From assembly GCA_965197425.1 (NCBI GenBank), contig CBDANC010000015.1:397013-461012 (forward strand): DNA of 64,000 nt. The letters are read 5' to 3'. Both the position numbers and the translations under genes were made by a program. This stretch comes from Bdellovibrionales bacterium (GTDB lineage Bacteria > Bdellovibrionota > Bdellovibrionia > Bdellovibrionales > JAUICD01). This document shows positions 1 through 64,000 of this stretch, piece by piece (within the stretch, counting starts at the first letter, position 1; each line of letters starts with the position of its first letter). The notes below the pieces were generated by a model that saw only the letters and a list, made by a program, of their open reading frames with translations, ran no database searches and was not told the origin of the DNA.

Positions 1-1
1 T

Positions 2-787
2 CCATACATTGACCTAACCAACCTAAATGAAACTGATACAAAAGATGATATTAAAAAACTTGTAAATAAGGCTTTGTCTTTAAAACATAAAAATTTACCA
101 TCTGTAGCAAGCATTTGTATCTATCCTTCCATGCTAAAGTTTGCAAAAGAAAGACTGGATGGAAACTCCACTTGTAGTGAAAACTCCGCTCGTAGTGGAT
201 ACTCCACTGGTAGAAGTAGCAAAATCAATGTGGAAACTCCACTGGTAATTGCTACAGTTACGGGTGGTTTTCCCTCCGGAAAACTTAACTTAGAATCAAA
301 GTTGATAGAAACTAAAGAAGCAATCCAAATGGGGGCAGATGAAATTGACTTTACTATTTGTAGAGACTACTGTAAGCCTTCCGAAGCCCAAAAATTATTT
401 GATGAAATTTACAATATAAAAAAACTAGTGGGAAGAAGACCTCTAAAGGTAATTTTGGAGACAGAAGAGCTACATAGCTATGACAAAATAAAATTGGCAT
501 CCAACATAGCACTCTATGCAGGTGCTGACTTTATCAAAACCTCAACAGGAAAAATTAAAGGTCCACTTGATCACAAAATAGCCTCTTTTCTAGTTATTAT
601 GGATAGCATCCTAGATTTCTACAACCAAACAAAAAAGCAAGTTGGTATAAAGGTATCCGGAGGTATTAGTGGGGTGGATACAGCCATGCTCTTTTTTAAT
701 ATGGTACAAACACAAATGGGGGAAAAATGGGTAAGCCCCAAATTTTTTAGAATAGGCTCAAGTAAACTTATGGATAATATTGTTTAG
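2..787 (+). CDS. deoC: Deoxyribose-phosphate aldolase, 5' end outside the window
   Basis: The frame is open from position 2 (PYIDLTNL...). Motifs GADEID, LKVILET, ADFIKTSTGK, GIKVSGGI and FRIGSS are typical of DERA. Carries an ~30-aa repeat-derived insertion at 158-246. Confidence 0.93.
   Translation, partial: PYIDLTNLNETDTKDDIKKLVNKALSLKHKNLPSVASICIYPSMLKFAKERLDGNSTCSENSARSGYSTGRSSKINVETPLVIATVTGGFPSGKLNLESKLIETKEAIQMGADEIDFTICRDYCKPSEAQKLFDEIYNIKKLVGRRPLKVILETEELHSYDKIKLASNIALYAGADFIKTSTGKIKGPLDHKIASFLVIMDSILDFYNQTKKQVGIKVSGGISGVDTAMLFFNMVQTQMGEKWVSPKFFRIGSSKLMDNIV
158..246 (-). repeat. Four copies (3 tandem + 1) of the 18-bp mini-palindrome, in reverse orientation, inside deoC
   Basis: Units 158-175, 176-193, 194-211 and 229-246 are reverse complements of the ACCAGTGGAGTTTCCACT unit seen in nusB, secF and tyrS. 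Confidence 0.85.
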
Positions 788-907
788 ATCGGGCAATCGG
801 GCAATCGGGCAATCAGTCAATCAGGCAATCGGGCAATCGGGCAATCGGGCAATCAGTCAATCAGTCAATCAGGCAATCGGGCAATCGGGCAATCGGGCAA
901 TCAGGCA
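788..907 (+). repeat. 15 x 8-bp tandem repeat (ATCGGGCA / ATCAGTCA / ATCAGGCA), 5' flank of four-helix-bundle element copy 1
   Basis: Counted directly; starts immediately after the deoC stop codon. Confidence 0.97.
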
Positions 908-916
908 AACTGGCTA

Positions 917-993
917 TGGTCTCCTTTTTTTAAAAATATTTCCTCCCAGATAAAAACCATGGAGCAAATATTTTTTTCAAAAAAAGGAGACTA
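917..993 (+). promoter_or_regulatory. Long leader hairpin occluding the Shine-Dalgarno sequence of the four-helix-bundle gene
   Basis: GTCTCCTTTTTTT (919-931) pairs with AAAAAAAGGAGAC (979-991); inner stem AAAAATATTTCCTCC / GGAGCAAATATTTTT. Confidence 0.7.
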
Positions 994-1001
994 TATACAT
1001 T

Positions 1002-1295
1002 ATGAAAAATTTTAAAACATATCAATTAGCTGTTCAGTTCTACAATAATTCTAAAGGGATATACCTAAAAGAACCACTCAAAAATCAATTCCAAAGAGCT
1101 ATATTAAGCATAGTATTAAATTTGGTTGAAGGTAGTGCAAAGTTCAGTAACAAAGAAAGACGAAAATACTACAGAACCAGTTTAGGCTCACTTAGAGAAA
1201 CACAAGCTATACTAGATCTCATAGATCATAAAAAGCTAACAGAAGAAGCAAGTAGGTTAGGAGGGTATCTTTACAAACTTTGCAAGAATACATAA
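1002..1295 (+). CDS. Four helix bundle protein (23S rRNA-IVP / bAvd-like family)
   Basis: 97 aa; YQLA...L..QF.RA..SI.LN..EGS...F...SLGS.RE....L pattern of the TIGR02436/PF05635-type family; AGGAG RBS. Confidence 0.88.
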   Translation: MKNFKTYQLAVQFYNNSKGIYLKEPLKNQFQRAILSIVLNLVEGSAKFSNKERRKYYRTSLGSLRETQAILDLIDHKKLTEEASRLGGYLYKLCKNT

Positions 1296-1356
1296 TCGAG
1301 GAACCAGGCAACGGATCACAGATTCCAGATAACGGATCCCCGATCTAGTCGGGCAA

Positions 1357-1821
1357 TTATGAGCGTCCAGATCGGATCTTAGATTGCATTCGAGCCATGA
1401 GACTTACAGCCATTCTTTCATGAGCCTCACACATTCTAAGCTCATCTTTTCTATAACTTTTTTGACTTGGTGTTAGAGCACCCATTTCTATTTCCATTTC
1501 ATAATCCAGCTTGTTGGACCTGATGCTTTCCAACTCCTTTGATTGCTGCTTAAACAACTTCACAAGACCACTATTAGGAGCAATCTCAAGCCACTCCTGC
1601 TTGCTCTTATACCAGCTAACCATTCTTAGAAATCTTGCCTTGTTCTTGGCCAGAGTAAATTTAGGATAATCAGACTCATCTAGATGTAGTATGTTATCCT
1701 GTCTCCACCTCTCCTTGTTCTTATCATCACTCCAAGGATTCTGTTTGTCCCAAGGCTTTACCTTCTTTGACAGAGAATCCGTTACAGAAGGATCCCCTCT
1801 ATCCGTTTCGATATTATCCAC
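1357..1821 (-). CDS. Hypothetical protein
   Basis: 154-aa ORF with a purine-rich RBS (GGGAGAGAG) before GTG; no recognisable motif. Confidence 0.7.
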   Translation of the reverse strand: MDNIETDRGDPSVTDSLSKKVKPWDKQNPWSDDKNKERWRQDNILHLDESDYPKFTLAKNKARFLRMVSWYKSKQEWLEIAPNSGLVKLFKQQSKELESIRSNKLDYEMEIEMGALTPSQKSYRKDELRMCEAHERMAVSLMARMQSKIRSGRS

Positions 1822-2035
1822 GCTCTCTCTCCCTTTTAAACACTACGGCTAACCTAAAACAAGGCCTGCCAAAGGGCCATAAAACATTATTCTCCTACCA
1901 AAAAGCAAGGTAACACTACCATAATGCCATTAACATATCAATCAACTGACAGTGAATAATTTACATTTGTTGGTCATTTATTAGGTATATAAAAATTACT
2001 ATATATTTATTCTTTGCATTTTGTTACGAAGCACC

Positions 2036-3676
2036 ATGGTTTTGAAATTATCTGGTGTTTTGGTTTTTATTTTTGTTGGTGTGGCCAGTTATATTTATGG
2101 CCAGAGTGGTTCTGATGTAGTGGGTAATTGGTATAGTGTGTTGCCCCCTGTATTTGCGGTTACTGTAGCTCTTATTACCAACAATGTTTTTATAAGTTTA
2201 ATTGGTGCGGTTCTTCTTGGTGCTTTTTTAATCAAGATGCCTTCTGGTGAATTTCTTACGGGTGTACTTGATTCACTCTACAAGTTTTTTAGTATTCCTA
2301 TTCTGGAGTTAACAGATACTTTTAATCTTCAGGTCATTGGTTTTGTTGTATGTGTTTTGGCTTTGATCTCTGTTGTTATAGTTTCTGGTGGTTTAAAGGC
2401 TGTGATTCGGTACATATCGGTTTATGCGAATGGCAGAAAGTCTACTAATTTTGTAACCTTTGTTTTGGGAATTTTGATGTTCATAGATGATTATGCCAAT
2501 ACTATGTTGGTTGGCTCTTCTATGAGAGGAGTCTATGATGCAAATAAAATTTCGAGGGAAAAGCTGGCATTCATAGTTGATTCAACAGCAGCTCCCATTG
2601 CTGGGCTTGTTTTTATAAGTACTTGGGTTGGGTATGAAGTTGGTCTTTTGGGTCAGGTAGCGGGTGATTTAACCCTAGGGGTAGGGGGTTTTTCTATGTT
2701 TTTTGATGCAGTAATTTTTAGATTTTACTGCATATTTACATTGGTGTTTGTGTTGGTGAACATATTTTTGGATAAAGATTTTGGACCAATGGCCTCTGCT
2801 GAGGCCAGTACCACACAGGTTCCTGTTAGTAAAGAAATTCAATCAGACAAAAATGCTGTGCCTAGTGTTATGGTTGCGCTAGTGCCAATGGTGTTTTTGG
2901 TTTTGTATGTATTTATGGGTCTGTGGATAGATGGTGGAGGAGGTAAGGTTATAAGTGAAAAGTCCGTTTTATCTCTTCTTAGTTTTTCTGATTGGAAAGA
3001 TGTAGTATCCGCTTCAGAAAATAATATATTGATACTTTTTCATGCCTCTCTATACGGGCTTATTTTGGCTATGATTTTGGGAATATCTATCTCAAAGGTT
3101 CATGTAAGAAATATCTTTAAGGGCGCACTACGTGGTGTTAAAAAGAGTATGCTTCCTATTTCTATCCTAGTGCTGGCATGGTCTATTAAAACAGTTTGTA
3201 AAGAACTTGAGACAGGACCGTTTTTGGTATCAATCTTGGCAGACTCTATATCTCCAGTTTGGTTTCCTATAATACTTTTTGTTATCGCCGGATTAACAGC
3301 ATTTACTACCGGTACTTCTTGGGGAACCATGGCTATTCTCATTCCATTTGCAATTCCATTGGCAAGTGCATTGGACGGAGGAGCTTACGGGCTGGTTACC
3401 ATACTTTCCGTGGCTACTATTTTAGACGGTGCAATTTTTGGGGATCACTGCTCTCCGATTTCAGACACAACAATTATGAGTTCGATATCAAGTGGATGTG
3501 ATCATATGTCACATGTAAAAACCCAAGCACCTTACTCAGTGGTTATAGCATCTGTAGCTTTGATTGGTTATTACTTATCTAGTATGGTCCATTTTGTAAT
3601 AACATTTGCTTTAGGCATTGCTTTAATATTTCTGTTACATAAATATCTATGTAAGCTCTGGAACAAAAATAGTTGA
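2036..3676 (+). CDS. Na+/H+ antiporter NhaC family transporter
   Basis: Multi-TM protein; motifs FIDDYAN, SREKLAFIVDSTAAP, TGTSWGTMAIL and GAIFGDHCSPISDTTIMSS. Confidence 0.9.
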   Translation: MVLKLSGVLVFIFVGVASYIYGQSGSDVVGNWYSVLPPVFAVTVALITNNVFISLIGAVLLGAFLIKMPSGEFLTGVLDSLYKFFSIPILELTDTFNLQVIGFVVCVLALISVVIVSGGLKAVIRYISVYANGRKSTNFVTFVLGILMFIDDYANTMLVGSSMRGVYDANKISREKLAFIVDSTAAPIAGLVFISTWVGYEVGLLGQVAGDLTLGVGGFSMFFDAVIFRFYCIFTLVFVLVNIFLDKDFGPMASAEASTTQVPVSKEIQSDKNAVPSVMVALVPMVFLVLYVFMGLWIDGGGGKVISEKSVLSLLSFSDWKDVVSASENNILILFHASLYGLILAMILGISISKVHVRNIFKGALRGVKKSMLPISILVLAWSIKTVCKELETGPFLVSILADSISPVWFPIILFVIAGLTAFTTGTSWGTMAILIPFAIPLASALDGGAYGLVTILSVATILDGAIFGDHCSPISDTTIMSSISSGCDHMSHVKTQAPYSVVIASVALIGYYLSSMVHFVITFALGIALIFLLHKYLCKLWNKNS

Positions 3677-4165
3677 TCGGACAACCAAGTAGCAGTCAAT
3701 CGGGTGTCTGATTAGATCTGTGATCTGGCACTCAGGGATCTGATATCTGCATCCGGGATCTGGCATCAAGCATCCGTAATATTCTTAATTTTTCCAAAAA
3801 AATTTCCTCCCATCAAATGATGGTAAGGAGGAAATTTTCTATGAAAAAATTAAAAACATACCAACTAGCTAAAAAGTTTTATCAAAACTCAAAAAAACTC
3901 TGCTTAAAAGAACCACTAAAAAATCAGTTCCAAAGAGCTACCTTAAGCATTGTACTAAATATCGCAGAGGGGAGTGCCAAACCAACAATAAAAGAAAGAA
4001 AAAGATTCTATGTAATAAGCCTAGGATCGCTTAGAGAAGTACAAGCCATACTAGATCTGATAGAACACAAAAACCTAATGGAAGAAGCAAATATACTCGG
4101 AGGATTTTTATACCAATTATGGAAAAATACATGATCCCAGGATGCCAGATCCCAGATCTGGTATT
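3677..4165 (+). mobile_element. Putative four-helix-bundle mini-element, copy 2
   Basis: Perfect 13-bp inverted repeat GGGATCTGGCATC (3755-3767) / GATGCCAGATCCC (4141-4153); GATCTG-rich flanks; SD-occluding hairpin at 3799-3838. Confidence 0.6.
3841..4134 (+). CDS. Four helix bundle protein (paralog 2)
   Basis: ATG at 3841 after AGGAGG gives 97 aa, colinear with 1002..1295. Confidence 0.88.
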   Translation: MKKLKTYQLAKKFYQNSKKLCLKEPLKNQFQRATLSIVLNIAEGSAKPTIKERKRFYVISLGSLREVQAILDLIEHKNLMEEANILGGFLYQLWKNT

Positions 4166-5155
4166 CTAGATAGCTTTTTTTAGTTTTTCTACTATGGTGT
4201 TTTTTAGTTTGTGGAAATCATCTTTCACCACCGCACCCGAAGAGTTAAAATGACCCCCTCCTCCAAGCTCTCTTGCAATGTTGAAGACATCAACATTACC
4301 CCTACTTCTTAGAGATACTTTATATTGGCTTGGAGCATCTTCTCTGAATAGAACAACGGCTTTCAAAACATCAACTTTCATAATGGAATCTATAATATCA
4401 CCAGTATCATCAATGCTGATATTATGCTCCAGCATAGACTTGCTGCTTATATGTATAATACCAATTTTGTTGTCATGTAGGTATTCTAAGTTACTAATCG
4501 TCTTAGCTAAGAAATGCATTTTGCTAATACTGTAGTTGCCAAATATTTCTCTATGTACTTGCTCAGGATTTTTTTCATATTCTAAAATTTCAACTGCAAT
4601 TTTGTGTGATTGAGAAGAGCCTCTTATATATTTAAACACCTGAGTGTCGAAGCAAACCGCAGTATAAACTGCTCTAGCTATGTCTTTATTCATTGGTATG
4701 CCCATTTTTTTTATTAAGTGATAAACTACCTCACCAGATGAAGCTGCATCTTTGTTTATTAAAAAGGACACGTTTTCGTAATGTTTGTCTTTTGAAATAT
4801 GATGATCAACAAATATTATATGTTTACATTTTTCTTCAAATTCAGAAAATAAATCTCCAACATGGTCTGGATCGTTGGTATCAAATATTAAAGCCAAGTC
4901 TGTAGGCTCTAAGTTTTTGTGTTTTTGCTTTTTGTTTTCAATTTTATCTGAATGTTTTAAAAAACCATATCTAGGAGGAGTTGGATCCAGATTCAATATC
5001 CTTACCTTTTTCCCCAGGTGTTTAAGTGCATAGTACATGGCCATTTCTGATCCCAGACCATCCCCATCAGGTTCTCTATGCGTACTCAAAACAACACTAT
5101 TTGCCTTAGTTATAATGTCAGAAACTGAGTCAAGTTCTAGCTTTAAACTACCCAT
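4166..5155 (-). CDS. nrnA: Bifunctional oligoribonuclease/PAP phosphatase (DHH/DHHA1)
   Basis: H..PDGDG.GS, DHH, SLRS and GGGH motifs. Confidence 0.88.
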   Translation of the reverse strand: MGSLKLELDSVSDIITKANSVVLSTHREPDGDGLGSEMAMYYALKHLGKKVRILNLDPTPPRYGFLKHSDKIENKKQKHKNLEPTDLALIFDTNDPDHVGDLFSEFEEKCKHIIFVDHHISKDKHYENVSFLINKDAASSGEVVYHLIKKMGIPMNKDIARAVYTAVCFDTQVFKYIRGSSQSHKIAVEILEYEKNPEQVHREIFGNYSISKMHFLAKTISNLEYLHDNKIGIIHISSKSMLEHNISIDDTGDIIDSIMKVDVLKAVVLFREDAPSQYKVSLRSRGNVDVFNIARELGGGGHFNSSGAVVKDDFHKLKNTIVEKLKKAI

Positions 5156-5212
5156 TACCGTACAACTCCTATAAGCTTCTCCCGTCCTTATCGGATAAAA
5201 TTCTAAAAAACA

Positions 5213-6565
5213 CTAATATATATTAAAGTATTTCATTGCTATGGTGGCTATACCAAGGAATGATAGAAATCCAAAACAATCGGTTATTGTAGTCACTAAA
5301 ACACCACTTCCTGAAGCTGGATCCCATTTTTGTTTTTTTAAAAACAAAGGGATAATAGCACCCATTACAGATGCTACAAATGAGTTTAAAATCATCGATA
5401 TGCAGATAATTACACTTACTAACAAATGGCTTTTCCACAAATAGACAATCACTCCGGCACAAATACCGGTTATCAGTCCTAATGAAATGCCAACTTTTAT
5501 TTCTTTTAAGATGGCTTTTGTATGGCTTATAAAATCAAAGTCACCTGTTGCCAGACCTCTGGTTACCACAGTAAGTGTTTGAATGCCCATGTTTCCACCT
5601 GTGCCAGAGACTATGTTGTTAAGTGTGGCTAGTATGATTAGTTTGCTCATGGTTTCTTCAAAAAAAGAAATCACCAGGCTGATTAGCCCAGCGAAGATCA
5701 GGTTGAGCATCATCCATGGTAATCTATTTTTTATACTCTCTATTGGTCTGGTATATACCTTATCATCTTCTTGAAGCCCTGCTTGTTTATATATATTTTT
5801 TGTAGCTCTATCTTCAATAATATCTATTATGTCATCTACAGCAATAACGCCCTTCAGTTGTCCCTCATTGTTTAAGACAGGTATGGCTAACAGATCACTT
5901 GTACCTACTAGCTCTGCAACCTCCAAAGTTTTGGTATCGGTAGATGCACTTATCACATCTGTTTTCATAATGTGTTTTATTAAAGTATCTTCACTAGCTG
6001 TTACCAGGTTTCTTAAAGAAATAACTCCTTTAAATTTATTGTCATTTGAAACACAGAATACATAGTATATAGGTTTTTCTTTTACATAGCTTCTGACCTG
6101 AGAAATAGTTTCTTTTACCGTTATGTCTTCGTTAACTGAGAAAGCATTAAGCTGCATGTCTCTTCCTGCTGTTTTTTCTTCGTAGCTAAGTATTTGCCTG
6201 AGCCTGGTTCTTGTTGCTATTGGAAGTTCATTTAAAATTTTGTTCTGATCATCCTTGTTAAGTGAGCTTATAAAATGTGATGCATGTTCCTCTGAACTGA
6301 CACTACAGATTTTTACAAATGTGTGTAAATCTTTGCTAAAAAAATCTCTTATAGTAGGTTCTGGTAATTCCCAAAAAACCTTACCCACCTTACCTATTGA
6401 GATTAAACCTCTGGTCAGTGTGTCTATTTCTGATTTATTCAGAGCAAAATATAACTTACTAAGCTCCCTAGGCTCGGTTTTAGATAATATTCTCCTCAAA
6501 GGTTTCTGACCTTTGGAGTTTAAGAGCCTTTTAATAATAGACATATTGGTATTACTGTTATACAT
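5213..6565 (-). CDS. mgtE: Magnesium transporter MgtE
   Basis: N-terminal domain, CBS pair, RLPW, GGN.G.Q and DPA.GSG..VTT.TD motifs. Confidence 0.93.
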   Translation of the reverse strand: MYNSNTNMSIIKRLLNSKGQKPLRRILSKTEPRELSKLYFALNKSEIDTLTRGLISIGKVGKVFWELPEPTIRDFFSKDLHTFVKICSVSSEEHASHFISSLNKDDQNKILNELPIATRTRLRQILSYEEKTAGRDMQLNAFSVNEDITVKETISQVRSYVKEKPIYYVFCVSNDNKFKGVISLRNLVTASEDTLIKHIMKTDVISASTDTKTLEVAELVGTSDLLAIPVLNNEGQLKGVIAVDDIIDIIEDRATKNIYKQAGLQEDDKVYTRPIESIKNRLPWMMLNLIFAGLISLVISFFEETMSKLIILATLNNIVSGTGGNMGIQTLTVVTRGLATGDFDFISHTKAILKEIKVGISLGLITGICAGVIVYLWKSHLLVSVIICISMILNSFVASVMGAIIPLFLKKQKWDPASGSGVLVTTITDCFGFLSFLGIATIAMKYFNIY

Positions 6566-6673
6566 AGCCCCTTTACTAGCATGCCAGATTGTGTTTTACA
6601 AACTGAGGCAATTCGAGGGATAGGTAATTCTTCACTAATCTAAAATCTGGCCTATCAAATTTAAGAGGGTTTT

Positions 6674-7153
6674 ATGGCAAATGATCAACTTCCTATAACA
6701 GAACGTGGTAAAAGGAAGCTAGAAGCCGAGCTGAAAACGTTGATACAAGTTGAAAGATCTAAGGTTGTCAAAGCAATTGAAGAGGCAAGAGAGCAAGGTG
6801 ATCTAAGTGAAAATGTAGACTACGATGCTGCAAAAGAAAGACAGGGGTGGATAGAGGCTAGAATTTCAGAAATACAGGGCAGACTAGCAGGGGCAGAAGT
6901 TATAGATCCATCAAAACTTAAATCAGATAAAATTATATTTGGTGCCAAAGTAACCCTGTTAGACTGCGAAGAAGACAAAAAAGTCGTGTACCAAATCACA
7001 GGACCAGAAGAATCTGATGTAAAAGAGGGCAGGATTTCGATACTATCCCCACTGGCTAGGGTACTAATAGGAAAAAAAATTTCAGCTGTCGTGGAACTAT
7101 CTACCGCCAATTTTACCAAAGAATATGAAGTATTAGACATAAAATTTGAGTAA
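6674..7153 (+). CDS. greA: Transcription elongation factor GreA
   Basis: AREQGDLSEN..YDAAKE.Q and IS..SPLAR.LIGK motifs. Confidence 0.96.
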   Translation: MANDQLPITERGKRKLEAELKTLIQVERSKVVKAIEEAREQGDLSENVDYDAAKERQGWIEARISEIQGRLAGAEVIDPSKLKSDKIIFGAKVTLLDCEEDKKVVYQITGPEESDVKEGRISILSPLARVLIGKKISAVVELSTANFTKEYEVLDIKFE

Positions 7154-7392
7154 AAACTACCAAATTTATAGTGTAAAAAATTCAATTTTTATAGCTATTT
7201 ACTTAGGTTTTGGTATCTGTCGTCCTTAGTTGGTGCCATTTCTATGGCGGTTAGTGTAGTGTCTTTATCAGGTAAGATATGTTATTATGGTCTTTCCAGA
7301 TATAGAGCTGTACAGAGTTTAGGCCAGGTAGCCAACATAGGTGGCTGGTGTGTGTAACCAGACTTCATAGCCTGCTATCTTGGGAGGTGAGT

Positions 7393-7737
7393 GTGAGGAA
7401 GGCAATTAAGTTCATTGGTTTTGAACCGGATAGTGAGCTTGCGGATTACGCTCTTTGTGTTGTAAAGGACTTGAAGATGATGTCTCCTTCTAGGTCTTTT
7501 GTGATGCTCAATTTGAGAATGGTGTCTTGTGGTACCTATGAAGGTTCTGTTGATATAAAATCATTCCAGAAGCATTTTTTTGGTAGTCTTTCTGCCGGAA
7601 GTCCCAATGAGGTCTTGGAGTTGCTTTTCAACAAGTTGAAAAAGCAGATAGATGAATGGAAGGAGATTAGGTTCGATTCTGAGGAACCTCCCAGCGTAAA
7701 AGAACTAGACAGCAGTTTGTACGGCAGTAACTTCTAG
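7393..7737 (+). CDS. HPF/RaiA-like small protein (tentative)
   Basis: GGAGG RBS then GTG at 7393. The beta-alpha-beta-beta-beta-alpha pattern ending KLKKQIDEWK..RF resembles HPF-like proteins. Confidence 0.45.
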   Translation: MRKAIKFIGFEPDSELADYALCVVKDLKMMSPSRSFVMLNLRMVSCGTYEGSVDIKSFQKHFFGSLSAGSPNEVLELLFNKLKKQIDEWKEIRFDSEEPPSVKELDSSLYGSNF

Positions 7738-7786
7738 TTTAGTTACATCTTCTATTTCATATCATAGTTTTAAGAAAGTATTGTAC

Positions 7787-9424
7787 TCATGTGTCTGTGT
7801 AGCCAGGGCCGCCACCTCCCTCAGGCGGGACCCAAGAAATATTATTGTGCGGGCATTTTATATCACATGCTTTGCAGTGAATACAGTTAGTATAATTCAC
7901 CTGAAGGTTATGCTTGCCTGATTCTTCTACCATCTCATATACATTGGCTGGGCAAAAGAAATGGCAGGGTGAATTAAATGTTTCATAACAGCTATCACTA
8001 CATATCTTAGTATTGTGTACCTTCAAGTGATTTGGTGAATTTTCATCGTGTTTTGTTTTGGTTAAATAGACACTTGAAAGTTTATCTAAAAATAACTTGC
8101 CATCAGGTTTAGGAAGAGAGTTTATTTCTTTTTCTTTTTTGTTACCCCAAACATCTAGAACAGGCAATGTGGTTTTGTAGTCTTTTTTGACATTTTTTCC
8201 ACTTTTTAGTTTTTGAAAAAGTAATGATGGTATAGATGAAATAATATTGGGGGTTAGTGAGTGGTGAAAATTTCTAACTTCAAATAGTTCATCTCTTATG
8301 TAGCTGTTATTTACTTTATCTTGGTATTTTTCAAGTTGTTTAGAAAAGTCATTTTTTTTAAGACATTCTACTATTGTTTCAGAGGCTAGTATTCCTGCTT
8401 TCATACCCAGGTGAATTCCTTTTAGTTTCTTGTCATCCACCATTCCTGCAGAATCACCTATAACCAGCATGCCATCTGCAAAAAGCCTTGGCATGGAGTT
8501 ATATCCTCCAGAGGGTATGCACCTTGCTGCATACGATACTACCTCTCCACCTTTGATCATCTTGTATATGAAAGGATGAGCCTTTAATTGTTGAAGATAT
8601 CTGTGTGGATCAAATAAAGGGTCTGTTGTGTTTAAGTACCCAACCAAGCCTACTACTAAATCCTGTTTGGATATTGCGTATAGAAAAGTTCCTCCCACGG
8701 ATTTTTTTAGTGGATAGCCTAGAGTATGGATTATGGTTCCTGGAATAAATCGGTCTTCGTTTACATGGATGATTTCTTTAACTCCTTCGGAGTAGGTATC
8801 AGGAGATTTTCCTTTTCTTAAATCAAGTTTTTGGCAAACTTCTTGAAAAAGCGAACCTCTAGGTCCTTCTGCAAAAACTGTAACTTTTGCTTTAAGTTCA
8901 ATCCCAGGTTCAAAGTTAGATTTTGGTTTGGAGTGTTTATCTAAACCCATGTCACAGGTTTTCACACCCACAACTTTGTCACCATCATAGAGAGTTTCTA
9001 TTGCTGAAAAACCAGTAAAAATATCCACACCTTTTTGAATGGCAATTTCAGAAAGCCACTTGTTAAACTTGGAAACTGATATTACATAGTTACCTTTATT
9101 TTTTAACGATGGTGGAACTGGTATTCTCAGGCTTTTGGACTCAGATAAAAAATAGAATCTTTCTTTTGATACGCCTATGTCCAATGGTGAGTTTAGATCT
9201 TTATGATTTGGAATTAATTCATTCAGAGCAATTGGATTTAACACAGCTCCGGATACGCTGTGTCCTCCAATAGCTTCTGCCTTTTCTAAAATAGCGACAG
9301 TTGGGTTTAAATTTTCCTTGGAAGCCACATTTTTTAAATGAATTGCCAAAGACAGTGCTGCTGAACCACCACCTACTATAAGTACATCAACACTGATAGG
9401 TTCTTGCTTTGTCACAATATTCAC
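7787..9424 (-). CDS. Electron transfer flavoprotein-ubiquinone oxidoreductase
   Basis: FAD GGG.A motif, SGAV, KGIH.GMK.G, and C-terminal 4Fe-4S motifs CPANVYE...NCIHCKACDIK. Confidence 0.94.
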   Translation of the reverse strand: MNIVTKQEPISVDVLIVGGGSAALSLAIHLKNVASKENLNPTVAILEKAEAIGGHSVSGAVLNPIALNELIPNHKDLNSPLDIGVSKERFYFLSESKSLRIPVPPSLKNKGNYVISVSKFNKWLSEIAIQKGVDIFTGFSAIETLYDGDKVVGVKTCDMGLDKHSKPKSNFEPGIELKAKVTVFAEGPRGSLFQEVCQKLDLRKGKSPDTYSEGVKEIIHVNEDRFIPGTIIHTLGYPLKKSVGGTFLYAISKQDLVVGLVGYLNTTDPLFDPHRYLQQLKAHPFIYKMIKGGEVVSYAARCIPSGGYNSMPRLFADGMLVIGDSAGMVDDKKLKGIHLGMKAGILASETIVECLKKNDFSKQLEKYQDKVNNSYIRDELFEVRNFHHSLTPNIISSIPSLLFQKLKSGKNVKKDYKTTLPVLDVWGNKKEKEINSLPKPDGKLFLDKLSSVYLTKTKHDENSPNHLKVHNTKICSDSCYETFNSPCHFFCPANVYEMVEESGKHNLQVNYTNCIHCKACDIKCPHNNISWVPPEGGGGPGYTDT

Positions 9425-9436
9425 CTTTAGTTACTT

Positions 9437-9625
9437 GATTGGCATCAGTGTACAGAGCTGGGCAACCACGAGTCAAAAAAAAGTAAGCATAGCTTCCTTA
9501 TTTTTTATCTCGTTCGGAAGACCTTTAGTGGAAACAGGCACTCGTCCAAAAAATGTTCTGTCTTCACTTGTACTTCGTATGCTCGTTACGCCAGTCCATT
9601 TATTTGGCCTCACGAGGCTCACCTT
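9437..9625 (+). repeat. Intergenic REP-like mosaic repeat (module A plus a second hairpin)
   Basis: CAGAGCTGGGCAACCAC...AAAAAAGTA.GCATAGC.TCCTTATTTTT...GTTCGGAAGACCTT, shared with 23668, 38836, 45381 and 52743. Confidence 0.85.
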
Positions 9626-9894
9626 TATATTTCAAATGGTTTCGGGGAGATTAGTTTGGGTTTATTGAACTTAGAATAAGCAGCTATTCCTGACGGTAGA
9701 AGACCTAAATTCCTTGCTCTTTTAACTTCTAAAGACAACTTTTTTTGTTGCCTATAGCTAAGCTTACTTAACCTTGAGGGAATTATCTTAGCCCCTTCTG
9801 CTACAAACCTACGGAGGTCTATTGGATTTTTGTAGTCAAATACAAACCCTATAGGGTAATCCGATCTAAACTGTGTTTTGTTTTCATGCTTCAC
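9625..9894 (-). CDS. rpsR: 30S ribosomal protein S18 (no zinc-ligand cysteines)
   Basis: DYKN...LRRF...GAKI.P.R......QKKL..EVKRAR.LGLLP. Confidence 0.9.
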   Translation of the reverse strand: MKHENKTQFRSDYPIGFVFDYKNPIDLRRFVAEGAKIIPSRLSKLSYRQQKKLSLEVKRARNLGLLPSGIAAYSKFNKPKLISPKPFEI

Positions 9895-9911
9895 AAAAAC
9901 CTCTCAAAGGG

Positions 9912-9975
9912 TCTATAGCACATGTGTAAGGTGCAGGTCAAATGTATTGACTTATATTGTGTTCCTTGGTAGCTT
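9912..9975. promoter_or_regulatory. Divergent sigma70-like promoters for rpsR and rpmB
   Basis: + strand TTGACT-N17-TAGCTT (9947-9975); - strand TTGACC-N18-TATAGA with an extended TG (9912-9941). Confidence 0.45.
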
Positions 9976-10002
9976 CCCCGCTTGTTCCTTTGGAGATTTA
10001 AT

Positions 10003-10290
10003 ATGCCGGTATGCGAGCTTAGTAAAAAAAAGCCTGTGGTTTGTAATTTGGTAAGTCATTCTAATATTAAGACCAAATCTAGAAGCAAACCTAATATTCA
10101 AAGAAAGAAGCTGTACAGTCAGGCTTTGGGGAGCTTTTATACACTCAATATAGCGACCAGTACCCTAAGGGATGTGGAGCATAAAGGTGGTTTGGATTCT
10201 TATATCTTAAAAAAACCAACCTCCTTTTTATCGAAAAGAGCACTTTTGATACAGAAGCGTATTAAAAAGAAATTAAACCACAAAGCGTAA
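10003..10290 (+). CDS. rpmB: 50S ribosomal protein L28
   Basis: CEL..KKP...N.VSHSN.KTK....PN.Q motif; GGAG RBS before ATG at 10003. Confidence 0.92.
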   Translation: MPVCELSKKKPVVCNLVSHSNIKTKSRSKPNIQRKKLYSQALGSFYTLNIATSTLRDVEHKGGLDSYILKKPTSFLSKRALLIQKRIKKKLNHKA

Positions 10291-10318
10291 CACAAGCATT
10301 AAACAGGACATAAATTTG

Positions 10319-10585
10319 ATGGCAGGAAAGTTTAAAATTACAAAAGGCGACGAGGTTAAGGTTATTTCTGGATCAGAAAAAGGGAAGAGAGGCACCGTTT
10401 TAGAAATAAATCAGATCCTCATGAGAGTGAAGGTACAAGGCGTAAAACTAGTAAAAAAACATGACAAAAAAGACGGAATACAAACCAAAGAAGCTTTTAT
10501 AGATTACTCTAATGTAAAAAAAATATCCGATAAAAAACCAGTCAAAAAAACAGATAAGCAACCAGCTAAAAAAGCAAAAAAATAA
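10319..10585 (+). CDS. rplX: 50S ribosomal protein L24 (KOW), short form outside the spc operon
   Basis: KI.KGD.V.VISG..KGK.G.V...V.V.GV..VKKH...GI..KEA.I..SNV. Confidence 0.85.
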   Translation: MAGKFKITKGDEVKVISGSEKGKRGTVLEINQILMRVKVQGVKLVKKHDKKDGIQTKEAFIDYSNVKKISDKKPVKKTDKQPAKKAKK

Positions 10586-10640
10586 AAAGCATTTTAAATG
10601 AGGTAACTAAGATCAATGTTTGGTTTTAAGTTACCGTGTC

Positions 10641-10712
10641 AAACCGACCGTAAGGGAGGTTCTTTCAATTGGAAAACATAAAGGTTTATCCCGTAAGCCA
10701 ATTGGATAAAAC
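10641..10712 (+). repeat. Intergenic REP-like repeat, module B
   Basis: AAACCGACCGTA.GGAGGTT.TTTCAATTGGAAAA.ATAAAG.TTTATCCCGT.AGCCAATTG, shared with 57862 (+), 50300 (-) and 62495 (-). Confidence 0.85.
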
Positions 10713-10734
10713 GTAACTAATCAGTCAATTAATG

Positions 10735-12561
10735 TTAGGATTTTATGATAGCTAAAAAAGCTTGTTGGGGAACTTCGACATTACCTATGTTTTTCATTCG
10801 CTTCTTGCCCTTTTTCTGCTTTTCTAAAAGCTTTCTCTTTCTGGTAATGTCTCCACCATAGCATTTTGCAGTAACATCTTTTCTTAATGCGCTTATTGTT
10901 TCTCTAGCTATAATCTTGGATCCAATGGCTGCTTGAATAGCTATTTGAAATTGTTGTTTGGGTAGTAGTTCCTTTATTTTTTTAGTAAGTGCTCTTCCTC
11001 TGTAATATGCGTTGTCTTTGTGAATTATAACAGACAGTGCATCCACTTTTTCACCAGCAAGTAAAATATCAACCCTAACCAACTTTGCTTCTTCAAAACC
11101 CATAATTTCATAGTCCATTGAAGCATAACCTTTAGAAATAGATTTAATTTTGTCATAAAAATCTAAAACCATCTCACTCATGGGCAACTTGTACTCCAAC
11201 ATTGCTTTAGAATCACTTATGAACTCTAGCTTTTGTTGAGTCCCTCTTCTGTCTTGACAGAGGGCAAGTATTCCTCCTAAGTAATCAGATGGTGTGTGTA
11301 TAGTTATTCTCAAAATAGGTTCTTCAATTTTAGCAATAGTACTAGTATCAGGAAGTTCAGATGGATTGTCCAAGACTACCAATTCACCACTTGTTTTGTG
11401 AACATGGTATACAACGCTTGGGGCTGTTGTTATAAGATCTAGATTAAATTCTCGCTCAAGCCTTTCTTGTACAATATCCATGTGTAGTAAACCTAAAAAC
11501 CCACACCTAAAACCAAGCCCCAAGGCCCCAGAATTTTCCGGTTCAAAACTTAAACTAGAATCATTTAAACAAAGCTTACTTAGACTATCTTTTAATTTGG
11601 CGTAATCATTTGGATCAATAGGAAAAATTCCAGAGAAAACCAACGGTTTTACTACTTTAAAACCAGATAATGGTGTTGTACATGGTTGTTTAGCTAAGGT
11701 GATAGTTTCACCAACTTTTACATCTCTAATATTTTTTATTCCACAGATCACAAATCCAACCTCTCCAGCATTTAGAGTTTTTTGCTCTAATGGAAAAGGT
11801 GCATTTATACCCAACTTTAATACTTCATAGTCCACGCCAGACGCAGTAAACCTGACCTTATCTCCTACAGAAATCGAACCATCAAAAATACGGCACAACA
11901 CAACTACACCCTGATAGGAATCAAACCAGGAATCAAACACTAAAGCTCTTAAGGATTGTGTGGAATCCTCCTTTGGAGGAGGAATATCATTGATTATTGA
12001 CTCTAGTACGTCATCAATCCCTATATTATCTTTTGCACTAGTGTAGATAGCTTTTGTTGTGTCAATTCCAAGTGTATTCTGAATTTGTTCCGCTACAGCT
12101 TTTGGATTAGCAGAAGGTAGATCTATTTTGTTGATGATAGGAATCAAGTCTAAATTATTTTCGATTGCCAAGTACACATTAGCTAGTGTTTGAGCTTCTA
12201 TTCCCTGCGCAGCATCTACTATAAGTAATGCTCCTTCACATGCTGCTAGTGATCGGGATACTTCATAAGAGAAGTCGACATGACCTGGTGTATCTATTAA
12301 ATTTAGTTGATAAATTTTTTTGTTTTTGGCCTCATATTGTAATCTTACACTCTGGGCTTTTATGGTTATTCCCCGCTCCCTTTCCAAGTCCATGTTATCT
12401 AAAAACTGGTGCTTCTTTTCTCTATCAGACAGCGAACCTGTTTTTGACAAAAGAGAGTCTGCCAATGTGGATTTGCCATGATCTATGTGTGCTATTATGG
12501 AAAAATTGCGTATATAATCTATAGGTTTTTTAGCTCGTTTACCTTGTTCAATTTTTCCCAT
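10735..12561 (-). CDS. lepA: Elongation factor 4
   Basis: [28 protein letters not shown] and [18 protein letters not shown]. Confidence 0.98.
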
Positions 12562-13664
12562 GTAAACTCTTCCTCATTTCTGCCAAAATGCCCATAAGAC
12601 GCAGTTTTTAGATATATTGGCTTTAACAGTTCAAAGTCATTTATAATTGATTTCGGACTGAAGTTCCAAATTTCTCTAACAGCCTTTTCAATTTTTGAGA
12701 CTTCCACTTTTGCAGTGTTATAGTCATTTATCATCAAACTTACTGGGTTTGATTTTCCTATGACATAGGATAACTGTACTAGGCACTTATCAGCAAGCTT
12801 AGCCCCAACAATATTTTTTGCTATATGACGAGCGAGGTAGGCAGCTGACCTATCAACCTTAGATGGATCTTTGCCACTAAATGCTCCACCGCCATGTGCT
12901 CCATGACCACCATATGTATCTACCACTATTTTTCTTCCAGTTAAACCGCAGTCTGCCTGAGGGCCTCCTATGGTAAACTTCCCTGTAGGATTAAATAAAA
13001 AATTAACATTACTATCGATCAAGTGTTCTGGTATAACCTGAAGCACAACCTCATTGTAAACCTCTTCTTTTAGTTTTTTAATCGACACACCTTCTTCATG
13101 ATGCGCACTGATCACTATTGTATCAATTCTCCTAGGCTGGCCATCAATATAGTCAACAGTGACTTGCCCTTTACTGTCCGGAAACAGGCCTTTTATAATT
13201 CCCTTTTTTCTTACCTCAGAAATTCGTTTCATTAACATGTTTGAGTAGTAGATTGAAATGGGCATTAGGTTTGGTGTTTCGTTTACCGCGTATCCAAACA
13301 TGATACCTTGATCCCCAGCTCCTTGTTCTTTTTTATCTGATGAATCAACACCCATCGCAATGTCTGCACTTTGTTTTTCGAAGGACAAAATTATAGGTGC
13401 TCTGTTAGAGTCAAAACCAGCAAGTTCATTGTCATAACCAATATCCTTTATTACTTTTCTTACAATGTTAGGATAGTTAATGTCTGCTGTTGTGGAAATT
13501 TCTCCTGCTAAAACTACTAGCTTGGAAGAGATAAGTGTTTCACACGCAACTCTACTGTTTGGATCTTTTTCTAACAAAGCATCCAGTATGGCATCACTTA
13601 TTTGATCTGCTACTTTATCAGGGTGACCCCCAGATACCGATTCACTAGTAAACTTATAGTTCAT
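12519..13664 (-). CDS. metK: S-adenosylmethionine synthetase
   Basis: FTSESV..GHPDK, GAGDQG and [19 protein letters not shown]. Confidence 0.98.
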
Positions 13665-13697
13665 GGGTACAGAGGCTTATCACATATGATGTGATAA

Positions 13698-14042
13698 TCA
13701 AGATGCTTTTTTTGTTCTGTATCTAGAAACTTTCTTGCTCTTTATCTTAGAAAGTTGCCCCAGAGCTTTTTCAATAGCACCATCTACTGTTTTGTATAGG
13801 TTAGAGTTTTGGTTTCTAGAAGCCAGATTTATACCAGGACCTCTTACCACAACCGTAGCTTTATACTGGTGACGCTGTACGCCTAAAGATAACAATGCAC
13901 GCACACGAAGGCTTTGCATCTTATTAATTCTATCAAGCTGACCCAAGATATAACTCTCAATGTTTGATCTATTTAAAACTATGCTTGGTTGGATATTAAT
14001 ATCACTCACATTATCCACAAGATTGGAAGTTTGATAACTCAT
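13698..14042 (-). CDS. Ribosome hibernation factor HPF/RaiA family protein
   Basis: Size and pattern (NLY..VD.A.EK...QL.K.K.K) match the sigma54 modulation/S30EA family. Confidence 0.6.
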   Translation of the reverse strand: MSYQTSNLVDNVSDINIQPSIVLNRSNIESYILGQLDRINKMQSLRVRALLSLGVQRHQYKATVVVRGPGINLASRNQNSNLYKTVDGAIEKALGQLSKIKSKKVSRYRTKKAS

Positions 14043-14134
14043 AGAACCCCCTTTTTTGCCCGTTTGGCAGGCAAGACACAGCTCCCATTCTAACTCAAAA
14101 AAATATAATTTACATGATGAATATGATGATAATT

Positions 14135-15928
14135 TTAAGCTAGGAGGTTATATGTGATTAACATGAGGACATAAGCTAGTACCGTGTATGCTATAAACAA
14201 TAGTATTGGTATTTTGTAGCTTCCTAACTCTTTTCTAATTATGGCCAGGGTTGATACACATTGCAGAGCTATGGCATAGAACACTAATAGGCTTAGTCCA
14301 GATGCCAGGCTTAAATCTGCTAGATGCTCCGATAGCCCTACCAAGTTATTGTTTATATTTTCTAGGCCGTAGAGTGTTGCCAGTGTTCCTACAAACACTT
14401 CTCTTGCCAAAAAAGATGATATTATTGCTACTCCAAATTTCCAGTCTAAACCTACTGGTGCAAATATTGGGCTAATTAGATGACTAATTTTTGCAAGCCA
14501 CGATGAAGATAAGCTTCCAGCTCCGTTTGGAAAATATCCTAGTAACCACACCACAACAGTAACTGAAAATATTATAAATCCAGCTTTGAGCACAAATAGC
14601 CAAGATTGTTGTAGGCCGGTTAATGTTATTGATTTTAGGTTTGGCATTCTGTAGGGAGGAAGCTCAATAATAAATGGCATATCTGAGTATTTTTTTGCAA
14701 ATGTGTTAGCTAAAAAATACGATATTAACAACGCTGCCACAATTCCTAGAGAATATAACCCGGTAAAGAAGGTACCCTGAAGCCCCACAACTCCAAAGAA
14801 ACTTATATTTGGTATTAACACTGAAATTAGCAGTGCATATACTGGCAGCCTTGCAGAACATGCCATTAACGGAATCGTAAGCATCGTAAGCAACCTTCTT
14901 CTTGGAGAAGCTATTGTTCTAGCTGCAAAGATTGCAGGTATAGCACATGCATGTGCCGATAGAAATGGTATAAAACTTCTGCCAGATAACCCAAAAAAAC
15001 TAAACACTCTATGGCAGAATATACTAGCACGAGCTAAGTACCCCGAATCTTCTAAAAATGATATTATAAAAGTTAGTATAAATATTTGCGGCACAAATAC
15101 CAAAAATGATCCACAACCACCAAACAATGCATCTTTAACAAAGTCTTTTAATATTTGGTTTGAAATAAGGTTGGCCGTAGCTGTTCCAGTTTGTGAAATT
15201 AGGGTTTCAATTGCATTCATCAGAGGTGCTGACCAAGTAAAGATAGCTTGAAACAAAATTAACATTGAAGATACAAAGATTACTGTACCCCAAAGTCCCG
15301 ATAGAAAAATTTTATCTAGCTTATTACCTCTTTTTATTAGAAGTCCTGGATTAGACAAAAATGTTCTAGCTACTTTTCTGCTTAAGTTATAAATATCATC
15401 TTTTGATTCTGGTACTTGTTCTTGTAGTATACCTACGGACTCATCTTTTATTGCTTGTTTTAATTTGTCTAAATTTTCTCCGGTCTTTGCAGAAATGGGT
15501 ACTGTATGTGTTTTTAGATCCTTTTCTAATTCTTCAATGGTAATTTTGACATCATTTTTTTTGATTTCATCTATCATGTTAAGGGCAAAAATAAATCTTT
15601 TATTATGTTTTCTGGCTATCTCTTTTGCCTGTAACCCCACCACTAAACTTCTCTCCAACCTGGTGGCATCTAGTACACACACCACAACAGACTTTTGGGT
15701 TTTTACTCCGTCTATAAATTTGTTTATGGCTACTTCTTCATCACTAGTTATAGGGTCTAAGGAATAGACACCTGGGTAATCTATATACGTAATGTTGTTC
15801 GAACATCCTGATTTTACTTCTACCGTAACCCCTGGAAAGTTGGATACTTTTTGATTTGCCCCAGCTAGTTTATTAAAAAGAAGGCTTTTTCCCGTATTAG
15901 GTTTTCCAATAAAAAGAGCAGTTGTCAC
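14135..15928 (-). CDS. feoB: Ferrous iron transporter B
   Basis: G.PN.GKS.LFN.L.G, NFPGVTVE, D.PG.YSL, LEDSGYLAR, CSARLPVY and ELP.Y..P. Confidence 0.95.
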   Translation of the reverse strand: MTTALFIGKPNTGKSLLFNKLAGANQKVSNFPGVTVEVKSGCSNNITYIDYPGVYSLDPITSDEEVAINKFIDGVKTQKSVVVCVLDATRLERSLVVGLQAKEIARKHNKRFIFALNMIDEIKKNDVKITIEELEKDLKTHTVPISAKTGENLDKLKQAIKDESVGILQEQVPESKDDIYNLSRKVARTFLSNPGLLIKRGNKLDKIFLSGLWGTVIFVSSMLILFQAIFTWSAPLMNAIETLISQTGTATANLISNQILKDFVKDALFGGCGSFLVFVPQIFILTFIISFLEDSGYLARASIFCHRVFSFFGLSGRSFIPFLSAHACAIPAIFAARTIASPRRRLLTMLTIPLMACSARLPVYALLISVLIPNISFFGVVGLQGTFFTGLYSLGIVAALLISYFLANTFAKKYSDMPFIIELPPYRMPNLKSITLTGLQQSWLFVLKAGFIIFSVTVVVWLLGYFPNGAGSLSSSWLAKISHLISPIFAPVGLDWKFGVAIISSFLAREVFVGTLATLYGLENINNNLVGLSEHLADLSLASGLSLLVFYAIALQCVSTLAIIRKELGSYKIPILLFIAYTVLAYVLMLITYNLLA

Positions 15929-16001
15929 AGCTTATCCAAAAATATTTTTGTTGTAATAGAAAACTTAGATGCTTAACAGTGGATATAGTCGTTTTTGTTT
16001 A

Positions 16002-16256
16002 TTACCTCTGAATAAGTACTTTTTGAGCAAGGTCTTTTGGTAGAGAAATTTGAAAACCTCCAACATTAAACACTTTAGACTTCCCAAAAGGTATAGTATG
16101 TTCACAAATTATCTCTGATTGTAAATCAAGGCCCATGCCCCTAAGCCTATCAACATGGCCATCTGCAAGACCAGAAAAACCATCAACATATCCAGTTTCT
16201 TTTTTCTTTAAATCCCAAAGGGATGTTTTTTTATCAACTGAAACTTCCGACATCAT
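16002..16256 (-). CDS. feoA: Ferrous iron transport protein A
   Basis: SH3-like RL..MG...P.G pattern, directly upstream of feoB. Confidence 0.8.
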   Translation of the reverse strand: MMSEVSVDKKTSLWDLKKKETGYVDGFSGLADGHVDRLRGMGLDLQSEIICEHTIPFGKSKVFNVGGFQISLPKDLAQKVLIQR

Positions 16257-16439
16257 CGTACCTTAAACATCATCACATCTCATCATTACACTTCCAAACA
16301 GTATCGTTGTTAAGCCAGTATCGTATCTAACATCAGCTATATGATCATCAAATATTCGATAATTACTACCAGCAAAACCAGAAGAGACTAGAGTAAAATT
16401 ACTTGAAATACAATTTTATTCTGGCTAAAACTTTATGCT

Positions 16440-16709
16440 ATGAAGCGCAAAGGTAGTATAAAGGCCAGGTGCAGTGTTCCATTGCTAGATCTTCACGGAG
16501 TAACTTCGGATGAGGTTTTTGGTTTATTGGATAAATTTTTGTTAGATGCTATGGATGAAGTTGTGGTAAAGGTGATGCCTGGAAAGGGTACCGGTGTTGT
16601 AAAAAATAAAGTGGTGGAATACTTGGAAGGTGCTGGTTACAAATGGAGCTATGAGCTTAAAGGGGATGGCAACTATAACACTGGCGTTTTATTGGTTAGA
16701 ATGGCATAG
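16440..16709 (+). CDS. Smr/MutS2 domain protein
   Basis: LDLHG, GKGTG and G.L.V motifs. Confidence 0.88.
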   Translation: MKRKGSIKARCSVPLLDLHGVTSDEVFGLLDKFLLDAMDEVVVKVMPGKGTGVVKNKVVEYLEGAGYKWSYELKGDGNYNTGVLLVRMA

Positions 16710-16717
16710 GATCTTTT

Positions 16718-17431
16718 ATGGCAAAGAAATTAACTAAGGAAGATTTAAGCACCAAGGGAATATTGCACAATATTGCTCTAGGGTCTTTGGCATTTTATCA
16801 AAATCACAAAAAACTGGTTATATTTTTGCTAGGATTTTTGGTTCTTGGTGGCATTTTTTTTAAGGTAATGTATGACAAAAAAAAGGGGGCCCTTCTGGAA
16901 GGTTTTAAAGCCCTATATGTACCAATGAGTGAACAAGAAAAAATAACTAAGTTAGAACTTGAAAAGGTAGAAGTAAATAGCCAAGAGATTAATATAGAAG
17001 AAATAAAGTCTCAGGTGAAACTTGATTATGATAAGCTTCTTAGAGAGGAGCATCCAGATCAGGTTATGATTTTTGCTGCCTTGAATTTGGCAGATATTCA
17101 CAGGAAAAATGGTGATATAGATGCCGCCATTTCTGCATTTTCAAATGTAAATTTAGATGGTAAATATTTTTTAAGTGGTCTAGGGGCTATGATGTTGGCA
17201 TCCTTGTATGAAGAGTCTGCTAATTGTGATAGAGCTTTGGAGTTATGGGATGAAGTTATAAAAAAGTTTTCTTTTTTTAGAACTGAAGCTCTGTTGAAAA
17301 AAGCTCTTTGTTTAGAAGATAGTGATATGGAGCAAGCTTTGGATATCTACACTAGGTTGTCGGTCGATTCGCCAGATACTTCTGAAGGTGTTTTAGCAAA
17401 AAAGCTACTTATGATTAAGCGTGGGAAGTAA
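16718..17431 (+). CDS. YfgM-like membrane-anchored TPR protein
   Basis: One N-terminal TM segment and TPR-like helices; translationally coupled to bamB. Confidence 0.7.
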   Translation: MAKKLTKEDLSTKGILHNIALGSLAFYQNHKKLVIFLLGFLVLGGIFFKVMYDKKKGALLEGFKALYVPMSEQEKITKLELEKVEVNSQEINIEEIKSQVKLDYDKLLREEHPDQVMIFAALNLADIHRKNGDIDAAISAFSNVNLDGKYFLSGLGAMMLASLYEESANCDRALELWDEVIKKFSFFRTEALLKKALCLEDSDMEQALDIYTRLSVDSPDTSEGVLAKKLLMIKRGK

Positions 17432-18516
17432 TGAATATATTAAAAATTTTGTTATTAGGCTTACTTTTCGTCTCCTGTATTTCTGCTGGTGAAAAACCTA
17501 TGGATGGTATGACAAGAAAGTGGATTAGAAGTACTATAAAACCCCCTTACTTAGGCCCCAAGTTATCTCATTTGATGAGTCCTGTTTTTTTGAATGAACT
17601 TGTAATTCAAGGTAATGGTCACGGCTCTTTGGTAGCTATAGACGCTGATAGTGGTAGGATTTCTTGGAAATTTAATGCTAAGCATGGGGTACATGGTGCC
17701 ACTGTCTTGGGGGATAAGTTATTTTTTGGTACAGAAGCAGGTTGGGTTGTTTGCTTGGATAATAAGGGCAACCAACTTTGGGATTTAAAATTAGAAGCTG
17801 GTGTCTATTCAAAGCCTACAATACATGAAAACTTCCTTTATTTATTAACCGGCGATAATGCTGTCTATTCAATAAATCTAGATACTAAAAACATAACTTG
17901 GACTTACAGCCGAAACAGCAATGTTTCTATGAGTGTGTTAGGAAGTAGTTCCCCTATACCCTACAAAGATATTCTGTTGGTAGGCCTTAGTGATGGGTAT
18001 CTGGTGACATTAAATCAAAAATCCGGTTTGTTAGTCTGGGAAAAAAAACTTAACACTTCAGATAAGTTTAAAGATATAGATGGGATGGCTTTGGACGGCG
18101 ATATGTTGTATGTATCAAATTTTGATGCAGATTTACTTGGTCTTAATGCTAAAGATGGCAGCTTGGTATGGAAGAGCGAGAATTCGGGAGGAGGTAGTGA
18201 TCCTACAGTAGCGGAAGATATTGTATTGATCTCATCATCTAACGGCGGCGTAGAGGCACTTAAAAAGGCTACGGGCGAAAAGCTCTGGACATTTAAACTA
18301 AAATCAGGATTTGCAACAAAACCCCTGGTATCAAGTAACACTGTATATTTTGGCCAGAACAATGGTCCTGTTGTTGGTTTAGATATTAGAGACGGCAAAC
18401 AACTGTTTTCTTATGCTGTTTCAGGGACATTGGCAACACCTAGTATATCCGGCAATACTCTTTACCTTATCTCTAATGCAGGTAATTTGAACGCCATAAA
18501 CACCAACACTGATTGA
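17431..18516 (+). CDS. bamB: BamB-like PQQ-repeat beta-propeller lipoprotein
   Basis: Lipobox FVSC; repeated A.D..SG...W blades; yfgM-bamB synteny. Confidence 0.72.
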   Translation: MNILKILLLGLLFVSCISAGEKPMDGMTRKWIRSTIKPPYLGPKLSHLMSPVFLNELVIQGNGHGSLVAIDADSGRISWKFNAKHGVHGATVLGDKLFFGTEAGWVVCLDNKGNQLWDLKLEAGVYSKPTIHENFLYLLTGDNAVYSINLDTKNITWTYSRNSNVSMSVLGSSSPIPYKDILLVGLSDGYLVTLNQKSGLLVWEKKLNTSDKFKDIDGMALDGDMLYVSNFDADLLGLNAKDGSLVWKSENSGGGSDPTVAEDIVLISSSNGGVEALKKATGEKLWTFKLKSGFATKPLVSSNTVYFGQNNGPVVGLDIRDGKQLFSYAVSGTLATPSISGNTLYLISNAGNLNAINTNTD

Positions 18517-18585
18517 TCCTGGTCCAACTAAAGCTAGGGAATTTTCATACTCCGCCAATTCACCTTGTTTCTAGCCTCATTAACC

Positions 18586-18686
18586 TCACCTTATCTGGTA
18601 TATTTTTAATTTTTTCATAAGATATGTTGTCTCTCTTTTTTTAAAAAAAGGAGACAATTGCCAGATCCCGGACTGCCCGATCTCTA
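18586..18686 (-). pseudogene. Truncated four-helix-bundle element (5' flank, leader hairpin, first 10 codons)
   Basis: The minus strand reads GATCGGGCAGTCCGGGATCTGGC-AATTGTCTCCTTTTTTT-AAAAAAAGAGAGACAA..ATG and then MKKLKIYQIR* (copy 2 begins MKKLKTYQLA). Confidence 0.75.
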
Positions 18687-18769
18687 TGTAGTAGGTACTT
18701 CTCCTTACGATAATGGATTGGCTGTGAGGGAGACGCAAAAACATGATATTATTTCTACCTCTGATTTGT

Positions 18770-18980
18770 CGAAAAAACGGAGGGTTTACGGGGGACCTTC
18801 CGTAACGTAATTCGTCCAGCAAAAATGGAATAAGTCCCATTGTTTGCTGAACGGGAATCAGTGTTGAGCTTTTATGACCGGGATTGGCATCTTGTTCCAG
18901 AGCTGGGCATCCACTCGGCTAAAAAATGACTTGGCTACACTTGGACTTCGTCTTGTTCGTTCCGCCAATCCATTTTATTA
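18770..18980 (+). repeat. Intergenic REP-like mosaic (module E + module A variant)
   Basis: AACGTAATTCG-hairpin-TCAGTGTT, then GGGATTGGCATC..TCCAGAGCTGGGCA.CCACTCGG...GGAAGACCTT. Confidence 0.8.
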
Positions 18981-19151
18981 ACCTCATTGGAAGACCTTTG
19001 TGTATCATTGTCGTACAAGGTGACTCTTTAGAATTTGCTTGAAGATGTTACCTGTTTTTTCCGAAAAGTCATAGTCAGGCTTTTATTTATGTTGGTTAGG
19101 TACAAACTGTATAGCCATAGTTTGTAGTTTTGTAGGTATACAAATAGGTTT

Positions 19152-21107
19152 ATGGGATCAAGTGGAATAAATATAGTGGTGGTAGATCATCAAACTTTTG
19201 GTGAAACACTAGTAAAACATCTAAAGGAGGCAGGGTTTAATGCTGTTTTAACCCGTAAACCTAGTGATGCAATAAGAGAATTTGGTGTTAGATCAGTCCA
19301 TGCATTTATAATTGAGTGTGTGTTACCTGGCTATTCTGGTATAGACCTTGCCAAGAGCCTAAAAGAAACTGGTGCTTCTTCCATACCATTCTACTTCATG
19401 TCTGGATTATTCAAAAGTCAGACCTTCATAAAGAAAACCCTTTCAGATACTGGAGGAGAGGGCTTTTTTGAAAAACCACTAAACTACGAACATATTATTA
19501 CAACTTTAAAAGATAGGTTTAAAATACAACCTGAAGCCAAAGAAAATAATTCAATGGTTAGTTTAATGATGGATGACAATCTAACTGATAGATCTTGTCT
19601 TGAGGTATTGCAAAATACAGATAAAGTTTACGGTTATGATATACCTGCATTGATATCTATTATCTCTCGTACAAATATTATGGGAGTGGCCAGATTTAGT
19701 TCAAAAAGTGATATGGCTAAGGTATATATATCAAAAGGCAATGTTATATCTGTATTGTCAAACGATACAAACTCATACTGGGGTTCTTTGTTACTTGAAA
19801 AAAACCTGATTAACCCAGAAGACCTTCAATTTCACTTATCTAAAAATGATAAAGGTAAAATAGGTACAAGACTTATTGAAGCTAATTTAATTAGCCCACA
19901 CACGGTAGATTTTATTTGTCTTGAACAGGCTCGTATTAGAATTGGTAGAATGATAAAAGATGTTCGTTATTCATTTAACTTTACAAATTTTAACTTATCT
20001 CAAACAGATAGCATGCAACGATGCAATTCTTCTTATATGTCAAATAGATTTATATCTGAATGGGTATACATAAAGACCCCTGTTGAGTTTTTGAGGCAGG
20101 TTTACATTCCGTTTTTGGAATACAAAGTTACAAAATCTTCTAATTATAAAAATAGAAACAACATTTTATCCGTACCATATGTCAGTCACGATACAGAACT
20201 TTTAGATTCTTTATCTGAAAAAGAATATTCTCTTTCAGAATTATTATCTTTCAAAAAGAATCAAGAAATCTACAGACTAGTGCACTTCTTGATTTTAACT
20301 GATGTGATTACTTTTAAACGAAATAACAACCATGAAAATTATCAATCTAGAATTGAAGTTTTAAATAAATTTAAGAAGGATATTGAGAAACAAAACTACT
20401 TTCAAATATTAGGTGTTAATGAGGGTAAAGAATTTGATGAATACTCTCTGAAAAGCTCTTATATTAGTCTTACTAAATCATTTCACCCTGACAAATTAAT
20501 AGACGCTCCTTCAGATTTGAGGGCCATTTCTAATGAAATATTTAACATTATTTCGGAGGCATATAACACATTACTTGATCCTGATAAAAGAGCAAAATAT
20601 GAGTCGGGTATAGAAAGTATTAAAGCTGATATAAAGCTAAGTTTAGATAATTTATTATCAGATGCAAAAGCTCATTTGAAAAACTATCAGGAAACTAAGG
20701 CCTATGACTTATTACAAAAAGCTGTGAAATTACAAAAGCCATCTAGTGAGCTTAGCCTTTATTTATTATGGGCAAGGATAACTAAAAATAAAGATGAGGA
20801 AATTGCACAAAATGATTTAATGGATATTTGGGATACACTAAACCATATTCCTGTGGAAGATAGAAACACCGCTTTGTATTATTTTGTTAAGGGGTTATTA
20901 CAGAAAAAAATTGGAGACTACGATCTATCTGAGCTTAATTTTAAAAAGTCAATTTTATTTGACGGCAAATTTATTATTGCAAGAAGTGAGTTGAAAAAGA
21001 CAGAGAAACTGAAAAAGTCTAAATCAATCTCTATGAGACTGGGTAGTGCAAAAAAGCAACTCAAAGATATGTTTTTCAACAAAGATAAACAAAAGAAAGC
21101 CAGTTAG
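19152..21107 (+). CDS. Receiver-like / DUF4388-like / DnaJ / TPR multidomain protein
   Basis: N-terminal REC fold (LPGYSG.DLA, EKP); central G.LL...LI...G.RL segment; J-domain NYFQILGV...FHPDK...AYNTL.D..KR..Y; C-terminal TPRs. Confidence 0.8.
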   Translation: MGSSGINIVVVDHQTFGETLVKHLKEAGFNAVLTRKPSDAIREFGVRSVHAFIIECVLPGYSGIDLAKSLKETGASSIPFYFMSGLFKSQTFIKKTLSDTGGEGFFEKPLNYEHIITTLKDRFKIQPEAKENNSMVSLMMDDNLTDRSCLEVLQNTDKVYGYDIPALISIISRTNIMGVARFSSKSDMAKVYISKGNVISVLSNDTNSYWGSLLLEKNLINPEDLQFHLSKNDKGKIGTRLIEANLISPHTVDFICLEQARIRIGRMIKDVRYSFNFTNFNLSQTDSMQRCNSSYMSNRFISEWVYIKTPVEFLRQVYIPFLEYKVTKSSNYKNRNNILSVPYVSHDTELLDSLSEKEYSLSELLSFKKNQEIYRLVHFLILTDVITFKRNNNHENYQSRIEVLNKFKKDIEKQNYFQILGVNEGKEFDEYSLKSSYISLTKSFHPDKLIDAPSDLRAISNEIFNIISEAYNTLLDPDKRAKYESGIESIKADIKLSLDNLLSDAKAHLKNYQETKAYDLLQKAVKLQKPSSELSLYLLWARITKNKDEEIAQNDLMDIWDTLNHIPVEDRNTALYYFVKGLLQKKIGDYDLSELNFKKSILFDGKFIIARSELKKTEKLKKSKSISMRLGSAKKQLKDMFFNKDKQKKAS

Positions 21108-21250
21108 TTGATCAATTAGTCGGGCAATCAGGCAGTCGGGCAATCAGGCAAACAGGCACACCGGCACACCGGCAATCCGGGATCTGGTGAATTGATTAAA
21201 TTTTCTAAAAAAATTTCCTCCCATCAAAGATGGTAAGGAGGAAATTTTTT

Positions 21251-21544
21251 ATGAGAAAATTTAGAACTTATCAGTTAGCGGTTCAATTCTATAATAATTC
21301 TAAGAATTTATACTTAAAAGAACCACTAAAGAATCAATTTCAAAGAGCTACCCTAAGCATTGTACTCAATTTAGCAGAGGGAAGTGCCAAACCTACAACA
21401 AAAGATAGAAGAAAGTTCTACAGAACCAGTTTGGGCTCGCTTAGAGAAACACAAGCTATACTGGATCTCATAGATCATAAAAAGCTAATAAATGAAGCCA
21501 ATATACTAGGAGGATATCTTTACAAACTGTGTAAGAATACATAA
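21251..21544 (+). CDS. Four helix bundle protein (paralog 3)
   Basis: ATG at 21251 after AGGAGG gives 97 aa, highly similar to copies 1 and 2. Confidence 0.88.
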   Translation: MRKFRTYQLAVQFYNNSKNLYLKEPLKNQFQRATLSIVLNLAEGSAKPTTKDRRKFYRTSLGSLRETQAILDLIDHKKLINEANILGGYLYKLCKNT

Positions 21545-21561
21545 ATCGGGCAGTCGGGCAA

Positions 21562-21603
21562 AAGTTAGGAGCATACCTTTACAAACTATATAGGAATACC
21601 TGA
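21562..21603 (+). pseudogene. Orphan 3'-end fragment of another four-helix-bundle gene
   Basis: Translates as KLGAYLYKLYRNT*, against ILGGYLYKLCKNT* in the intact gene. Confidence 0.75.
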
Positions 21604-21649
21604 ATCTGGTGGCTGATGCAGATCCCAGAGTGCCGGATTGCCTGATAAA

Positions 21650-22255
21650 CTAATCACATATTTGGAATGCTAATCTTGAGACCTGTGTTAACATTTCGTT
21701 TTCTAAATCAGGTGCAGCGGCATACACATATAACTCATGTACACCATCACTTAGGTCATTATATCTGTATTTTACGTAGTCGTAATACCCACTTTCTATC
21801 TGTTCCCTATAATCAGTTACTGTGGAGTGCTGCTCTAGTTTAAACAAATCACAGTCTTCATAAGGACCACTTATTGCAGCACTACAGTATAGAGCAACCT
21901 CTGAAATATCATATCCACTTAGGATCTGTGGCAAATAATCTATGTATATTCTGTCGCTTCTTATCCCTAGCTTAACATCAAGATTATCTCTGCATGGGTT
22001 GCTTACAATTTCTAAACCGTTATCGTCGCTTAAGGCCAGGTCTAAAACAGGGAGAGTTTCATATGATTGTGAGGATAAAAAACCAGCTCCTACTAAATCT
22101 TTGGTTTTAAATCCAGCACAGTTCTGGTACCCAACAACCAAAGTAAGGCATAAAGCTACAACCGTAGCGGCACCAACTTTTCTAGCACCACCAGAGCTAG
22201 AACCTTCATCTTCCTTCTCAGCTTCCAAGATTATAGTTTTTTCTTGATCGTACAT
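21650..22255 (-). CDS. YQNC-signal lipoprotein, paralog family
   Basis: Hydrophobic stretch + GYQNC; shares I.SD.IY.DY, LYC, Y.Y..L...V.E..V.A and FQICD with the neighbouring gene. Confidence 0.75.
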   Translation of the reverse strand: MYDQEKTIILEAEKEDEGSSSGGARKVGAATVVALCLTLVVGYQNCAGFKTKDLVGAGFLSSQSYETLPVLDLALSDDNGLEIVSNPCRDNLDVKLGIRSDRIYIDYLPQILSGYDISEVALYCSAAISGPYEDCDLFKLEQHSTVTDYREQIESGYYDYVKYRYNDLSDGVHELYVYAAAPDLENEMLTQVSRLAFQICD

Positions 22256-22263
22256 AGCACCCC

Positions 22264-22857
22264 CTAGTCACATATCTGAAATTGGACTTTGGTAACTTCT
22301 GTGAGCATCGTATCGTCCATACCTGCAAAAACATCGAACTCATATACTGCGTTTTCTAGATTTGTGTACTTATACCTGATAAAGTTTGAGTCTTCTGACT
22401 CATCCCTCCCATACTGAATATAATTACTTACACTTGCTTGGTTTTGCAAATAAAAATCCTCACATCTTGCATATTCATCCATACTTTTGGCCAGCTTACA
22501 ATAAAGCTCCACATCATTTAAGTTATCAACTTCTAAGTTATCAATGATATAATCAACATAGATTTCATCAGATTGAATACCTGGTACACTGTGACCGCTA
22601 CTACAGTAATTTTTTTTGATTCTATTCATATCTCGATCGTCATCAAAGTATACTGTGGTAATTGCATAGTCTAGACTTGGCAGAGAAGATTTAGATGAAA
22701 AAGCCAGCTCACCCGTATCTTGTACTTTCATAGAAGCACAGTTTTGATAACTCATAACAACGGCTAGTCCCAAAGCACAAAAGATAATGATAGACTTTCG
22801 TTTTCTGGTATTCGTTGGTCTATACAGGGAATCAAGGTCTTGGTCTGATTGATTCAT
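22264..22857 (-). CDS. YQNC-signal lipoprotein, paralog family
   Basis: SYQNC lipobox-like signal; tandem paralog of 21650..22255; GGGAGG RBS. Confidence 0.75.
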   Translation of the reverse strand: MNQSDQDLDSLYRPTNTRKRKSIIIFCALGLAVVMSYQNCASMKVQDTGELAFSSKSSLPSLDYAITTVYFDDDRDMNRIKKNYCSSGHSVPGIQSDEIYVDYIIDNLEVDNLNDVELYCKLAKSMDEYARCEDFYLQNQASVSNYIQYGRDESEDSNFIRYKYTNLENAVYEFDVFAGMDDTMLTEVTKVQFQICD

Positions 22858-23026
22858 AATCCTCCCTTACTACAGAGAACTATTCGGTTGTATCATATAC
22901 CAACTTTAGTTTACCAACTTTGGTAATACTTCCGATAGCTACCAGTCTTATTCTAAACTTAAGCCCTTATTAAGTACTATCATGTTTTGTCCGACTTGTC
23001 TTTATAGATGACACATGGGGGTTTAA

Positions 23027-23635
23027 ATGAAGCTACCAAAAAATAGATTATTTAACCTTAAAAAGGCCAATTTGCTATGTTTAAGCTTAGCCGTTTCATT
23101 GTTAACTCTTGGGTGTTCTTCACCTAAAACGCCAGATAGAACTAGTACTGGTATGCCTGGGTTTCCAAATGCCGACTCTAATTTTAATGATTTAATACCT
23201 CCTATGTTTGATGATCCAACGGGTGATTTGGGCAATTATGAGGGGAGCGCATTGAATGTTGTTGTGTTGTATGCTGTAGAATCAAGGGACAGATATTATA
23301 GCCAAAGTAGCTCAGATTGTTTTAAAAGTGGTGATGTTGCTATCCGATTTCCCGAACAAACTATCGGAGGTCAAAAGGTAATCGATTGGGATTTAACCTG
23401 TAGCTCTGATGTGAATCCTTCTGAGGATTCCTTTGTTGACTGTTCTGAACTGGTTTTAGGTGGAAAAAGGCCTTCTGAAATTGGAATAGATAAAGCAAAC
23501 GGTACTGTAACCTACATATACAAAAACCTGCCAGATGAAGTATATGGTTTTACTTCTCGTACCCGGGACCCTTTAGGTAGGATAACATCTGTTGAAGCAC
23601 CTAAGACATTCGTAGTCTGTGCAGAGTCAACCTAG
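23027..23635 (+). CDS. Lipoprotein, distant member of the same family
   Basis: Lipobox LGC; C..LTC..DC..YIYKNLPDEVY..FVVC mirrors the cysteine and YxYxNL layout of the two upstream paralogs. Confidence 0.7.
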   Translation: MKLPKNRLFNLKKANLLCLSLAVSLLTLGCSSPKTPDRTSTGMPGFPNADSNFNDLIPPMFDDPTGDLGNYEGSALNVVVLYAVESRDRYYSQSSSDCFKSGDVAIRFPEQTIGGQKVIDWDLTCSSDVNPSEDSFVDCSELVLGGKRPSEIGIDKANGTVTYIYKNLPDEVYGFTSRTRDPLGRITSVEAPKTFVVCAEST

Positions 23636-23667
23636 TTATCCTTTAAAACCTTAGAACTTAGTGTGGA

Positions 23668-23760
23668 GGGATCAGCATCGTGTCCAGAGCTGGGGGCAAC
23701 CACTCGGCAAAAAAAAGTAGGCATAACCTCCTTATTTTTTGCCTAGCTTAGAAGACCTTT
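23668..23760 (+). repeat. Intergenic REP-like repeat, module A
   Basis: GGGATCAGCATCGTGTCCAGAGCTGG..GCAACCACTCGGCAAAAAAAAGTAGGCATA.CCTCCTTATTTTTTGCCT...GAAGACCTT, between convergent genes. Confidence 0.9.
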
Positions 23761-23763
23761 GAA

Positions 23764-24846
23764 CTAGTTGTTTAATTCTTCAATTAAATTGCTAACAACT
23801 CTTGCTGTTCGTCTTCCTATTATTCTCTTTTTAGATTGTTCAAGAGCAAATGCTCGCATATCCTCTACACTGTCAAACTCATCTACAATTTCTACTCCAA
23901 GTAAAGTCTCGATGGCATCTTCCAAAGTAACCAAGCCTGTAGTTTGCCCTAATTTGTTTCTTGCAATAAAAATGTGTGATTGCTTTTTGATAAAAAGACT
24001 CATAATCGACCCAACAGACTGTTCATCAGGAACATAGTCAATTTTATTCGAAATATCTCTTAAATACTTTTTGTTTCCCTCGTCTTTTCCATAAATATCT
24101 AAAACTTCATATCTTAAAACCATGCCTGTAATGTTATTAAGATCTTTTTCATAAATCGGTATTCTAGAAAAAGGAATCTGTCCATATTTTTCAACCGTAG
24201 TGTCAATTGACAAATTTTGAGACAGAGCAATTATAACAGATCTAGGTGTCATTATGTCTTTTACATATATACGATTTAGCTTTAGTAGATTTTTTATAAT
24301 ATTTCTCTCTTCGTCCTTAATTGTACCCTCTTCCTGACTAATTTCAGCAGAGGCAATAAGCTCGTCTCTTGTAAATATAGGAGTATTCTTCTTACCAAGA
24401 GCTACCATATCAGAGAGACGTTCTAGTAACCATACCAATGGATACAATAATAAAATCAAGTATTTGATAATAAATGAGGCTGGTGTTGCTATCGTTTTCC
24501 AAAACATAGCACCTATTGTTTTAGGTATTATTTCAGCAAAAACTAAAATAAACATGGTTAACACACCAGATACAACCGCCACCATTTCACTACCATAGAT
24601 ATTAAGAACATGAGCACCTATTATCGATGCACCCAGTGTATTTGCAACTGTGTTTAAAGTAAGTATGGCAGCTAAAGGTTTATCTATTTCACTTTTCAGG
24701 TCGTAAAGTACCTTACCAGATCGCGCATTTCTACTCTGAAGATCTCTTATAAATGAGTCCTGCACAGAGAGCATGGTTGACTCCAAAAGCGAACATACAA
24801 ATGAAATAGCAATTACCAGGAAAAAATATAAGATTAATAAGCTCAA
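23764..24846 (-). CDS. CNNM/DUF21-CBS (hemolysin/CorC family) protein
   Basis: SF.CSLLES, AAILTLNT.AN, EIIPKT, IMTPR, FSRIPIY and GLVTLED.IE.LLG.EIVDE. Confidence 0.92.
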   Translation of the reverse strand: MSLLILYFFLVIAISFVCSLLESTMLSVQDSFIRDLQSRNARSGKVLYDLKSEIDKPLAAILTLNTVANTLGASIIGAHVLNIYGSEMVAVVSGVLTMFILVFAEIIPKTIGAMFWKTIATPASFIIKYLILLLYPLVWLLERLSDMVALGKKNTPIFTRDELIASAEISQEEGTIKDEERNIIKNLLKLNRIYVKDIMTPRSVIIALSQNLSIDTTVEKYGQIPFSRIPIYEKDLNNITGMVLRYEVLDIYGKDEGNKKYLRDISNKIDYVPDEQSVGSIMSLFIKKQSHIFIARNKLGQTTGLVTLEDAIETLLGVEIVDEFDSVEDMRAFALEQSKKRIIGRRTARVVSNLIEELNN

Positions 24847-24849
24847 AAG

Positions 24850-26952
24850 CTACTTGCTCTCCTTAAGTTTTTTTTCATACTCAGTTATCATGGTCTCCTG
24901 CATATTTTTTGGTACGGCTTCATACTCGGCAAACTCCATACTAAACTCTCCCTTACCCTGCGTAAGTGATCTTAAATCTGTCGCGTAACCAAACATCTCT
25001 GTCAAAGGTACTTTCGCCTCAATTGTTATGTAACCATCTACAGTATTTGTACCTGTTATCTTACCACGTCTTTGATTCAGACCACCAATAACTGGTCCTT
25101 GAAACTCCTCTAATGTGGATACCTCTACTTTCATTATAGGCTCTAGTATAGCAGGTTTTGCCTTTTTTATATTCTCTCTTATTGCAGCCATAGCACATAT
25201 CTTAAATGCCATCTCGCTGGAGTCCACGGGGTGAAAACCACCATCATTAATCTCCACTCTAACCCTGATCAGTGGAAATCCTGTCAGAACACCTTTTTCT
25301 AACTGTGCGCTAAATCCTTTGTCACAGGCAGGTATAAACTCTTTTGGTATTACACCGCTTACAATTTTGTTTACAAATTCATAGTTTTGATACTCGCCAC
25401 TTTCTGGATCAACCGAAATAGGTTCCATGTATCCACCAATTTTTGCAAACTGCCCAGCACCACCTGTCTGTTTTTTGTGAATCTGCGTAAAATCTACTTT
25501 TTGTCTTATGGTCTCTCTAAATGCCACCTGAGGCTTACCGGTTATACACTCAACTTTAAATTCTCTTTTCATACGCTCAACATAGACCTCTAAATGTAGC
25601 TCCCCCATACCTGATATGATAGTTTCTCCTGACTCCTCATCTCTATGAACTCTGAACGTTGGGTCTTCCTTCGTAAACTTATTTAGTGCCTTAGAAAAAT
25701 TTGACGAAGCAGATTTATCTTTGGGAGCAAGAGCCAACGAAATAACGGGGTCAGCTACATGCATAGAGGTCATTGCAGCGTTGATTTTACCGTCAGTGAA
25801 TGTATCGCCCGATGCACAGTCAATACCAAACATTGCAATGATATCCCCAGCTTTGGCCTCTGTCACATCCTCCATCTCATCTGAATGCATTCGCACAAGT
25901 CTTGGAACCTTTAATTTTTTTCTATTAGAGGTGTTTACTATGGTGTCACCTTTTTTTACCGTACCTTGATATAATCGCATATAGGTAAGTTGACCATAGC
26001 GGCCATCTTCTAGCTTGAAAGCCAACATAATAAGAGGCTTTTCGTGATCCACCTCAGTGCTAAACTTCTTTTCATTGTCGTCTAAATCTAGTGCTTCGTT
26101 TTTTATATCGTAGGGACTTGGCAAGTAATAGTTTACAGCATCTAAGAGAGCTTGAACTCCTTTGTTTTTAAATGCAGAACCCATAAATACAGGTACAAAC
26201 TTAAGACCTATGACACCACTTCTGATTGCTTTTTTTAACTCATCTGCACTTACCTCTTCTTCCATCAAGTATTTTTCTTCTACCTGAGGGTCAAAGTCAG
26301 CAACTGCTGCCACCAAATCTGCTCTGTACCGTTTTGCCTCCTCTAACATCTCCTGTGGTACATCTGAAACTTCTATTTTTTCTCCATTATCACCAGAAAA
26401 AATGAGCTGTTTCATTTCTACTAAATCAATAACACCTTTATGAGCATCCTCTAAACCAACAGGCAGTTGAGTAAAATATGCATTCAATTTAAGCTTTTCT
26501 CTTAACTGATCCAAAACTCTCTTATGATTAGCCCCAGACCTATCCAACTTGTTTATGAAGGCCAGCCTAGGGACATTATACCGTCTCATCTGCCTGTCCA
26601 CAGTAATGGACTGAGATTGTACACCCTCAACACCAGATAAAACCAATATAGCGCCGTCTAGTACCCTTAGGGCACGTTCCACCTCAACCGTGAAGTCTAC
26701 ATGTCCTGGAGTGTCAATTATGTTTATTGAAGTGTCCTTCCATTTACAAAAAGTTGCAGCAGATTGAATGGTGATTCCTTTTTCTCTTTCAAGTTCCATG
26801 GAATCCATCTTAGCCCCCACACCATCTTTACCCCTAACCTCGTGAATTGCGTGAATTCTACCTGTGTAGAATAAAATTCTCTCAGTCAAAGTGGTTTTAC
26901 CTGAGTCTATGTGGGCAGATATGCCTATATTTCTTAAATTCTTTAAATCCAT
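24850..26952 (-). CDS. fusA: Elongation factor G
   Basis: [36 protein letters not shown] and LEPIMKVEV. Confidence 0.98.
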
Positions 26953-27117
26953 AAAGCCTTTGTGAGCTACAAAGTAGTTGTTTTTATACCATCTATTTTT
27001 TTAAACACCAAACATAAACAAAACGGTAGGCTATCGTCTAGTATTTTTTCTCTTTAAACACTTCATAAGACCACTATGGTTGAACAAAAAATCTATGATG
27101 GCTTAAAATGGTGTATC

Positions 27118-28872
27118 ATGAGACTTTTTTTAGGACTTTTCTTAATTGCGGGTGGGATCTCTTATGCACAAGATCCAAATGATATGTCTGGTAATAGGCA
27201 AACGGAGGCTGGAAATCCAGCCGTAGAATGTACCAACTGCCCTCCCGGTGAAACAAGTCAATTGGCTCGGGATACACTTAGAATTTTAGATGAAGATCGC
27301 ACTTGTCCGGAAAGTGTAAAACAAATCAGATTACTTATGGCCTCTACCTATGGCTCTTGTGATGCTATGAATGTTCGACTTACAGAAGATAAGATGCTTG
27401 AACGAGTAAGGGCAATACAGAATGGACAAGGAAATAGAATTGAAAATATAGAAAATAGGGCTTGTAAATACGGTGATGGTGACAACTGTACTGACATATC
27501 AAGTGAAGCAAGATACCAGAATGCAATTAGAAACCATCCTTACAACAGCATTGTTCCTAAATGTGAGCCTCAACCAAAATGTAACATAGCTGGAGAAGAA
27601 AGGCCTTGTCCTGGATTTTTTTTCCTGGGTAATGGTTACCCTGATCGAGGGCCCTATAGTGGAGGAAGAACTATAGATCCAGCAAGTAACAGTTTTTTAA
27701 ATAGAGACATACAAGGAAATGAATTTATAGGTTGGAATTGTTCCGAGTATGTTGCTACAGCAATGAGATTTGCTGGGCTTAACATGAAAAGTTGTGGCGA
27801 GGACAAATGGAGTTGGTGGAATGTACAAAGAATGTCAGCTGTAGCTGACAAGGAGGAAAATTGTTCCTGTATGGATGTGGTAGATCTGTCAGATCCGGAC
27901 GAACAAATTAAACCGGGAGATATATTACTCTATGGTGGACATGCTATGATGATAGAGGCAAGTGATCCTGAATTTATGGGTAAGCTTACTAACCCTACAC
28001 TACAAACCACAGAATGTAGTAGAAACAAGGAGGCCTGTGAGAGAGAAATAAAAACTAAATGTTCTGAAGATAATATCAGACCCAACGATCTAAAATTTAG
28101 TATAAATCATGCATCTGATAGTTTTGGAGGAATTGGTCCATCTAGCATGAGTTATGGAGACTATGAAGGAGTTAGAGGGTACAGCGCGGGGAACTGGCGT
28201 GCAATGGAAACCTTTCAAGTGGTTAAAGGTAGAGTGAGAGACTTGTTTGACCAAACTGGTGAGTTTCAAGATATTTCATCAGATCAAAGAGCTGTGAGCC
28301 GTGTTAGATCTGCCTATTCAATGTGGCTAGAAGGCAAAATGGAAACCTCAGTATTTTTTGAACATTTCTTACAGCAACACACTCAAAGACTCGGGCTGTC
28401 TTACACAGACAGAGAAGCACTTGAAAATATAGATCATACAATAAGAGCTATGGCCATTGTTAGAAAACACAGCCCTTCTAGTGATGCAGAAAAGCAGAGT
28501 CAACAAAGAAAGCTTATTGCCTATTCAATGTGGTTGAGAGGTACAATGGAAGGTGATGTATTTAAATCAGCTTTTCTAGGTGAACAATATAGTAGAGTAG
28601 GAGCAACATGGGGTGGTGTGCGTAAACATCTAAGTTATTTGTGTAAATCCAGATTATGTAGAGAACACAATGTGAATACCAGGGATTGTGCAGAGGCAAC
28701 TGATCTTGCAAATGTAGAACAGTCTGATGAGAATAATAGATTTTTTAAAGTAATAAGACATAACAGTGAAAAAGATGGTTGTGTAGACCCCAATCCACCT
28801 AAACTAAAAAATCCTTGTGGTGATACATGTAACGAAGATGCTACTAAGGGTTGCTTGTTTTCTAGTAGTTAA
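27118..28872 (+). CDS. Secreted Cys-rich protein with a probable NlpC/P60-superfamily (papain-like amidase) core
   Basis: Signal peptide ending SYAQ; GWNCSEYVATAMRFAG ... IKPGDILLYGGHAMMI gives a Cys-His dyad layout. Confidence 0.6.
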   Translation: MRLFLGLFLIAGGISYAQDPNDMSGNRQTEAGNPAVECTNCPPGETSQLARDTLRILDEDRTCPESVKQIRLLMASTYGSCDAMNVRLTEDKMLERVRAIQNGQGNRIENIENRACKYGDGDNCTDISSEARYQNAIRNHPYNSIVPKCEPQPKCNIAGEERPCPGFFFLGNGYPDRGPYSGGRTIDPASNSFLNRDIQGNEFIGWNCSEYVATAMRFAGLNMKSCGEDKWSWWNVQRMSAVADKEENCSCMDVVDLSDPDEQIKPGDILLYGGHAMMIEASDPEFMGKLTNPTLQTTECSRNKEACEREIKTKCSEDNIRPNDLKFSINHASDSFGGIGPSSMSYGDYEGVRGYSAGNWRAMETFQVVKGRVRDLFDQTGEFQDISSDQRAVSRVRSAYSMWLEGKMETSVFFEHFLQQHTQRLGLSYTDREALENIDHTIRAMAIVRKHSPSSDAEKQSQQRKLIAYSMWLRGTMEGDVFKSAFLGEQYSRVGATWGGVRKHLSYLCKSRLCREHNVNTRDCAEATDLANVEQSDENNRFFKVIRHNSEKDGCVDPNPPKLKNPCGDTCNEDATKGCLFSSS

Positions 28873-28890
28873 TATATTAGGATTAATACA

Positions 28891-29418
28891 ATGAAATTAT
28901 TTTTATCAACATTAGCACTAATAGCAACAGGCGGGGTATCATATGCCCAGGAAAAGATAACTAGTGTGCCTGACCCAGAAAAACATTTAGTCGGGCCCAG
29001 TTGTCCAATAAACCCTAGTACAGAACTTGTAAAAGACCTAATAGAGAGCTTCATAGAGGCACAAAAATTAGGCCATACAATGCCGGAAGTAGCAAAGCAA
29101 AGTTGCTTAGATACAAAAACTCCATACAGAGTTTTTATCCCCGAAATAGAACATCACGACAACTCTCCTGATGAAGAGCCATTTTTTCTCAGAAAATACA
29201 AAATTAAATCTTTTAGAAAATTTGATAGCTCAAGTTTCTCCGATGATTACCTAACTGAAGTAGAACTAAAAGGGAGGGATCAAAGAGGAAGACGAGTATC
29301 AATTAAACAAACAGTATTATTTGTAATAAAAAAAGGAGTAGAGGCAGAGTTGCAAGGATGTGTTGGGCTTCATGGTGGATGGGAAAAACCTTTTATAGAA
29401 AGAAGATGTTATAAGTAG
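28891..29418 (+). CDS. Small secreted hypothetical protein
   Basis: Signal peptide MKLFL..LALIATGGVSYAQ; AGGA RBS; 4 Cys. Confidence 0.75.
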   Translation: MKLFLSTLALIATGGVSYAQEKITSVPDPEKHLVGPSCPINPSTELVKDLIESFIEAQKLGHTMPEVAKQSCLDTKTPYRVFIPEIEHHDNSPDEEPFFLRKYKIKSFRKFDSSSFSDDYLTEVELKGRDQRGRRVSIKQTVLFVIKKGVEAELQGCVGLHGGWEKPFIERRCYK

Positions 29419-29483
29419 AATCCTAACCGGATCCTGACAGACAGGCAGTTTCCCTGCGGGGCTTTTTTGAAGCTTGGCAGCTT

Positions 29484-29606
29484 CACCGCTTTATAACGAA
29501 AACTTTAACATGCTCGTGGCAACACCTTTAGCCTCGGAGACGCTTCGCTTGGACTCCTCATTAAAGGTATTGCCACTTGCCTGCGTCTTTACGTTTATAG
29601 ATGGTG
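29484..29606. other. Long imperfect palindrome (~120 nt) in a convergent intergenic gap
   Basis: GTGGCAACACCTTTA (29516-29530) / TAAAGGTATTGCCAC (29562-29576), plus outer CACC/GGTG and TATAACG/CGTTTATA pairs; GCTTCGC near the apex. Confidence 0.7.
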
Positions 29607-29633
29607 TAATTGATGGGGTTTAGTAGGACAGTT

Positions 29634-29772
29634 AATTTTTTTGGAAAAGTTAAAGATATTATAGATGCCAGATCCCAGAGTGCCAGATCTCGGAGCTAAT
29701 CGGGCAGTTGGGGATCAGGCAAACGGTTATCCGACAATTGATTTTTTAAAAAAGGAGACAATTACCAGATCA
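29634..29772 (-). mobile_element. Gene-less remnant of four-helix-bundle element flanks
   Basis: The minus strand has GATCTGG..TTGTCTCCTTTTTTAAAAAAT (as in the copy 1 leader), then GATCTGGCACTCTGGGATCTGGCATC..TAATAT.TT.A.TTTTCCAAAAAAATT (as in the copy 2 leader); no ORF follows. Confidence 0.7.
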
Positions 29773-30606
29773 CTTGGAGAAGACCTTTCTATAATGCTTC
29801 CATAGATAAATTGCAGCATAAGATCTAAAAGGACTTACATCATCTATATTTTTTAAACTCTTAAAAGTTTTGATCATCCTAGCTATAGCTAAGTCACTTG
29901 CAGGAAATGCATCCCTATCACCAACTCTAAGGCTTGCATAGTTAACAGTCCAAGGACCCACACCGGGGGCCAAAGCAAACCAAGAAGATAACTCTCTCAC
30001 ACCACCACCATTTTTTAAACCCTTTGCAACAGCTCTTATTGTCCGTTTTCTTTTCTCAGTGGTTCTGACCTTAGAAAGTGTAGATCTGGATAATACTTCA
30101 ACTTTGGGAAATAATTTAATTTTCTTTCCACTAACAGGATGAATACCAGTTTCACCATAATTGTTTATAAGTTCACATATCAAAGACCTGGCCTGCTTGG
30201 CAGATACAAGCTGAGATAAAATGGTGCATATTAAAGCCTCTACCATATCCCAGCTTCTAGAAAGTCTTAAACCTGGATACCTATCTAATAAACCATATAA
30301 AAACTTGTTTTTCTTAAAAACCTTAGAAAGCTTGACAGGATCCATCTCTAAATCAAACATCCATCTAAGTCTTTTTCTAATAAAATCCAAATCTAAAATA
30401 TCCCCAGTAAGCTTAACTCTAAGCCTCAAACTATTGGGGCAATCAGAAATACACATGTGAGCCAAGCTATCTTCGATGACAAACACTCTTTCAAAATAAT
30501 TATCAATAACTACCTCCAAGCCAGGAGTGCTAAACACTTTATAAAAATCCAAATGCCCCCTCCAACTAAAAGGTTTTTTATAGGGTAAATATAATGTCTT
30601 CTCCAT
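29770..30606 (-). CDS. alkA: DNA-3-methyladenine glycosylase II (AlkA N-terminal + HhH-GPD domains, no Ada domain)
   Basis: LPY..PF.W, PGLRL...WD..E....IL.Q.VS and PGVGPWT.NY..LR....DAFP..DL. Confidence 0.85.
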   Translation of the reverse strand: MEKTLYLPYKKPFSWRGHLDFYKVFSTPGLEVVIDNYFERVFVIEDSLAHMCISDCPNSLRLRVKLTGDILDLDFIRKRLRWMFDLEMDPVKLSKVFKKNKFLYGLLDRYPGLRLSRSWDMVEALICTILSQLVSAKQARSLICELINNYGETGIHPVSGKKIKLFPKVEVLSRSTLSKVRTTEKRKRTIRAVAKGLKNGGGVRELSSWFALAPGVGPWTVNYASLRVGDRDAFPASDLAIARMIKTFKSLKNIDDVSPFRSYAAIYLWKHYRKVFSK

Positions 30607-30739
30607 GACCTTTTCCCATGTGTTATTCAACAAGTCTTTTGTTTATAAAGTTTTAATCTGATACTACCAAGGTATAAACAATAATCCTTAAGTAACAATA
30701 ATATATTTTGATGGAAAATTTTATGATACAAATCTATTA

Positions 30740-31408
30740 ATGTATCTATCAAAATTTATTTTCTTGGTTGGGTTTTTTATGAGTCCTGTGGCTTTCTCCT
30801 ACGATATGCTAATAATTGGAGCTTCTGTATCAAATAACTTTGCTGCCCCATCACCAGGTGACATGATTGCCAAGGCCAATGATATAACAGAAGACAAGAT
30901 TTTAAAGATGGCAAGAAATGGTGCGGAATCTAGAACACACGATGATTATATCAGAAATAGACTACAGTCCTTTGATTACATAGTTGCATTAGATTTGTTT
31001 TACCATGACTTTAAAAGAGCTTTTGTTTTACAAGATAGAGAGTTTAAACATGTAGGTGAGTATATAGAAAAACTTGCGCAGCACGGAAAGATTGTGTTGC
31101 TAGGAACTACCCTAAATATTGCTGGGTTGCGTGGCACTGAAATAGCAAGAAGGCGAATTATAAAACTGGCTAAAAAATACGGCAATGTACATGTATTGGA
31201 TGTAGATAGTTTGTACAAGGAATTAGAAAAGGGATTAAAATACGATGTAAATGGTGTAAAGAAAACATTTACTAAGAGCGAATTAATGGCAGATGAGATA
31301 CACCCCAATGAAAAGGGCAATACAGTGTTGGCAAATCTGTTTATTGACCTACTTAAAGATGAAAAAGTTAAAGAGGCAGAAAGCCTGCCTTACATTCCAC
31401 TACCATAA
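30740..31408 (+). CDS. Secreted SGNH/GDSL hydrolase
   Basis: Signal peptide; block I IIGASVS; block V D.IHPN.KG. Confidence 0.8.
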   Translation: MYLSKFIFLVGFFMSPVAFSYDMLIIGASVSNNFAAPSPGDMIAKANDITEDKILKMARNGAESRTHDDYIRNRLQSFDYIVALDLFYHDFKRAFVLQDREFKHVGEYIEKLAQHGKIVLLGTTLNIAGLRGTEIARRRIIKLAKKYGNVHVLDVDSLYKELEKGLKYDVNGVKKTFTKSELMADEIHPNEKGNTVLANLFIDLLKDEKVKEAESLPYIPLP

Positions 31409-31539
31409 TTAATTTCGGGTATTCTTATAACTATTTAGTATGCATAGGGAAATGATGTTTTATAAAATAAATGCTTGGCTATTGACACTTGATAGTAGAG
31501 TTAATATTTTAACACCTGGTACTTGGAGGGATTAAGCCT

Positions 31540-32448
31540 ATGGCAATTGCTAGAAGATTTTTCTTATATTTTGTAGTCAACTTTATGGTTGTGACATCCC
31601 TGATACTACTTTATTTTGTGGTATCAGCTTTTTTACCACCTGAATACAAGGACAGCTTTTTAGAACCTATAATTTTATTTTCAGTGGTATTTGGTTTTGG
31701 TGGAGCCATAATATCTCTTCTTATATCGAAATTTGTGGCCAAGAAATTTATGGGTGTGAAGGTGATCCCGCCAAACACTACTGACCCTAGATTCAGGTGG
31801 GTGTTGGAGACCACTCATAGATGTGCCAAACGAGCGGGGCTTTTACAAATGCCAGAGGTTGGTTATTATCAAAGTAATGAGATCAACGCTTTTGCAACAG
31901 GCCCTAGTAAAAGTAATTCTCTAGTTGCGGTATCTACAGGCCTTATAGATAACATGAATAAAGATGGAGTAGAAGGGGTCATAGGGCATGAGGTTGCTCA
32001 TATAGCCAATGGAGATATGGTAACCATGACTCTGGTTCAGGGTGTTGTGAATGCTGTGGTAATTTGCCTTTCTCAAATAATAGTACAGTTAATTGCTAGT
32101 GCCCTTAGAGGTAATAGAGGAAGAGGTGGTCTTGGATTTTTTGGAACTTTTTTTATATACCAATTAGTCTATAGCTTGTTAGCGTTTGCGGCCATGCCAA
32201 TTGTGGCATTTGTATCTCGTATTAGAGAGTATAGGGCTGATGCCGGCGGTGCCAAGCTTGCAGGTAGAGACAAGATGATAGAAGGATTAAAGGAGCTTAA
32301 GCGATTTTATAATCATATAGATACCTCTCATAAATCATTAGCCACTTTAAAAATTGCAGGTAAGAGTAGTTTTCTTAGATTTTGGAGTACTCACCCTCCT
32401 TTAGATGACCGAATAAAGCGGCTTCAAACTGGTTTTTATTCTAGATAA
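31540..32448 (+). CDS. htpX: Protease HtpX
   Basis: NAFATG, HEVAH..NGDMVT, SR.REY.AD and STHPPL..RI; upstream TTGACA-N17-TATTTT at 31482-31510. Confidence 0.96.
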   Translation: MAIARRFFLYFVVNFMVVTSLILLYFVVSAFLPPEYKDSFLEPIILFSVVFGFGGAIISLLISKFVAKKFMGVKVIPPNTTDPRFRWVLETTHRCAKRAGLLQMPEVGYYQSNEINAFATGPSKSNSLVAVSTGLIDNMNKDGVEGVIGHEVAHIANGDMVTMTLVQGVVNAVVICLSQIIVQLIASALRGNRGRGGLGFFGTFFIYQLVYSLLAFAAMPIVAFVSRIREYRADAGGAKLAGRDKMIEGLKELKRFYNHIDTSHKSLATLKIAGKSSFLRFWSTHPPLDDRIKRLQTGFYSR

Positions 32449-32453
32449 TATAA

Positions 32454-33770
32454 GTGTTTGATTTATTGCTCAAAGGTGCCGGGGTTTATTTCAATGATAA
32501 ACTTCAAGATGTAAGCATTGGTATATTGCAAGATAAAATTGCCAAAATTAATCCTACCAATGCTAAAGCAAAAAAAACGTTAAATCTTAATGGCCTTGTG
32601 ATATTGCCAGGGATTCTAGATACACAAGTACATTTTAGAGATCCTGGTATGGTTCATAAAGAAGATTTTTGTACTGGAACAAAATCTGCTTTAAAAGGTG
32701 GTATTACTGGGATATTTGATATGCCCAATACACTACCTGCAACAGCAAATGAAAAAGAGTACCTATCGAAACTAGAGAGAGCAAATAGCAACTCATTTGT
32801 AAATTTTGCTCTCTATATAGGAGCATTAAAAGATAATCTTGATAAGCTTAAAAATTTGGAAAACTCAAAGGCTTGTGTTGGGATTAAAATTTTTATGGGG
32901 AAGTCCACAGGTGGATTGGTTTTAAATGATCCTGACGACTTAAAATATGTTTTAGAAAATACTAAGAACAATATTTCACTTCACTGCGAGGATGAGGATT
33001 TGTTAAATGAAAGGTTTAAACAAATTCCAAGCAATGCCACAAGCCATCACCATCCAGTATGGAGAAATGAACAAGTGGCTTTGAATGCCACTCAGAGAGT
33101 TGTGAATTTAGCAAAAAAGGTGGGTAGAAAGGTACACATTCTACATGTTACAACAAAAGATGAGCTAGAGTTTTTAAAAAACAATAAAAACACAGCCACG
33201 GTTGAAATTTTACCTCAACACCTGTTGTTCTCTCATCCTGAGGATTACGATAGGTTAGGAAGTCTTGTACAAATGAATCCGCCTATTAGATCAAAGACAC
33301 ATAGGGAAGCTTTGTGGAAAGCCATAAATGATGGAACAGTTGATGTAGTAGCATCTGATCATGCTCCTCACACTTTGGAAGAAAAAAATAAACCCTATCC
33401 GGAGTGTCCATCAGGGCTTCCCGGAGTACAAACCATATTACCTTTAATGCTTAACTGGCATAGTCAAAAAAAGCTAACTCTTAAAAAAATAGTTGATCTG
33501 TTGTTCTATAACCCTGTTAGAATTTTTGGTTTAAAAGGACTTGGGATGAGTGAAGGATGTCAGGCTAATTTTACAATAGTTGATCTAGAAAAGGAGTTTG
33601 AAATTACAAATAAATGGATCGAAAGTAAGTGCGGTTACACTCCATATGATGGTATGAAGGTGCGTGGGTTTCCAGTCACAACCATATTAAACGGAGAAGT
33701 TGCTATGTTGGATGGAGAGATATTAGGTGAACATAAAGGCAAAGGACTAGAGTTTTTGGCATTATGTTAG
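32454..33770 (+). CDS. pyrC: Dihydroorotase
   Basis: D.QVHFRDPG, DMPNT.P, HCED, MNPP.R and SDHAPH. Confidence 0.92.
   Translation: MFDLLLKGAGVYFNDKLQDVSIGILQDKIAKINPTNAKAKKTLNLNGLVILPGILDTQVHFRDPGMVHKEDFCTGTKSALKGGITGIFDMPNTLPATANEKEYLSKLERANSNSFVNFALYIGALKDNLDKLKNLENSKACVGIKIFMGKSTGGLVLNDPDDLKYVLENTKNNISLHCEDEDLLNERFKQIPSNATSHHHPVWRNEQVALNATQRVVNLAKKVGRKVHILHVTTKDELEFLKNNKNTATVEILPQHLLFSHPEDYDRLGSLVQMNPPIRSKTHREALWKAINDGTVDVVASDHAPHTLEEKNKPYPECPSGLPGVQTILPLMLNWHSQKKLTLKKIVDLLFYNPVRIFGLKGLGMSEGCQANFTIVDLEKEFEITNKWIESKCGYTPYDGMKVRGFPVTTILNGEVAMLDGEILGEHKGKGLEFLALC
33684..33722 (+). repeat. 39-bp direct repeat, copy 1 (within the pyrC 3' end)
   Basis: ATATTAAACGGAGAAGTTGCTATGTTGGATGGAGAGATA is identical at 35174-35212. 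Confidence 0.95.
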
Positions 33771-33895
33771 TATTGATCATGGTCGTAACATCATACCAAT
33801 AATCTATATTAAATTTAGGCTCGTGATTGCATTAAAAAACTACTAAAGAAATTTAGTAGGTATTAACATAGTTAAAAATCAAGAGTGGGACTATA

Positions 33896-34630
33896 ATGTC
33901 TAATTCAGTTTCATATTATACATTTTTTATTATTTTTGTTTGTTTTTTTCAAGCTACTAATGCTATTGGTGATACTTGTTCTGAAGGACAATATCTTGTC
34001 AGAACGCATTACAGGTCAGGATATTTCAGATCTAATGGCACCTATGTTTCTCCAACTACTGTTAAGGCACATTGCAGGGATTATAGGAAGTTTGAACCCG
34101 CCACTGTACATTTTCCAGAAAAAAAAGCTGGTTTTGGAACAAAGGAAGGGTATAAAAAATTTTCTGATAGTGAAAAAGAAAAAATTAGAGAAATTTTTAA
34201 GTCATTGCCCAAAGTACTAACGGCCTTTGGTGATATAACGCTATATAGGAAAAAAGGAGGTAGAGTTAAAGATAACCCTGCATCAGTTTATCCTAAAAAG
34301 AAAGAAATAGTTTTGTATGATAATATCTCTAAGTATAATATGAAAAGAGTTATTGCCCATGAGCTAGCTCATATGCTGTATGTTAATTTATCGGATAAAG
34401 AAAAAGGTTCATATCATGAAATAGCACAATGGAAGCTTGATGAAGAAAAAGGAAAAGTTGTAATAGATAACAAACGCAAAGTTTTTACGGAGGCGGATGG
34501 TATCACTTCTCCTACGGAAGATTTCGCCAATAATATTGAGTATTATCTTTTTGACGAAAAGACTTTGCAGAAAAAGAATAAAAGAATACACGGTTGGATT
34601 AAGAAGTTCATGGAGAAAAAACAAAAATGA
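33896..34630 (+). CDS. Secreted zinc metallopeptidase-like protein
   Basis: Signal peptide; V..H.RSGY.RSNGTYV....H.R N-terminal motif; HELAH and distal EDFAN (zincin layout). Confidence 0.72.
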   Translation: MSNSVSYYTFFIIFVCFFQATNAIGDTCSEGQYLVRTHYRSGYFRSNGTYVSPTTVKAHCRDYRKFEPATVHFPEKKAGFGTKEGYKKFSDSEKEKIREIFKSLPKVLTAFGDITLYRKKGGRVKDNPASVYPKKKEIVLYDNISKYNMKRVIAHELAHMLYVNLSDKEKGSYHEIAQWKLDEEKGKVVIDNKRKVFTEADGITSPTEDFANNIEYYLFDEKTLQKKNKRIHGWIKKFMEKKQK

Positions 34631-35109
34631 GAATTCTGGTTTTATTGTTAATTTTTATAGTGTCTTGCACCCATACCGAAAGAAGATCTGAAAAAGATCA
34701 CGCTATCTACTTTATCGATACCTTTCTCAATAGGGGGATTTCATTTGAAGAGATTAAAAGTGTGCTTAAAGAGCCAGATGAAATAGAAGTATCCAAAGTT
34801 TCTGAAAAAATATATAGATACGAAGGAAAGAGTACTAAACTTTTAAAGTGGAATTTTGGTGTTAATGATGAGGGAATGGTAGAGTGGATTGGCTATCATC
34901 CTCGTTCTAACTCACTCTTAGATAGAGTTGAAATTTTACCTTTTACCTTAAAAAGGTATAACTGCAAAAAAAAGACTGAGCCAGATGAAAGAGTTCCTCA
35001 TGTTATCGATGATTTTACTTTTTTTGAGTGTGCAGAAGGTAGGATAAGGGCCTATTACAACATACACGGAGAAGTTGAGGATATAGTAATAAGCAGACAC
35101 ATCAAATAA
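34627..35109 (+). CDS. Lipoprotein (possible partner or immunity protein of the upstream peptidase)
   Basis: Lipobox IVSC; ATGA overlap with the upstream stop codon. Confidence 0.72.
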   Translation: MRILVLLLIFIVSCTHTERRSEKDHAIYFIDTFLNRGISFEEIKSVLKEPDEIEVSKVSEKIYRYEGKSTKLLKWNFGVNDEGMVEWIGYHPRSNSLLDRVEILPFTLKRYNCKKKTEPDERVPHVIDDFTFFECAEGRIRAYYNIHGEVEDIVISRHIK

Positions 35110-35173
35110 GGTTTACGATACTTCAATCTAATTTTGATATGAGTTAGTTTTTTGCTATTATTAGAAAAAATAG

Positions 35174-35212
35174 ATATTAAACGGAGAAGTTGCTATGTTG
35201 GATGGAGAGATA
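35174..35212 (+). repeat. 39-bp direct repeat, copy 2 (orphan pyrC 3' end)
   Basis: Identical to 33684-33722; continues in frame as ...GEIITRAGREFSFH*. Confidence 0.95.
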
Positions 35213-35259
35213 ATAACCAGGGCTGGCAGAGAGTTTAGCTTTCATTAAAAGACAAATAT

Positions 35260-37272
35260 ATGAACCCTTTATTGGAAAAATCTAAAAACTTTGATGGTGC
35301 ACTTGATTTTGATAAAATCAAAAACTCCCACTTTATTCCAGCATTAAAGCAAGAAATTTTAGAATCAAAAAAGAATATTGATAAAATTATTGATAATGCT
35401 CCTAGCTTTAAAAACACTATTGAGGCGTTGGAATGTGCATGTTCTAAAGCCTCTAACATTGTAAGTACATTTTTTAATCTTCTAAGTGCTAATACAAATG
35501 ATGAGCTGATTAAGATAACAGAAGAGTTTTCTAAAATACATACTGAGTTTATAAGTGGTATTTTTTTAGACGAAAAATTGTTTGAAAAAGTAGATCATGT
35601 TTTTAAAAACAAAGAAAACTTGAGGGGAGAAGAACTAAAACTACTACAAAAAACTCATAAATCTTTTGTTAGAAATGGTGCAAACCTTTCTTTTGAAAAA
35701 AAAGAAGAGTTAAGAAAGATAGATATAAAACTGGCATCTTTGAGTCCTAAGTTTTCTGACAATGTATTAAAGGCTATGAGTGAGTTTAAGCTCCATGTAA
35801 CAAACCCCAAGAACGTGGAGGGAATACCAGAGTCCACATTGGCTCATGCACAAAAGCAGGCTTCAGGATTAGATAAAAAGGGATGGCTTTTTGGATTGGA
35901 TATGCCAACCTATACCTCTTTTATGAAATATTGTAGCAGTAGAGATTTAAGGTTTAAGATGTACAGGGCGTTTGCTTCTTTGTGTGTGGATGGTAAATAC
36001 AGTACTACTGAGATAATCAAAAAAACTATTTCTTTGAGACATAAAAGGACTAAGCTTTTGGGTTTTAATAGTCATGCAGAGTATGTCTTAGAGGATAGAA
36101 TGGCCAAAACACCTGGAAGAGTAAACAAGTTTTTAGAAAACTTGTTATCGCACAGCAAAAAACCAGCAGAAGATGATCTACAAAAACTTCAAAAATTGTT
36201 TTCTAAAGATTGTCCGGGTGAAAATATAAAGCTATGGGATATTAGCTTTTACCAGGAAAAATTAAAACTAATAGAGTTTGATTTTAGTGATGAAGAGACT
36301 CGCAATTATTTTAAACTCGAAAGTATTATTGATGGAATGTTCGGGCTTACCAAGAAATTATATAACTTAGATTTTAGAAAAGTAATTGTACCTAAGTATC
36401 ATGAAGAAGTTTTGACTTACGAGGTTTTTTTAGATGGGGAATATATGGCTTTGCTCTATTTAGATCTATTCCCGAGATCTAACAAAAAGACTGGTGCTTG
36501 GATGACTACCTATAGGGAACAGGGATTAGAAGAAGGTGAGGTAAAAAGGCCTCATGTGTCGATAGTATGTAATTTTACTAGGCCAACAGACACAAAACCA
36601 TCACTGATTACTTTTAGGGAGTGTGAAATAATATTTCATGAGTTTGGTCATACACTTCACGCCATATTGTCTGAGTGTAAGTATAAAAGTTTATCTGGAG
36701 CAAATGTACATTGGGATTTTGTAGAGTTACCTAGTCAATTTATGGAAAACTGGCTTATGGAAAAACCAGTTTTGGATGAATTTGCAGTACACTACGAAAA
36801 TGGTGAGAAACTTCCAACATCTCTTTTTGATAAAATGAAAAGAGCCAAAACATTTATGGCTGGGTTAAATAGTGTAAGGCAGATAAATTTTTCTATTCTA
36901 GATATGGCTTGGCATTCTGGTTATATTGATGAAAAAAAGTTAGATATAGAAAGTTTTGAGAAAAAGCATTCTGTATCGCTGCTTCCTCATGAAAAGGGAA
37001 CTACTAGATCAAATTCTTTTGCACACATATTTGCAGGTGGATATTCTGCAGGATATTATTCTTATAAGTGGGCTGAGGTTTTGGATGCTGACGCTTTTGA
37101 GTATTTTAAGGAAAATGGACTTTTTGATCCCGAAGTTGCAGAGAGCTTTAAAAATAACATTCTCTCAAAAGGGGCTACAGATGAGCCAGAGGTACTTTAC
37201 AGAAAATTTAGAGGTAGGGACGCCGATATAAAAGCTTTACTTAGAAGGGAAGGCATTGACAAAAACCACTAA
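35260..37272 (+). CDS. M3 family oligopeptidase (Dcp/PrlC)
   Basis: FHEFGH.LH, DFVELPSQ.MENW and HIFAGGYSAGYYSYKWAEVLDADAF. Confidence 0.95.
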   Translation: MNPLLEKSKNFDGALDFDKIKNSHFIPALKQEILESKKNIDKIIDNAPSFKNTIEALECACSKASNIVSTFFNLLSANTNDELIKITEEFSKIHTEFISGIFLDEKLFEKVDHVFKNKENLRGEELKLLQKTHKSFVRNGANLSFEKKEELRKIDIKLASLSPKFSDNVLKAMSEFKLHVTNPKNVEGIPESTLAHAQKQASGLDKKGWLFGLDMPTYTSFMKYCSSRDLRFKMYRAFASLCVDGKYSTTEIIKKTISLRHKRTKLLGFNSHAEYVLEDRMAKTPGRVNKFLENLLSHSKKPAEDDLQKLQKLFSKDCPGENIKLWDISFYQEKLKLIEFDFSDEETRNYFKLESIIDGMFGLTKKLYNLDFRKVIVPKYHEEVLTYEVFLDGEYMALLYLDLFPRSNKKTGAWMTTYREQGLEEGEVKRPHVSIVCNFTRPTDTKPSLITFRECEIIFHEFGHTLHAILSECKYKSLSGANVHWDFVELPSQFMENWLMEKPVLDEFAVHYENGEKLPTSLFDKMKRAKTFMAGLNSVRQINFSILDMAWHSGYIDEKKLDIESFEKKHSVSLLPHEKGTTRSNSFAHIFAGGYSAGYYSYKWAEVLDADAFEYFKENGLFDPEVAESFKNNILSKGATDEPEVLYRKFRGRDADIKALLRREGIDKNH

Positions 37273-37273
37273 A

Positions 37274-37357
37274 TGGTCTTAGAATCTTGCACCAACACTG
37301 ACCCCGCCTAGCAACAAACTGACTTTGTCAGTGTTTGATAGGCGAATTACGTTGGGC
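37274..37357 (-). repeat. Intergenic hairpin repeat, module E
   Basis: Reverse complement AACGTAATTCG-[hairpin]-TCAGTGTT, as at 18804 and 57976. Confidence 0.75.
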
Positions 37358-37371
37358 TTTAAGGTTTTTAC

Positions 37372-37887
37372 ATGCAACACTTAGTACATCAAAATAAGAA
37401 AAGAACAAATCAGAGGAAGTCTAGAGAGCTTGCCCTCCAAATGCTATTTAAGTTGGATTGTCTTGGTAGTAAAAAAGCACTGAAGGAAGTATCAAATAAA
37501 GAGATATCACACGATGATGAAAATACCAGTGGAGTTTCCACTAAAAAAGATGATTTAAACTTCTTAGTTTATAAAAATTTGTTAAGAGAGCTTATACAAG
37601 TTGATGGATCTTGTTGGGAGGAAGCAGATCATCTGGTAAAAGGTGTGTTGGGTAAAAAGGATTTGCTAGATCAAATGGTAGACCAAAACATGAATGATGC
37701 TGTTAGGCTTTCTTACGTGGATCGGAATATTTTAAGAATTGGTTTGTATGAAATGTCTATTGGTAAGAAGCCTAACATAGTAATAAATGAGGCCATAGAG
37801 GTAGCCAAGACCTACTCAACTACGGAATCTAGTAAGTTGGTAAACAGGGTGTTGGATCAAGCCAAAACTTTTGCAGGGGATAAATGA
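37372..37887 (+). CDS. nusB: Transcription antitermination factor NusB
   Basis: RKSRELALQ.LF, VDRNILR.G.YE and V.INEAIE.AK.YS...S...VN.VLD; contains one TSGVST unit at 37525-37542. Confidence 0.92.
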   Translation: MQHLVHQNKKRTNQRKSRELALQMLFKLDCLGSKKALKEVSNKEISHDDENTSGVSTKKDDLNFLVYKNLLRELIQVDGSCWEEADHLVKGVLGKKDLLDQMVDQNMNDAVRLSYVDRNILRIGLYEMSIGKKPNIVINEAIEVAKTYSTTESSKLVNRVLDQAKTFAGDK

Positions 37888-38393
37888 CCATCGCCAGTAG
37901 AGTCTCCACTTCCATGAATGAAGGGTGTATTTTAAATCGTAGAAATGCATTGAGGGCTGGAGCACACCTTTGGGTTATCTCTGATTTAAAAACTTCTGGC
38001 TGGGCTAGGAAGATCAACTGGTATCTTAATTTTCAAATTTATAAATTTGAAAAAGTAAAAGAGTTAAGTAAAGATCAAATAGCTTCTTTAAAGGATGCAG
38101 GGTTTGAATTTACAAATATTAGAAGTAAAAGTAGTAGTCTTTTAATATCTTCTGAGAAACTTTTAACTAATAAAAAAACCTTGATGGTAGAGTTTAGTGA
38201 TATAAATTCTTGGGTTGAATTGGCAAAAAAATACTGGGAAGGTTTAAACAAACCAACTTTGAGATTTTTTACTCCAGATGCGGTAAATGTGGATGAGTTA
38301 CAGTCACACCTAAGTGATTTTAACAATCACGGGCAGAGTCTCTGCCACGGGCGGAGTCTCCGCGTTTCTGTGGTTGAGCCTTATAGAGTGTAG
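37884..38393 (+). CDS. Hypothetical protein
   Basis: ATGA-coupled to nusB; contains 18-bp palindrome variants at 37893-37910 and 38329-38364. Confidence 0.7.
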   Translation: MTIASRVSTSMNEGCILNRRNALRAGAHLWVISDLKTSGWARKINWYLNFQIYKFEKVKELSKDQIASLKDAGFEFTNIRSKSSSLLISSEKLLTNKKTLMVEFSDINSWVELAKKYWEGLNKPTLRFFTPDAVNVDELQSHLSDFNNHGQSLCHGRSLRVSVVEPYRV

Positions 38394-38399
38394 GTTTTT

Positions 38400-38810
38400 A
38401 TGCAATTAGAGAGTTTAAACTATCTAAAAGAAGTTTTGGGGGTTAAGCATATTCCAAAACCAAAATCTGTAGCGAGCGTTAGAATTACTTTGTTAGCTTA
38501 TTTTGATTGTGAAGATGTGGTGCAGGTTAGATATTTTGAAAAGTTGAAAAATCTTCTTGAGGAGTATGGTGTTTTGGGTTCTGTGTTTGTAAATAAAGAT
38601 GATGTTAAAAAGAGTGGTTTGATTTTGTCTTTAGGAAGGCCAGCATCAAACGAAGTAAAGTTTGATGGATTACATGGTATATGGAAAAAGGTAGGAAATC
38701 AGATGATTATGTGGACACATCCGGTAAGTGAATTTGGGGATAAGAAGATAAAGTCTGTTGTGTGGAGGGATGTTAAGCGTGCTATTAGAATGTGTGGTGT
38801 TAGTGTTTAG
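38400..38810 (+). CDS. Hypothetical protein (weakly UDG/DNA pol III psi-like ending)
   Basis: Operonic spacing; THP......K..VWRD.K resembles the C-terminus of UDG-fold proteins. Confidence 0.6.
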   Translation: MQLESLNYLKEVLGVKHIPKPKSVASVRITLLAYFDCEDVVQVRYFEKLKNLLEEYGVLGSVFVNKDDVKKSGLILSLGRPASNEVKFDGLHGIWKKVGNQMIMWTHPVSEFGDKKIKSVVWRDVKRAIRMCGVSV

Positions 38811-38811
38811 C

Positions 38812-38923
38812 CTCATTAGGAAGACCTTGTGTAACGGGATCGGCATCGTGTCCAGAGCTGGGCAACCACTCGGCAAAATAAGTAGGCATAGCCTACTTAT
38901 TTTTGCCTCATTGGAAGACCTTT
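38812..38923 (+). repeat. Intergenic REP-like repeat, module A
   Basis: Two GGAAGACCTT ends bracket GGGATCGGCATCGTGTCCAGAGCTGGGCAACCACTCGGCAAAATAAGTAGGCATAGCCTACTTATTTTTGCC. Confidence 0.9.
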
Positions 38924-38926
38924 AGT

Positions 38927-40210
38927 ATGAAATTTTTCTTTTTAAGTTTGGTTGTGTGTTTTGGCTTGAGCAAGAATGCTTTTGCCAAAGACTGTACACT
39001 GCAGATGACTATAGGTGGTGATAGTATAGGTGTGGCCACTCTTGATTATTTGGAGCGCGGTCATAAAAGTGCTACACGAAAGTGTTCTTCAATTCTTTTA
39101 CTGTTGAACACTCCAGGGGGAGATTTACATACTACTAGGTTAATTGTAGAAAAAATTTTAAACTCTAGAATTCCTTATCTTTGTTTAATCTATCCATCGG
39201 GAGGTCATGCTGGTAGCGCTGGAGCTATTATAATGCAGGCATGTCATGTTGCTGGTGGGATGGAGTCTACCAATATAGGTGCTGCTACTCCTATTTCAGG
39301 TGGCGGTGCAGATTTAAATGAAGATTTAAGAAAAAAAATAATAAATGACACTGTCAGTTGGGTTGAGAGCCTTGCAGAAAAAAGAAAGCGGAGTAAAAAA
39401 TTTGGAAAAGAAATCATTACTGAGGCCAAGTCGGTAAGTAGTAAGGAAGCTGTAAGATTGGGTGGTATTGATTTTGAGGCAAAGTCAAAAGAGGATTTCT
39501 TAAAGTTTGCTGAAAAAAGACAAGTAGATCTTTTAAACAAAGAAGGTGTGGTGGAGGTTGGAAAGCTTAAGGAGTTTGAACCTGATTTTAGGTATAAAGT
39601 TTTGGATCTTTTTATGGATCCTCAGTTTGCCTATTTGATTTTCATGGGAAGTATTGGTCTTTTGTGGTTTGAGTTTACCCATCCTGGAACGATGATACCT
39701 GGGATTGTAGGTGCAATAGGTCTTTTGATTTCTCTGGTAAGCTTCCATAAACTTGCGGTTTCTTGGGCTGGTTTAGTTTTGATGGTTTTAGGGCTTGGGT
39801 TTATGATTGCTGAGACTTTTGTGGCAAGCTTTGGGACCTTGGCTATTGGTGGAATAATTTCTTTTGTTTTGGGAGGGATATTCTTATTTGAAAACAATGT
39901 GTTTGGATATGAACTACCCTTCTATAGTACAATACTTCCTGTTGCTGTCACTGTTGGTTTGTTCATGTTGATTCTGGCGGTAGTGCTTGCTAGATCGAGA
40001 AAAGTCAAAAAATCATATGGAGAAGATCAGCTTGTTGGTAAGACCGCTACTGTGATGAAGGTTTATAATAAAGGTAAGTATAGGGTTTCTTGTGAGGGGG
40101 CAATATGGAGTGCTACTTGTGATGACAAAATTTTTCCAGGTGATGAAGTTAAGGTTGTTGGTGTAGATGGACTGCTGTTAAAGGTGGCTTATAACAAAGA
40201 AGATGATTAG
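38927..40210 (+). CDS. nfeD: NfeD family membrane-bound serine protease
   Basis: LNTPGG, A.SAGA.I, IGAATP, TM cluster and C-terminal OB fold (G..W.A). Confidence 0.9.
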   Translation: MKFFFLSLVVCFGLSKNAFAKDCTLQMTIGGDSIGVATLDYLERGHKSATRKCSSILLLLNTPGGDLHTTRLIVEKILNSRIPYLCLIYPSGGHAGSAGAIIMQACHVAGGMESTNIGAATPISGGGADLNEDLRKKIINDTVSWVESLAEKRKRSKKFGKEIITEAKSVSSKEAVRLGGIDFEAKSKEDFLKFAEKRQVDLLNKEGVVEVGKLKEFEPDFRYKVLDLFMDPQFAYLIFMGSIGLLWFEFTHPGTMIPGIVGAIGLLISLVSFHKLAVSWAGLVLMVLGLGFMIAETFVASFGTLAIGGIISFVLGGIFLFENNVFGYELPFYSTILPVAVTVGLFMLILAVVLARSRKVKKSYGEDQLVGKTATVMKVYNKGKYRVSCEGAIWSATCDDKIFPGDEVKVVGVDGLLLKVAYNKEDD

Positions 40211-40232
40211 GAAAAAATATAAACATTGCATC

Positions 40233-40297
40233 AAGGTCTTCCGAACGAGGCAAAAATAAGGAGGCTATGCCTACTTATTTTGCCGAGTGGTTGCCCA
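40233..40297 (-). repeat. Intergenic REP-like repeat, module A (reverse, truncated)
   Basis: AAGGTCTTCCGAACGAGGCAAAAATAAGGAGGCTATGCCTACTT...GCCGAGTGGTTGCCCAG. Confidence 0.9.
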
Positions 40298-40474
40298 GTT
40301 TTCTGTGTAATTTATTGATATATTGTAAGATTAGACTGTAACAACATACATTACATTTTGTACTCCACCAATTAAATACCCGTGCCGTAGGTAACTAACC
40401 CATGGCCTTGCTTGTCTGTAACAGTCAGGGGAAATAGTAAGGGTATAAAGCTTAGGGACTTAGGTACTGGTGAA

Positions 40475-40501
40475 TAAAAAATAAACTGAAACTTCCGATA
40501 C
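40475..40501 (+). promoter_or_regulatory. Putative sigma-28 (FliA) promoter
   Basis: TAAA-N15-TCCGATAC, 33 bp before the ATG; consensus is TAAA-N15-GCCGATAA. Confidence 0.45.
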
Positions 40502-40534
40502 GGGAATATAATCTGAAAAACGGGATAGCTTTAT

Positions 40535-43500
40535 ATGAAACCTGGTGTATCGTTAGCAGTTTATTGTGTGGCTTTGGCTTTGAGTCTTGTTGCATATCAA
40601 AATTGTGCAGATGTGACTTTCAGTTCACTGCAGTTATCTTCGAAATCAGGCCTTGGGCTGGATATGAATCCTCGTTGTATCGGTGATGATAGCAGTGTTT
40701 CATTTACTGTTGATGCAGATAATGATTATGTATTTAGGTGTAAGCAAGCTACTGATATCTATTTTACAGATTGCAGCAACTATATTTTGGATAATGGTAT
40801 TGCCACCATTGAAACTCATGGTAACACAGTTACCTTTAGTGAGTTACAGAACGATTCTTACGCTCTAATCATACAAGTCGAAGATCAGGAAGGCCAAATA
40901 GATACCTTCAGTGCAAGTATATCAAGGTGTCCTCCTGCTCCTGTGTGTTCTGCACCTCAAATTGAGTGTAATGGAAATTGTATAAATCCAGCTTGTACAA
41001 CTGGTTCGTGTGGTACAGGTAAGACTTGTCAAAATCCAGGATCTTGTAATGCTAAGTGCGTAACCAAGACATGTCCTCAGGGTCAGACTTTGTGTAATGA
41101 TGGAAGTTGTAAGACTCCAGCTTGTACAACTAGTTCTTGTGGTACAGGTAAGACTTGTCAGAACGCTGGTACCTGTTCTGCTAGATGTATAACTAAGACA
41201 TGTTCAAGTGGCCAAGTTCTGTGTAACGGTGTTTGCAAGGCTCCAACTTGTGCAGAAAACAGTGCTACTTGTACGACATGTCCTGATGGTCAGTGTGGTC
41301 AACCAAGCACAGGTCAGACTTGCGGTGACAGGAAGAATTCTTGTCAAACTTGTACTAATGATAATAGCTGCAGTGAGAGGCCGAGGTCTAAAACTATTAC
41401 CTGTGGTAGTGGAAGTATGTCTTCGTATCCTTACACAACCAGACAAAACCCTGACGGGGGAAGCAAAACGGAATGTGGGACCACATGCTACAGTAAAGGT
41501 GCTTGTGCGAACTCATGTTCTAGCAACGGTGATTGTGGGTGTGGTGGAACATGTAATAGTGGATGTTGTTCCAGCACAGGGCCTAGTTGTTCTGGAAATA
41601 CTCCACACTGTTCAAATGGCACATGTGTAGAGTGTACAAGTTCTAATCAATGTTCTGGAACTTGTAGTAGTTGTATAAATGGAAGTTGTTCTAGTGGTCA
41701 AACTTGTGGTGAGAGGAAGAACTCTTGTCAAGTTTGTACTAATAATAATAGCTGTAGTGAAAGGCCAAGAACTAAGAATATTACCTGTGGTAGTGGAGGT
41801 ATGTCTTCATATTCTTACACAAGTGTACAAACTCCCGATGGAGGAAGTAAGACGGAGTGTGGAGCCACATGTTATAAAAGGGGAGCTTGTGCAAATCAGT
41901 GTACAAGCGATACAAGTTGTGGATTTAGCAACACTGCTGCTTGTGGTGCTAGATGTACCACTGGTAGCAATGGCTGCAGAAGTTGTACTTCTGGTACTAG
42001 GTGTGATTCAACTTGCCAGAGTTGTAGTGGTGGAAGTTGTGTAACAGATAGTTGTGGTTCAGGCTATTTTGCTCTCTATCCCGATAGAAACGCTAGTTCT
42101 GGAAGTACCAGCAGAAGTTGTCGTGGTAGGACTTGTCATAAACCTCAGGCTTGTACAGATGAATGTTCAAGTAGTAGTAGCTGTACCAAGTGTGGGGCCT
42201 CATGTACCACCGGTTCTGATGGTTGTAAGGATTGTACTGGAGGTACTACATGTAATTCGACTTGCCAGAGTTGTAGTGGTGGAAGTTGTGTAACAGATAG
42301 TTGTGGTTCAGGCTATTTTGCTCTCTACCCTGATACGAATGCCAGTTCTGGAAGTACCAGCAAAAGTTGTGGTGGTAGGACTTGTCATAAACCTCCAACT
42401 TGTACAAATCAGTGTACAAACGATGCAAATTGTGGGTTTAACAACACCGCTACTTGTGGTGCTAGATGTACCACTGGTAGCAATGGCTGCAGAAGTTGTA
42501 CTTCTGGTACTAGATGTAATTCGACTTGCCAGAGTTGTAGTAATGGAAGTTGTGTAACAGATAGCTGTGGTTCAGGCTATTTTGCTCTCTATCCTGATAG
42601 AAACGCTAGTTCTGGAAGTACCAGCAGAAGTTGTCGTGGTAGGACTTGTCATAAACCTCAGGCTTGTACAGATGAATGTTCAAGTAGTAGTAGCTGTACC
42701 AAGTGTGGGGCCTCATGTACCACCGGTTCTGATGGTTGTAAGGATTGTACTGGAGGTACTACATGTAATTCGACTTGCCAGAGTTGTAGCGGCACGAGTT
42801 GTGTAACGGATAGCTGTGGTTCAGGCTACTTCAGTGGTTATTCTCATAATAGTAGTCAGGGCGTTGGTTCTACCTCAAGAAGATGTTCTGGTAAAACTTG
42901 TTGGTCTGATAAAACATGTGAAAACACTTGTACAAGTCCTTCTCAATGTCCAAAATGTGGAGCGAGTTGCACAACTGGAAGTAATGGATGTAAATCTTGC
43001 ACTGGTGGAACCACATGTTCAGGTTCTACACCATACTGTAGTGGTGGAAATTGTGTAGAGTGTACATCTTCTGGTCAATGTCCTGGGACATGTAACACTT
43101 GCAGTAGTGGTACTTGTAGTGGTGGCACGACTTGTAGTGCTAACTCTTGTCAGGTGTGTAGTAGTACTTGTGGTTCTCCGAGGTCTAAGACTTGTAGTGA
43201 CTTTGGACATCAATCCTCTAGCAACGGTTTATCATGTCCTGAGACTGTGAGACCTGGTTGCAATTTGACATGTTATAGAGAGGGTACAACTTGTAGTGCT
43301 AATTCTTGTCAGGTGTGTAGTAGTACCTGTGGTTCTCCGAGGTCTAAGACTTGTAGTGACTTTGGACATCAATCCTCTAGCAACGGTTTATCATGTCCTG
43401 AGACTGTGAGACCTGGTTGTAATTTGACATGTTATAGAGAGGGTACAACTTGTAGTGCTAATTCTTGTCAGGTGTGTAGTAGTACTTGTGGTTCTCCGAG

Positions 43501-44137
43501 GTCTAAGACTTGTAGTGACTTTGGATATCAATCTTCTGGCAGTGGTTTATCATGTCCTGAGACAGTAAGGCCTGGTTGTAACTTGACATGTTATAGAGCA
43601 GGAGCAGGTCAGACTTGCGGTAATCGAATTAGTAGCAGCAGATGCGAATCATGCACCAACCCTAGTAGCTGCACTGAAACTCCAAAGAGTCGCTGTAATG
43701 CATTTGACGGCGAGTTATGCTGCAATGGAACATGCAAAACGCCTCTTTGCCAGGATGATGACGAGTGTTCTCCTGGATATAACTGTATAAATGATGGAAT
43801 GTGTAACGCCTTTTGTGAAGCAAGTGGCTGTCCTCCGTACAGTGAGTGTACACAAAGGTCAGATTGCCTTAATAATAATAATCACTGTGGAGGTAATTGT
43901 TCGGGTTGTGCATGCACTGGCGGTCAACAATGTTCAGGTGGCCAACGATGTGTAAACGGAAGGTGTCAAACTATCACTCAAACTACCACGACCACTATCA
44001 CAACAACTACAAGCGGGAGCGGTAGTCCTTGTACTAATCCTTGTAATTGGGATAGAGATTGTACTGGTGCCGGAGAACCAAAATGTCGTAACGGTTGTTG
44101 TGGGGCGGCTGATGATGGGCCAGGGACTCAATTTTAA
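40535..44137 (+). CDS. 1200-aa cysteine-rich repetitive surface lipoprotein (YQNC signal)
   Basis: AYQNC signal and a ~110-aa N-terminal domain, then >1000 aa of C/S/G/T-rich repeats with 129-, 384-, 513- (249+264) and 159-bp periods. Confidence 0.88.
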   Translation: MKPGVSLAVYCVALALSLVAYQNCADVTFSSLQLSSKSGLGLDMNPRCIGDDSSVSFTVDADNDYVFRCKQATDIYFTDCSNYILDNGIATIETHGNTVTFSELQNDSYALIIQVEDQEGQIDTFSASISRCPPAPVCSAPQIECNGNCINPACTTGSCGTGKTCQNPGSCNAKCVTKTCPQGQTLCNDGSCKTPACTTSSCGTGKTCQNAGTCSARCITKTCSSGQVLCNGVCKAPTCAENSATCTTCPDGQCGQPSTGQTCGDRKNSCQTCTNDNSCSERPRSKTITCGSGSMSSYPYTTRQNPDGGSKTECGTTCYSKGACANSCSSNGDCGCGGTCNSGCCSSTGPSCSGNTPHCSNGTCVECTSSNQCSGTCSSCINGSCSSGQTCGERKNSCQVCTNNNSCSERPRTKNITCGSGGMSSYSYTSVQTPDGGSKTECGATCYKRGACANQCTSDTSCGFSNTAACGARCTTGSNGCRSCTSGTRCDSTCQSCSGGSCVTDSCGSGYFALYPDRNASSGSTSRSCRGRTCHKPQACTDECSSSSSCTKCGASCTTGSDGCKDCTGGTTCNSTCQSCSGGSCVTDSCGSGYFALYPDTNASSGSTSKSCGGRTCHKPPTCTNQCTNDANCGFNNTATCGARCTTGSNGCRSCTSGTRCNSTCQSCSNGSCVTDSCGSGYFALYPDRNASSGSTSRSCRGRTCHKPQACTDECSSSSSCTKCGASCTTGSDGCKDCTGGTTCNSTCQSCSGTSCVTDSCGSGYFSGYSHNSSQGVGSTSRRCSGKTCWSDKTCENTCTSPSQCPKCGASCTTGSNGCKSCTGGTTCSGSTPYCSGGNCVECTSSGQCPGTCNTCSSGTCSGGTTCSANSCQVCSSTCGSPRSKTCSDFGHQSSSNGLSCPETVRPGCNLTCYREGTTCSANSCQVCSSTCGSPRSKTCSDFGHQSSSNGLSCPETVRPGCNLTCYREGTTCSANSCQVCSSTCGSPRSKTCSDFGYQSSGSGLSCPETVRPGCNLTCYRAGAGQTCGNRISSSRCESCTNPSSCTETPKSRCNAFDGELCCNGTCKTPLCQDDDECSPGYNCINDGMCNAFCEASGCPPYSECTQRSDCLNNNNHCGGNCSGCACTGGQQCSGGQRCVNGRCQTITQTTTTTITTTTSGSGSPCTNPCNWDRDCTGAGEPKCRNGCCGAADDGPGTQF

Positions 44138-44243
44138 TAATTAAATACCCAGTTTGCTATGATTTAAGTTTGTTCGGTAAACCCTTCTCTTCATGGAAAG
44201 TGAGGTGGTCAAGCTAAGTAAAGAAATTAGCAGAGCATCAATA

Positions 44244-44444
44244 GTTTGATTAAAAGTTACTTTTTTACAGTACGGCCCCTCTGGTTGCCACTGTATATTG
44301 GCTTATTTATATTGATTCTTGTTGTAGTGTTTGCTAGATCGGAGAGAGCGAAAAGGCTCATGTGTAAAAGACCGACCTGTTGACAGGGCAGCCAATACGG
44401 TGGGATTGTGGCTGAGGACAGCTTATAATAAGAAAGACAACTAG
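44244..44444 (+). pseudogene. Degenerate duplicate of the nfeD 3' end
   Basis: TTGATTCTTGTTGTAGTGTTTGCTAGATCG matches nfeD TTGATTCTGGCGGTAGTGCTTGCTAGATCG, and GCTTATAATAAGAAAGACAACTAG matches GCTTATAACAAAGAAGATGATTAG; frameshifted and internally deleted. Confidence 0.75.
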
Positions 44445-44459
44445 AGAGGGATAGAGAAA

Positions 44460-45233
44460 ATGACAACTTACATAATTATAGCAGTTTTTGTTTTATATTT
44501 AATAGCTTCTGGTATCCGTATTTTGGCTGAGTATGAAAGGGGTGTGGTTCTTAGGCTTGGTAGGATATTGGGGGTAAAAGAGCCCGGTGTTCGCTTTTTG
44601 ATTCCCTTTGGTGTGGATCGTATGATTAAAGTTGGGATGAGGACCATAACCATGGATATTCCTACCCAAGATGTTATTACTAGCGATAACGTGTCAATGA
44701 AGGTTAATGCGGTTGTGTATTTTAAGGTTATGAACGCACAAAAAGCTATATTGGCTATAGAAGATTATCTTTTTGCCACAAGTCAGCTAAGTCAAACTAC
44801 ACTGCGGTCAGTAGTCGGTCAATTTCCTTTAGATGAGCTTTTGACCAAGAGGGATAGCATCAACATCAAGCTTCAGGAAATACTAGATAGCCAGACAAAT
44901 CCTTGGGGTATCAAAGTTGAGATGGTTGAAGTAAAGCACATAGATTTACCTAAGGAAATGCAAAGAGCAATGGCTAAAGAAGCTGAGTCTGAAAGAGAAA
45001 GAAGAGCTAAGGTTATTAGTGCTGAGGGTGAGTTTCAAAGATCTGAAAAATTGGCTTTGGCCTCTAACAAGCTAGCCGAATCTCCTTCTGCCTTGCAACT
45101 TGCCTATCTTCAGACTTTAAACGAAATAGCTGGTGATAGAAGTAACACAATTGTCTTTCCACTGCCTTTAGACATGATAGATAAATTTATGGAATCCAAA
45201 GGGCCTCAGACTGGTAAGAGCGGTAGTGCCTAG
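44460..45233 (+). CDS. SPFH/stomatin (slipin) family protein
   Basis: YERGV.LRLG, Q.VIT.DNV, QTTLRSV.G, WGIKV..VE.K and AEAERERRAK-like motifs. Confidence 0.94.
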   Translation: MTTYIIIAVFVLYLIASGIRILAEYERGVVLRLGRILGVKEPGVRFLIPFGVDRMIKVGMRTITMDIPTQDVITSDNVSMKVNAVVYFKVMNAQKAILAIEDYLFATSQLSQTTLRSVVGQFPLDELLTKRDSINIKLQEILDSQTNPWGIKVEMVEVKHIDLPKEMQRAMAKEAESERERRAKVISAEGEFQRSEKLALASNKLAESPSALQLAYLQTLNEIAGDRSNTIVFPLPLDMIDKFMESKGPQTGKSGSA

Positions 45234-45285
45234 CCAATTGCAAGCTCCTCCCCTTATTATTTGTTCAACTCACCTTTAGTAGCAG

Positions 45286-45472
45286 GATCAGCTGTGAAGT
45301 CCACCAGGAAGAAAGAGCCACTTGGCAAAAAAAAGTAGGCATAGCCTCCTTATTTTTTGCCTCGTTCGGAAGACCTCTGTGGGAATGGATCAACATCGTG
45401 TCCAGAGCTGGGCAACTCACTCAGCCAAAAAGCAAACAAGTTCGCTTTATTGGCCTCGTTAAGAAGACCTTT
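45286..45472 (+). repeat. Intergenic REP-like mosaic (module C + 2 x module A)
   Basis: GCTGTGA.GTCCACCAGGAAG...GAGCCACTTGGCAAAAA (also at 50424), then two GAAGACC-terminated units. Confidence 0.88.
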
Positions 45473-45538
45473 AGGGTTATTTCTTGCTAAACAATTAATT
45501 GTGTTCTATTTTCGTATTCTTTTGGGAGGTGGGTTGTG

Positions 45539-45847
45539 ATGTCACTTGCCTATGCACAGAGCGGTCAAGCTTCAGGTCCTAGTGCCTTGGAGGCAATGGT
45601 TCCTTTTATTTTAATATTTGCAGTATTTTATTTTTTGATGATAAGGCCTCAATCGAAGCAAAGAAAACTTCACAATAAATTTTTATCAGAGCTAAAGCGT
45701 GGTGATGAGGTTGTAACTGTAAGTGGTGTACTCGGTAGAGTTGAAGGTATTACAGACAAAATTGTTGTATTAGAGGTATCTGATGATACCAAAATTAAGG
45801 TACTGAAATACAAAATAGCTGGGCCATTTAAAAAGGAGAGTACATAA
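45539..45847 (+). CDS. yajC: Preprotein translocase subunit YajC
   Basis: FYFL.IRPQ.K and LK.GDEVVT.SG..G. Confidence 0.95.
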   Translation: MSLAYAQSGQASGPSALEAMVPFILIFAVFYFLMIRPQSKQRKLHNKFLSELKRGDEVVTVSGVLGRVEGITDKIVVLEVSDDTKIKVLKYKIAGPFKKEST

Positions 45848-45848
45848 A

Positions 45849-47531
45849 TTGCCAGGTTCTTCATTTCGTTTTCGCTTTATCATAATTTTCCTTGTGGTTG
45901 GGTTTTGTATACACTCCCTGTTACCTAATTTTATTGAGGCTGAAAGCCCTCTTTTACCTAAAAAAAAGATAGTGTTAGGTTTGGATATTCAAGGTGGTTT
46001 ACACCTGGTTATGGAAGCCAGGATTGAGGATGTTCTAAAAGAACAAAACACAAGAGATGCACTGAGTATGGGCGATTACTTTAAAAGACAAGGTATAGAT
46101 GATGCCCTGGCTAGTCCAATAGAAGAAAATAACTCCTATGCAATAGAGATAACTAGCTTAGATACTACTAGAATTGGTGAGCTGCTCAATGAGGACTGGC
46201 CTTCTTATTTGATTGTAGAAAGTAGTTTGAATCGTCTGGTTATAAAGCAGAGCGAAGTTTCTATCAGGGATTTTAGAGATCGCATAGTAGGACAATCTAT
46301 TGAAACTTTAAGAAATCGTATTGATGCATTTGGTGTGACAGAACCTAGTATAACCTCACAGGGACAGAATAGAATCTTGATCCAAATCCCCGGTTTGGAA
46401 GAGTCTGACTATAACAGGGCAAAGGATCTTATAAGTAAAACTGCCAGGCTGGACTTCATGTTGGTATCCGATGAAACTCAAGATCTATCCAGGTGGATTG
46501 AAGATGCCGAGACTGCTGGTGGGTATGACATTAATTCTATAGGGGGTTATACCAAATACATCGATAGGTTAAATGAGGATATTAGAGATAAGCTGACTCA
46601 AAATCAGGTTTTATTATTTCAAAAACCCGAAAATGTTACAGACATTGAAGTTGGTAGAATTCCCTACCTGTTAGAGCGAACAGATGTAGGTGGTGATGAC
46701 TTAAGGGATGCATTTGTCTCAATAGGTGAAATGAATCAACCAGAAGTTAGCATTAACTTTAATCCTGATGGTGCCAGACAATTTGCTAAGTTAACAGGTG
46801 ATAACATAAACAGGCAACTCGCTATAGTGCTGGATAACACTGTCTACTCCGCCCCTAATATTCAGTCTAGAATACCTAATGGCAGGGGTAGGATAACATT
46901 AGGAGGTGGTGGAACCTATGAGTCTATCATGTCTGAAGCTAGAACAATATCAATGGCTCTTAGGGCTGGAGCCTTACCAGCTAGACTCGAACAGCTGGAG
47001 GAGCGAACAGTAGGACCTACTTTGGGAAGAGATTCTATAGAAAAAAGTAAGAAAGCCATTTTAGTTGGTGGGTTGTTGGTGTTGCTATTTATGTTGTTTT
47101 ACTACAAGGGATTTGGGTTCGTGTCCAATATTACACTAGGATTAAACATGGTTTTGATAATGGGAGTGTTGACTTCTTTGGAAGCTACTTTGACACTACC
47201 CGGAGTAGCTGGAATTGCATTAACAATTGGTATGGCGGTTGATGCAAATGTCATTATCTTTGAGAGAATTAAAGAAGAGTTGGCTAAGAAAGTTGGATTT
47301 GCTGCAAGTGTAGAGACAGGTTTTAGAAAAGGTCTATCTGCAATTTTTGACTCCAACATAACAACCGCTGCAACATCTGTTATACTAATGTACTTTGGTA
47401 CCGGGCCTGTTAGAGGATTTGCGGTAACTTTGCTTATTGGAATTGCTACCAGCTTATTTACTGCAGTATTTGTAACAAAAGTAATTTTAGACTATCAAAT
47501 TCACAAACGAGGAAAAACTATTCCTATTTGA
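45849..47531 (+). CDS. secD: Protein translocase subunit SecD
   Basis: LGLDIQGG, RIDAFGV.EP, LRAGALPA, GMAVDANV.I.ERI.EE and GPVRGFA. Confidence 0.97.
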   Translation: MPGSSFRFRFIIIFLVVGFCIHSLLPNFIEAESPLLPKKKIVLGLDIQGGLHLVMEARIEDVLKEQNTRDALSMGDYFKRQGIDDALASPIEENNSYAIEITSLDTTRIGELLNEDWPSYLIVESSLNRLVIKQSEVSIRDFRDRIVGQSIETLRNRIDAFGVTEPSITSQGQNRILIQIPGLEESDYNRAKDLISKTARLDFMLVSDETQDLSRWIEDAETAGGYDINSIGGYTKYIDRLNEDIRDKLTQNQVLLFQKPENVTDIEVGRIPYLLERTDVGGDDLRDAFVSIGEMNQPEVSINFNPDGARQFAKLTGDNINRQLAIVLDNTVYSAPNIQSRIPNGRGRITLGGGGTYESIMSEARTISMALRAGALPARLEQLEERTVGPTLGRDSIEKSKKAILVGGLLVLLFMLFYYKGFGFVSNITLGLNMVLIMGVLTSLEATLTLPGVAGIALTIGMAVDANVIIFERIKEELAKKVGFAASVETGFRKGLSAIFDSNITTAATSVILMYFGTGPVRGFAVTLLIGIATSLFTAVFVTKVILDYQIHKRGKTIPI

Positions 47532-47558
47532 AGGTAGATTTTTAAAAAGGACAATATC

Positions 47559-48602
47559 TTGAGAAACACACGGGTGGAGTATCCACTTGATTTTGTAGGA
47601 AAAAATACTCTGTTTGGGGTCATCTCCACGGTGCTGGTTTTACTTTCAGGGTTTTCTATATTTTACAATGGATTAAACTACGGGATTGACTTTGCAGGTG
47701 GAGTGGAAATGCAGGTTCGCTTTAACGAAGAAGTTCAACCTCAAGATATTAGAAACTTGCTCTCCAAACTAGAGATAGAGTCAAGTCAAGTGCAACAATT
47801 AGGATCAGGCACTGAGTATTTGATTAGATTTGAAGATCGTCAAACAGACGGAGCAAATTTGGCAGAAGAAACAAAAACTGAAGTTACTACCACCAGTGGA
47901 GTTTCCACTACGAGTGGAGTTTCCACTGACAAACTAACGGGTGAGGAAGCCATCAGTGGTGAAGTTACAGGTGATGAAGAAGAAGGTGTAGAAGTAAGTG
48001 GAACTGTAGCAGAGCTTAGAGCTGCTATTTTGAGTGAATTTTCAGGTCCGCCAGAGATACTTAGGGTTGATCAGGTAGGTCCTAGAATTGGTTCTCAATT
48101 AAAGAGAAATGGTATGCTTGCTATATTTTATAGTTTAATTTTGATTTTGATTTATGTTGGTCTGAGGTTTGATTACAACTTTGCACCAGGAGCTGCTATT
48201 TGCTTATTTCATGATTCTATTATCACTCTGGGTGTCTTTTCTTTTTTAGGTAAAGAGATCAATGTTCAAATTCTAGCTGCAGTCCTTACTATTATTGGTT
48301 ATTCCTTAAACGACACAATAGTTATATTTGATAGAATCCGTGAAAACATCTCTTTGTATAAAAATAATAAACTGCCTTGGATAATCAACAGATCTATTAA
48401 TGATGTAATCTCCAGAACCTTACTAACTTCTATTACCACCCTAGTGGCTGTGGTTTCTCTATATGTATTGGCTGGAGGTGTTATATCTGACTTTGCATTT
48501 GCTCTAGGTATTGGAGTTATTATTGGAACATACTCATCCATATACATTGCATCACCTCTTGTTATTCAATTTGAAAAGTTGAAATCTAAAAAAAGAGTCT
48601 GA
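47559..48602 (+). CDS. secF: Protein translocase subunit SecF
   Basis: GIDF.GG, VGP.IG, IGYSLNDTIV.FDRIRE and GTYSSI.IA; TSGVST x2 inserted at 47892-47927. Confidence 0.97.
   Translation: MRNTRVEYPLDFVGKNTLFGVISTVLVLLSGFSIFYNGLNYGIDFAGGVEMQVRFNEEVQPQDIRNLLSKLEIESSQVQQLGSGTEYLIRFEDRQTDGANLAEETKTEVTTTSGVSTTSGVSTDKLTGEEAISGEVTGDEEEGVEVSGTVAELRAAILSEFSGPPEILRVDQVGPRIGSQLKRNGMLAIFYSLILILIYVGLRFDYNFAPGAAICLFHDSIITLGVFSFLGKEINVQILAAVLTIIGYSLNDTIVIFDRIRENISLYKNNKLPWIINRSINDVISRTLLTSITTLVAVVSLYVLAGGVISDFAFALGIGVIIGTYSSIYIASPLVIQFEKLKSKKRV
47892..47927 (+). repeat. 2 x 18-bp mini-palindrome in frame within secF
   Basis: ACCAGTGGAGTTTCCACT ACGAGTGGAGTTTCCACT. Confidence 0.92.
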
Positions 48603-48809
48603 TAAATCACATAACCCACCAATACTATGGTCGTATCAAGTGGTTATTACAGAAAAGCTACCTGGTTTATTCTGATAACTGAAATTTTCATCTGGACAAA
48701 AGTTATAAATAAGTATTTTTAGTTTTTGTATTTAATATTTTCACAAAAATGCCCGATTGTAAGCCTGAGACTTTCATGTCTTTGGTTTAAACATTTGAGG
48801 GGTGTAATT

Positions 48810-49685
48810 ATGAAAAGCATTAATATTTTAGTTTTTCTATTTGCAAGTTTTGTTTTGGGGGCTACGGAGGCAAACGTAGATTTGCCAGAGGCAAGTGCAA
48901 ATGCTAACGTTGCGTTGCTGGAAGCTTCCGCTAGTGGTGATTCATCAGAAGTAGGTAGGCTTATTAGATCAGGTGCGGATGTTAATGCAAGAAATAACAA
49001 AGGTAGTACTCCTTTGCACTTAGCTGTAAGTAGAGGACACCTTGATGTAGTTAGGACTCTTATTCAATCTGGTGCTCACATAAATGCTACAAGTCACGGG
49101 GAGAATGGTTTTGCTCCTATACACTTTGCTACTTATTGGGATCAGTTCGGTATGCTTACTTTATTGGTAAGAGCAGGTGCTAGAGTTGATGTTATTACTC
49201 ACAGAGGTAACACCGCTGTTCACTTAGCTGCTGGAAAAGGTAACAGAAAATTTATAGATTTCTTGGCAAATCATAAATCAAGTGTAGATGGTCAAAATAA
49301 ATTTGGTAATACTCCTTTACACTTTGCTGCTGCATTTTCAGATGACAAAGATTTAGCTAGTCTATTGGTCAGAAAACATAGCGCTTATATTCATGCAAAC
49401 AACAAATATGATCAAATGGCACTACACTTCGCCGCTCAAATGGGCAATGTATCTGTTTTAAGGGAGCTACTTGGATATGGTAGTTATGTTGATCCAAAAG
49501 ATGTAAACGGAAGAACTCCACTTCACTATGCTGCTGAAAAAGGTAATGCTGAGGCTACTGCACTGTTGCTGTCATACAGAGCTAACCCTAATACAAGAGA
49601 TCACGGTGGTTACATGCCATCTGACTTGGCTAGACAAGCTGGGTTTTCTAACGTAGTAAATGTATTAGCTGACACAGGGTTATAA
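48810..49685 (+). CDS. Secreted ankyrin-repeat protein
   Basis: GAGGGG RBS, signal peptide, ~7-8 G.TPLH.AA..G repeats. Confidence 0.92.
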   Translation: MKSINILVFLFASFVLGATEANVDLPEASANANVALLEASASGDSSEVGRLIRSGADVNARNNKGSTPLHLAVSRGHLDVVRTLIQSGAHINATSHGENGFAPIHFATYWDQFGMLTLLVRAGARVDVITHRGNTAVHLAAGKGNRKFIDFLANHKSSVDGQNKFGNTPLHFAAAFSDDKDLASLLVRKHSAYIHANNKYDQMALHFAAQMGNVSVLRELLGYGSYVDPKDVNGRTPLHYAAEKGNAEATALLLSYRANPNTRDHGGYMPSDLARQAGFSNVVNVLADTGL

Positions 49686-49700
49686 GCAAAGTTTGCGAAG

Positions 49701-49830
49701 GAAGACCTTAGTAACTGGAGTTGTATTACACGCTACAAAGCTGGGCAGCTCTGATACTGAAAGTACCTTGGCTACACTTGTGCTTCGCACAGCATTTCAC
49801 CTAGGCAACTTTCAGTTCTTGCTGGGACCT
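49701..49830 (+). repeat. Diverged REP-like repeat in a convergent gap
   Basis: GAAGACCTT, AAAGCTGGGCAGC and the hairpin TTGGCTACACTTGTGCTTCGCAC, similar to 18930-18960. Confidence 0.65.
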
Positions 49831-50115
49831 TTAGTCAGAGAATACAATCAACAGGTCATTGGGCTTTAGTAAACTTAGTCTATCAATGGCCTGATTCTCT
49901 ATGTAATCTGGATCGTGTGCGGTCTTTATCTTTTCTGATAACAAAACATAATCTTTTTGTAGTTTATCTATATTTTGAACCAACTCTTTCTTTTTGTTAG
50001 ATAGTTTTATCAGTGCTATCACTGTTGAGTCATACGCAATGTTTACCAAGACAAACCCAGTACACAACAAAAAAATATAGAACGGTCGATATACTATCCT
50101 CTTCACAAACTTCAT
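49831..50115 (-). CDS. Septum formation initiator (FtsB/DivIC-like)
   Basis: TM segment + coiled coil + DPDYIE.QA..RL.L.KP.D. Confidence 0.8.
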   Translation of the reverse strand: MKFVKRIVYRPFYIFLLCTGFVLVNIAYDSTVIALIKLSNKKKELVQNIDKLQKDYVLLSEKIKTAHDPDYIENQAIDRLSLLKPNDLLIVFSD

Positions 50116-50155
50116 CCCTTAATTCTAGCATATCAAAATAAAAAATCCTAGCTTC

Positions 50156-50505
50156 AAGGTCTTCCGAATGAGGCAAAAAATAAGGAGCCTTCGCCTATTT
50201 TTTTTTGCCGAGTGGTTGCCCAGTGCTGGAACAAGATTCTGATCCCGTTTCTTAAGGTCTTCTAAGCTAGGCCAATAAGGTGAACTTGTTTACCTTTTTT
50301 CAATTGGCTCACGGGATAAATCTTTATATTATCCAATTGAAATAACCTCCCTGCGGTCGGTTTTGGACTAGCGAGTTGTCCAGCTATTTGTGTGGTAAGT
50401 ATCTTGCTCTATGTTAAGAGATTGGCTGTGAGGTCCACCAGGAAGGAGCCACTTGGCAAAAAGGAAAGCGAAGCTTCCCTTATTTGCCTCACTAATGGAC
50501 CTTTG
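50156..50505. repeat. Intergenic REP-like mosaic (A-, B-, C+)
   Basis: Reverse module A at 50156-50250, reverse module B at 50255-50363, forward module C at 50424-50505. Confidence 0.88.
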
Positions 50506-50508
50506 GCT

Positions 50509-52164
<1,656 letters not shown>

Positions 52165-52179
52165 CTATTAAGTAATTTT

Positions 52180-52482
52180 TTAGTTGATGATTCCTAGAAC
52201 ATCATCTTCTCTTATCATTAGGTATTCCTGGCCATTTAGCTTCAGCTCAGTACCCGAATATTTGCTAAACAATACTTTGTCACCGCTTTTAACCTCTAAC
52301 GGGATGTGCTTACCATCTTCATTTGTCTTCCCAGCTCCAACAGCCACAACTTCTCCTTTTTGAGGTTTTTCTTTTGCGGTTTCCGGTATGTAGATCCCTC
52401 CAACAGTTTTGTCCTCTTCACTCAGTCTTTGAATTAATAGCCTGTCGTGTAGAGGTCTTACATTAACATTAGTAGTTTCCAT
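52180..52482 (-). CDS. groS: Co-chaperonin GroES
   Basis: RPLHDR, GGI.IPE.AKEKPQ.G.VVAVG; upstream TTGACA-N17-CATATT on the minus strand at 52559-52587. Confidence 0.99.
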   Translation of the reverse strand: METTNVNVRPLHDRLLIQRLSEEDKTVGGIYIPETAKEKPQKGEVVAVGAGKTNEDGKHIPLEVKSGDKVLFSKYSGTELKLNGQEYLMIREDDVLGIIN

Positions 52483-52742
52483 GTTTCCTTCTCTCCTATT
52501 GTTTGTATATTTTACAACTCTCCGTCGCCACCCGGCTTAGGCCAGGATGTCGAGCCACAATATGTTAATCTGGGTCACACATGTCAAGGGTAGTTTAGAA
52601 AAAATGGAGTTTTTTCAAGCAACCCACTAAAACTGACTTATGTTTATACACTCTAAAACTTACATATGATCTTGCAAAAACTTCATCATTTAAGGCAATT
52701 GCTTGGCATGGATGTTGCTCCGTAAAAGAGGGTGTCTGTTTG

Positions 52743-52836
52743 GAAGGAACAGGATCGGCCTCGTGGTAAGAAGCTGGGCAACCACTCGGTAAAAAAGTAG
52801 GCATAGCCTCCTTATTTTGCCTCGTTGGAAGACCTT
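52743..52836 (+). repeat. Intergenic REP-like repeat, module A
   Basis: AGCTGGGCAACCACTCGG.AAAAAAGTAGGCATAGCCTCCTTATTTTGCCTCGTTGGAAGACCTT. Confidence 0.9.
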
Positions 52837-52863
52837 AAAGTAAGTTAGTTTGAGGAGGTATGT

Positions 52864-53760
52864 ATGAAGGGTCTTAGGAAGGGTTTGATTTGTATATTAG
52901 GGTTTTTATCTTGGACAGCTTGTGGTGGTAAGCCTGCTGTTGAAGATATATCTGATATTAAGTATCAGGTAAACAGAATTACATCTCCTTACGATGATGA
53001 AAAGTTATATCGTGTTGAAGATGAGTTCAACTTTCTAGATAAGTATAGCGGGAATGCCAAAATTATAAAAAGTGATATTGCGGGTGAATGTACAAGTAGT
53101 ATTGATTCAAGGGACATTAAGACAATAAATGCTACTGTAAATTCCAATAAATTTAAGTTGGGTGTGGTGTTTTCACCTGAATTTTTGGTTTCTGCAAATA
53201 CAGATGCTGAATCTTACAGGTGTCACCTAACGATTTCAGGTACAACTGATGTAGGTAGTCAAGTTGATGTACCTTTAGTTCTTGGATGGAATCAAGATGA
53301 TTTTCTAGGGATAGATCTACATACCTCAATTCATGATATAGGTACACAGAGGATAGCATTAGATCTTAGGGATGTTGTGTTGGAAGTATTGGAGGAATAC
53401 AAAAATGGATCAACAGATCCAAGTATAAGACTGATTTGTAGTGGTTACCAAGACTTTCCTAGCATTTTAACTGATAAATCTGTAATACATAGACTTATTG
53501 GTGATGAGGATGACAACAACATATTAGGACTAGTGTACTACCTTGCACTAGCGTTTGGCAAACTAGAAGAGGGTGATTGGTTTGAACAATTGGATGGGGC
53601 AAACTGTGTTTTGACGAACAACAAACTTAATACTCCAGAATATAGGTGGTCTCACGTGGTTAAACTTCATGACATATTAGATAAGGGATTTCAGTTGGTT
53701 TACTATCTACTTGATCACAAGGAGCTTGAAAGGCTTGAATTAGGTTGGCTAAGGAGTTGA
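52864..53760 (+). CDS. Hypothetical lipoprotein
   Basis: GAGGAGG RBS; lipobox WTAC. Confidence 0.78.
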   Translation: MKGLRKGLICILGFLSWTACGGKPAVEDISDIKYQVNRITSPYDDEKLYRVEDEFNFLDKYSGNAKIIKSDIAGECTSSIDSRDIKTINATVNSNKFKLGVVFSPEFLVSANTDAESYRCHLTISGTTDVGSQVDVPLVLGWNQDDFLGIDLHTSIHDIGTQRIALDLRDVVLEVLEEYKNGSTDPSIRLICSGYQDFPSILTDKSVIHRLIGDEDDNNILGLVYYLALAFGKLEEGDWFEQLDGANCVLTNNKLNTPEYRWSHVVKLHDILDKGFQLVYYLLDHKELERLELGWLRS

Positions 53761-53824
53761 TCCTCTTGGAGAGTTATTTGAAGATGAGCCTAATGAGGTA
53801 AAAAACAAGATGGAGCTTTTAAAA

Positions 53825-53870
53825 AGGCAGTTTAAATATTGAACACATTTGTTTAATATTTAAACTGCCT
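53825..53870. terminator. Strong 21-bp inverted repeat (terminator or fused element ends)
   Basis: AGGCAGTTTAAATATTGAACA-CATT-TGTTTAATATTTAAACTGCCT, flanked by A- and T-rich tracts. Confidence 0.5.
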
Positions 53871-54089
53871 TCTTTGGTTTTTATGAAGCTTAAGATTTGA
53901 TCATGGCATCAAAAGTTCTTATATTTCAGTTAGTTATATTAAATATTAAAAATAACGCTTGATGCTTAGTACTTGTCTTTGGATTGTTGGCGTGTTAAGA
54001 ATACAGGAAAAGAAAAAGGGAGTTTTTAGAGGGCTTCGTTTGTTTTTTGGGGATTTTCTATTAAAAAAGATTTAAAAAGATCTGTAAAC

Positions 54090-54359
54090 GTGAATTTGGG
54101 CGGTCAGCAACTTAACCTCAAAACCACTTGTGGTGAGGATATGCTGGTCGATATATTGTCTTATGTGGAGGATAGGTTTAATCAAAGTTTAGATTCTGTC
54201 AAAAGTAAATCAGTGGAGAGGGCCGCCATTCTGACTGCTCTCAACATTGCTGAAGAAAATTTTTTGTTAAAAGAAGATTATGTTTCGGAATTAACATCCA
54301 TAGAGAATAGAACAAAAAACATTTTAGCGACCTTAAAGTCATCTATAGAAACTTCCTAG
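54090..54359 (+). CDS. zapA: Cell division protein ZapA
   Basis: YV..........S..RAAIL.ALNIAEE motif; position upstream of ygfA-rny. Confidence 0.85.
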   Translation: MNLGGQQLNLKTTCGEDMLVDILSYVEDRFNQSLDSVKSKSVERAAILTALNIAEENFLLKEDYVSELTSIENRTKNILATLKSSIETS

Positions 54360-54411
54360 AATTAAAGCACCAATGTTATGTTGGTGTTATGTAAATTTAG
54401 GTAAGTTAAAA

Positions 54412-54978
54412 GTGAGTGACAAGGCCAAAATCAGGGAGTTTTATCTAGCCAAGCGCCGCGAGATACAAAACGCATTAGATTTATCAGACAAAGTATCTGG
54501 TAACTGTGCAGATTTTTTGACAAGTCATAGTAATGGCAGAACCTGGGCTAGTTATAGATCATTTGGTCACGAAGTTGATTTGTCTCATTTCAATCTAAAG
54601 AATAATTTTGCTTATCCTAAGGTGGTCTCTTCTGGAGATTACATGGAATTTTATAGGACTTCGCTTGCACCTGATGAGTGGGTAAGGACTGAGTTTGGGT
54701 TTTTAGAGCCAAAGAACAGTGTAAACAGGATCGATGTGGAGAGCCTTGAAGGGATTTTTTTTCCAGGGGTTGCCTATGATTACTTCGGCAATCGTATAGG
54801 TTATGGCAAAGGTTATTATGACAAAACATTAAAAAGTTATACTGGTATTAAGGTCGGAGTTTGTTTTTCTATTCAAGTATCAAAAGAGTTATTTAAATGT
54901 ACAACCAAAGATGATGTATGTGTGGATTATATCATGACTGAAAAAGGTTGTTTTGAAGCGAGGAAATCACCACATTAA
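54412..54978 (+). CDS. ygfA: 5-formyltetrahydrofolate cyclo-ligase
   Basis: K..IR...LAKR, FG.LEP, PGVA.D..GNR.GYGKGYYD and D..VD.I.TE. Confidence 0.92.
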   Translation: MSDKAKIREFYLAKRREIQNALDLSDKVSGNCADFLTSHSNGRTWASYRSFGHEVDLSHFNLKNNFAYPKVVSSGDYMEFYRTSLAPDEWVRTEFGFLEPKNSVNRIDVESLEGIFFPGVAYDYFGNRIGYGKGYYDKTLKSYTGIKVGVCFSIQVSKELFKCTTKDDVCVDYIMTEKGCFEARKSPH

Positions 54979-55001
54979 ACGAATAGTTATGAGGATATAT
55001 T

Positions 55002-56552
55002 ATGAACATTATTTATGTATTATCTGGGTCGTTGGCCACATTATTGGTTACGACTCTTTTGAAGAAGGTCAATCGTACAAAAAGGCGCAGGAGGCTTGGT
55101 AGGGAAGCTGATACAATTTTATCCAGGGCAAAACAAGAGGCCAGGGAAATTGAAAAAAGAGCTGCAAATTTTGAGCGAAACGTAAAGAAAAATGCTGAAA
55201 GAGATACTAATAGACAAAGATCCAAGCTATCAAATGAGTTCAAAAATCTAAAGCTAAAAGAAAATCGCTTAAATGAAGCTTTGAATAAGAACAAGCTCCA
55301 CTTTCAACAAAAAGAACAATCTTTAAAAGCTGAAAGGGAGCAATTGGAAATACTTAAAAGCCAAATTTCTGCCAAGCAGGACGAGCTTAGAGAAAAAACT
55401 ATTGAGCTTGCAGATAAGTTGGAAAACATCTCTGGTATTTCAAAAGAAGAGGCCAAACAAAGTGTCATAGAGGCTGGCAAAGAAGAAGCAAAAACCCGGG
55501 CTTCCAAGATTGCTGTGCAGATAGAAAATGAAGCCAAGGAAGATGCAGAAAAAAAAGCCAAAAAAATTATAAGCCTAGCACTTGCAAGATATGCTGGGGA
55601 GTATTCTGCTGAAAGAACTACATCTGTAATTGAGTTGGAAAGCGAAGAGATGAAGGGAAAAATTATAGGAAGAGAAGGCAGAAACATAAGAGCATTAGAA
55701 ACGGTGTGTGGGGTTGACTTAGTCGTTGATGATACTCCCGAATTGGTTTTGATATCAGGTTTTGATCCAGTAAGAAGGGAGGTTGCCAAAAGAAGCTTAG
55801 AAAAGCTAATGGAAGATGGTAGAATTCACCCGGCTAGAATTGAAGAAATTGTAGGTAAAGTAAAAAGTGAATTATTTAAAAGCATAAAAAAAGACGGAGA
55901 AAAGTTAGCTCTCGAATTAGGTATATCGGGTTTAAACCCGGAACTTATAAAATTAGTAGGAAGTTTAAAGTATAGAAATTCCTATACTCAAAACAACTAT
56001 GTACACACTAGAGAGGTTGCGTACTTTGCAGGTATTATGGCAGCAGAATTAGGGGTTCCAATCAAACCTGCTATTAGAGCAGCACTTTTACATGACATAG
56101 GAAAGGCATTGGATCACTCTATAGAGGGAAGTCATGCTGTGATAGGTGCTGACTTTGCTAAAAGGCATGGAGAGACAGAGGAAGTTTGTCATGCCATAAG
56201 GGCTCATCATGAGGATGAAAAACCAAGAACCGCAATTGCATTTATAGTAATAGCCTCTGATGCTTTATCTGGCGCAAGACCTGGTGCTAGAAGGCAGACA
56301 ATGGAAAGTTATGTAAAAAGGCTAGAAGATCTAGAGTCTATTGGAAATAGTTTTGATGGGGTCATCAGAACATTTGCAATTCAGGCAGGCAGGGAGGTCA
56401 GGGTACTTGTAGAGGGCAGTCGTGTTACTGATGATCAGGCTTTGATGTTAAGTAGAGATATTGCAAGAAAAATTGAAAGAGAAATTAATTTTCCAGGTCA
56501 AATTAAAGTCACTGTTGTAAGAGAAACCAGGGCTGTTGAACATGCAAGATAA
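55002..56552 (+). CDS. rny: Ribonuclease Y
   Basis: N-terminal TM + coiled coil, KH domain KGKIIGREGRNIR, HD domain LLHDIGKA, and AIQAGREVRV. Confidence 0.97.
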   Translation: MNIIYVLSGSLATLLVTTLLKKVNRTKRRRRLGREADTILSRAKQEAREIEKRAANFERNVKKNAERDTNRQRSKLSNEFKNLKLKENRLNEALNKNKLHFQQKEQSLKAEREQLEILKSQISAKQDELREKTIELADKLENISGISKEEAKQSVIEAGKEEAKTRASKIAVQIENEAKEDAEKKAKKIISLALARYAGEYSAERTTSVIELESEEMKGKIIGREGRNIRALETVCGVDLVVDDTPELVLISGFDPVRREVAKRSLEKLMEDGRIHPARIEEIVGKVKSELFKSIKKDGEKLALELGISGLNPELIKLVGSLKYRNSYTQNNYVHTREVAYFAGIMAAELGVPIKPAIRAALLHDIGKALDHSIEGSHAVIGADFAKRHGETEEVCHAIRAHHEDEKPRTAIAFIVIASDALSGARPGARRQTMESYVKRLEDLESIGNSFDGVIRTFAIQAGREVRVLVEGSRVTDDQALMLSRDIARKIEREINFPGQIKVTVVRETRAVEHAR

Positions 56553-57804
56553 ACAACAATTATTAGAGTTAAAGAAAGGGGTAGTAGATTTAATATCAGA
56601 GGAAGAATTGTTAGAAAAAATACAAACCAGTTTGAAAACAAAAAAGCCTCTTAGGATTAAGGCTGGGTTTGATCCTACTAGTAGCGATCTTCACCTGGGG
56701 CATTTGGTTTTACTAAACAAGCTAAGGCAATTTCAGTTGTTTGGACATACTGTTATTTTTCTCATAGGGGATTTTACTACTACTATAGGTGATCCTTCGG
56801 GAAGAAACAGCACCAGGCCTACTTTATCTAGAGATAAGATAGAGGAGAATTCGAAAACATACCATGATCAAGTGTTTAAGGTATTGGACAAAAACAAGAC
56901 AGAGGTTCGTTATAACAAAGAATGGATGGATGGTTTTACACCGCCTGACTTTATAAATCTTATGAGCGGGTACACCGTATCTAGGATGGTTGAAAGAGAT
57001 GACTTTAAAACCAGACTGGAAAAGGGTGTGGGGTTATTTATTCATGAGTTAGTATATCCATTGATTCAGGGTTACGATTCTGTTGCTCTAAAGTCTGATG
57101 TGGAGATAGGGGGTACAGATCAAAAATTTAATTTATTAGTTGGTAGAGATGTACAAAAAGCAAATGGTCAAAAACCTCAATGTGTTATGACACTACCTTT
57201 GTTAGAGGGAACTGATGGGGTTAGAAAAATGTCCAAAAGTTTCAATAACTACATTTCATTGAAGGACTCACCTACACAGATGTTTGGAAAAATTATGAGT
57301 ATTCCTGATGATATGATTTTAAGATACTTTGAGCTTTTAACAGATCTAACAACTTCGGAGATCAACCAACTTAAAGTTGATTTAGATTCTGGTACAAGTG
57401 GAGTATCCACTACGAGTGGAGTATCTACTACGAGTGGAGTATCCACTAAAAATCCAAGGGATGTTAAGGTGATGTTGGCTGAAACTTTGGTTTCTATGTT
57501 TTATGCAAAATCGGATGCCACAAATGCCAAAGAGGAGTTTTTTAAGGTATTTAGCAAAAGGGAACTTCCTACTGATATACCTCAGGTTGATTTTGGTCAG
57601 GGTAATGTTTGGATATGTAAGCTGTTGTTTCAGATTGGGTTGAGTTCTTCTAGTAGTGATTCCAGAAGACTGATACAGGGTGGTGGTGTGAAATTAAATG
57701 AAAAAAAAATTAATGATTATAATTTAAAGCTAGATTTGAAAAAAGGAGATACACTGTTATTGTCTGTAGGTAGAAGAAAATTTGTTAAGGTAATGGTAAA
57801 GTAG
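56542..57804 (+). CDS. tyrS: Tyrosine-tRNA ligase
   Basis: GFDPT..DLHLGH, GGTDQ.FN, KMSKS and S4 domain; TSGVST x3 inserted at 57394-57447. Confidence 0.98.
   Translation: MQDKQQLLELKKGVVDLISEEELLEKIQTSLKTKKPLRIKAGFDPTSSDLHLGHLVLLNKLRQFQLFGHTVIFLIGDFTTTIGDPSGRNSTRPTLSRDKIEENSKTYHDQVFKVLDKNKTEVRYNKEWMDGFTPPDFINLMSGYTVSRMVERDDFKTRLEKGVGLFIHELVYPLIQGYDSVALKSDVEIGGTDQKFNLLVGRDVQKANGQKPQCVMTLPLLEGTDGVRKMSKSFNNYISLKDSPTQMFGKIMSIPDDMILRYFELLTDLTTSEINQLKVDLDSGTSGVSTTSGVSTTSGVSTKNPRDVKVMLAETLVSMFYAKSDATNAKEEFFKVFSKRELPTDIPQVDFGQGNVWICKLLFQIGLSSSSSDSRRLIQGGGVKLNEKKINDYNLKLDLKKGDTLLLSVGRRKFVKVMVK
57394..57447 (+). repeat. 3 x 18-bp mini-palindrome in frame within tyrS
   Basis: ACAAGTGGAGTATCCACT ACGAGTGGAGTATCTACT ACGAGTGGAGTATCCACT. 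Confidence 0.93.
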
Positions 57805-57843
57805 AAGCTAGAATGATGTTGGAGGTTTAAGAAAGTGTATCAC

Positions 57844-58041
57844 AACGTAATTCGCATAACAAAAACCGACCGTAGGGAGGTTATTTCAATTGGAAAATAT
57901 AAAGATTTATCCCGTGAGCCAATTGAAAAAAAGCGAACAAGTTCACTTTGTTGGCCTCGTTGGAAGACCTTGTTAAACGTAATTCGCATAACAAGAATCT
58001 GGCGAAGCCAGATTGTTTGTCATGCTCAATCAGTGTTGGGG
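57844..58041 (+). repeat. Intergenic REP-like mosaic (module B + module E) with a 19-bp direct repeat
   Basis: AACGTAATTCGCATAACAA at 57844-57862 and 57976-57994 brackets module B. Confidence 0.88.
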
Positions 58042-58043
58042 AT

Positions 58044-58523
58044 ATGAAAACAAAAGTAATTTTTATGCCACAAAATATAGAACTGGAGTTAAAGCCTAAC
58101 CAGAGTGTTATGGATTTAGCGCATGATAACGATATTCACATAAAATCAATTTGTAAGGGCATACCATCTTGTGCGGAGTGCAAGATAAAAGTAGCGGAAG
58201 GTGAATATAATGTTATTCCTCCAAGTAGCAAAGAATTAAATTTGATAGGTAGCTTGTGTTTTTTGGACAATTCCAGGCTTTCATGTCAGATGAAATGTTT
58301 TGGAGATATAACAGTAGATTTAAGTGAGCAAGTTGAAAGAGCAAAAAAAGTGCTGACTCCTCCTAACGATAAAAAAAAGGGCAAGGACTCAAAGGCCGTA
58401 ACAGGCAATGTTATATTAGAAGGTAAGGGTCATTATAATGATTTTCAAGAAAGAGCAGTTGAGGAAGCTATTATAAAAGAGCAAATTGATCTGGCAAAAA
58501 GTAGGCTTAAGAAAAAAAAGTAA
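58044..58523 (+). CDS. 2Fe-2S ferredoxin-domain protein
   Basis: C.G.PSC.EC...RLSCQ; the ORF-track extension upstream of 58044 lies in repeat DNA. Confidence 0.88.
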   Translation: MKTKVIFMPQNIELELKPNQSVMDLAHDNDIHIKSICKGIPSCAECKIKVAEGEYNVIPPSSKELNLIGSLCFLDNSRLSCQMKCFGDITVDLSEQVERAKKVLTPPNDKKKGKDSKAVTGNVILEGKGHYNDFQERAVEEAIIKEQIDLAKSRLKKKK

Positions 58524-58636
58524 CAGGCTTGGGTTTTGCGTGTTGTTTAAGCTATCAAGGTTGATGGCTTGACTTGGGGTAAAAAATAATCAATAGGTAT
58601 TAGAAAGCTAATACTTTCGATGGGGGACAAAACATC

Positions 58637-59431
58637 ATGGTAAAGAGTGTGACAAAAATGAGCAGGGAGGAATTGGAACATAAGTCATTATTTGGGTATA
58701 AACTAGGTGTTTGGAAATCACACAAAGCCTTTTTGCCTGGAGTTGTTACATTTTGTACCGTCATGAGTTTTGTTGTTTTGTTTTTTCTTTCTCTAGATGC
58801 ACATGCTCAAAGAGATAGGTATGAGTGGGAAGAAAGCTCTATGTACATAAAACCTCAGTTTGGAATGATAATGTTAGGAAGGGTGAGTGCTGAGCTTCGT
58901 CCAATAAGTCAAGACAGTGATAAGTTTGATTACAAGCAAGATGGATATGGCTATTTTCCTTCTATTATTGGTGTAGCTTTAGAGCAGAAAATAATAGAGG
59001 ACTTGTTTATTGAGATAGAAGCTGGGTTTTTTAGAAATTATGATGCTGGAGAGTTATCTAGTGACAGAGAAAGTCATGCATTGATTGCAGTAGGTCCTAT
59101 TTTTCGTTTTTCGAATGAATCGGGTCTTATAACGCCTTTTGTGTCGCTTAGCTTAGGTAGTTTGTACTCACAGTATAACTCCAGTAATATAATTCAAGAA
59201 GAAGTTGCTTCTGTTATTGATGATGTTGCTTCCTTTTTAGGGCAGGTTGGAGCCGGGGTTGATTTTGGATATTTTGAAAATATCGATTTTGGAATTGGCT
59301 ATAAATTTATGTTTATTGGAAGCCAGGGTGATCTTGAAATATTTGGTTTAGATCACCAAACTCTACATTTTGGACCCAGAATAGGTCATAGATTTGAAGG
59401 TGCCATAAGAATAGGTACCAATGTATTTTGA
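58637..59431 (+). CDS. Outer membrane beta-barrel protein (small 8-strand type)
   Basis: Hydrophobic signal ending AHAQ, amphipathic strands, PFVSL.LG, Q.GAG.D..., terminal Phe. Confidence 0.72.
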   Translation: MVKSVTKMSREELEHKSLFGYKLGVWKSHKAFLPGVVTFCTVMSFVVLFFLSLDAHAQRDRYEWEESSMYIKPQFGMIMLGRVSAELRPISQDSDKFDYKQDGYGYFPSIIGVALEQKIIEDLFIEIEAGFFRNYDAGELSSDRESHALIAVGPIFRFSNESGLITPFVSLSLGSLYSQYNSSNIIQEEVASVIDDVASFLGQVGAGVDFGYFENIDFGIGYKFMFIGSQGDLEIFGLDHQTLHFGPRIGHRFEGAIRIGTNVF

Positions 59432-59433
59432 TT

Positions 59434-60798
59434 TTAATTGTTAGTCTTTTGTGCCTCTATATCTTTTTTGGTGGCTTCTCTTATGGTGTTAACCAGTTCT
59501 TGTGCTTGGTTTTGTGCTCCGGAAACTTCTTCCCTTGAAATAAGCTCGCCTTCCAAAATTGCAGCTAGAAGATCAAGTTGGAGGGTAAACTGTATATCTA
59601 CATCTCTTTTAATTAGATAGTTTAGTGCATTTAATGGTATTAACCCTTCTTTGTGGTATTGGTTTAGAGCATCAATAAATTGGGTTGCATTTTCAATAAA
59701 CGGATTATCTGTGCTATTGCTAATGAGTTCTATGTTATGTTTGAATTGATCTATTAACTCGTATGATTCATAGAGTGTGTGAGTTAGATCAAACGCTTCT
59801 TTTATATAGGTATCCCTTTGGGTTATTTGTTCTTCTTGCTCAGCTAAGCCACATGCTTTTTGAAACAGGTCGAGATTACAAAATTGAGATATGTTCTTTT
59901 CAACGCTTAGTTCTGTTATATCTTGTGTTTTGCTTTCGGCATACTCTTCATACTGTGATTCGAGGTAAAAGGTTTGCATTAGGGCATCGCTTGTTATGGA
60001 GTTATATGTGGTATAGTACTCATGCCCTATACTTCTTAAGTTTTCCATTGAGTTTATATCTACACCTTCCATAGATTGAAAGTCGTCATATAGGCTGACT
60101 GTCATTAGGTTCAGTTGCTGTTGTAGATACTTGTCTATACTTGCATATCTGTAGTCATTAGTTAGAATATTTTGGTAGTATTCTTTGTTGTTTTCGATAT
60201 GTTCCGCATATTGATCCATCATATTTTGTTCCGCTTCATTGCTGATGATATTAAGTCCTGGTTCTAAAATGGTTAAAAGGAAGACCGTTTGAACTAATAG
60301 TGTGCTAAAGCGAGATAGTTCTTTTGATTTGTTGAGCACTTTTTTGCTTAGTTTTTCTATTATGTAGTTCAATGATGATGATATAGGCGAGAACTTGTAG
60401 TTTTGATTTTTTATGATTGTGCCAATCCAACGGAACGGATTTAAGAGAGTTAATGTGTTGCTAAGTTTAGCTAATAAGGTCTCATTTTCTTTGAATGGGG
60501 CATAGGTGACCAATCTGTTATGTTGGGTTTCTAAGGTTGGATCTACATCTGCTAGGAATAATCTTAGCCCCCTGGTTTTATATAGTTCGCTTGAGTATTC
60601 TTGTGTTTTATTTTTGGCTGAGTTTACTTTTTCTTTTAGAGTGTTGAATTTTGTTGTTCTAGAAAGTGCTTCAATACACTCTTTGGTTTTTGAAATTTTT
60701 GTGCTTTCTATACCATATGCACTTTGCGAGGCTAGCAGTGCTACAATTAATATGGCATTTTGCCATTTAGCTATTTTTGTACTATTTAAACTTTTCAT
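59434..60798 (-). CDS. Hypothetical exported/membrane protein
   Basis: 454-aa ORF with a signal-like N-terminus and one internal hydrophobic segment. Confidence 0.7.
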   Translation of the reverse strand: MKSLNSTKIAKWQNAILIVALLASQSAYGIESTKISKTKECIEALSRTTKFNTLKEKVNSAKNKTQEYSSELYKTRGLRLFLADVDPTLETQHNRLVTYAPFKENETLLAKLSNTLTLLNPFRWIGTIIKNQNYKFSPISSSLNYIIEKLSKKVLNKSKELSRFSTLLVQTVFLLTILEPGLNIISNEAEQNMMDQYAEHIENNKEYYQNILTNDYRYASIDKYLQQQLNLMTVSLYDDFQSMEGVDINSMENLRSIGHEYYTTYNSITSDALMQTFYLESQYEEYAESKTQDITELSVEKNISQFCNLDLFQKACGLAEQEEQITQRDTYIKEAFDLTHTLYESYELIDQFKHNIELISNSTDNPFIENATQFIDALNQYHKEGLIPLNALNYLIKRDVDIQFTLQLDLLAAILEGELISREEVSGAQNQAQELVNTIREATKKDIEAQKTNN

Positions 60799-60863
60799 AT
60801 GTTGATTATATGTTTTTGTTAGCCGCGATTATGTTTTGTTAATTACAAACTCAACAACAAATT

Positions 60864-61409
60864 TTATCTCCATTTAATCGAACAGCCCATAGAAGGCTTT
60901 ATGGAGAGATTTATGGGTTTTTCTCGTACTATAAGCGATAATGCCTCTAAAAGCTCTTGTTTTGTTACTTTTTTGAAATCTTGCCAATTATTGTCCAATC
61001 TGCCCCTGTATTGTAGCATGTGATTTTTATCATATACAAAGAAATCTGGGGTACAGACAGCTTCAAATTTTTTGGCTACGTCTTGGTTTTTGTCGTGTAG
61101 GTAGGGGAAATTATAATTTTTATCTGTCCATCTCTTTTTGAGATTTGAAAAAGAGTCTTCTGGGTAGGATTCTTCATCATTTGAGCAAATACCTATCATG
61201 TTTGCTGTTAGCTTTTTGGCACTTTTATTCAGCTCGATGAGTCTATTTTCTATTGCCTGTACATATGGACAATGATTGCAGATGAATGCCACTATGAGCG
61301 GTTTTCCCAGAAAATCAGATCGGGAATATTGCTTACCATCCACAGCTTTTAGCGAGAACTCGGGGCATTTTTGTTTTTTTTGTTGTTTGGGTGTATGTAC
61401 GAGCGCCAT
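60864..61409 (-). CDS. Thioredoxin family (AhpC/TSA-like) protein
   Basis: FICNHCPYV, FPYL.D..Q.VA..F.A.CTPDFF, YRGRLD and PSMGCSIKW. Confidence 0.92.
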   Translation of the reverse strand: MALVHTPKQQKKQKCPEFSLKAVDGKQYSRSDFLGKPLIVAFICNHCPYVQAIENRLIELNKSAKKLTANMIGICSNDEESYPEDSFSNLKKRWTDKNYNFPYLHDKNQDVAKKFEAVCTPDFFVYDKNHMLQYRGRLDNNWQDFKKVTKQELLEALSLIVREKPINLSIKPSMGCSIKWR

Positions 61410-61433
61410 GATGACCCACATGCTAGCATGTAT

Positions 61434-62141
61434 TTAAATATCCATGAAGTGTTTCTTTTGACCTGTATTTAAAATTAGAGAACCATCCTCCAGGATATCT
61501 GTGTATTGATTATTTGGATTATTTTTTATTGAGTTTAGTAAGTTGTTTCTAAGTTGTGTGTTTAGTGTGGGAGATTTTGCATCTATTATGGCTTCTTTAA
61601 AGCCATTGAATTTTAGTGTTAGTAGATTTGTTATTTCTGATTTGGTTATTGTACCCACACATTCTTTTAACATGCCTGCTGTATTCAATTTTGGTTTTGA
61701 AAATATGTTAAGTCCCAATCCTATTATTATTTGATTTGAGTTTTTTGTGTTTAAGCTTTCTATTAAGATGCCTGCAATTTTTAGTTTATCAAAGTATATG
61801 TCATTGGGTGGTTTTAGATAAAAATGTTTTTTGTGTTTGGGCCAAACTTTGTATAGGGCTTCGTATAGTTTGAGTCCTATAAGACTCGATAGTATTGGAT
61901 AGATAGTTTGTTTTGACAAGAATATATAACTTCCTTGAAAACTTGTGCCTTCTTTGGGTGATGTCCATGTTTTCCCACGCCCTTTTCCTTTTGTTTGATA
62001 GTCGGTGTATATTAGGGTTGGTTGATGATACCCTGTTTGTTTGGCGTATTCGTTGGTGCTGGTTATGGTTCTAAAATATTTGGTATTTAGTTTTATGCTG
62101 CAAGCCCATTTTTTAACAACTTCAGATATTAGAAAGTCCAT
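61434..62141 (-). CDS. birA: Biotin-[acetyl-CoA-carboxylase] ligase (no HTH domain)
   Basis: STN, QT.GKGRG..W.SP, LK.PNDI....KIAGIL.E and IG.GLN. Confidence 0.88.
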   Translation of the reverse strand: MDFLISEVVKKWACSIKLNTKYFRTITSTNEYAKQTGYHQPTLIYTDYQTKGKGRGKTWTSPKEGTSFQGSYIFLSKQTIYPILSSLIGLKLYEALYKVWPKHKKHFYLKPPNDIYFDKLKIAGILIESLNTKNSNQIIIGLGLNIFSKPKLNTAGMLKECVGTITKSEITNLLTLKFNGFKEAIIDAKSPTLNTQLRNNLLNSIKNNPNNQYTDILEDGSLILNTGQKKHFMDI

Positions 62142-62183
62142 TTGATTTACGATAACAAACCTAAAATGCCGCTTCAATCCCTA

Positions 62184-62612
62184 AAGGTCTTCTGAACGAG
62201 GATAAAACAAGTGGACTTGTTCACTTTTTTATCCAAGTGGTTGCCCAGCTCTGGACACGATGCTGATCCCGTTTCATAAGGTCTTCCGAACGAGGATAAA
62301 AACAAGTGGACTTGTTAAATAAAGGTGAGGTTAGTGAACAGCAAACAAATCTGGCTTTGCCAGTTTTTTGCTGTGAACGCCTGTTTCACTTTTTTTATCC
62401 GAGTGGTTGCCCAGCTTTGGACACGATGCTGATCCCGTTACTTAAAGGTCTTCCGAACTAAGTCAAAAATAAGTGGACTTGTTCACTTTGGTTCAATTGG
62501 CTTACGGGATAAACCTTTATATTATCCAATTGGATGAACCTCCTTTGCAGTCGGTTTTTCCAATTGAAATAACCTTCCTACGGTCGGTTTTTTATCCGAG
62601 TGCCTGTTTCCT
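62184..62612 (-). repeat. Largest REP-like mosaic cluster (three AAGGTCTT-initiated units: A, A with an inserted hairpin, B)
   Basis: AAGGTCTTC.GAAC at 62184, 62278 and 62445; AGTGGTTGCCCAGCT.TGGACACGATGCTGATCCCGTT twice; module B at 62495-62591. Confidence 0.9.
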
Positions 62613-62773
62613 GGCAATCATCTCTTTTGTGCTGTACTCGATAGTTATTTGATCATATTTTGTGCATTTCAAAGTACTAGACAAATAATGCTATAATGAT
62701 ATACAGTGCTGGAATTTAGTTGAGTAGCAGGGAAATATTTTTACGTTCACTGTAAAAATGACATAGAACGAAA

Positions 62774-62849
62774 GACCCCTTCGTCTAGTGGCCTAGGACA
62801 TCACCCTTTCACGGTGAAGACACGGGTTCGACTCCCGTAGGGGTCGCCA
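62774..62849 (+). tRNA. tRNA-Glu (TTC)
   Basis: Acceptor stem GACCCCT/AGGGGTC, anticodon arm TCACC-CTTTCAC-GGTGA, T-loop TTCGACT, encoded CCA; 76 nt. Confidence 0.98.
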
Positions 62850-62981
62850 TGATTTTGCGACCGACAATTTAGTTCTCAGATCCGCTATGTGGCCCTTATG
62901 GTAGGTTACTTTAAAGGGTTTGACTTGTTATCTTTTGAAAATGTAGAATCTGTACTGGTTCGTAATCTGTTTGGGGGGTTT

Positions 62982-63782
62982 ATGAAGAAGTTTCTTTTAT
63001 GTTTGGTATTGGTTGTAGTGCCTTATTTGTCTGAAGCTCAGACAGTGGATGATTATTTGTATGATGATAGTGAACTGGAAGCTGCCAATTGTTGTAGTTT
63101 TCCATTTTTTTATATAAGGGGTGCTGTTGGTTATGACTATCCTTACCATGATCTAAAATTTATCATTCCTTCTTCTCCTTTAGACGTTTATTCAGCAGCT
63201 CAGTTTGGTATTGCTAGTAAAATTCCTAGTTATCAAGTGGGTTTTGGTTATGACTTTGGTAAAATTAGAGCTGAGTTAGAAGCGGATGGTGGTTTTTTTA
63301 ACATAGAGGATTTTGCATTTACACATGCCAATATTCACAATGTAAGTTTGGATGAATTAAATACCATGACAACTATTGAAGGTTCCATAGCCCAGATTAA
63401 GGTAATGGCTAATGTTTTGTGGGATTTTTATGATGAATATACTTTGTTTCAGCCCTATGTAGGTTTAGGAGGTGGTTTTACTTGGTATGATGCAGATCTG
63501 GAAGTTTCTTCCGTTGAGCGTTTTGATATGGAGAGTACATTAAAGCCTTTTCCAGTAGGTCAGGCAGTAGTAGGTGTAAACATCAATACCTTTGATACTG
63601 TTTTCTTTGACCTGTCTTACAGATTTTATAGTTCATTTAATGAAACACATAATGATTCTGTTGAAATTTCTTCTCCTCACGACCCTAATGTTGAATATGA
63701 AAATGGTAGTGTTCAAAGTACACAACCTGTATTTATGAACCATGTGGTTGAAGTAGGCGTTAGAGTTCCAATTAGATACTAA
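62982..63782 (+). CDS. Outer membrane beta-barrel protein (opacity/porin-like)
   Basis: Signal peptide ending SEAQ; FYI.G.VG, G.GYDFG..RAELE, MAN...D....PYVG.G.G, D.SYRF; terminal Tyr. Confidence 0.82.
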   Translation: MKKFLLCLVLVVVPYLSEAQTVDDYLYDDSELEAANCCSFPFFYIRGAVGYDYPYHDLKFIIPSSPLDVYSAAQFGIASKIPSYQVGFGYDFGKIRAELEADGGFFNIEDFAFTHANIHNVSLDELNTMTTIEGSIAQIKVMANVLWDFYDEYTLFQPYVGLGGGFTWYDADLEVSSVERFDMESTLKPFPVGQAVVGVNINTFDTVFFDLSYRFYSSFNETHNDSVEISSPHDPNVEYENGSVQSTQPVFMNHVVEVGVRVPIRY

Positions 63783-63801
63783 GGCATTATTTTAAAATAA
63801 T

Positions 63802-64000
63802 ATGCTGGGATTAGTATTCAAGGTTACCAGCCATATTTTTGGAAAGATGGCCCGCTTAAAGTTGGGCCTTTTTTCTTTGGTTTGTAATTATCTTTTTGTT
63901 AAGTTTTTTAGATTGAATATGTCTGAGGCTGAAAAAAAGCTCAGTAGCTATAGATCTCTTGGAGAGTTGTTTGTTAGGAGATTAAGGCCGGGTGCTAGGG
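63802..64000 (+). CDS. psd: Phosphatidylserine decarboxylase, N-terminal part (runs off the window)
   Basis: Translated by hand: MLGLVFKVTSHIFGKMA...FVKFFRLNMSEAEKKLSSYRSLGELFVREIKAGAR, matching the Psd N-terminal 'N.SEA....Y.S..E.F.R.LK.GAR' pattern. Confidence 0.78.
   Translation, partial: MLGLVFKVTSHIFGKMARLKLGLFSLVCNYLFVKFFRLNMSEAEKKLSSYRSLGELFVRRLRPGAR

Follow-up and report, generated by a model that had tools for sequence, protein, structure and literature searches.

The window, a 64,000-nucleotide stretch of a Bdellovibrionales contig, carries three open reading frames of 97 amino acids (1002–1295, 3841–4134 and 21251–21544), all of which exceed the curated HMM cut-offs of both PF05635 and TIGR02436, confirming the assignment made in the initial annotation. 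The copies had been called near-identical; however, their DNA identities are 73, 77 and 81%, with dS of 1.0–1.3 and protein identities of 71–84%. Each gene lies in a cassette composed, in order, of a repeat arm, a palindromic leader, an ORF for a basic four-helix-bundle protein and a variable arm. As first proposed, the units begin at the stops of co-oriented genes, and 3/3 gaps are convergent: the arm of copy 1 begins within the deoC stop codon (785–787), that of copy 2 within the stop codon of an nhaC-like gene (3674–3676), and that of copy 3 immediately 3′ of the stop of a REC-DnaJ gene (21105–21107). Searches with PADLOC, PHROGs and Rfam (window positions 1–30000) were without a match. The features are as follows.

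785–914, plus strand: copy 1 5′ arm, from within the deoC stop codon onwards; tandem array of 15 units of 8 bp, 788–908
915–995, plus strand: copy 1 hairpin leader of type A, a long palindrome with the SD on the right arm and its complement on the left; z −8.2
1002–1295, plus strand: copy 1 ORF, 97 aa, PF05635/TIGR02436, pI 9.9
1296–1356, unstranded: copy 1 3′ flank; 9-bp inverted match at 1339–1347, then a direct unit; adjoins the convergent stop 1357–1359
3674–3786, plus strand: copy 2 5′ arm of GATCTGG-type units, starting at the nhaC-like stop; true left junction between 3667 and 3674
3787–3840, plus strand: copy 2 hairpin leader of type B, whose left edge repeats the first codons in antisense
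3841–4134, plus strand: copy 2 ORF, 97 aa, PF05635/TIGR02436
4135–4160, minus strand: inverted 3′ arm of copy 2; match of 13 bp at 4141–4153; self-folding z −4.1; right junction 4160/4161
18592–18683, minus strand: remnant with an arm, a collapsed type-A leader and ~8 ORF codons, interrupted by another repeat family
21108–21198, plus strand: copy 3 5′ arm, adjoining the REC-DnaJ stop; units of 8 and 16 bp
21199–21250, plus strand: copy 3 hairpin leader of type B; two other genome copies have an identical one
21251–21544, plus strand: copy 3 ORF, 97 aa; 94.5% to the copy at C15:391954, the closest pair in the genome
21545–21561, plus strand: copy 3 direct 3′ arm, common to the likely donor-type copy at C15:391954
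21562–21603, plus strand: end of an older four-helix-bundle gene, final 13 codons and stop; continuous with the upstream gene part in strain runs X3 and X4
21604–21649, minus strand: copy 3 inverted arm, in sense orientation right behind the stop of a convergent 201-aa gene
29634–29772, unstranded: remnant without a gene, in a convergent gap; from the host stop 29772–29770 an arm and the beginning of leader A, next a short opposite-facing arm, then an arm and the beginning of leader B

The two remnants, at 18592–18683 and 29634–29772, had been overlooked in the initial annotation.

The quoted arm sequences of copy 1, TAGATCGGG at 785 paired with CCCGATCTA at 1339, were both located, as was the perfect 13-bp inverted pair of copy 2 (3755/4141), whereas the inverted match of copy 3 exists but is gapped, with a longest exact inverted repeat of 10 bp. 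The description of the arms as GATC-rich fits copy 2 (5 + 3 sites) but not copy 1, whose 130-bp 5′ arm is an 8-bp ATCGGGCA-type array holding one GATC. Similarly, the 3′ arms had been taken for inverted copies of the 5′ arms; inverted repeats are indeed present, but copies 1 and 3 also have direct repeats past the stop, and part of the supposed 3′ arm of copy 3 (21562–21603) belongs to a different four-helix-bundle gene. The leader hairpins do hide the SD, with z = −8.2, −4.2 and −4.9 for copies 1, 2 and 3, and 0/200 shuffles were equally stable. Type-A leaders (n = 7) are 95% paired, and the antisense first codons at the left edge of the leader co-vary with the gene (25 leaders, 0/20000 permutations); by this covariation, leader pairing is kept up by compensatory change.

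Protein fold and selection

The predicted structure (pLDDT 96) consists of four helices, and its top Foldseek matches are 2GSC and 2RLD. These correspond to the PF05635/TIGR02436 proteins Xcc0516 and BT_0352, which have the fold in common with the window proteins (TM 0.75–0.88) and also the R-x3-S-x3-N-x2-E core; the window proteins form a shorter, 97-aa subfamily. From the motif GxxRxxxSxxxNxxE given in the available text of PMC3936711, residues R32, S36, N40 and E43 are at least 90% conserved across 45 rows, and the leading G is absent. The same text places genes of this family in cas operons. The Avd structure 4DWL was not among the Foldseek matches listed, and the likeness of the cassette protein to Avd is drawn from the homologous fold reported for the PF05635 family and Avd in the accessible part of PMC10053308, not from Foldseek. 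Avd is described, in the portion of PMC6182149 available, as basic and pentameric, binding its own RNA at a non-coding segment.

Over 17 copies the ORF has a dN/dS of 0.12, rising to 0.47 for private changes, and neighbouring ORF sites are more compatible than permuted ones (0/500 permutations). Judged from these substitution patterns, cassette ORFs are under purifying selection and are mosaic; the purifying selection would also be compatible with a benefit to the host.

Copies in the genome and orientation of their arms

A tblastn search of this genome (G000) gave 22 loci, reduced to 21 after E16 (C15:296589) was excluded as spurious, and family matches number 19 in G000, 14 in G002 and 18 in G021. 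Convergent gaps host 10/21 loci against a 15% background (p = 4e-4), and besides the ends of mRNA genes, loci also lie behind two tRNAs. Short direct repeats precede the ORF in the 5′ flanks of 19/21 loci, and across the 21 the cassette ends are ragged and variable, with no fixed terminal inverted repeats. Decayed copies also occur among the loci.

Arm clusters number 36 in G000, 13 of them solo and none inside genes; G001 has none. We judged arm placement by nearest stops and gap types rather than by the 31/36 arms that lie behind a co-oriented gene, a count inflated by a motif set taken from 5′ arms, with which any arm in a convergent gap scores. In convergent gaps, the solo or inverted arm was nearer the stop of the gene with the same sense in 9/9 cases (one by a single base), and co-directional gaps showed a weak sense bias (cassettes 7/9, p = 0.09; solo or inverted arms 5/8). 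Placement at gene ends may reflect a survival filter.

Of the 21 loci, 12 have a direct 3′ arm, 6 an inverted one and 3 neither. The inverted repeats of the window copies (13, 10 and 9 bp) are the longest of the 21 loci, two others tying at 9 bp. Cognate arms paired no better than swapped ones in two tests (p 0.88–0.97), the longest inverted repeat averaging 7.8 bp for cognate and 8.3 bp for swapped arms (p = 0.88), and therefore an excision stem is not the rule; windows of 120/140 nt, which missed the 9-bp repeat of copy 1, and of 170 nt gave the same answer. Direct-repeat matches were higher in cognate than in swapped arms (p = 0.03–0.05). The proposal that inverted arms generally form an IVS-like stem enclosing the ORF was thus not sustained, as inverted-dominant 3′ flanks make up only 6/21 and the pairing test is null. 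Copies lacking inverted arms and hairpins, which the annotation had named as evidence against its reading, were found in part: beyond those six loci the flanks are not inverted-dominant, and several copies have lost most of the leader.

These results bear on the reading of the cassette as an mRNA intervening sequence, in which the arms close a stem, RNase III excises the unit and mobility resides in the RNA set free. The genome does contain the RNase III gene rnc, each of the three window copies forms an arm-arm helix when folded on its own, the family is found in IVSs that RNase III excises and that have heptamer repeats ahead of the ORF (PMC4990558, text available in part), and in distant relatives the inverted lexicon predominates in the 3′ flanks (43 vs 18 of 81). 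We nevertheless consider this reading unlikely: besides the equal pairing of swapped arms, the longest uninterrupted helix is 8–13 bp at every locus, compared to a 28-bp stem in Coxiella; in 7/21 units, among them copy 2, whose stem is lost once more flank is included in the fold, no arm-arm pair exceeds a probability of 0.5; 9/10 of the 3′ arms in G002 are direct; and a unit in a 3′ UTR would be harmless even unexcised. As inverted arms are optional in the lineage, an excision stem can at most be part of the explanation.

Filled and empty alleles, and the search for an enzyme

The same-genus genome G001 has 0 cassette loci, compared to 21 in G000, and 13/21 G000 sites are short empty gaps there. 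The family is absent from both G001 and G003; G001 holds 48 kb of its own short repeats, so the loss of cassettes is not general streamlining. Sister-genus genomes carry the family at other sites, and only 1 of 36 gene pieces in G002/G004 lies beside an orthologue of a G000 flanking gene, in a different arrangement. A distant metagenome locus, reached through an NrnA neighbour (single match, 26% identity), was not used.

The search for empty sites in the 3′ gaps, suggested in the initial annotation, succeeded at copy 2, where two of four runs, from ~95%-identical strains, join across the site as an exact empty allele. Copy 1, which is not syntenic with G001 and falls outside the stretch compared with the strain runs, yielded no empty site, and copy 3 sits at an older gene end. 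The copy 2 empty allele has 22 other letters in place of the cassette, and entry replaced 14–22 bp of host DNA, with the host stop codon restored in frame. No target duplication is present at this one exact junction. At copy 3, the older gene end was present in 2/4 strain runs, from two studies, and copy 3 looks to have overwritten a resident copy, homologously on the left and non-homologously on the right, a direction set by parsimony from low-depth contigs. Strain run X4 also shows weak joints near 18592–18721, with flanking sides of 21–28 letters. The proposal of a unit that disperses among host gene 3′ ends is thus upheld by the 21 loci compared to none in G001, the empty gaps, the strain empty allele, the different sites occupied in sister-genus genomes and the convergent-gap excess. 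On allele comparison, with its one exact junction, the cassette is mobile, appearing at new gene ends and turning over within lineages and between strains.

We searched G000 for five Pfam families of candidate mobilisers. The reverse transcriptase profile PF00078 had no match in G000 (completeness 99.4%), G002 or G021, with 3 RT matches in G004; the Y1 (HUH) transposase PF01797, IS110 and rve profiles had none in G000. DDE_Tnp_1 matched one gene in G000 and some in G002, G004 and G021, with none in G001; the terminal repeats of the G000 element match no cassette locus. Mobilisation in trans by a transposase is accordingly improbable, since the single exact junction lacks a duplication and none of the enzymes searched for has ends that match. 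Five families were searched and 221 G000 proteins have no G001 match, so an unusual enzyme may remain; likewise, other small repeats have spread in G000 and G001 without the family gene, and a shared mobiliser may therefore exist.

Movement through reverse transcription, with the protein recruiting an RT as Avd does and read-through cDNA being pasted at gene ends whenever an RT is present, seems quite unlikely. The ragged ends, truncations, location behind stops and two tRNAs, the family likeness to Avd (PMC10053308, in its available part) and the RT matches in G004 agree with it, whereas PF00078 is missing from three genomes with 19, 14 and 18 family matches, no adenine-specific mutation bias was seen in private changes at codon positions 1–2 (A 0.33, G 0.31, C 0.26, T 0.08 per site) or in G002, and a scan for viral relatives confirmed 0/31 pattern matches. 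Highly doubtful is a host-serving regulator that acts on the arm repeats in 3′ UTRs and multiplies by duplication and gene conversion: purifying selection, the numerous intact ORFs and the possible mobile repeat-binding protein proposed for other heptamer repeats by MacGregor 2015 (PMC4679880, accessible text) suit it, but the family is missing from G001 and G003, absence at strain level, decayed copies and a start-burying hairpin are observed, and a role in trans would need one gene only. A MITE-like passenger moved in trans by a DDE or HUH transposase is largely refuted and very improbable, for although DDE_Tnp_1 genes occur in G000, G002, G004 and G021 and are lacking in G001, the terminal repeats of the G000 element fit no locus, the cassette has neither fixed ends nor a duplication, Y1, IS110 and rve are unmatched in G000, and a passenger ORF would be expected to drift.

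A proposed recombination-copied cassette and its relation to known systems

The reading we favour, with middling confidence, is that of a selfish, promoter-less cassette of ~0.45–0.6 kb copied by recombination into gene 3′ ends. Copies would move as single-stranded nucleic acid caught by host recombination or repair, one end being anchored by arm, leader or ORF homology and the other attached by illegitimate joining. Such one-ended capture would leave solo arms, collapsed leaders and mosaic ORFs as by-products. The arms would constitute a polarised module set in sense behind stop codons, so that facing genes would give an inverted pair and tandem entry a direct pair. Transcription would come by read-through from the host gene, and the hairpin over the SD and first codons would keep translation low. 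By analogy with Avd, the protein may act as a nucleic-acid chaperone with a ring shape, binding the strand of its own cassette and aiding the copying of that strand; if so, a chaperone favouring its own strand would explain purifying selection on dispersed copies.

In distant Bdellovibrionota, the family occurs as head-to-head gene pairs around one palindrome. Such twin pairs comprise 62/82 testable family genes in other relatives, and 23/30 of their spacers have an SD on both strands. The twin-gene cassette has the same subfamily, leader design and arm lexicon as that of G000; unlike it, all G000 copies and all G002/G004 copies examined are single, and these form one clade (SH-aLRT 99, in a quick tree from few columns). 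The leader hairpin here looks like a relic of the twin-pair palindrome, and the best reading is that the single-gene cassette derives from the twin-gene cassette common in Bdellovibrionota. More tentatively, there may be a class of mobile element whose sole gene is an Avd-like chaperone, with no nuclease, recombinase or polymerase, that picks out its own strand and delivers it to host recombination; its ancestor would be a two-gene unit around one palindrome, expressed in either orientation, and would have given rise to rRNA IVS genes, orphan heptamer repeats and DGR Avd alike.

Structures have been solved for the large family PF05635, to which no function is assigned, and gene-end heptamer-type repeats in bacteria have no established means of spread. 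At this locus close strains carry either the filled or the empty allele, one copy appears to have overwritten another and the leader shows compensatory pairing, and binding, translation and mobility are therefore directly testable. No published description of the cassette was found in a search of the main texts of open-access literature, and the accounts of PF05635/TIGR02436 proteins covered, including the available text of PMC3936711, describe no such anatomy or dispersal.

MITEs and REP/REPIN elements are, like the cassette, small, dispersed, intergenic and without their own transposase; unlike them, the cassette carries a selected ORF and has no fixed ends, duplication or RAYT/Y1 gene. The heptamer repeats of Xanthomonas and Nostoc (PMC4692102) and Beggiatoaceae (PMC4679880) likewise consist, in the accessible texts, of short units in tandem that lie on the sense strand no more than 50 bp from a stop; some form convergent pairs, and their means of spread is unexplained. 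Their available main texts mention no helix-bundle gene, which supplementary gene tables might list; the units here, by contrast, are 7–8 bp and are physically arms of a gene cassette. The Coxiella S23p IVS encodes the same protein family behind variable-number short direct repeats, its translation apparently suppressed, and is considered selfish, as is the cassette (PMC4990558, in part). Unlike 23S IVSs, the cassettes lie at mRNA and tRNA 3′ ends, lack a long terminal stem, occupy ~20 sites per genome and carry an ORF under purifying selection; the 23S gene here has no insert (2984 bp for 2925 model positions), and 0/21 loci lie inside it. With the DGR accessory protein Avd, the cassette protein shares a reported homologous fold and a strongly basic character (PMC6182149 and PMC10053308, as far as available); unlike a DGR, the cassette's genome has neither RT nor adenine bias, and the cassette is not a DGR.

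Window copies and their sites in relatives

In the window, we found all three ORFs reported by the initial annotation, together with their PF05635/TIGR02436 family assignment, their leader hairpins and the repeats it quoted. Each cassette (5′ repeat arm, palindromic leader hairpin of type A or B, 97-aa ORF and variable 3′ arm) occupies, as described, a convergent gap between facing stop codons:

1002–1295, copy 1 ORF; neighbour deoC, scoring above the TIGR00126 cut-off
3841–4134, copy 2 ORF; neighbour an NhaC-family antiporter, assigned by Pfam alone
21251–21544, copy 3 ORF; neighbour a REC-DnaJ protein

The copies are less alike than the "near-identical" genes first described, with a DNA identity of only 73–81% and dS of 1.0–1.3. 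Two cassette remnants also lie in the window, both flanked by other modular intergenic repeat families (18880–19000 and 29440–29580), whose commonest 14-mer occurs 53 times and favours neither strand in co-directional gaps (18 versus 14). An 18-bp palindromic repeat is seen at 163–245 and 57393–57448, one 14-mer of it being present 32 times genome-wide; one run falls near the 5′ end of the deoC frame, before the start of both the HMM match and the match to the same-genus genome G001. A 1200-aa ORF at 40535–44137 contains cysteine-rich long tandem repeats of 129–264 bp.

By tblastn, the 1.6-Mb source assembly (G000) holds 21 loci, two being 3′-end fragments, after removal of one spurious locus from a raw count of 22. 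A protein-family search gave 19 matches in G000, none in G001, and 14 and 19 in the sister-genus genomes G002 and G004, the family being matched in 16 of 31 genomes overall. G001 is one contig, 93% complete, with a median protein identity to G000 of 68%, and tblastn matched no cassette across 1,600,000 of its 1,600,901 bases. At 13 of the 21 sites both flanking genes are still adjacent in G001, with a shorter gap (7 bp versus 489 bp in G000 at copy 2, 32 bp versus 542 bp at copy 3); at one other site the flanking genes are adjacent but G000 has additional genes, content differs at three sites, and synteny is absent at four, copy 1 among them. G001 is not simply repeat-free, because its own short repeats total 48 kb, versus 50 kb in G000. 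The dispersal proposed initially, to be judged by copy counts and empty sites in relatives, is borne out by these numbers, and we are confident that this unit is a mobile cassette, both dispersed and polymorphic. Cassettes at C13:27964–28172 and C14:310808–311227 in G000 begin a few bases past tRNA-Arg and tRNA-Trp; in G001, a matching tRNA-Trp-like gene is followed by unrelated DNA.

One of 36 gene pieces in G002 and G004 has as its neighbour the orthologue of a gene that flanks a G000 locus, in a different arrangement, and one further piece has a weak 28% paralogue alongside, several sides having no match to compare. In a tree, the copies of G000, G002 and G004 form one clade, largely sorted by genome. 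This grouping and the different sites in G002 and G004 mean that the cassette was inherited from the family ancestor, its sites turning over.

We compared contigs from four sequencing runs, including X3, X4 and X5 of close strains, with window positions 2000–21990. In X3 (one 9.4-kb contig, ~95–96% identical) and X5, copy 2 has an empty allele joining 3666 to 4161 with 22 other letters between, in which the antiporter ends after an unchanged number of codons and the gap is 17 bp. Because this allele makes that join with the same codon number, the entry of copy 2 replaced 14–22 bp and supplied a new in-frame stop; the target duplication that the initial annotation had proposed looking for is absent from this exact junction in both runs. 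At copy 3, X3 and X4 (from two studies) join 21472 to 21562 with 30 other letters between, and their allele is a single continuous gene whose last 13 codons persist behind copy 3. Copy 3 and the C15:391954 copy share 94.5% identity, the leader and ~17 bases past the stop. These joins are explained most simply if an older resident copy was overwritten by one of the C15:391954 type, joined at homologous sequence on its left side and at non-homologous sequence on its right; this order of events is assigned by parsimony from low-depth contigs.

Arm orientation and the leader hairpin

It had been proposed that inverted arms fold into an IVS-like stem enclosing the ORF, which could be excised or mobilised in trans. 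The inverted matches of the three window copies are the longest in the genome, and for each the enclosing helix folds in isolation, which together with the presence of RNase III in G000 favours excision; when more flank is included, the 3′ arm of copy 2 pairs locally instead. Genome-wide, however, the inverted arrangement is not general. Scored with a lexicon drawn from 5′ arms, 19 of 21 G000 5′ flanks read forward, and the 3′ flanks comprise 12 forward, 6 inverted and 3 neither; the corresponding 3′ flanks are forward in 9 of 10 cases in G002, and 3 forward, 5 inverted and 7 neither in G004. Cognate arms are no more complementary than swapped ones, either in inverted match (7.8 versus 8.3 bp, p = 0.88) or in duplex energy (p = 0.96), and their direct match is slightly longer (9.6 versus 8.5 bp, p = 0.03). 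We therefore consider IVS-like excision unlikely. The G000 23S gene has no large insert.

A motif scan of G000 detected 36 clusters of arm repeats, of which 13 have no gene nearby; none falls inside a G000 gene, and G001 has none. Cassettes favour convergent gaps (10/21 versus 15%, p = 4e-4) and show a weak preference for the sense orientation in co-directional gaps (7/9, p = 0.09). Wherever a convergent gap contains a solo or inverted arm (nine of nine), the arm is closer to the stop codon of the gene that has its sense than to that of the other gene. We infer that each arm is a module with polarity, and that many inverted pairs are the product of two entries that face each other. An inverted layout may nevertheless be the ancestral state in part of the family, because the inverted lexicon predominates in the 3′ flanks of distant relatives (43 versus 18 of 81; 165 hits versus 41 in shuffles), which counts against a purely incidental origin.

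At 66 loci of other relatives, a set with four regions chosen for a paired look and a few duplicate loci, 62 of 82 testable genes stand in 31 head-to-head pairs around a single palindrome, the twin partners being mostly 46–73% identical (range 30–93%). An SD-like motif is present on both strands in 23 of 30 twin spacers, whose ends are similar to G000 leaders A and B. The outer flanks of 23 pairs carry direct repeats (12.7 versus 7.2 bp, p = 0.0014) and, less markedly, inverted repeats (8.0 versus 6.9 bp), both comparisons being confounded by shared genome. G000 and the fetched G002 and G004 regions contain no twin pairs. At its left edge, leader B repeats the first codons in antisense; an antisense ATG is present there in 12/12 leaders in G002, 3/6 in G004 and 0/7 in G000. 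This edge co-varies with the codons of its own gene (8.6 versus 7.55 of 9 bases; 0/20,000 permutations overall, p 0.01–0.05 in each genome). The hairpin is thus likely a relic of a bidirectional leader, and its pairing over the SD and start is actively maintained, by RNA selection or by DNA copying between the hairpin arms.

Two twin units in tandem at L168:206–1800, and a partial and a full unit with one arm in common at L116:3598–4152 (G002), fit unequal recombination between direct arms. Contigs break off in or close to the leader palindrome, 0–220 bases ahead of the gene, at L159, L160, L166, L170, L173, L177, L179, L180, L182, L186, L187, L190, L200, L206–L208, L210, L215 and L217; because so many stop there, twin units are probably under-counted in assemblies. 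The twin unit L192 comes from a record that carries the label candidate division WWE3, and sits amid Bdellovibrionota relatives, reflecting transfer or mis-binning.

The protein and its possible mode of movement

The 97-aa protein is predicted to be a four-helix bundle (pLDDT 96, pI about 10), with 2GSC and 2RLD as the closest solved structures and its nearest named relatives in Bdellovibrionales genomes. No viral relative was found, and PADLOC and PHROG gave no match. Over 17 full copies, with inserts taken out of four, dN/dS is 0.12; private changes give a crude estimate of 0.47, which suggests that selection is relaxed after landing. Different stretches of the gene have different nearest neighbours, and clonal descent is rejected by a PHI-like test.

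Five G000 cassettes carry an in-frame 66-bp insert at the same ORF site (C6:2517–2582, C12:103503–103568, C13:84742–84807, C13:208861–208926 and C15:353037–353102). This insert is one of at least 52 copies of a distinct repeat family that G001 lacks; its members are found nearly always after an AAAAC(C) run and usually within another repeat. A 62-bp insert of another family (~15 matches) disrupts one ORF at C13:84830–84891, and at L093–L126 a ~130-bp repeat proper to G002 and G004 interrupts cassette ORFs at a common position close to the GSLR motif and is also inserted in their flanks.

For the enzymology of movement, which we infer, we favour, at about an even chance, a route in which host recombination or repair would copy the cassette in at gene 3′ ends, its protein chaperoning its own strand. 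Borrowed reverse transcription appears somewhat less probable than excision. Family searches of G000 matched no RVT_1 (nor Y1_Tnp, IS110 or rve), and there is no adenine mutation bias. That the cassette is a host regulator seems more doubtful again. Passage on a transposase is very improbable, given the absence of duplication at copy 2 and the ends of the single G000 DDE_Tnp_1 gene, which match no cassette locus. That transposase (C11:5853–7499), which has 13-bp terminal inverted repeats and shares 88% identity with a G004 protein, lies in what we take to be a repeated ankyrin-like region, and was possibly transferred recently.

Comparison with known systems

TIGRFAM calls the rRNA location of the family unconserved, and MITEs and REPINs are used here in their general sense. 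In portions of the cited papers, an IVS has a 28-bp stem, RNase III and heptamers upstream of S23p (PMC4990558), heptamers are polarised and convergent (PMC4692102), PF05635 resembles Avd (PMC10053308), the Avd pentamer binds DGR RNA (PMC6182149), and PF05635-family genes occur in cas loci, with a family motif (PMC3936711), and in CPR rRNA inserts (10.1101/2024.02.27.582315); those portions, and that of PMC4679880, do not describe the cassette. It belongs to the PF05635/TIGR02436 protein family and has parts in common with IVS, but by their membership tests falls outside IVS, MITE, REPIN and DGR. The cassette is a real mobile unit, to which the window locus adds an exact strain-level empty site, the apparent overwriting of one copy, arms that are not obligatorily inverted and a twin palindrome linked to the single leader.

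Follow-up and report, generated by a model that had tools for sequence, protein, structure and literature searches.

Small dispersed repeats (SDRs) of Nostoc punctiforme were reportedly described by Elhai et al. in 2008 as units of 21 to 27 nt with in-frame copies in genes, compensatory changes, and insertion into their own copies. The repeats themselves are documented in two papers (PMC2884548, PMC3116915). Rickettsia palindromic elements (RPEs), as PMC10969869 describes them, are ~150 bp long and gene-less and lie in frame in unrelated housekeeping genes, where they encode a conserved peptide. The question taken up here is how tiny gene-less palindromes such as SDRs and RPEs multiply in genomes when no transposase is linked to them.

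The window, a 64,000-nt stretch of the genome of an uncultured Bdellovibrionales bacterium (GCA_965197425.1, contig CBDANC010000015.1, positions 397,013 to 461,012 of the forward strand; GTDB lineage Bdellovibrionota; Bdellovibrionia; Bdellovibrionales; JAUICD01), carries an 18-nt hairpin element. The assembly consists of 15 contigs and is 99% complete and not closed. Like SDRs, the element is ~20 bp, structured, both dispersed and tandem, lineage restricted, and without an encoded mobilizer. It differs from them in length (18 nt versus a reported 21 to 27 nt), in phylum, and in a lone C four bases 5′ of the insertion point (C at −4) on one strand, and is set beside SDRs by description. Like RPEs, it is palindromic and gene-less and, as we found on testing, lies in frame within unrelated housekeeping genes; unlike them, it measures 18 rather than ~150 bp, is read in five frames and both orientations rather than as a conserved peptide, inserts in tandem into itself, and targets C at −4.

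Anatomy and copies of the element

Each unit comprises a leader of 5 nt, YACNR, followed by a hairpin whose 5-bp stem encloses a GTH loop (YACNR-GYGGA-GTW-TCCRC). In sequence logos the conserved 18-mer opens with Y and closes at CCAC, one base further left than an earlier note on this DNA had placed it, and unambiguous empty sites (47569 in the window and two paralog sites) confirm this register. The 6-bp stem proposed in that note must be shortened to 5 bp, since only 47 of 117 units form a Watson-Crick pair at the sixth position. The loop G is invariant (117/117 units), and the ends of the element are asymmetric and constant to the base. Substitutions are unequal between the arms, with 24 C>T changes on the 3′ arm versus 6 G>A changes on the 5′ arm. 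Units are arranged head to tail within arrays, and most tandem junctions read C|T. The stem covaries, five of the six reading frames are used, and both orientations occur, which bears out the earlier view that the conserved entity is a DNA hairpin and not a peptide.

Genome-wide there are 123 units, grouped in 79 arrays, and a sister subfamily, B, is also present. A profile search of the whole genome returned 111 units at a score of at least 16 and none in the reversed or complemented genome, so the count is well above chance. In the window, 12 matches with at most 2 mismatches were found versus 0.32 expected, a number reached in 0 of 100 shuffles. Every copy in the earlier list was real, but the unit at 47569..47586 and the two at 38328..38363 had been overlooked. 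The copies and their host genes are as follows.

1..787, + strand: 3′ part of deoC (Pfam DeoC), whose start lies before the window
159..212, − strand: array of three units in deoC, antisense reading DGNSTC-SENSAR-SGYSTG; C at −4 of the left junction
230..247, − strand: single unit in deoC, an independent insertion 17 bp from the 159..212 array, read VETPLV; C at −4
37372..37887, + strand: nusB (Pfam NusB)
37524..37541, + strand: single unit in a variable loop of nusB, read TSGVST; breaks the rule with A at −4
37892..37909, + strand: one degenerate unit at the ORF 37884 5′ end; C at −4
38328..38363, + strand: pair of degenerate units close to the ORF 37884 3′ end
47559..48602, + strand: secF (Pfam SecD_SecF_C)
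47569..47586, + strand: single unit at the 5′ end of secF, read RVEYPL
47891..47926, + strand: two units in a variable periplasmic segment of secF, each read TSGVST; C at −4
56536..57804, + strand: tyrS (Pfam tRNA-synt_1b)
57393..57446, + strand: array of three units in tyrS that differ from one another and together insert exactly 54 bp between DSG and KNPRDVK; C at −4

The two deoC arrays are read in different frames; the earlier note had observed that deoC units, among them VETPLV, are read in frames other than that of TSGVST. Across both, the deoC ortholog in comparison genome G001 is 26 amino acids shorter, where 24 are expected. The secF segment is 36 amino acids longer than in G001, and its two units account for 12 of these. 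The tyrS insertion is absent from P0001, which is 96% identical over aligned columns. In the predicted TyrS structure, pLDDT falls below 50 at residues 288 to 300 versus a mean of 91.8, and the insert is modeled as a disordered loop between two helices, in keeping with the loop position first suggested for it.

Precise insertion and a target base on one strand

Comparison with orthologs, paralogs, and sister-strain contigs revealed precise insertions of multiples of 18 nt without target duplication, some of them still polymorphic. The unit at 47569 is precisely absent in sister strains X3 and X5, with 18 bases left out and an additional A>C difference at 47565. At 38328, 18 bases are left out in X3, X4, and X5, so that one unit is missing in three other runs. 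An X3 contig covers the nusB site, and no indel is found there among those listed. Array copy number differs among strains, and a congeneric genome contains no units. The element has thus been inserted recently and precisely at dozens of genome sites, in either orientation, and usually adds six amino acids. Ortholog comparison of TyrS, SecF, DeoC, and NusB identified insertions and no sharing of the inserted residues with distant orthologs; together with the precise gains and the covarying stem, this points to a mobile, frame-preserving hairpin that probably adds encoded peptide segments, much as had been proposed.

A search of the species-genome collection with a strict tandem pattern returned 0 matches. 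A loose one gave 116 loci in half of the collection, and among the loci examined only 1 of 137 matches contained two perfect hairpins, in DNA of 83% GC. A single metagenome match was a GC-rich, proline-rich coding repeat. An origin from a tRNA fragment was rejected (best match, 9 of 13 bases among 35 tRNA and tmRNA genes), and Rfam models identified only a tRNA in the window. A MITE or insertion sequence derivative was also discarded: the ends are asymmetric, the gaps are exact multiples of 18 nt, and 36 of 73 junctions allow no slide at all, which leaves no terminal inverted repeats or duplication. Duplication of TA or another target, hinted at by tyrS and nusB, was ruled out across all sites.

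It is very improbable that the units are selected for a function, either as a peptide or as a DNA or RNA signal (an uptake or protein-binding site). In the two commonest frames, the variable positions 1, 4, 7, 10, and 13 all fall on third codon positions, and the frame that contains a stop is unused in long ORFs, as such selection would have it. However, five different peptides, both orientations, and noncoding copies occur, compensatory stem changes alter amino acids, units are polymorphic among strains and absent from the congener, and they arose by insertion rather than by point mutation. The element is most likely a tolerated selfish passenger.

Target statistics were computed on 73 nonparalogous arrays. 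C occupies −4 on one strand in 53 of them versus a local background of 16.5% (P of ~5e-26), while G at +4, the other-strand version of the test, is at background (9/73). The preference persists with one array per 2-kb cluster (34/48) and in held-out subfamily B (5/7; P = 0.002). At 47569, C stands at −4 in the empty allele and A in the filled one. The 3′ end of the element itself also presents C at −4 (C15) in 69 of 73 last units. Flanks are mildly AT rich (0.70 versus 0.65), C is depleted at −5 (1/73), and G is depleted at +1 (1/73). C is lacking at −4 in 20 of 73 sites (~27%); since it is also lacking in 3 of 6 empty paralog sites, some exceptions are real. No junction homology or microhomology was found across the 73 arrays. 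Neither the target rule (C at −4, no duplication) nor the local clustering described below was part of the earlier note.

Candidate enzymes for cutting and joining

According to PMC3467081, every characterized bacterial topoisomerase I cleaves at a distance of 4 nt 3′ from a C, which R169, R173, and Y177 read. In E. coli cells, cleavage sites share a lone C within AT-rich sequence (TCNTTA/T), and the enzyme becomes 5′ linked and leaves a free 3′-OH (PMC9352719). E. coli TopA is described as strictly requiring the C and as cleaving less within highly expressed genes and more upstream. The host genome encodes one type IA topoisomerase, ordinary in comparison with that of G001, in which RR-x-x-DR-x-x-x-Y (RRILDRLVGY) supplies the equivalents of these residues (numbering of PMC3467081) and the active-site region is intact. 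Element targets resemble published topoisomerase I sites in having a single C 4 bases 5′ of the break, on one strand, in AT-rich DNA (PMC3467081, PMC9352719, PMC11999072), and 5′-phosphotyrosine chemistry would leave no duplication, as at the insertions here. They differ in that the T|A cut preference of the E. coli enzyme is weak (11/73) and that more than a quarter lack the C, and the enzyme is known for relaxing DNA.

The C at −4 at most insertion points suggests that host topoisomerase I likely cuts and joins. We tentatively read the element as gene-less DNA of 18 nt, inserted precisely and mostly just 3′ of CNNN, that may be moved as single-stranded DNA by host TopA. It is possible, if doubtful, that it is a minimal selfish DNA without a transposase, with a 3′ end that resembles what topoisomerase I leaves after cleavage, and that excision and insertion are the work of housekeeping TopA. 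On the folding strand, each end of a unit would be nicked by TopA after CNNN, and the enzyme would remain bound to the unit's 5′ phosphate. The hairpin would keep both ends together and protect the excised piece, whose closed form would be a small dumbbell. Imitating the upstream product of a TopA cut, the element's 3′ end could replace that strand at another nick, and copying of the undamaged strand would yield a net gain of units. The step required is intermolecular strand transfer, of which TopA may be capable. Because the 3′ end of the element itself qualifies as a target, arrays would grow by repeated self-insertion. Units would persist within genes, since an insertion of 18 nt leaves the reading frame intact and can be read through in five of six frames.

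Several observations argue against TopA. The rule is broken at 27% of sites, although the E. coli enzyme is described as needing C strictly. Arrays are not in excess near divergent promoters, where E. coli cleavage is higher (19/73 within 1 kb versus 19 expected, the sites being clustered and not independent). C15 is paired in the hairpin and would need melting to be read, and the invariant loop G and leader AC are not explained. TopA is universal and ordinary here, so it leaves the restriction to one lineage unexplained. A literature search, with most subscription papers outside it, found no report of intermolecular transfer by TopA or of a TopA-moved repeat family.

A somewhat unlikely alternative is a REP-like, nonautonomous element moved by an HUH transposase (Y1/RAYT or IS200/IS605 type) that is divergent, unassembled, or recently lost, with the leader as guide and the loop G contacted. 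With REPs and REPINs, the element shares a short hairpin, an unpaired 5′ motif, one active strand (here, the C>T excess), some copies in ORFs, and G-T pairs in the stem (PMC3733652, PMC8266576, PMC3116915). Insertion without duplication also fits, as does the invariant loop G, given that group 3 RAYTs select a loop base (PMC8266576), and C|T, read at most tandem junctions, is the RAYT cut. Y1 genes occur in family members G003 and G004, and contig C11, probably a contaminant, carries an IS200/605-like end sequence. However, Y1 (PF01797) had 0 matches in the host genome and none in G001, while the control matched in 6 of 14, and no RAYT was found. The leader is neither GTAG nor CGTC; GTAG can be read across tandem junctions, but only on the other strand. 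Targets read C|T at only 5 of 73 sites and C|A at 6 of 73, and a single target base is strongly specified. No element-target covariation survived 80 to 84 tests, and guide-target pairing was rejected (best P = 0.017 among 80 tests). Arrays are head to tail rather than inverted doublets, mostly lie in ORFs (63/73) rather than being extragenic, and occur in both orientations among neighbors (18 same versus 13 opposite).

Genomic distribution and significance

Tested with ORFs of at least 100 amino acids, 63 of 73 nonparalogous arrays lie in ORFs, compared with 87% of random genome positions. The restriction of units to ORFs, as first reported, is true of the window and reflects coding density; a preference for coding sequence is not borne out, and neither is one for essential genes, many hosts being large surface or unknown proteins. 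With respect to zones of negative supercoiling, the pattern is mixed: divergent promoters show no excess, as given above, whereas only 3 of 73 arrays lie within 500 bp of convergent gene ends versus ~10 expected, a scarcity that would fit TopA, again for sites that are clustered and not independent. GC skew in the genome follows gene strand.

Arrays are clustered: 46 of 79 have another within 1 kb versus ~8 expected (maximum, 21 in 1,000 simulations). Clustering would suit a process without a strand-transfer enzyme, in which template switching or gap filling at forks or nicks creates units, slippage or unequal recombination expands arrays, and C at −4 marks only the initiating nick, possibly by TopA. 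Quasi-palindrome correction could moreover yield compensatory stems without selection. Array copy number varies among strains, and units differ at a mean of 2.7 positions within arrays versus 4.06 between arrays, which also speak for it. We nevertheless consider this process unlikely: junction microhomology is absent, the ends are base constant, only 2 of 44 pairs of adjacent units are identical, with identity rare even in the very recent tyrS array, and neighboring arrays are no more similar than distant ones (permutation P = 0.49), so local copying from neighbors is not supported.

The assembly yielded no Y1_Tnp/RAYT, RVT_1, IS110, tyrosine recombinase or integrase, Cas1, or small GIY-YIG gene, although a mobilizer on a plasmid or phage, or one recently lost, would be missing from its 15 contigs. 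Another hairpin-recognizing nuclease or recombinase acting in trans (an Ssn-type GIY-YIG enzyme, a retron or phage enzyme, or the product of 18 four-helix-bundle ORFs) is quite unlikely. According to PMC11893778, Ssn nucleases cut single-stranded DNA near high-copy hairpin repeats (NTS/SRM) comparable to the element. The host genome holds further repeat families that lack a transposase, one of which has similar leader-plus-GTA hairpins at its end, and the 18 small ORFs are near identical, with PF05635 in the two scanned. Against this, the sole GIY-YIG match is a 612-aa UvrC-type frame, no reverse transcriptase was found in the assembly, viral contigs gave one single-unit match at chance level, and 5 arrays lie within 3 kb of four-helix-bundle ORFs versus 4.9 expected, which indicates no link.

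Encoded additions of 6 to 24 residues are tolerated in the essential proteins TyrS, ProS, GlnS, TopA, Obg, and SecF. The family is very small and recently active, with base-exact ends and a target signature equal to the topoisomerase I rule; its tiny size, ends, and signature make the question testable with oligonucleotides and purified enzyme. If TopA is uninvolved, the family would still be a clean example of a familiar phenomenon, selfish palindromes that lie in frame. If TopA does move the element, the same route could explain other orphan tiny in-frame palindromes in bacterial genes, and C at −4 would be a one-base prediction for other repeat families.

Abundance and structure of the 18-nt hairpin unit

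An earlier note had described an 18-bp mini-palindrome with a 6-bp stem. The window holds 12 matches to its 15-mer hairpin (≤2 mismatches) against 0.32 expected, and a profile scan of the source genome (1.60 Mb in 15 contigs, ~35% GC, 99% complete) recovered 111 units with scores of ≥16, compared with none when the genome was reversed or complemented. Named homologs of its TyrS suggest Bdellovibrionales as the source. The repeat was therefore upheld but its register was not, as the true start lies one base to the left and the stem is 5 bp. Grouping of 117 units scoring ≥13, followed by extension, gave 123 units in 79 arrays of one unit or several head to tail (52 single, 15 double, 7 triple, and 5 quadruple); a few weak units may be chance matches, since the control gave 3 matches at score 12. 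Removal of 6 paralog duplicates left 73 arrays.

The conserved unit, YACNR-GYGGA-GTW-TCCRC, comprises a 5-nt leader followed by a 5-bp hairpin whose end is the exact 3′ end of the element. Among the 117 units, the loop G was invariant and stem pairs covaried (pair 7-17, TA 87 and CG 20; pair 10-14, AT 92, TA 8, and GC 4). In a 22-unit alignment spanning variants, with rows picked by hand in a way that favors covariation, 97% of cells were paired and 4/5 pairs were changed on both sides. The 3′ arm had 24 C>T changes and the 5′ arm 6 G>A changes, which points to the GTW-loop strand as the one that is folded or single stranded. A structure-based scan identified a sister subfamily, B, whose outer pair is C-G; it comprises 14 units in 7 arrays (YACNR-CYGGY-GTT-RCCRG):

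Contigs C13:34215, 37137-37172, 42942, 87168-87206, and 97660-97713; C14:199327-199362; C12:17113: subfamily B, peptides STAGVT/STTGVA

Insertion and distribution of arrays

We set 18 arrays, from 11 genes, against their orthologs in a congeneric genome. Consistent with the insertions proposed earlier, 8 of the 18 added an exact multiple of 6 amino acids (tyrS, 18; gcvP, 18 and 6; obg, 6; gltA, 12; ychF, 12; proS, 6; glnS, 6), two of them as counted between anchor residues, while the remaining arrays sit in variable loops or at termini. The third gcvP site showed a net 16 amino acids, deoC had 26 extra (24 expected), the 3′ array of ORF37884 had ~8 (12 expected), the nusB and secF arrays came with additional extra residues, and four terminal sites could not be aligned. 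The subfamily B array of gcvP was an exact 12-amino-acid insert; the topA insert was a net 5 amino acids. Six paralogous empty sites within the source genome were precise, and two of them settle the register unambiguously.

A 13-bp core occurred in 54 copies in the source genome, 0 in the congeneric genome, and 3 in total across the other 29 genomes searched; the full pattern had 86, 0, 1, 0, and 1 copies in five family genomes. The strict tandem pattern had no match in a species-genome collection that possibly does not include the source genome. A TyrS with 96% identity over aligned columns carries none of the three units. Contigs of other sequencing runs (sister strains X3, X4, and X5; depth 2 to 12, drawn from the probable source and two other studies) lacked, among the indels listed, exactly 18 bases at window position 47569 (X3, X5) and at 38328 (X3, X4, X5). 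As read from piece coordinates, gcvP of X5 lacked 18 bases at one array and skipped 36 at another, and an X4 contig appears to have 36 more at a third. The insertions are recent.

Exact units had been seen earlier only inside ORFs. Genome-wide, coding DNA was neither preferred nor avoided, because 63/73 arrays lay in ORFs of ≥100 amino acids versus 87% expected. Frames in long ORFs were VDTPLV (22), TSGVST (19), GYSTR (10), VEYPL (10), WSIH (5), and stop-containing (0), and sense and antisense readings were about equal; that a selected function maintains the units is very improbable. Hosts include ProS, GlnS, TyrS, TopA, FumC, GcvP, GltA, YchF, Obg, NusB, SecF, DeoC, and many large proteins without annotation. 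The predicted structure of TyrS places the insert between two helices as its sole low-confidence segment, in keeping with the suggested loop position. The topA units are as follows:

L025 (stretch carrying topA):11531-11566 and 13752-13769 (C13:19530, 21751): one unit within the C-terminal repeat region, plus two more immediately upstream

Clustering was marked, with 46/79 arrays ≤1 kb from another (~8 expected; de-duplicated, 38/73). Neighboring arrays had both orientations and were no more similar than distant ones; therefore, clusters look like receptive zones, not local hops. The first tenth of the ORF held 15/62 arrays, which may reflect tolerance or erroneous start calls.

Other repeats and genes in the assembly

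Two intergenic families were found:

C12:110453-215395; C14:348319-348406; C15:87351-87594; window ~40360 (C15:437373): longer family, ~45 to 85 bp, ending in a similar leader and a 5-bp hairpin that has a GTA loop but other stems, frequently in inverted pairs; may be a parent or a sibling of the 18-mer
Window 9466-9533, 23653-23767, 38821-38903, 40212-40299, 45318-45412, 50135-50364, 52747-52818, 62163-62591: modular family

A 95-bp modular copy (38810-38904) was missing from three other runs, among the indels listed, and at C12:93995 an 18-mer lies within a modular copy, with four empty copies elsewhere. Near-identical ORFs of ~100 amino acids encoding four-helix bundles (18 copies genome-wide; window 1002-1295, 3817-4134, 21230-21544; PF05635 in the two scanned) lie on repeats of ~300 bp flanked by tandem 8-mers (e.g., window 786-905); they look mobile, and no transposase was found. 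A 1,200-amino-acid cysteine-rich repeat protein with internal 129- to 264-bp repeats (window 40535-44137) was missing from the syntenic congeneric stretch and had poor coverage in other runs. By sequence and BLAST, C13 and C11 carry ~30 ankyrin-repeat-like paralogs. C11 is probably a contaminant: it lacks the 18-mer, duplicates ribosomal-protein genes, and has both a transposase-like ORF and a sequence resembling an IS200/605 end.

Target signature and candidate mechanisms

Neither target duplication nor junction microhomology was found at insertion points. A C four bases 5′ of the insertion point (-4) was present on the element's strand only, in 53/73 arrays versus 16.5% locally (P ~5e-26), and was the sole flank position standing out; it persisted with one array per cluster (34/48) and in held-out subfamily B (5/7). 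C at -5 and G at +1 were almost never present, and flanks were slightly AT rich. At window 47569, the empty allele has C at -4 and the filled allele A. Against a strict rule, C was missing in 20/73 sites and 3/6 empty paralog sites. Ends of the longer intergenic family have no C at -4 in the 18-mer's register. Last units have C at -4 of their own 3′ end in 69/73 arrays, which explains arrays by self-insertion; simple slippage is disfavored because adjacent units were identical in just 2/44 pairs. Replication-based copying at nicks is improbable.

By the published rule for bacterial topoisomerase I (PMC3467081, PMC11999072), the single-strand break falls four bases 3′ of a lone C, and PMC9352719 gives an in vivo motif. 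The source genome encodes a single type IA topoisomerase (TopA) with the C-reading residues. Searches for mobilizers, which covered these families only, found no Y1, RT, IS110, tyrosine recombinase, Cas1, or small GIY-YIG gene in this unclosed assembly; PF00589 had no match there or in the congeneric genome (14/14 controls positive), and no XerC/XerD was found. Because of the published rule, the C-reading TopA, and the lack of a mobilizer of the families searched, we tentatively favor movement by TopA, with every enzymatic step inferred: TopA would cut and join a single strand, formally like IS200/IS605 peel-and-paste, its C pocket taking the guide's role. An HUH transposase absent from the assembly is unlikely, though less so than copying at nicks.

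Against TopA stand the genuine exceptions to the C rule, a weak T|A preference (11/73), and the lack of an array excess at divergent promoters, since E. coli TopA cleaves more upstream of genes. A weak point is that a universal enzyme gives no reason for an element that is confined to one lineage and whose loop G is invariant. Another trans-acting nuclease is slightly less probable still than copying at nicks.

On membership tests, the 18-mer belonged to none of the REP/RAYT, MITE, or Ssn groups. It works like a cyanobacterial SDR or a miniature RPE; within limited literature coverage, no report of it or of TopA-moved repeats was found. The 18-mer is a genuine and very small selfish hairpin that was active recently, and its main interest is that the target signature makes the question of its mobility testable.
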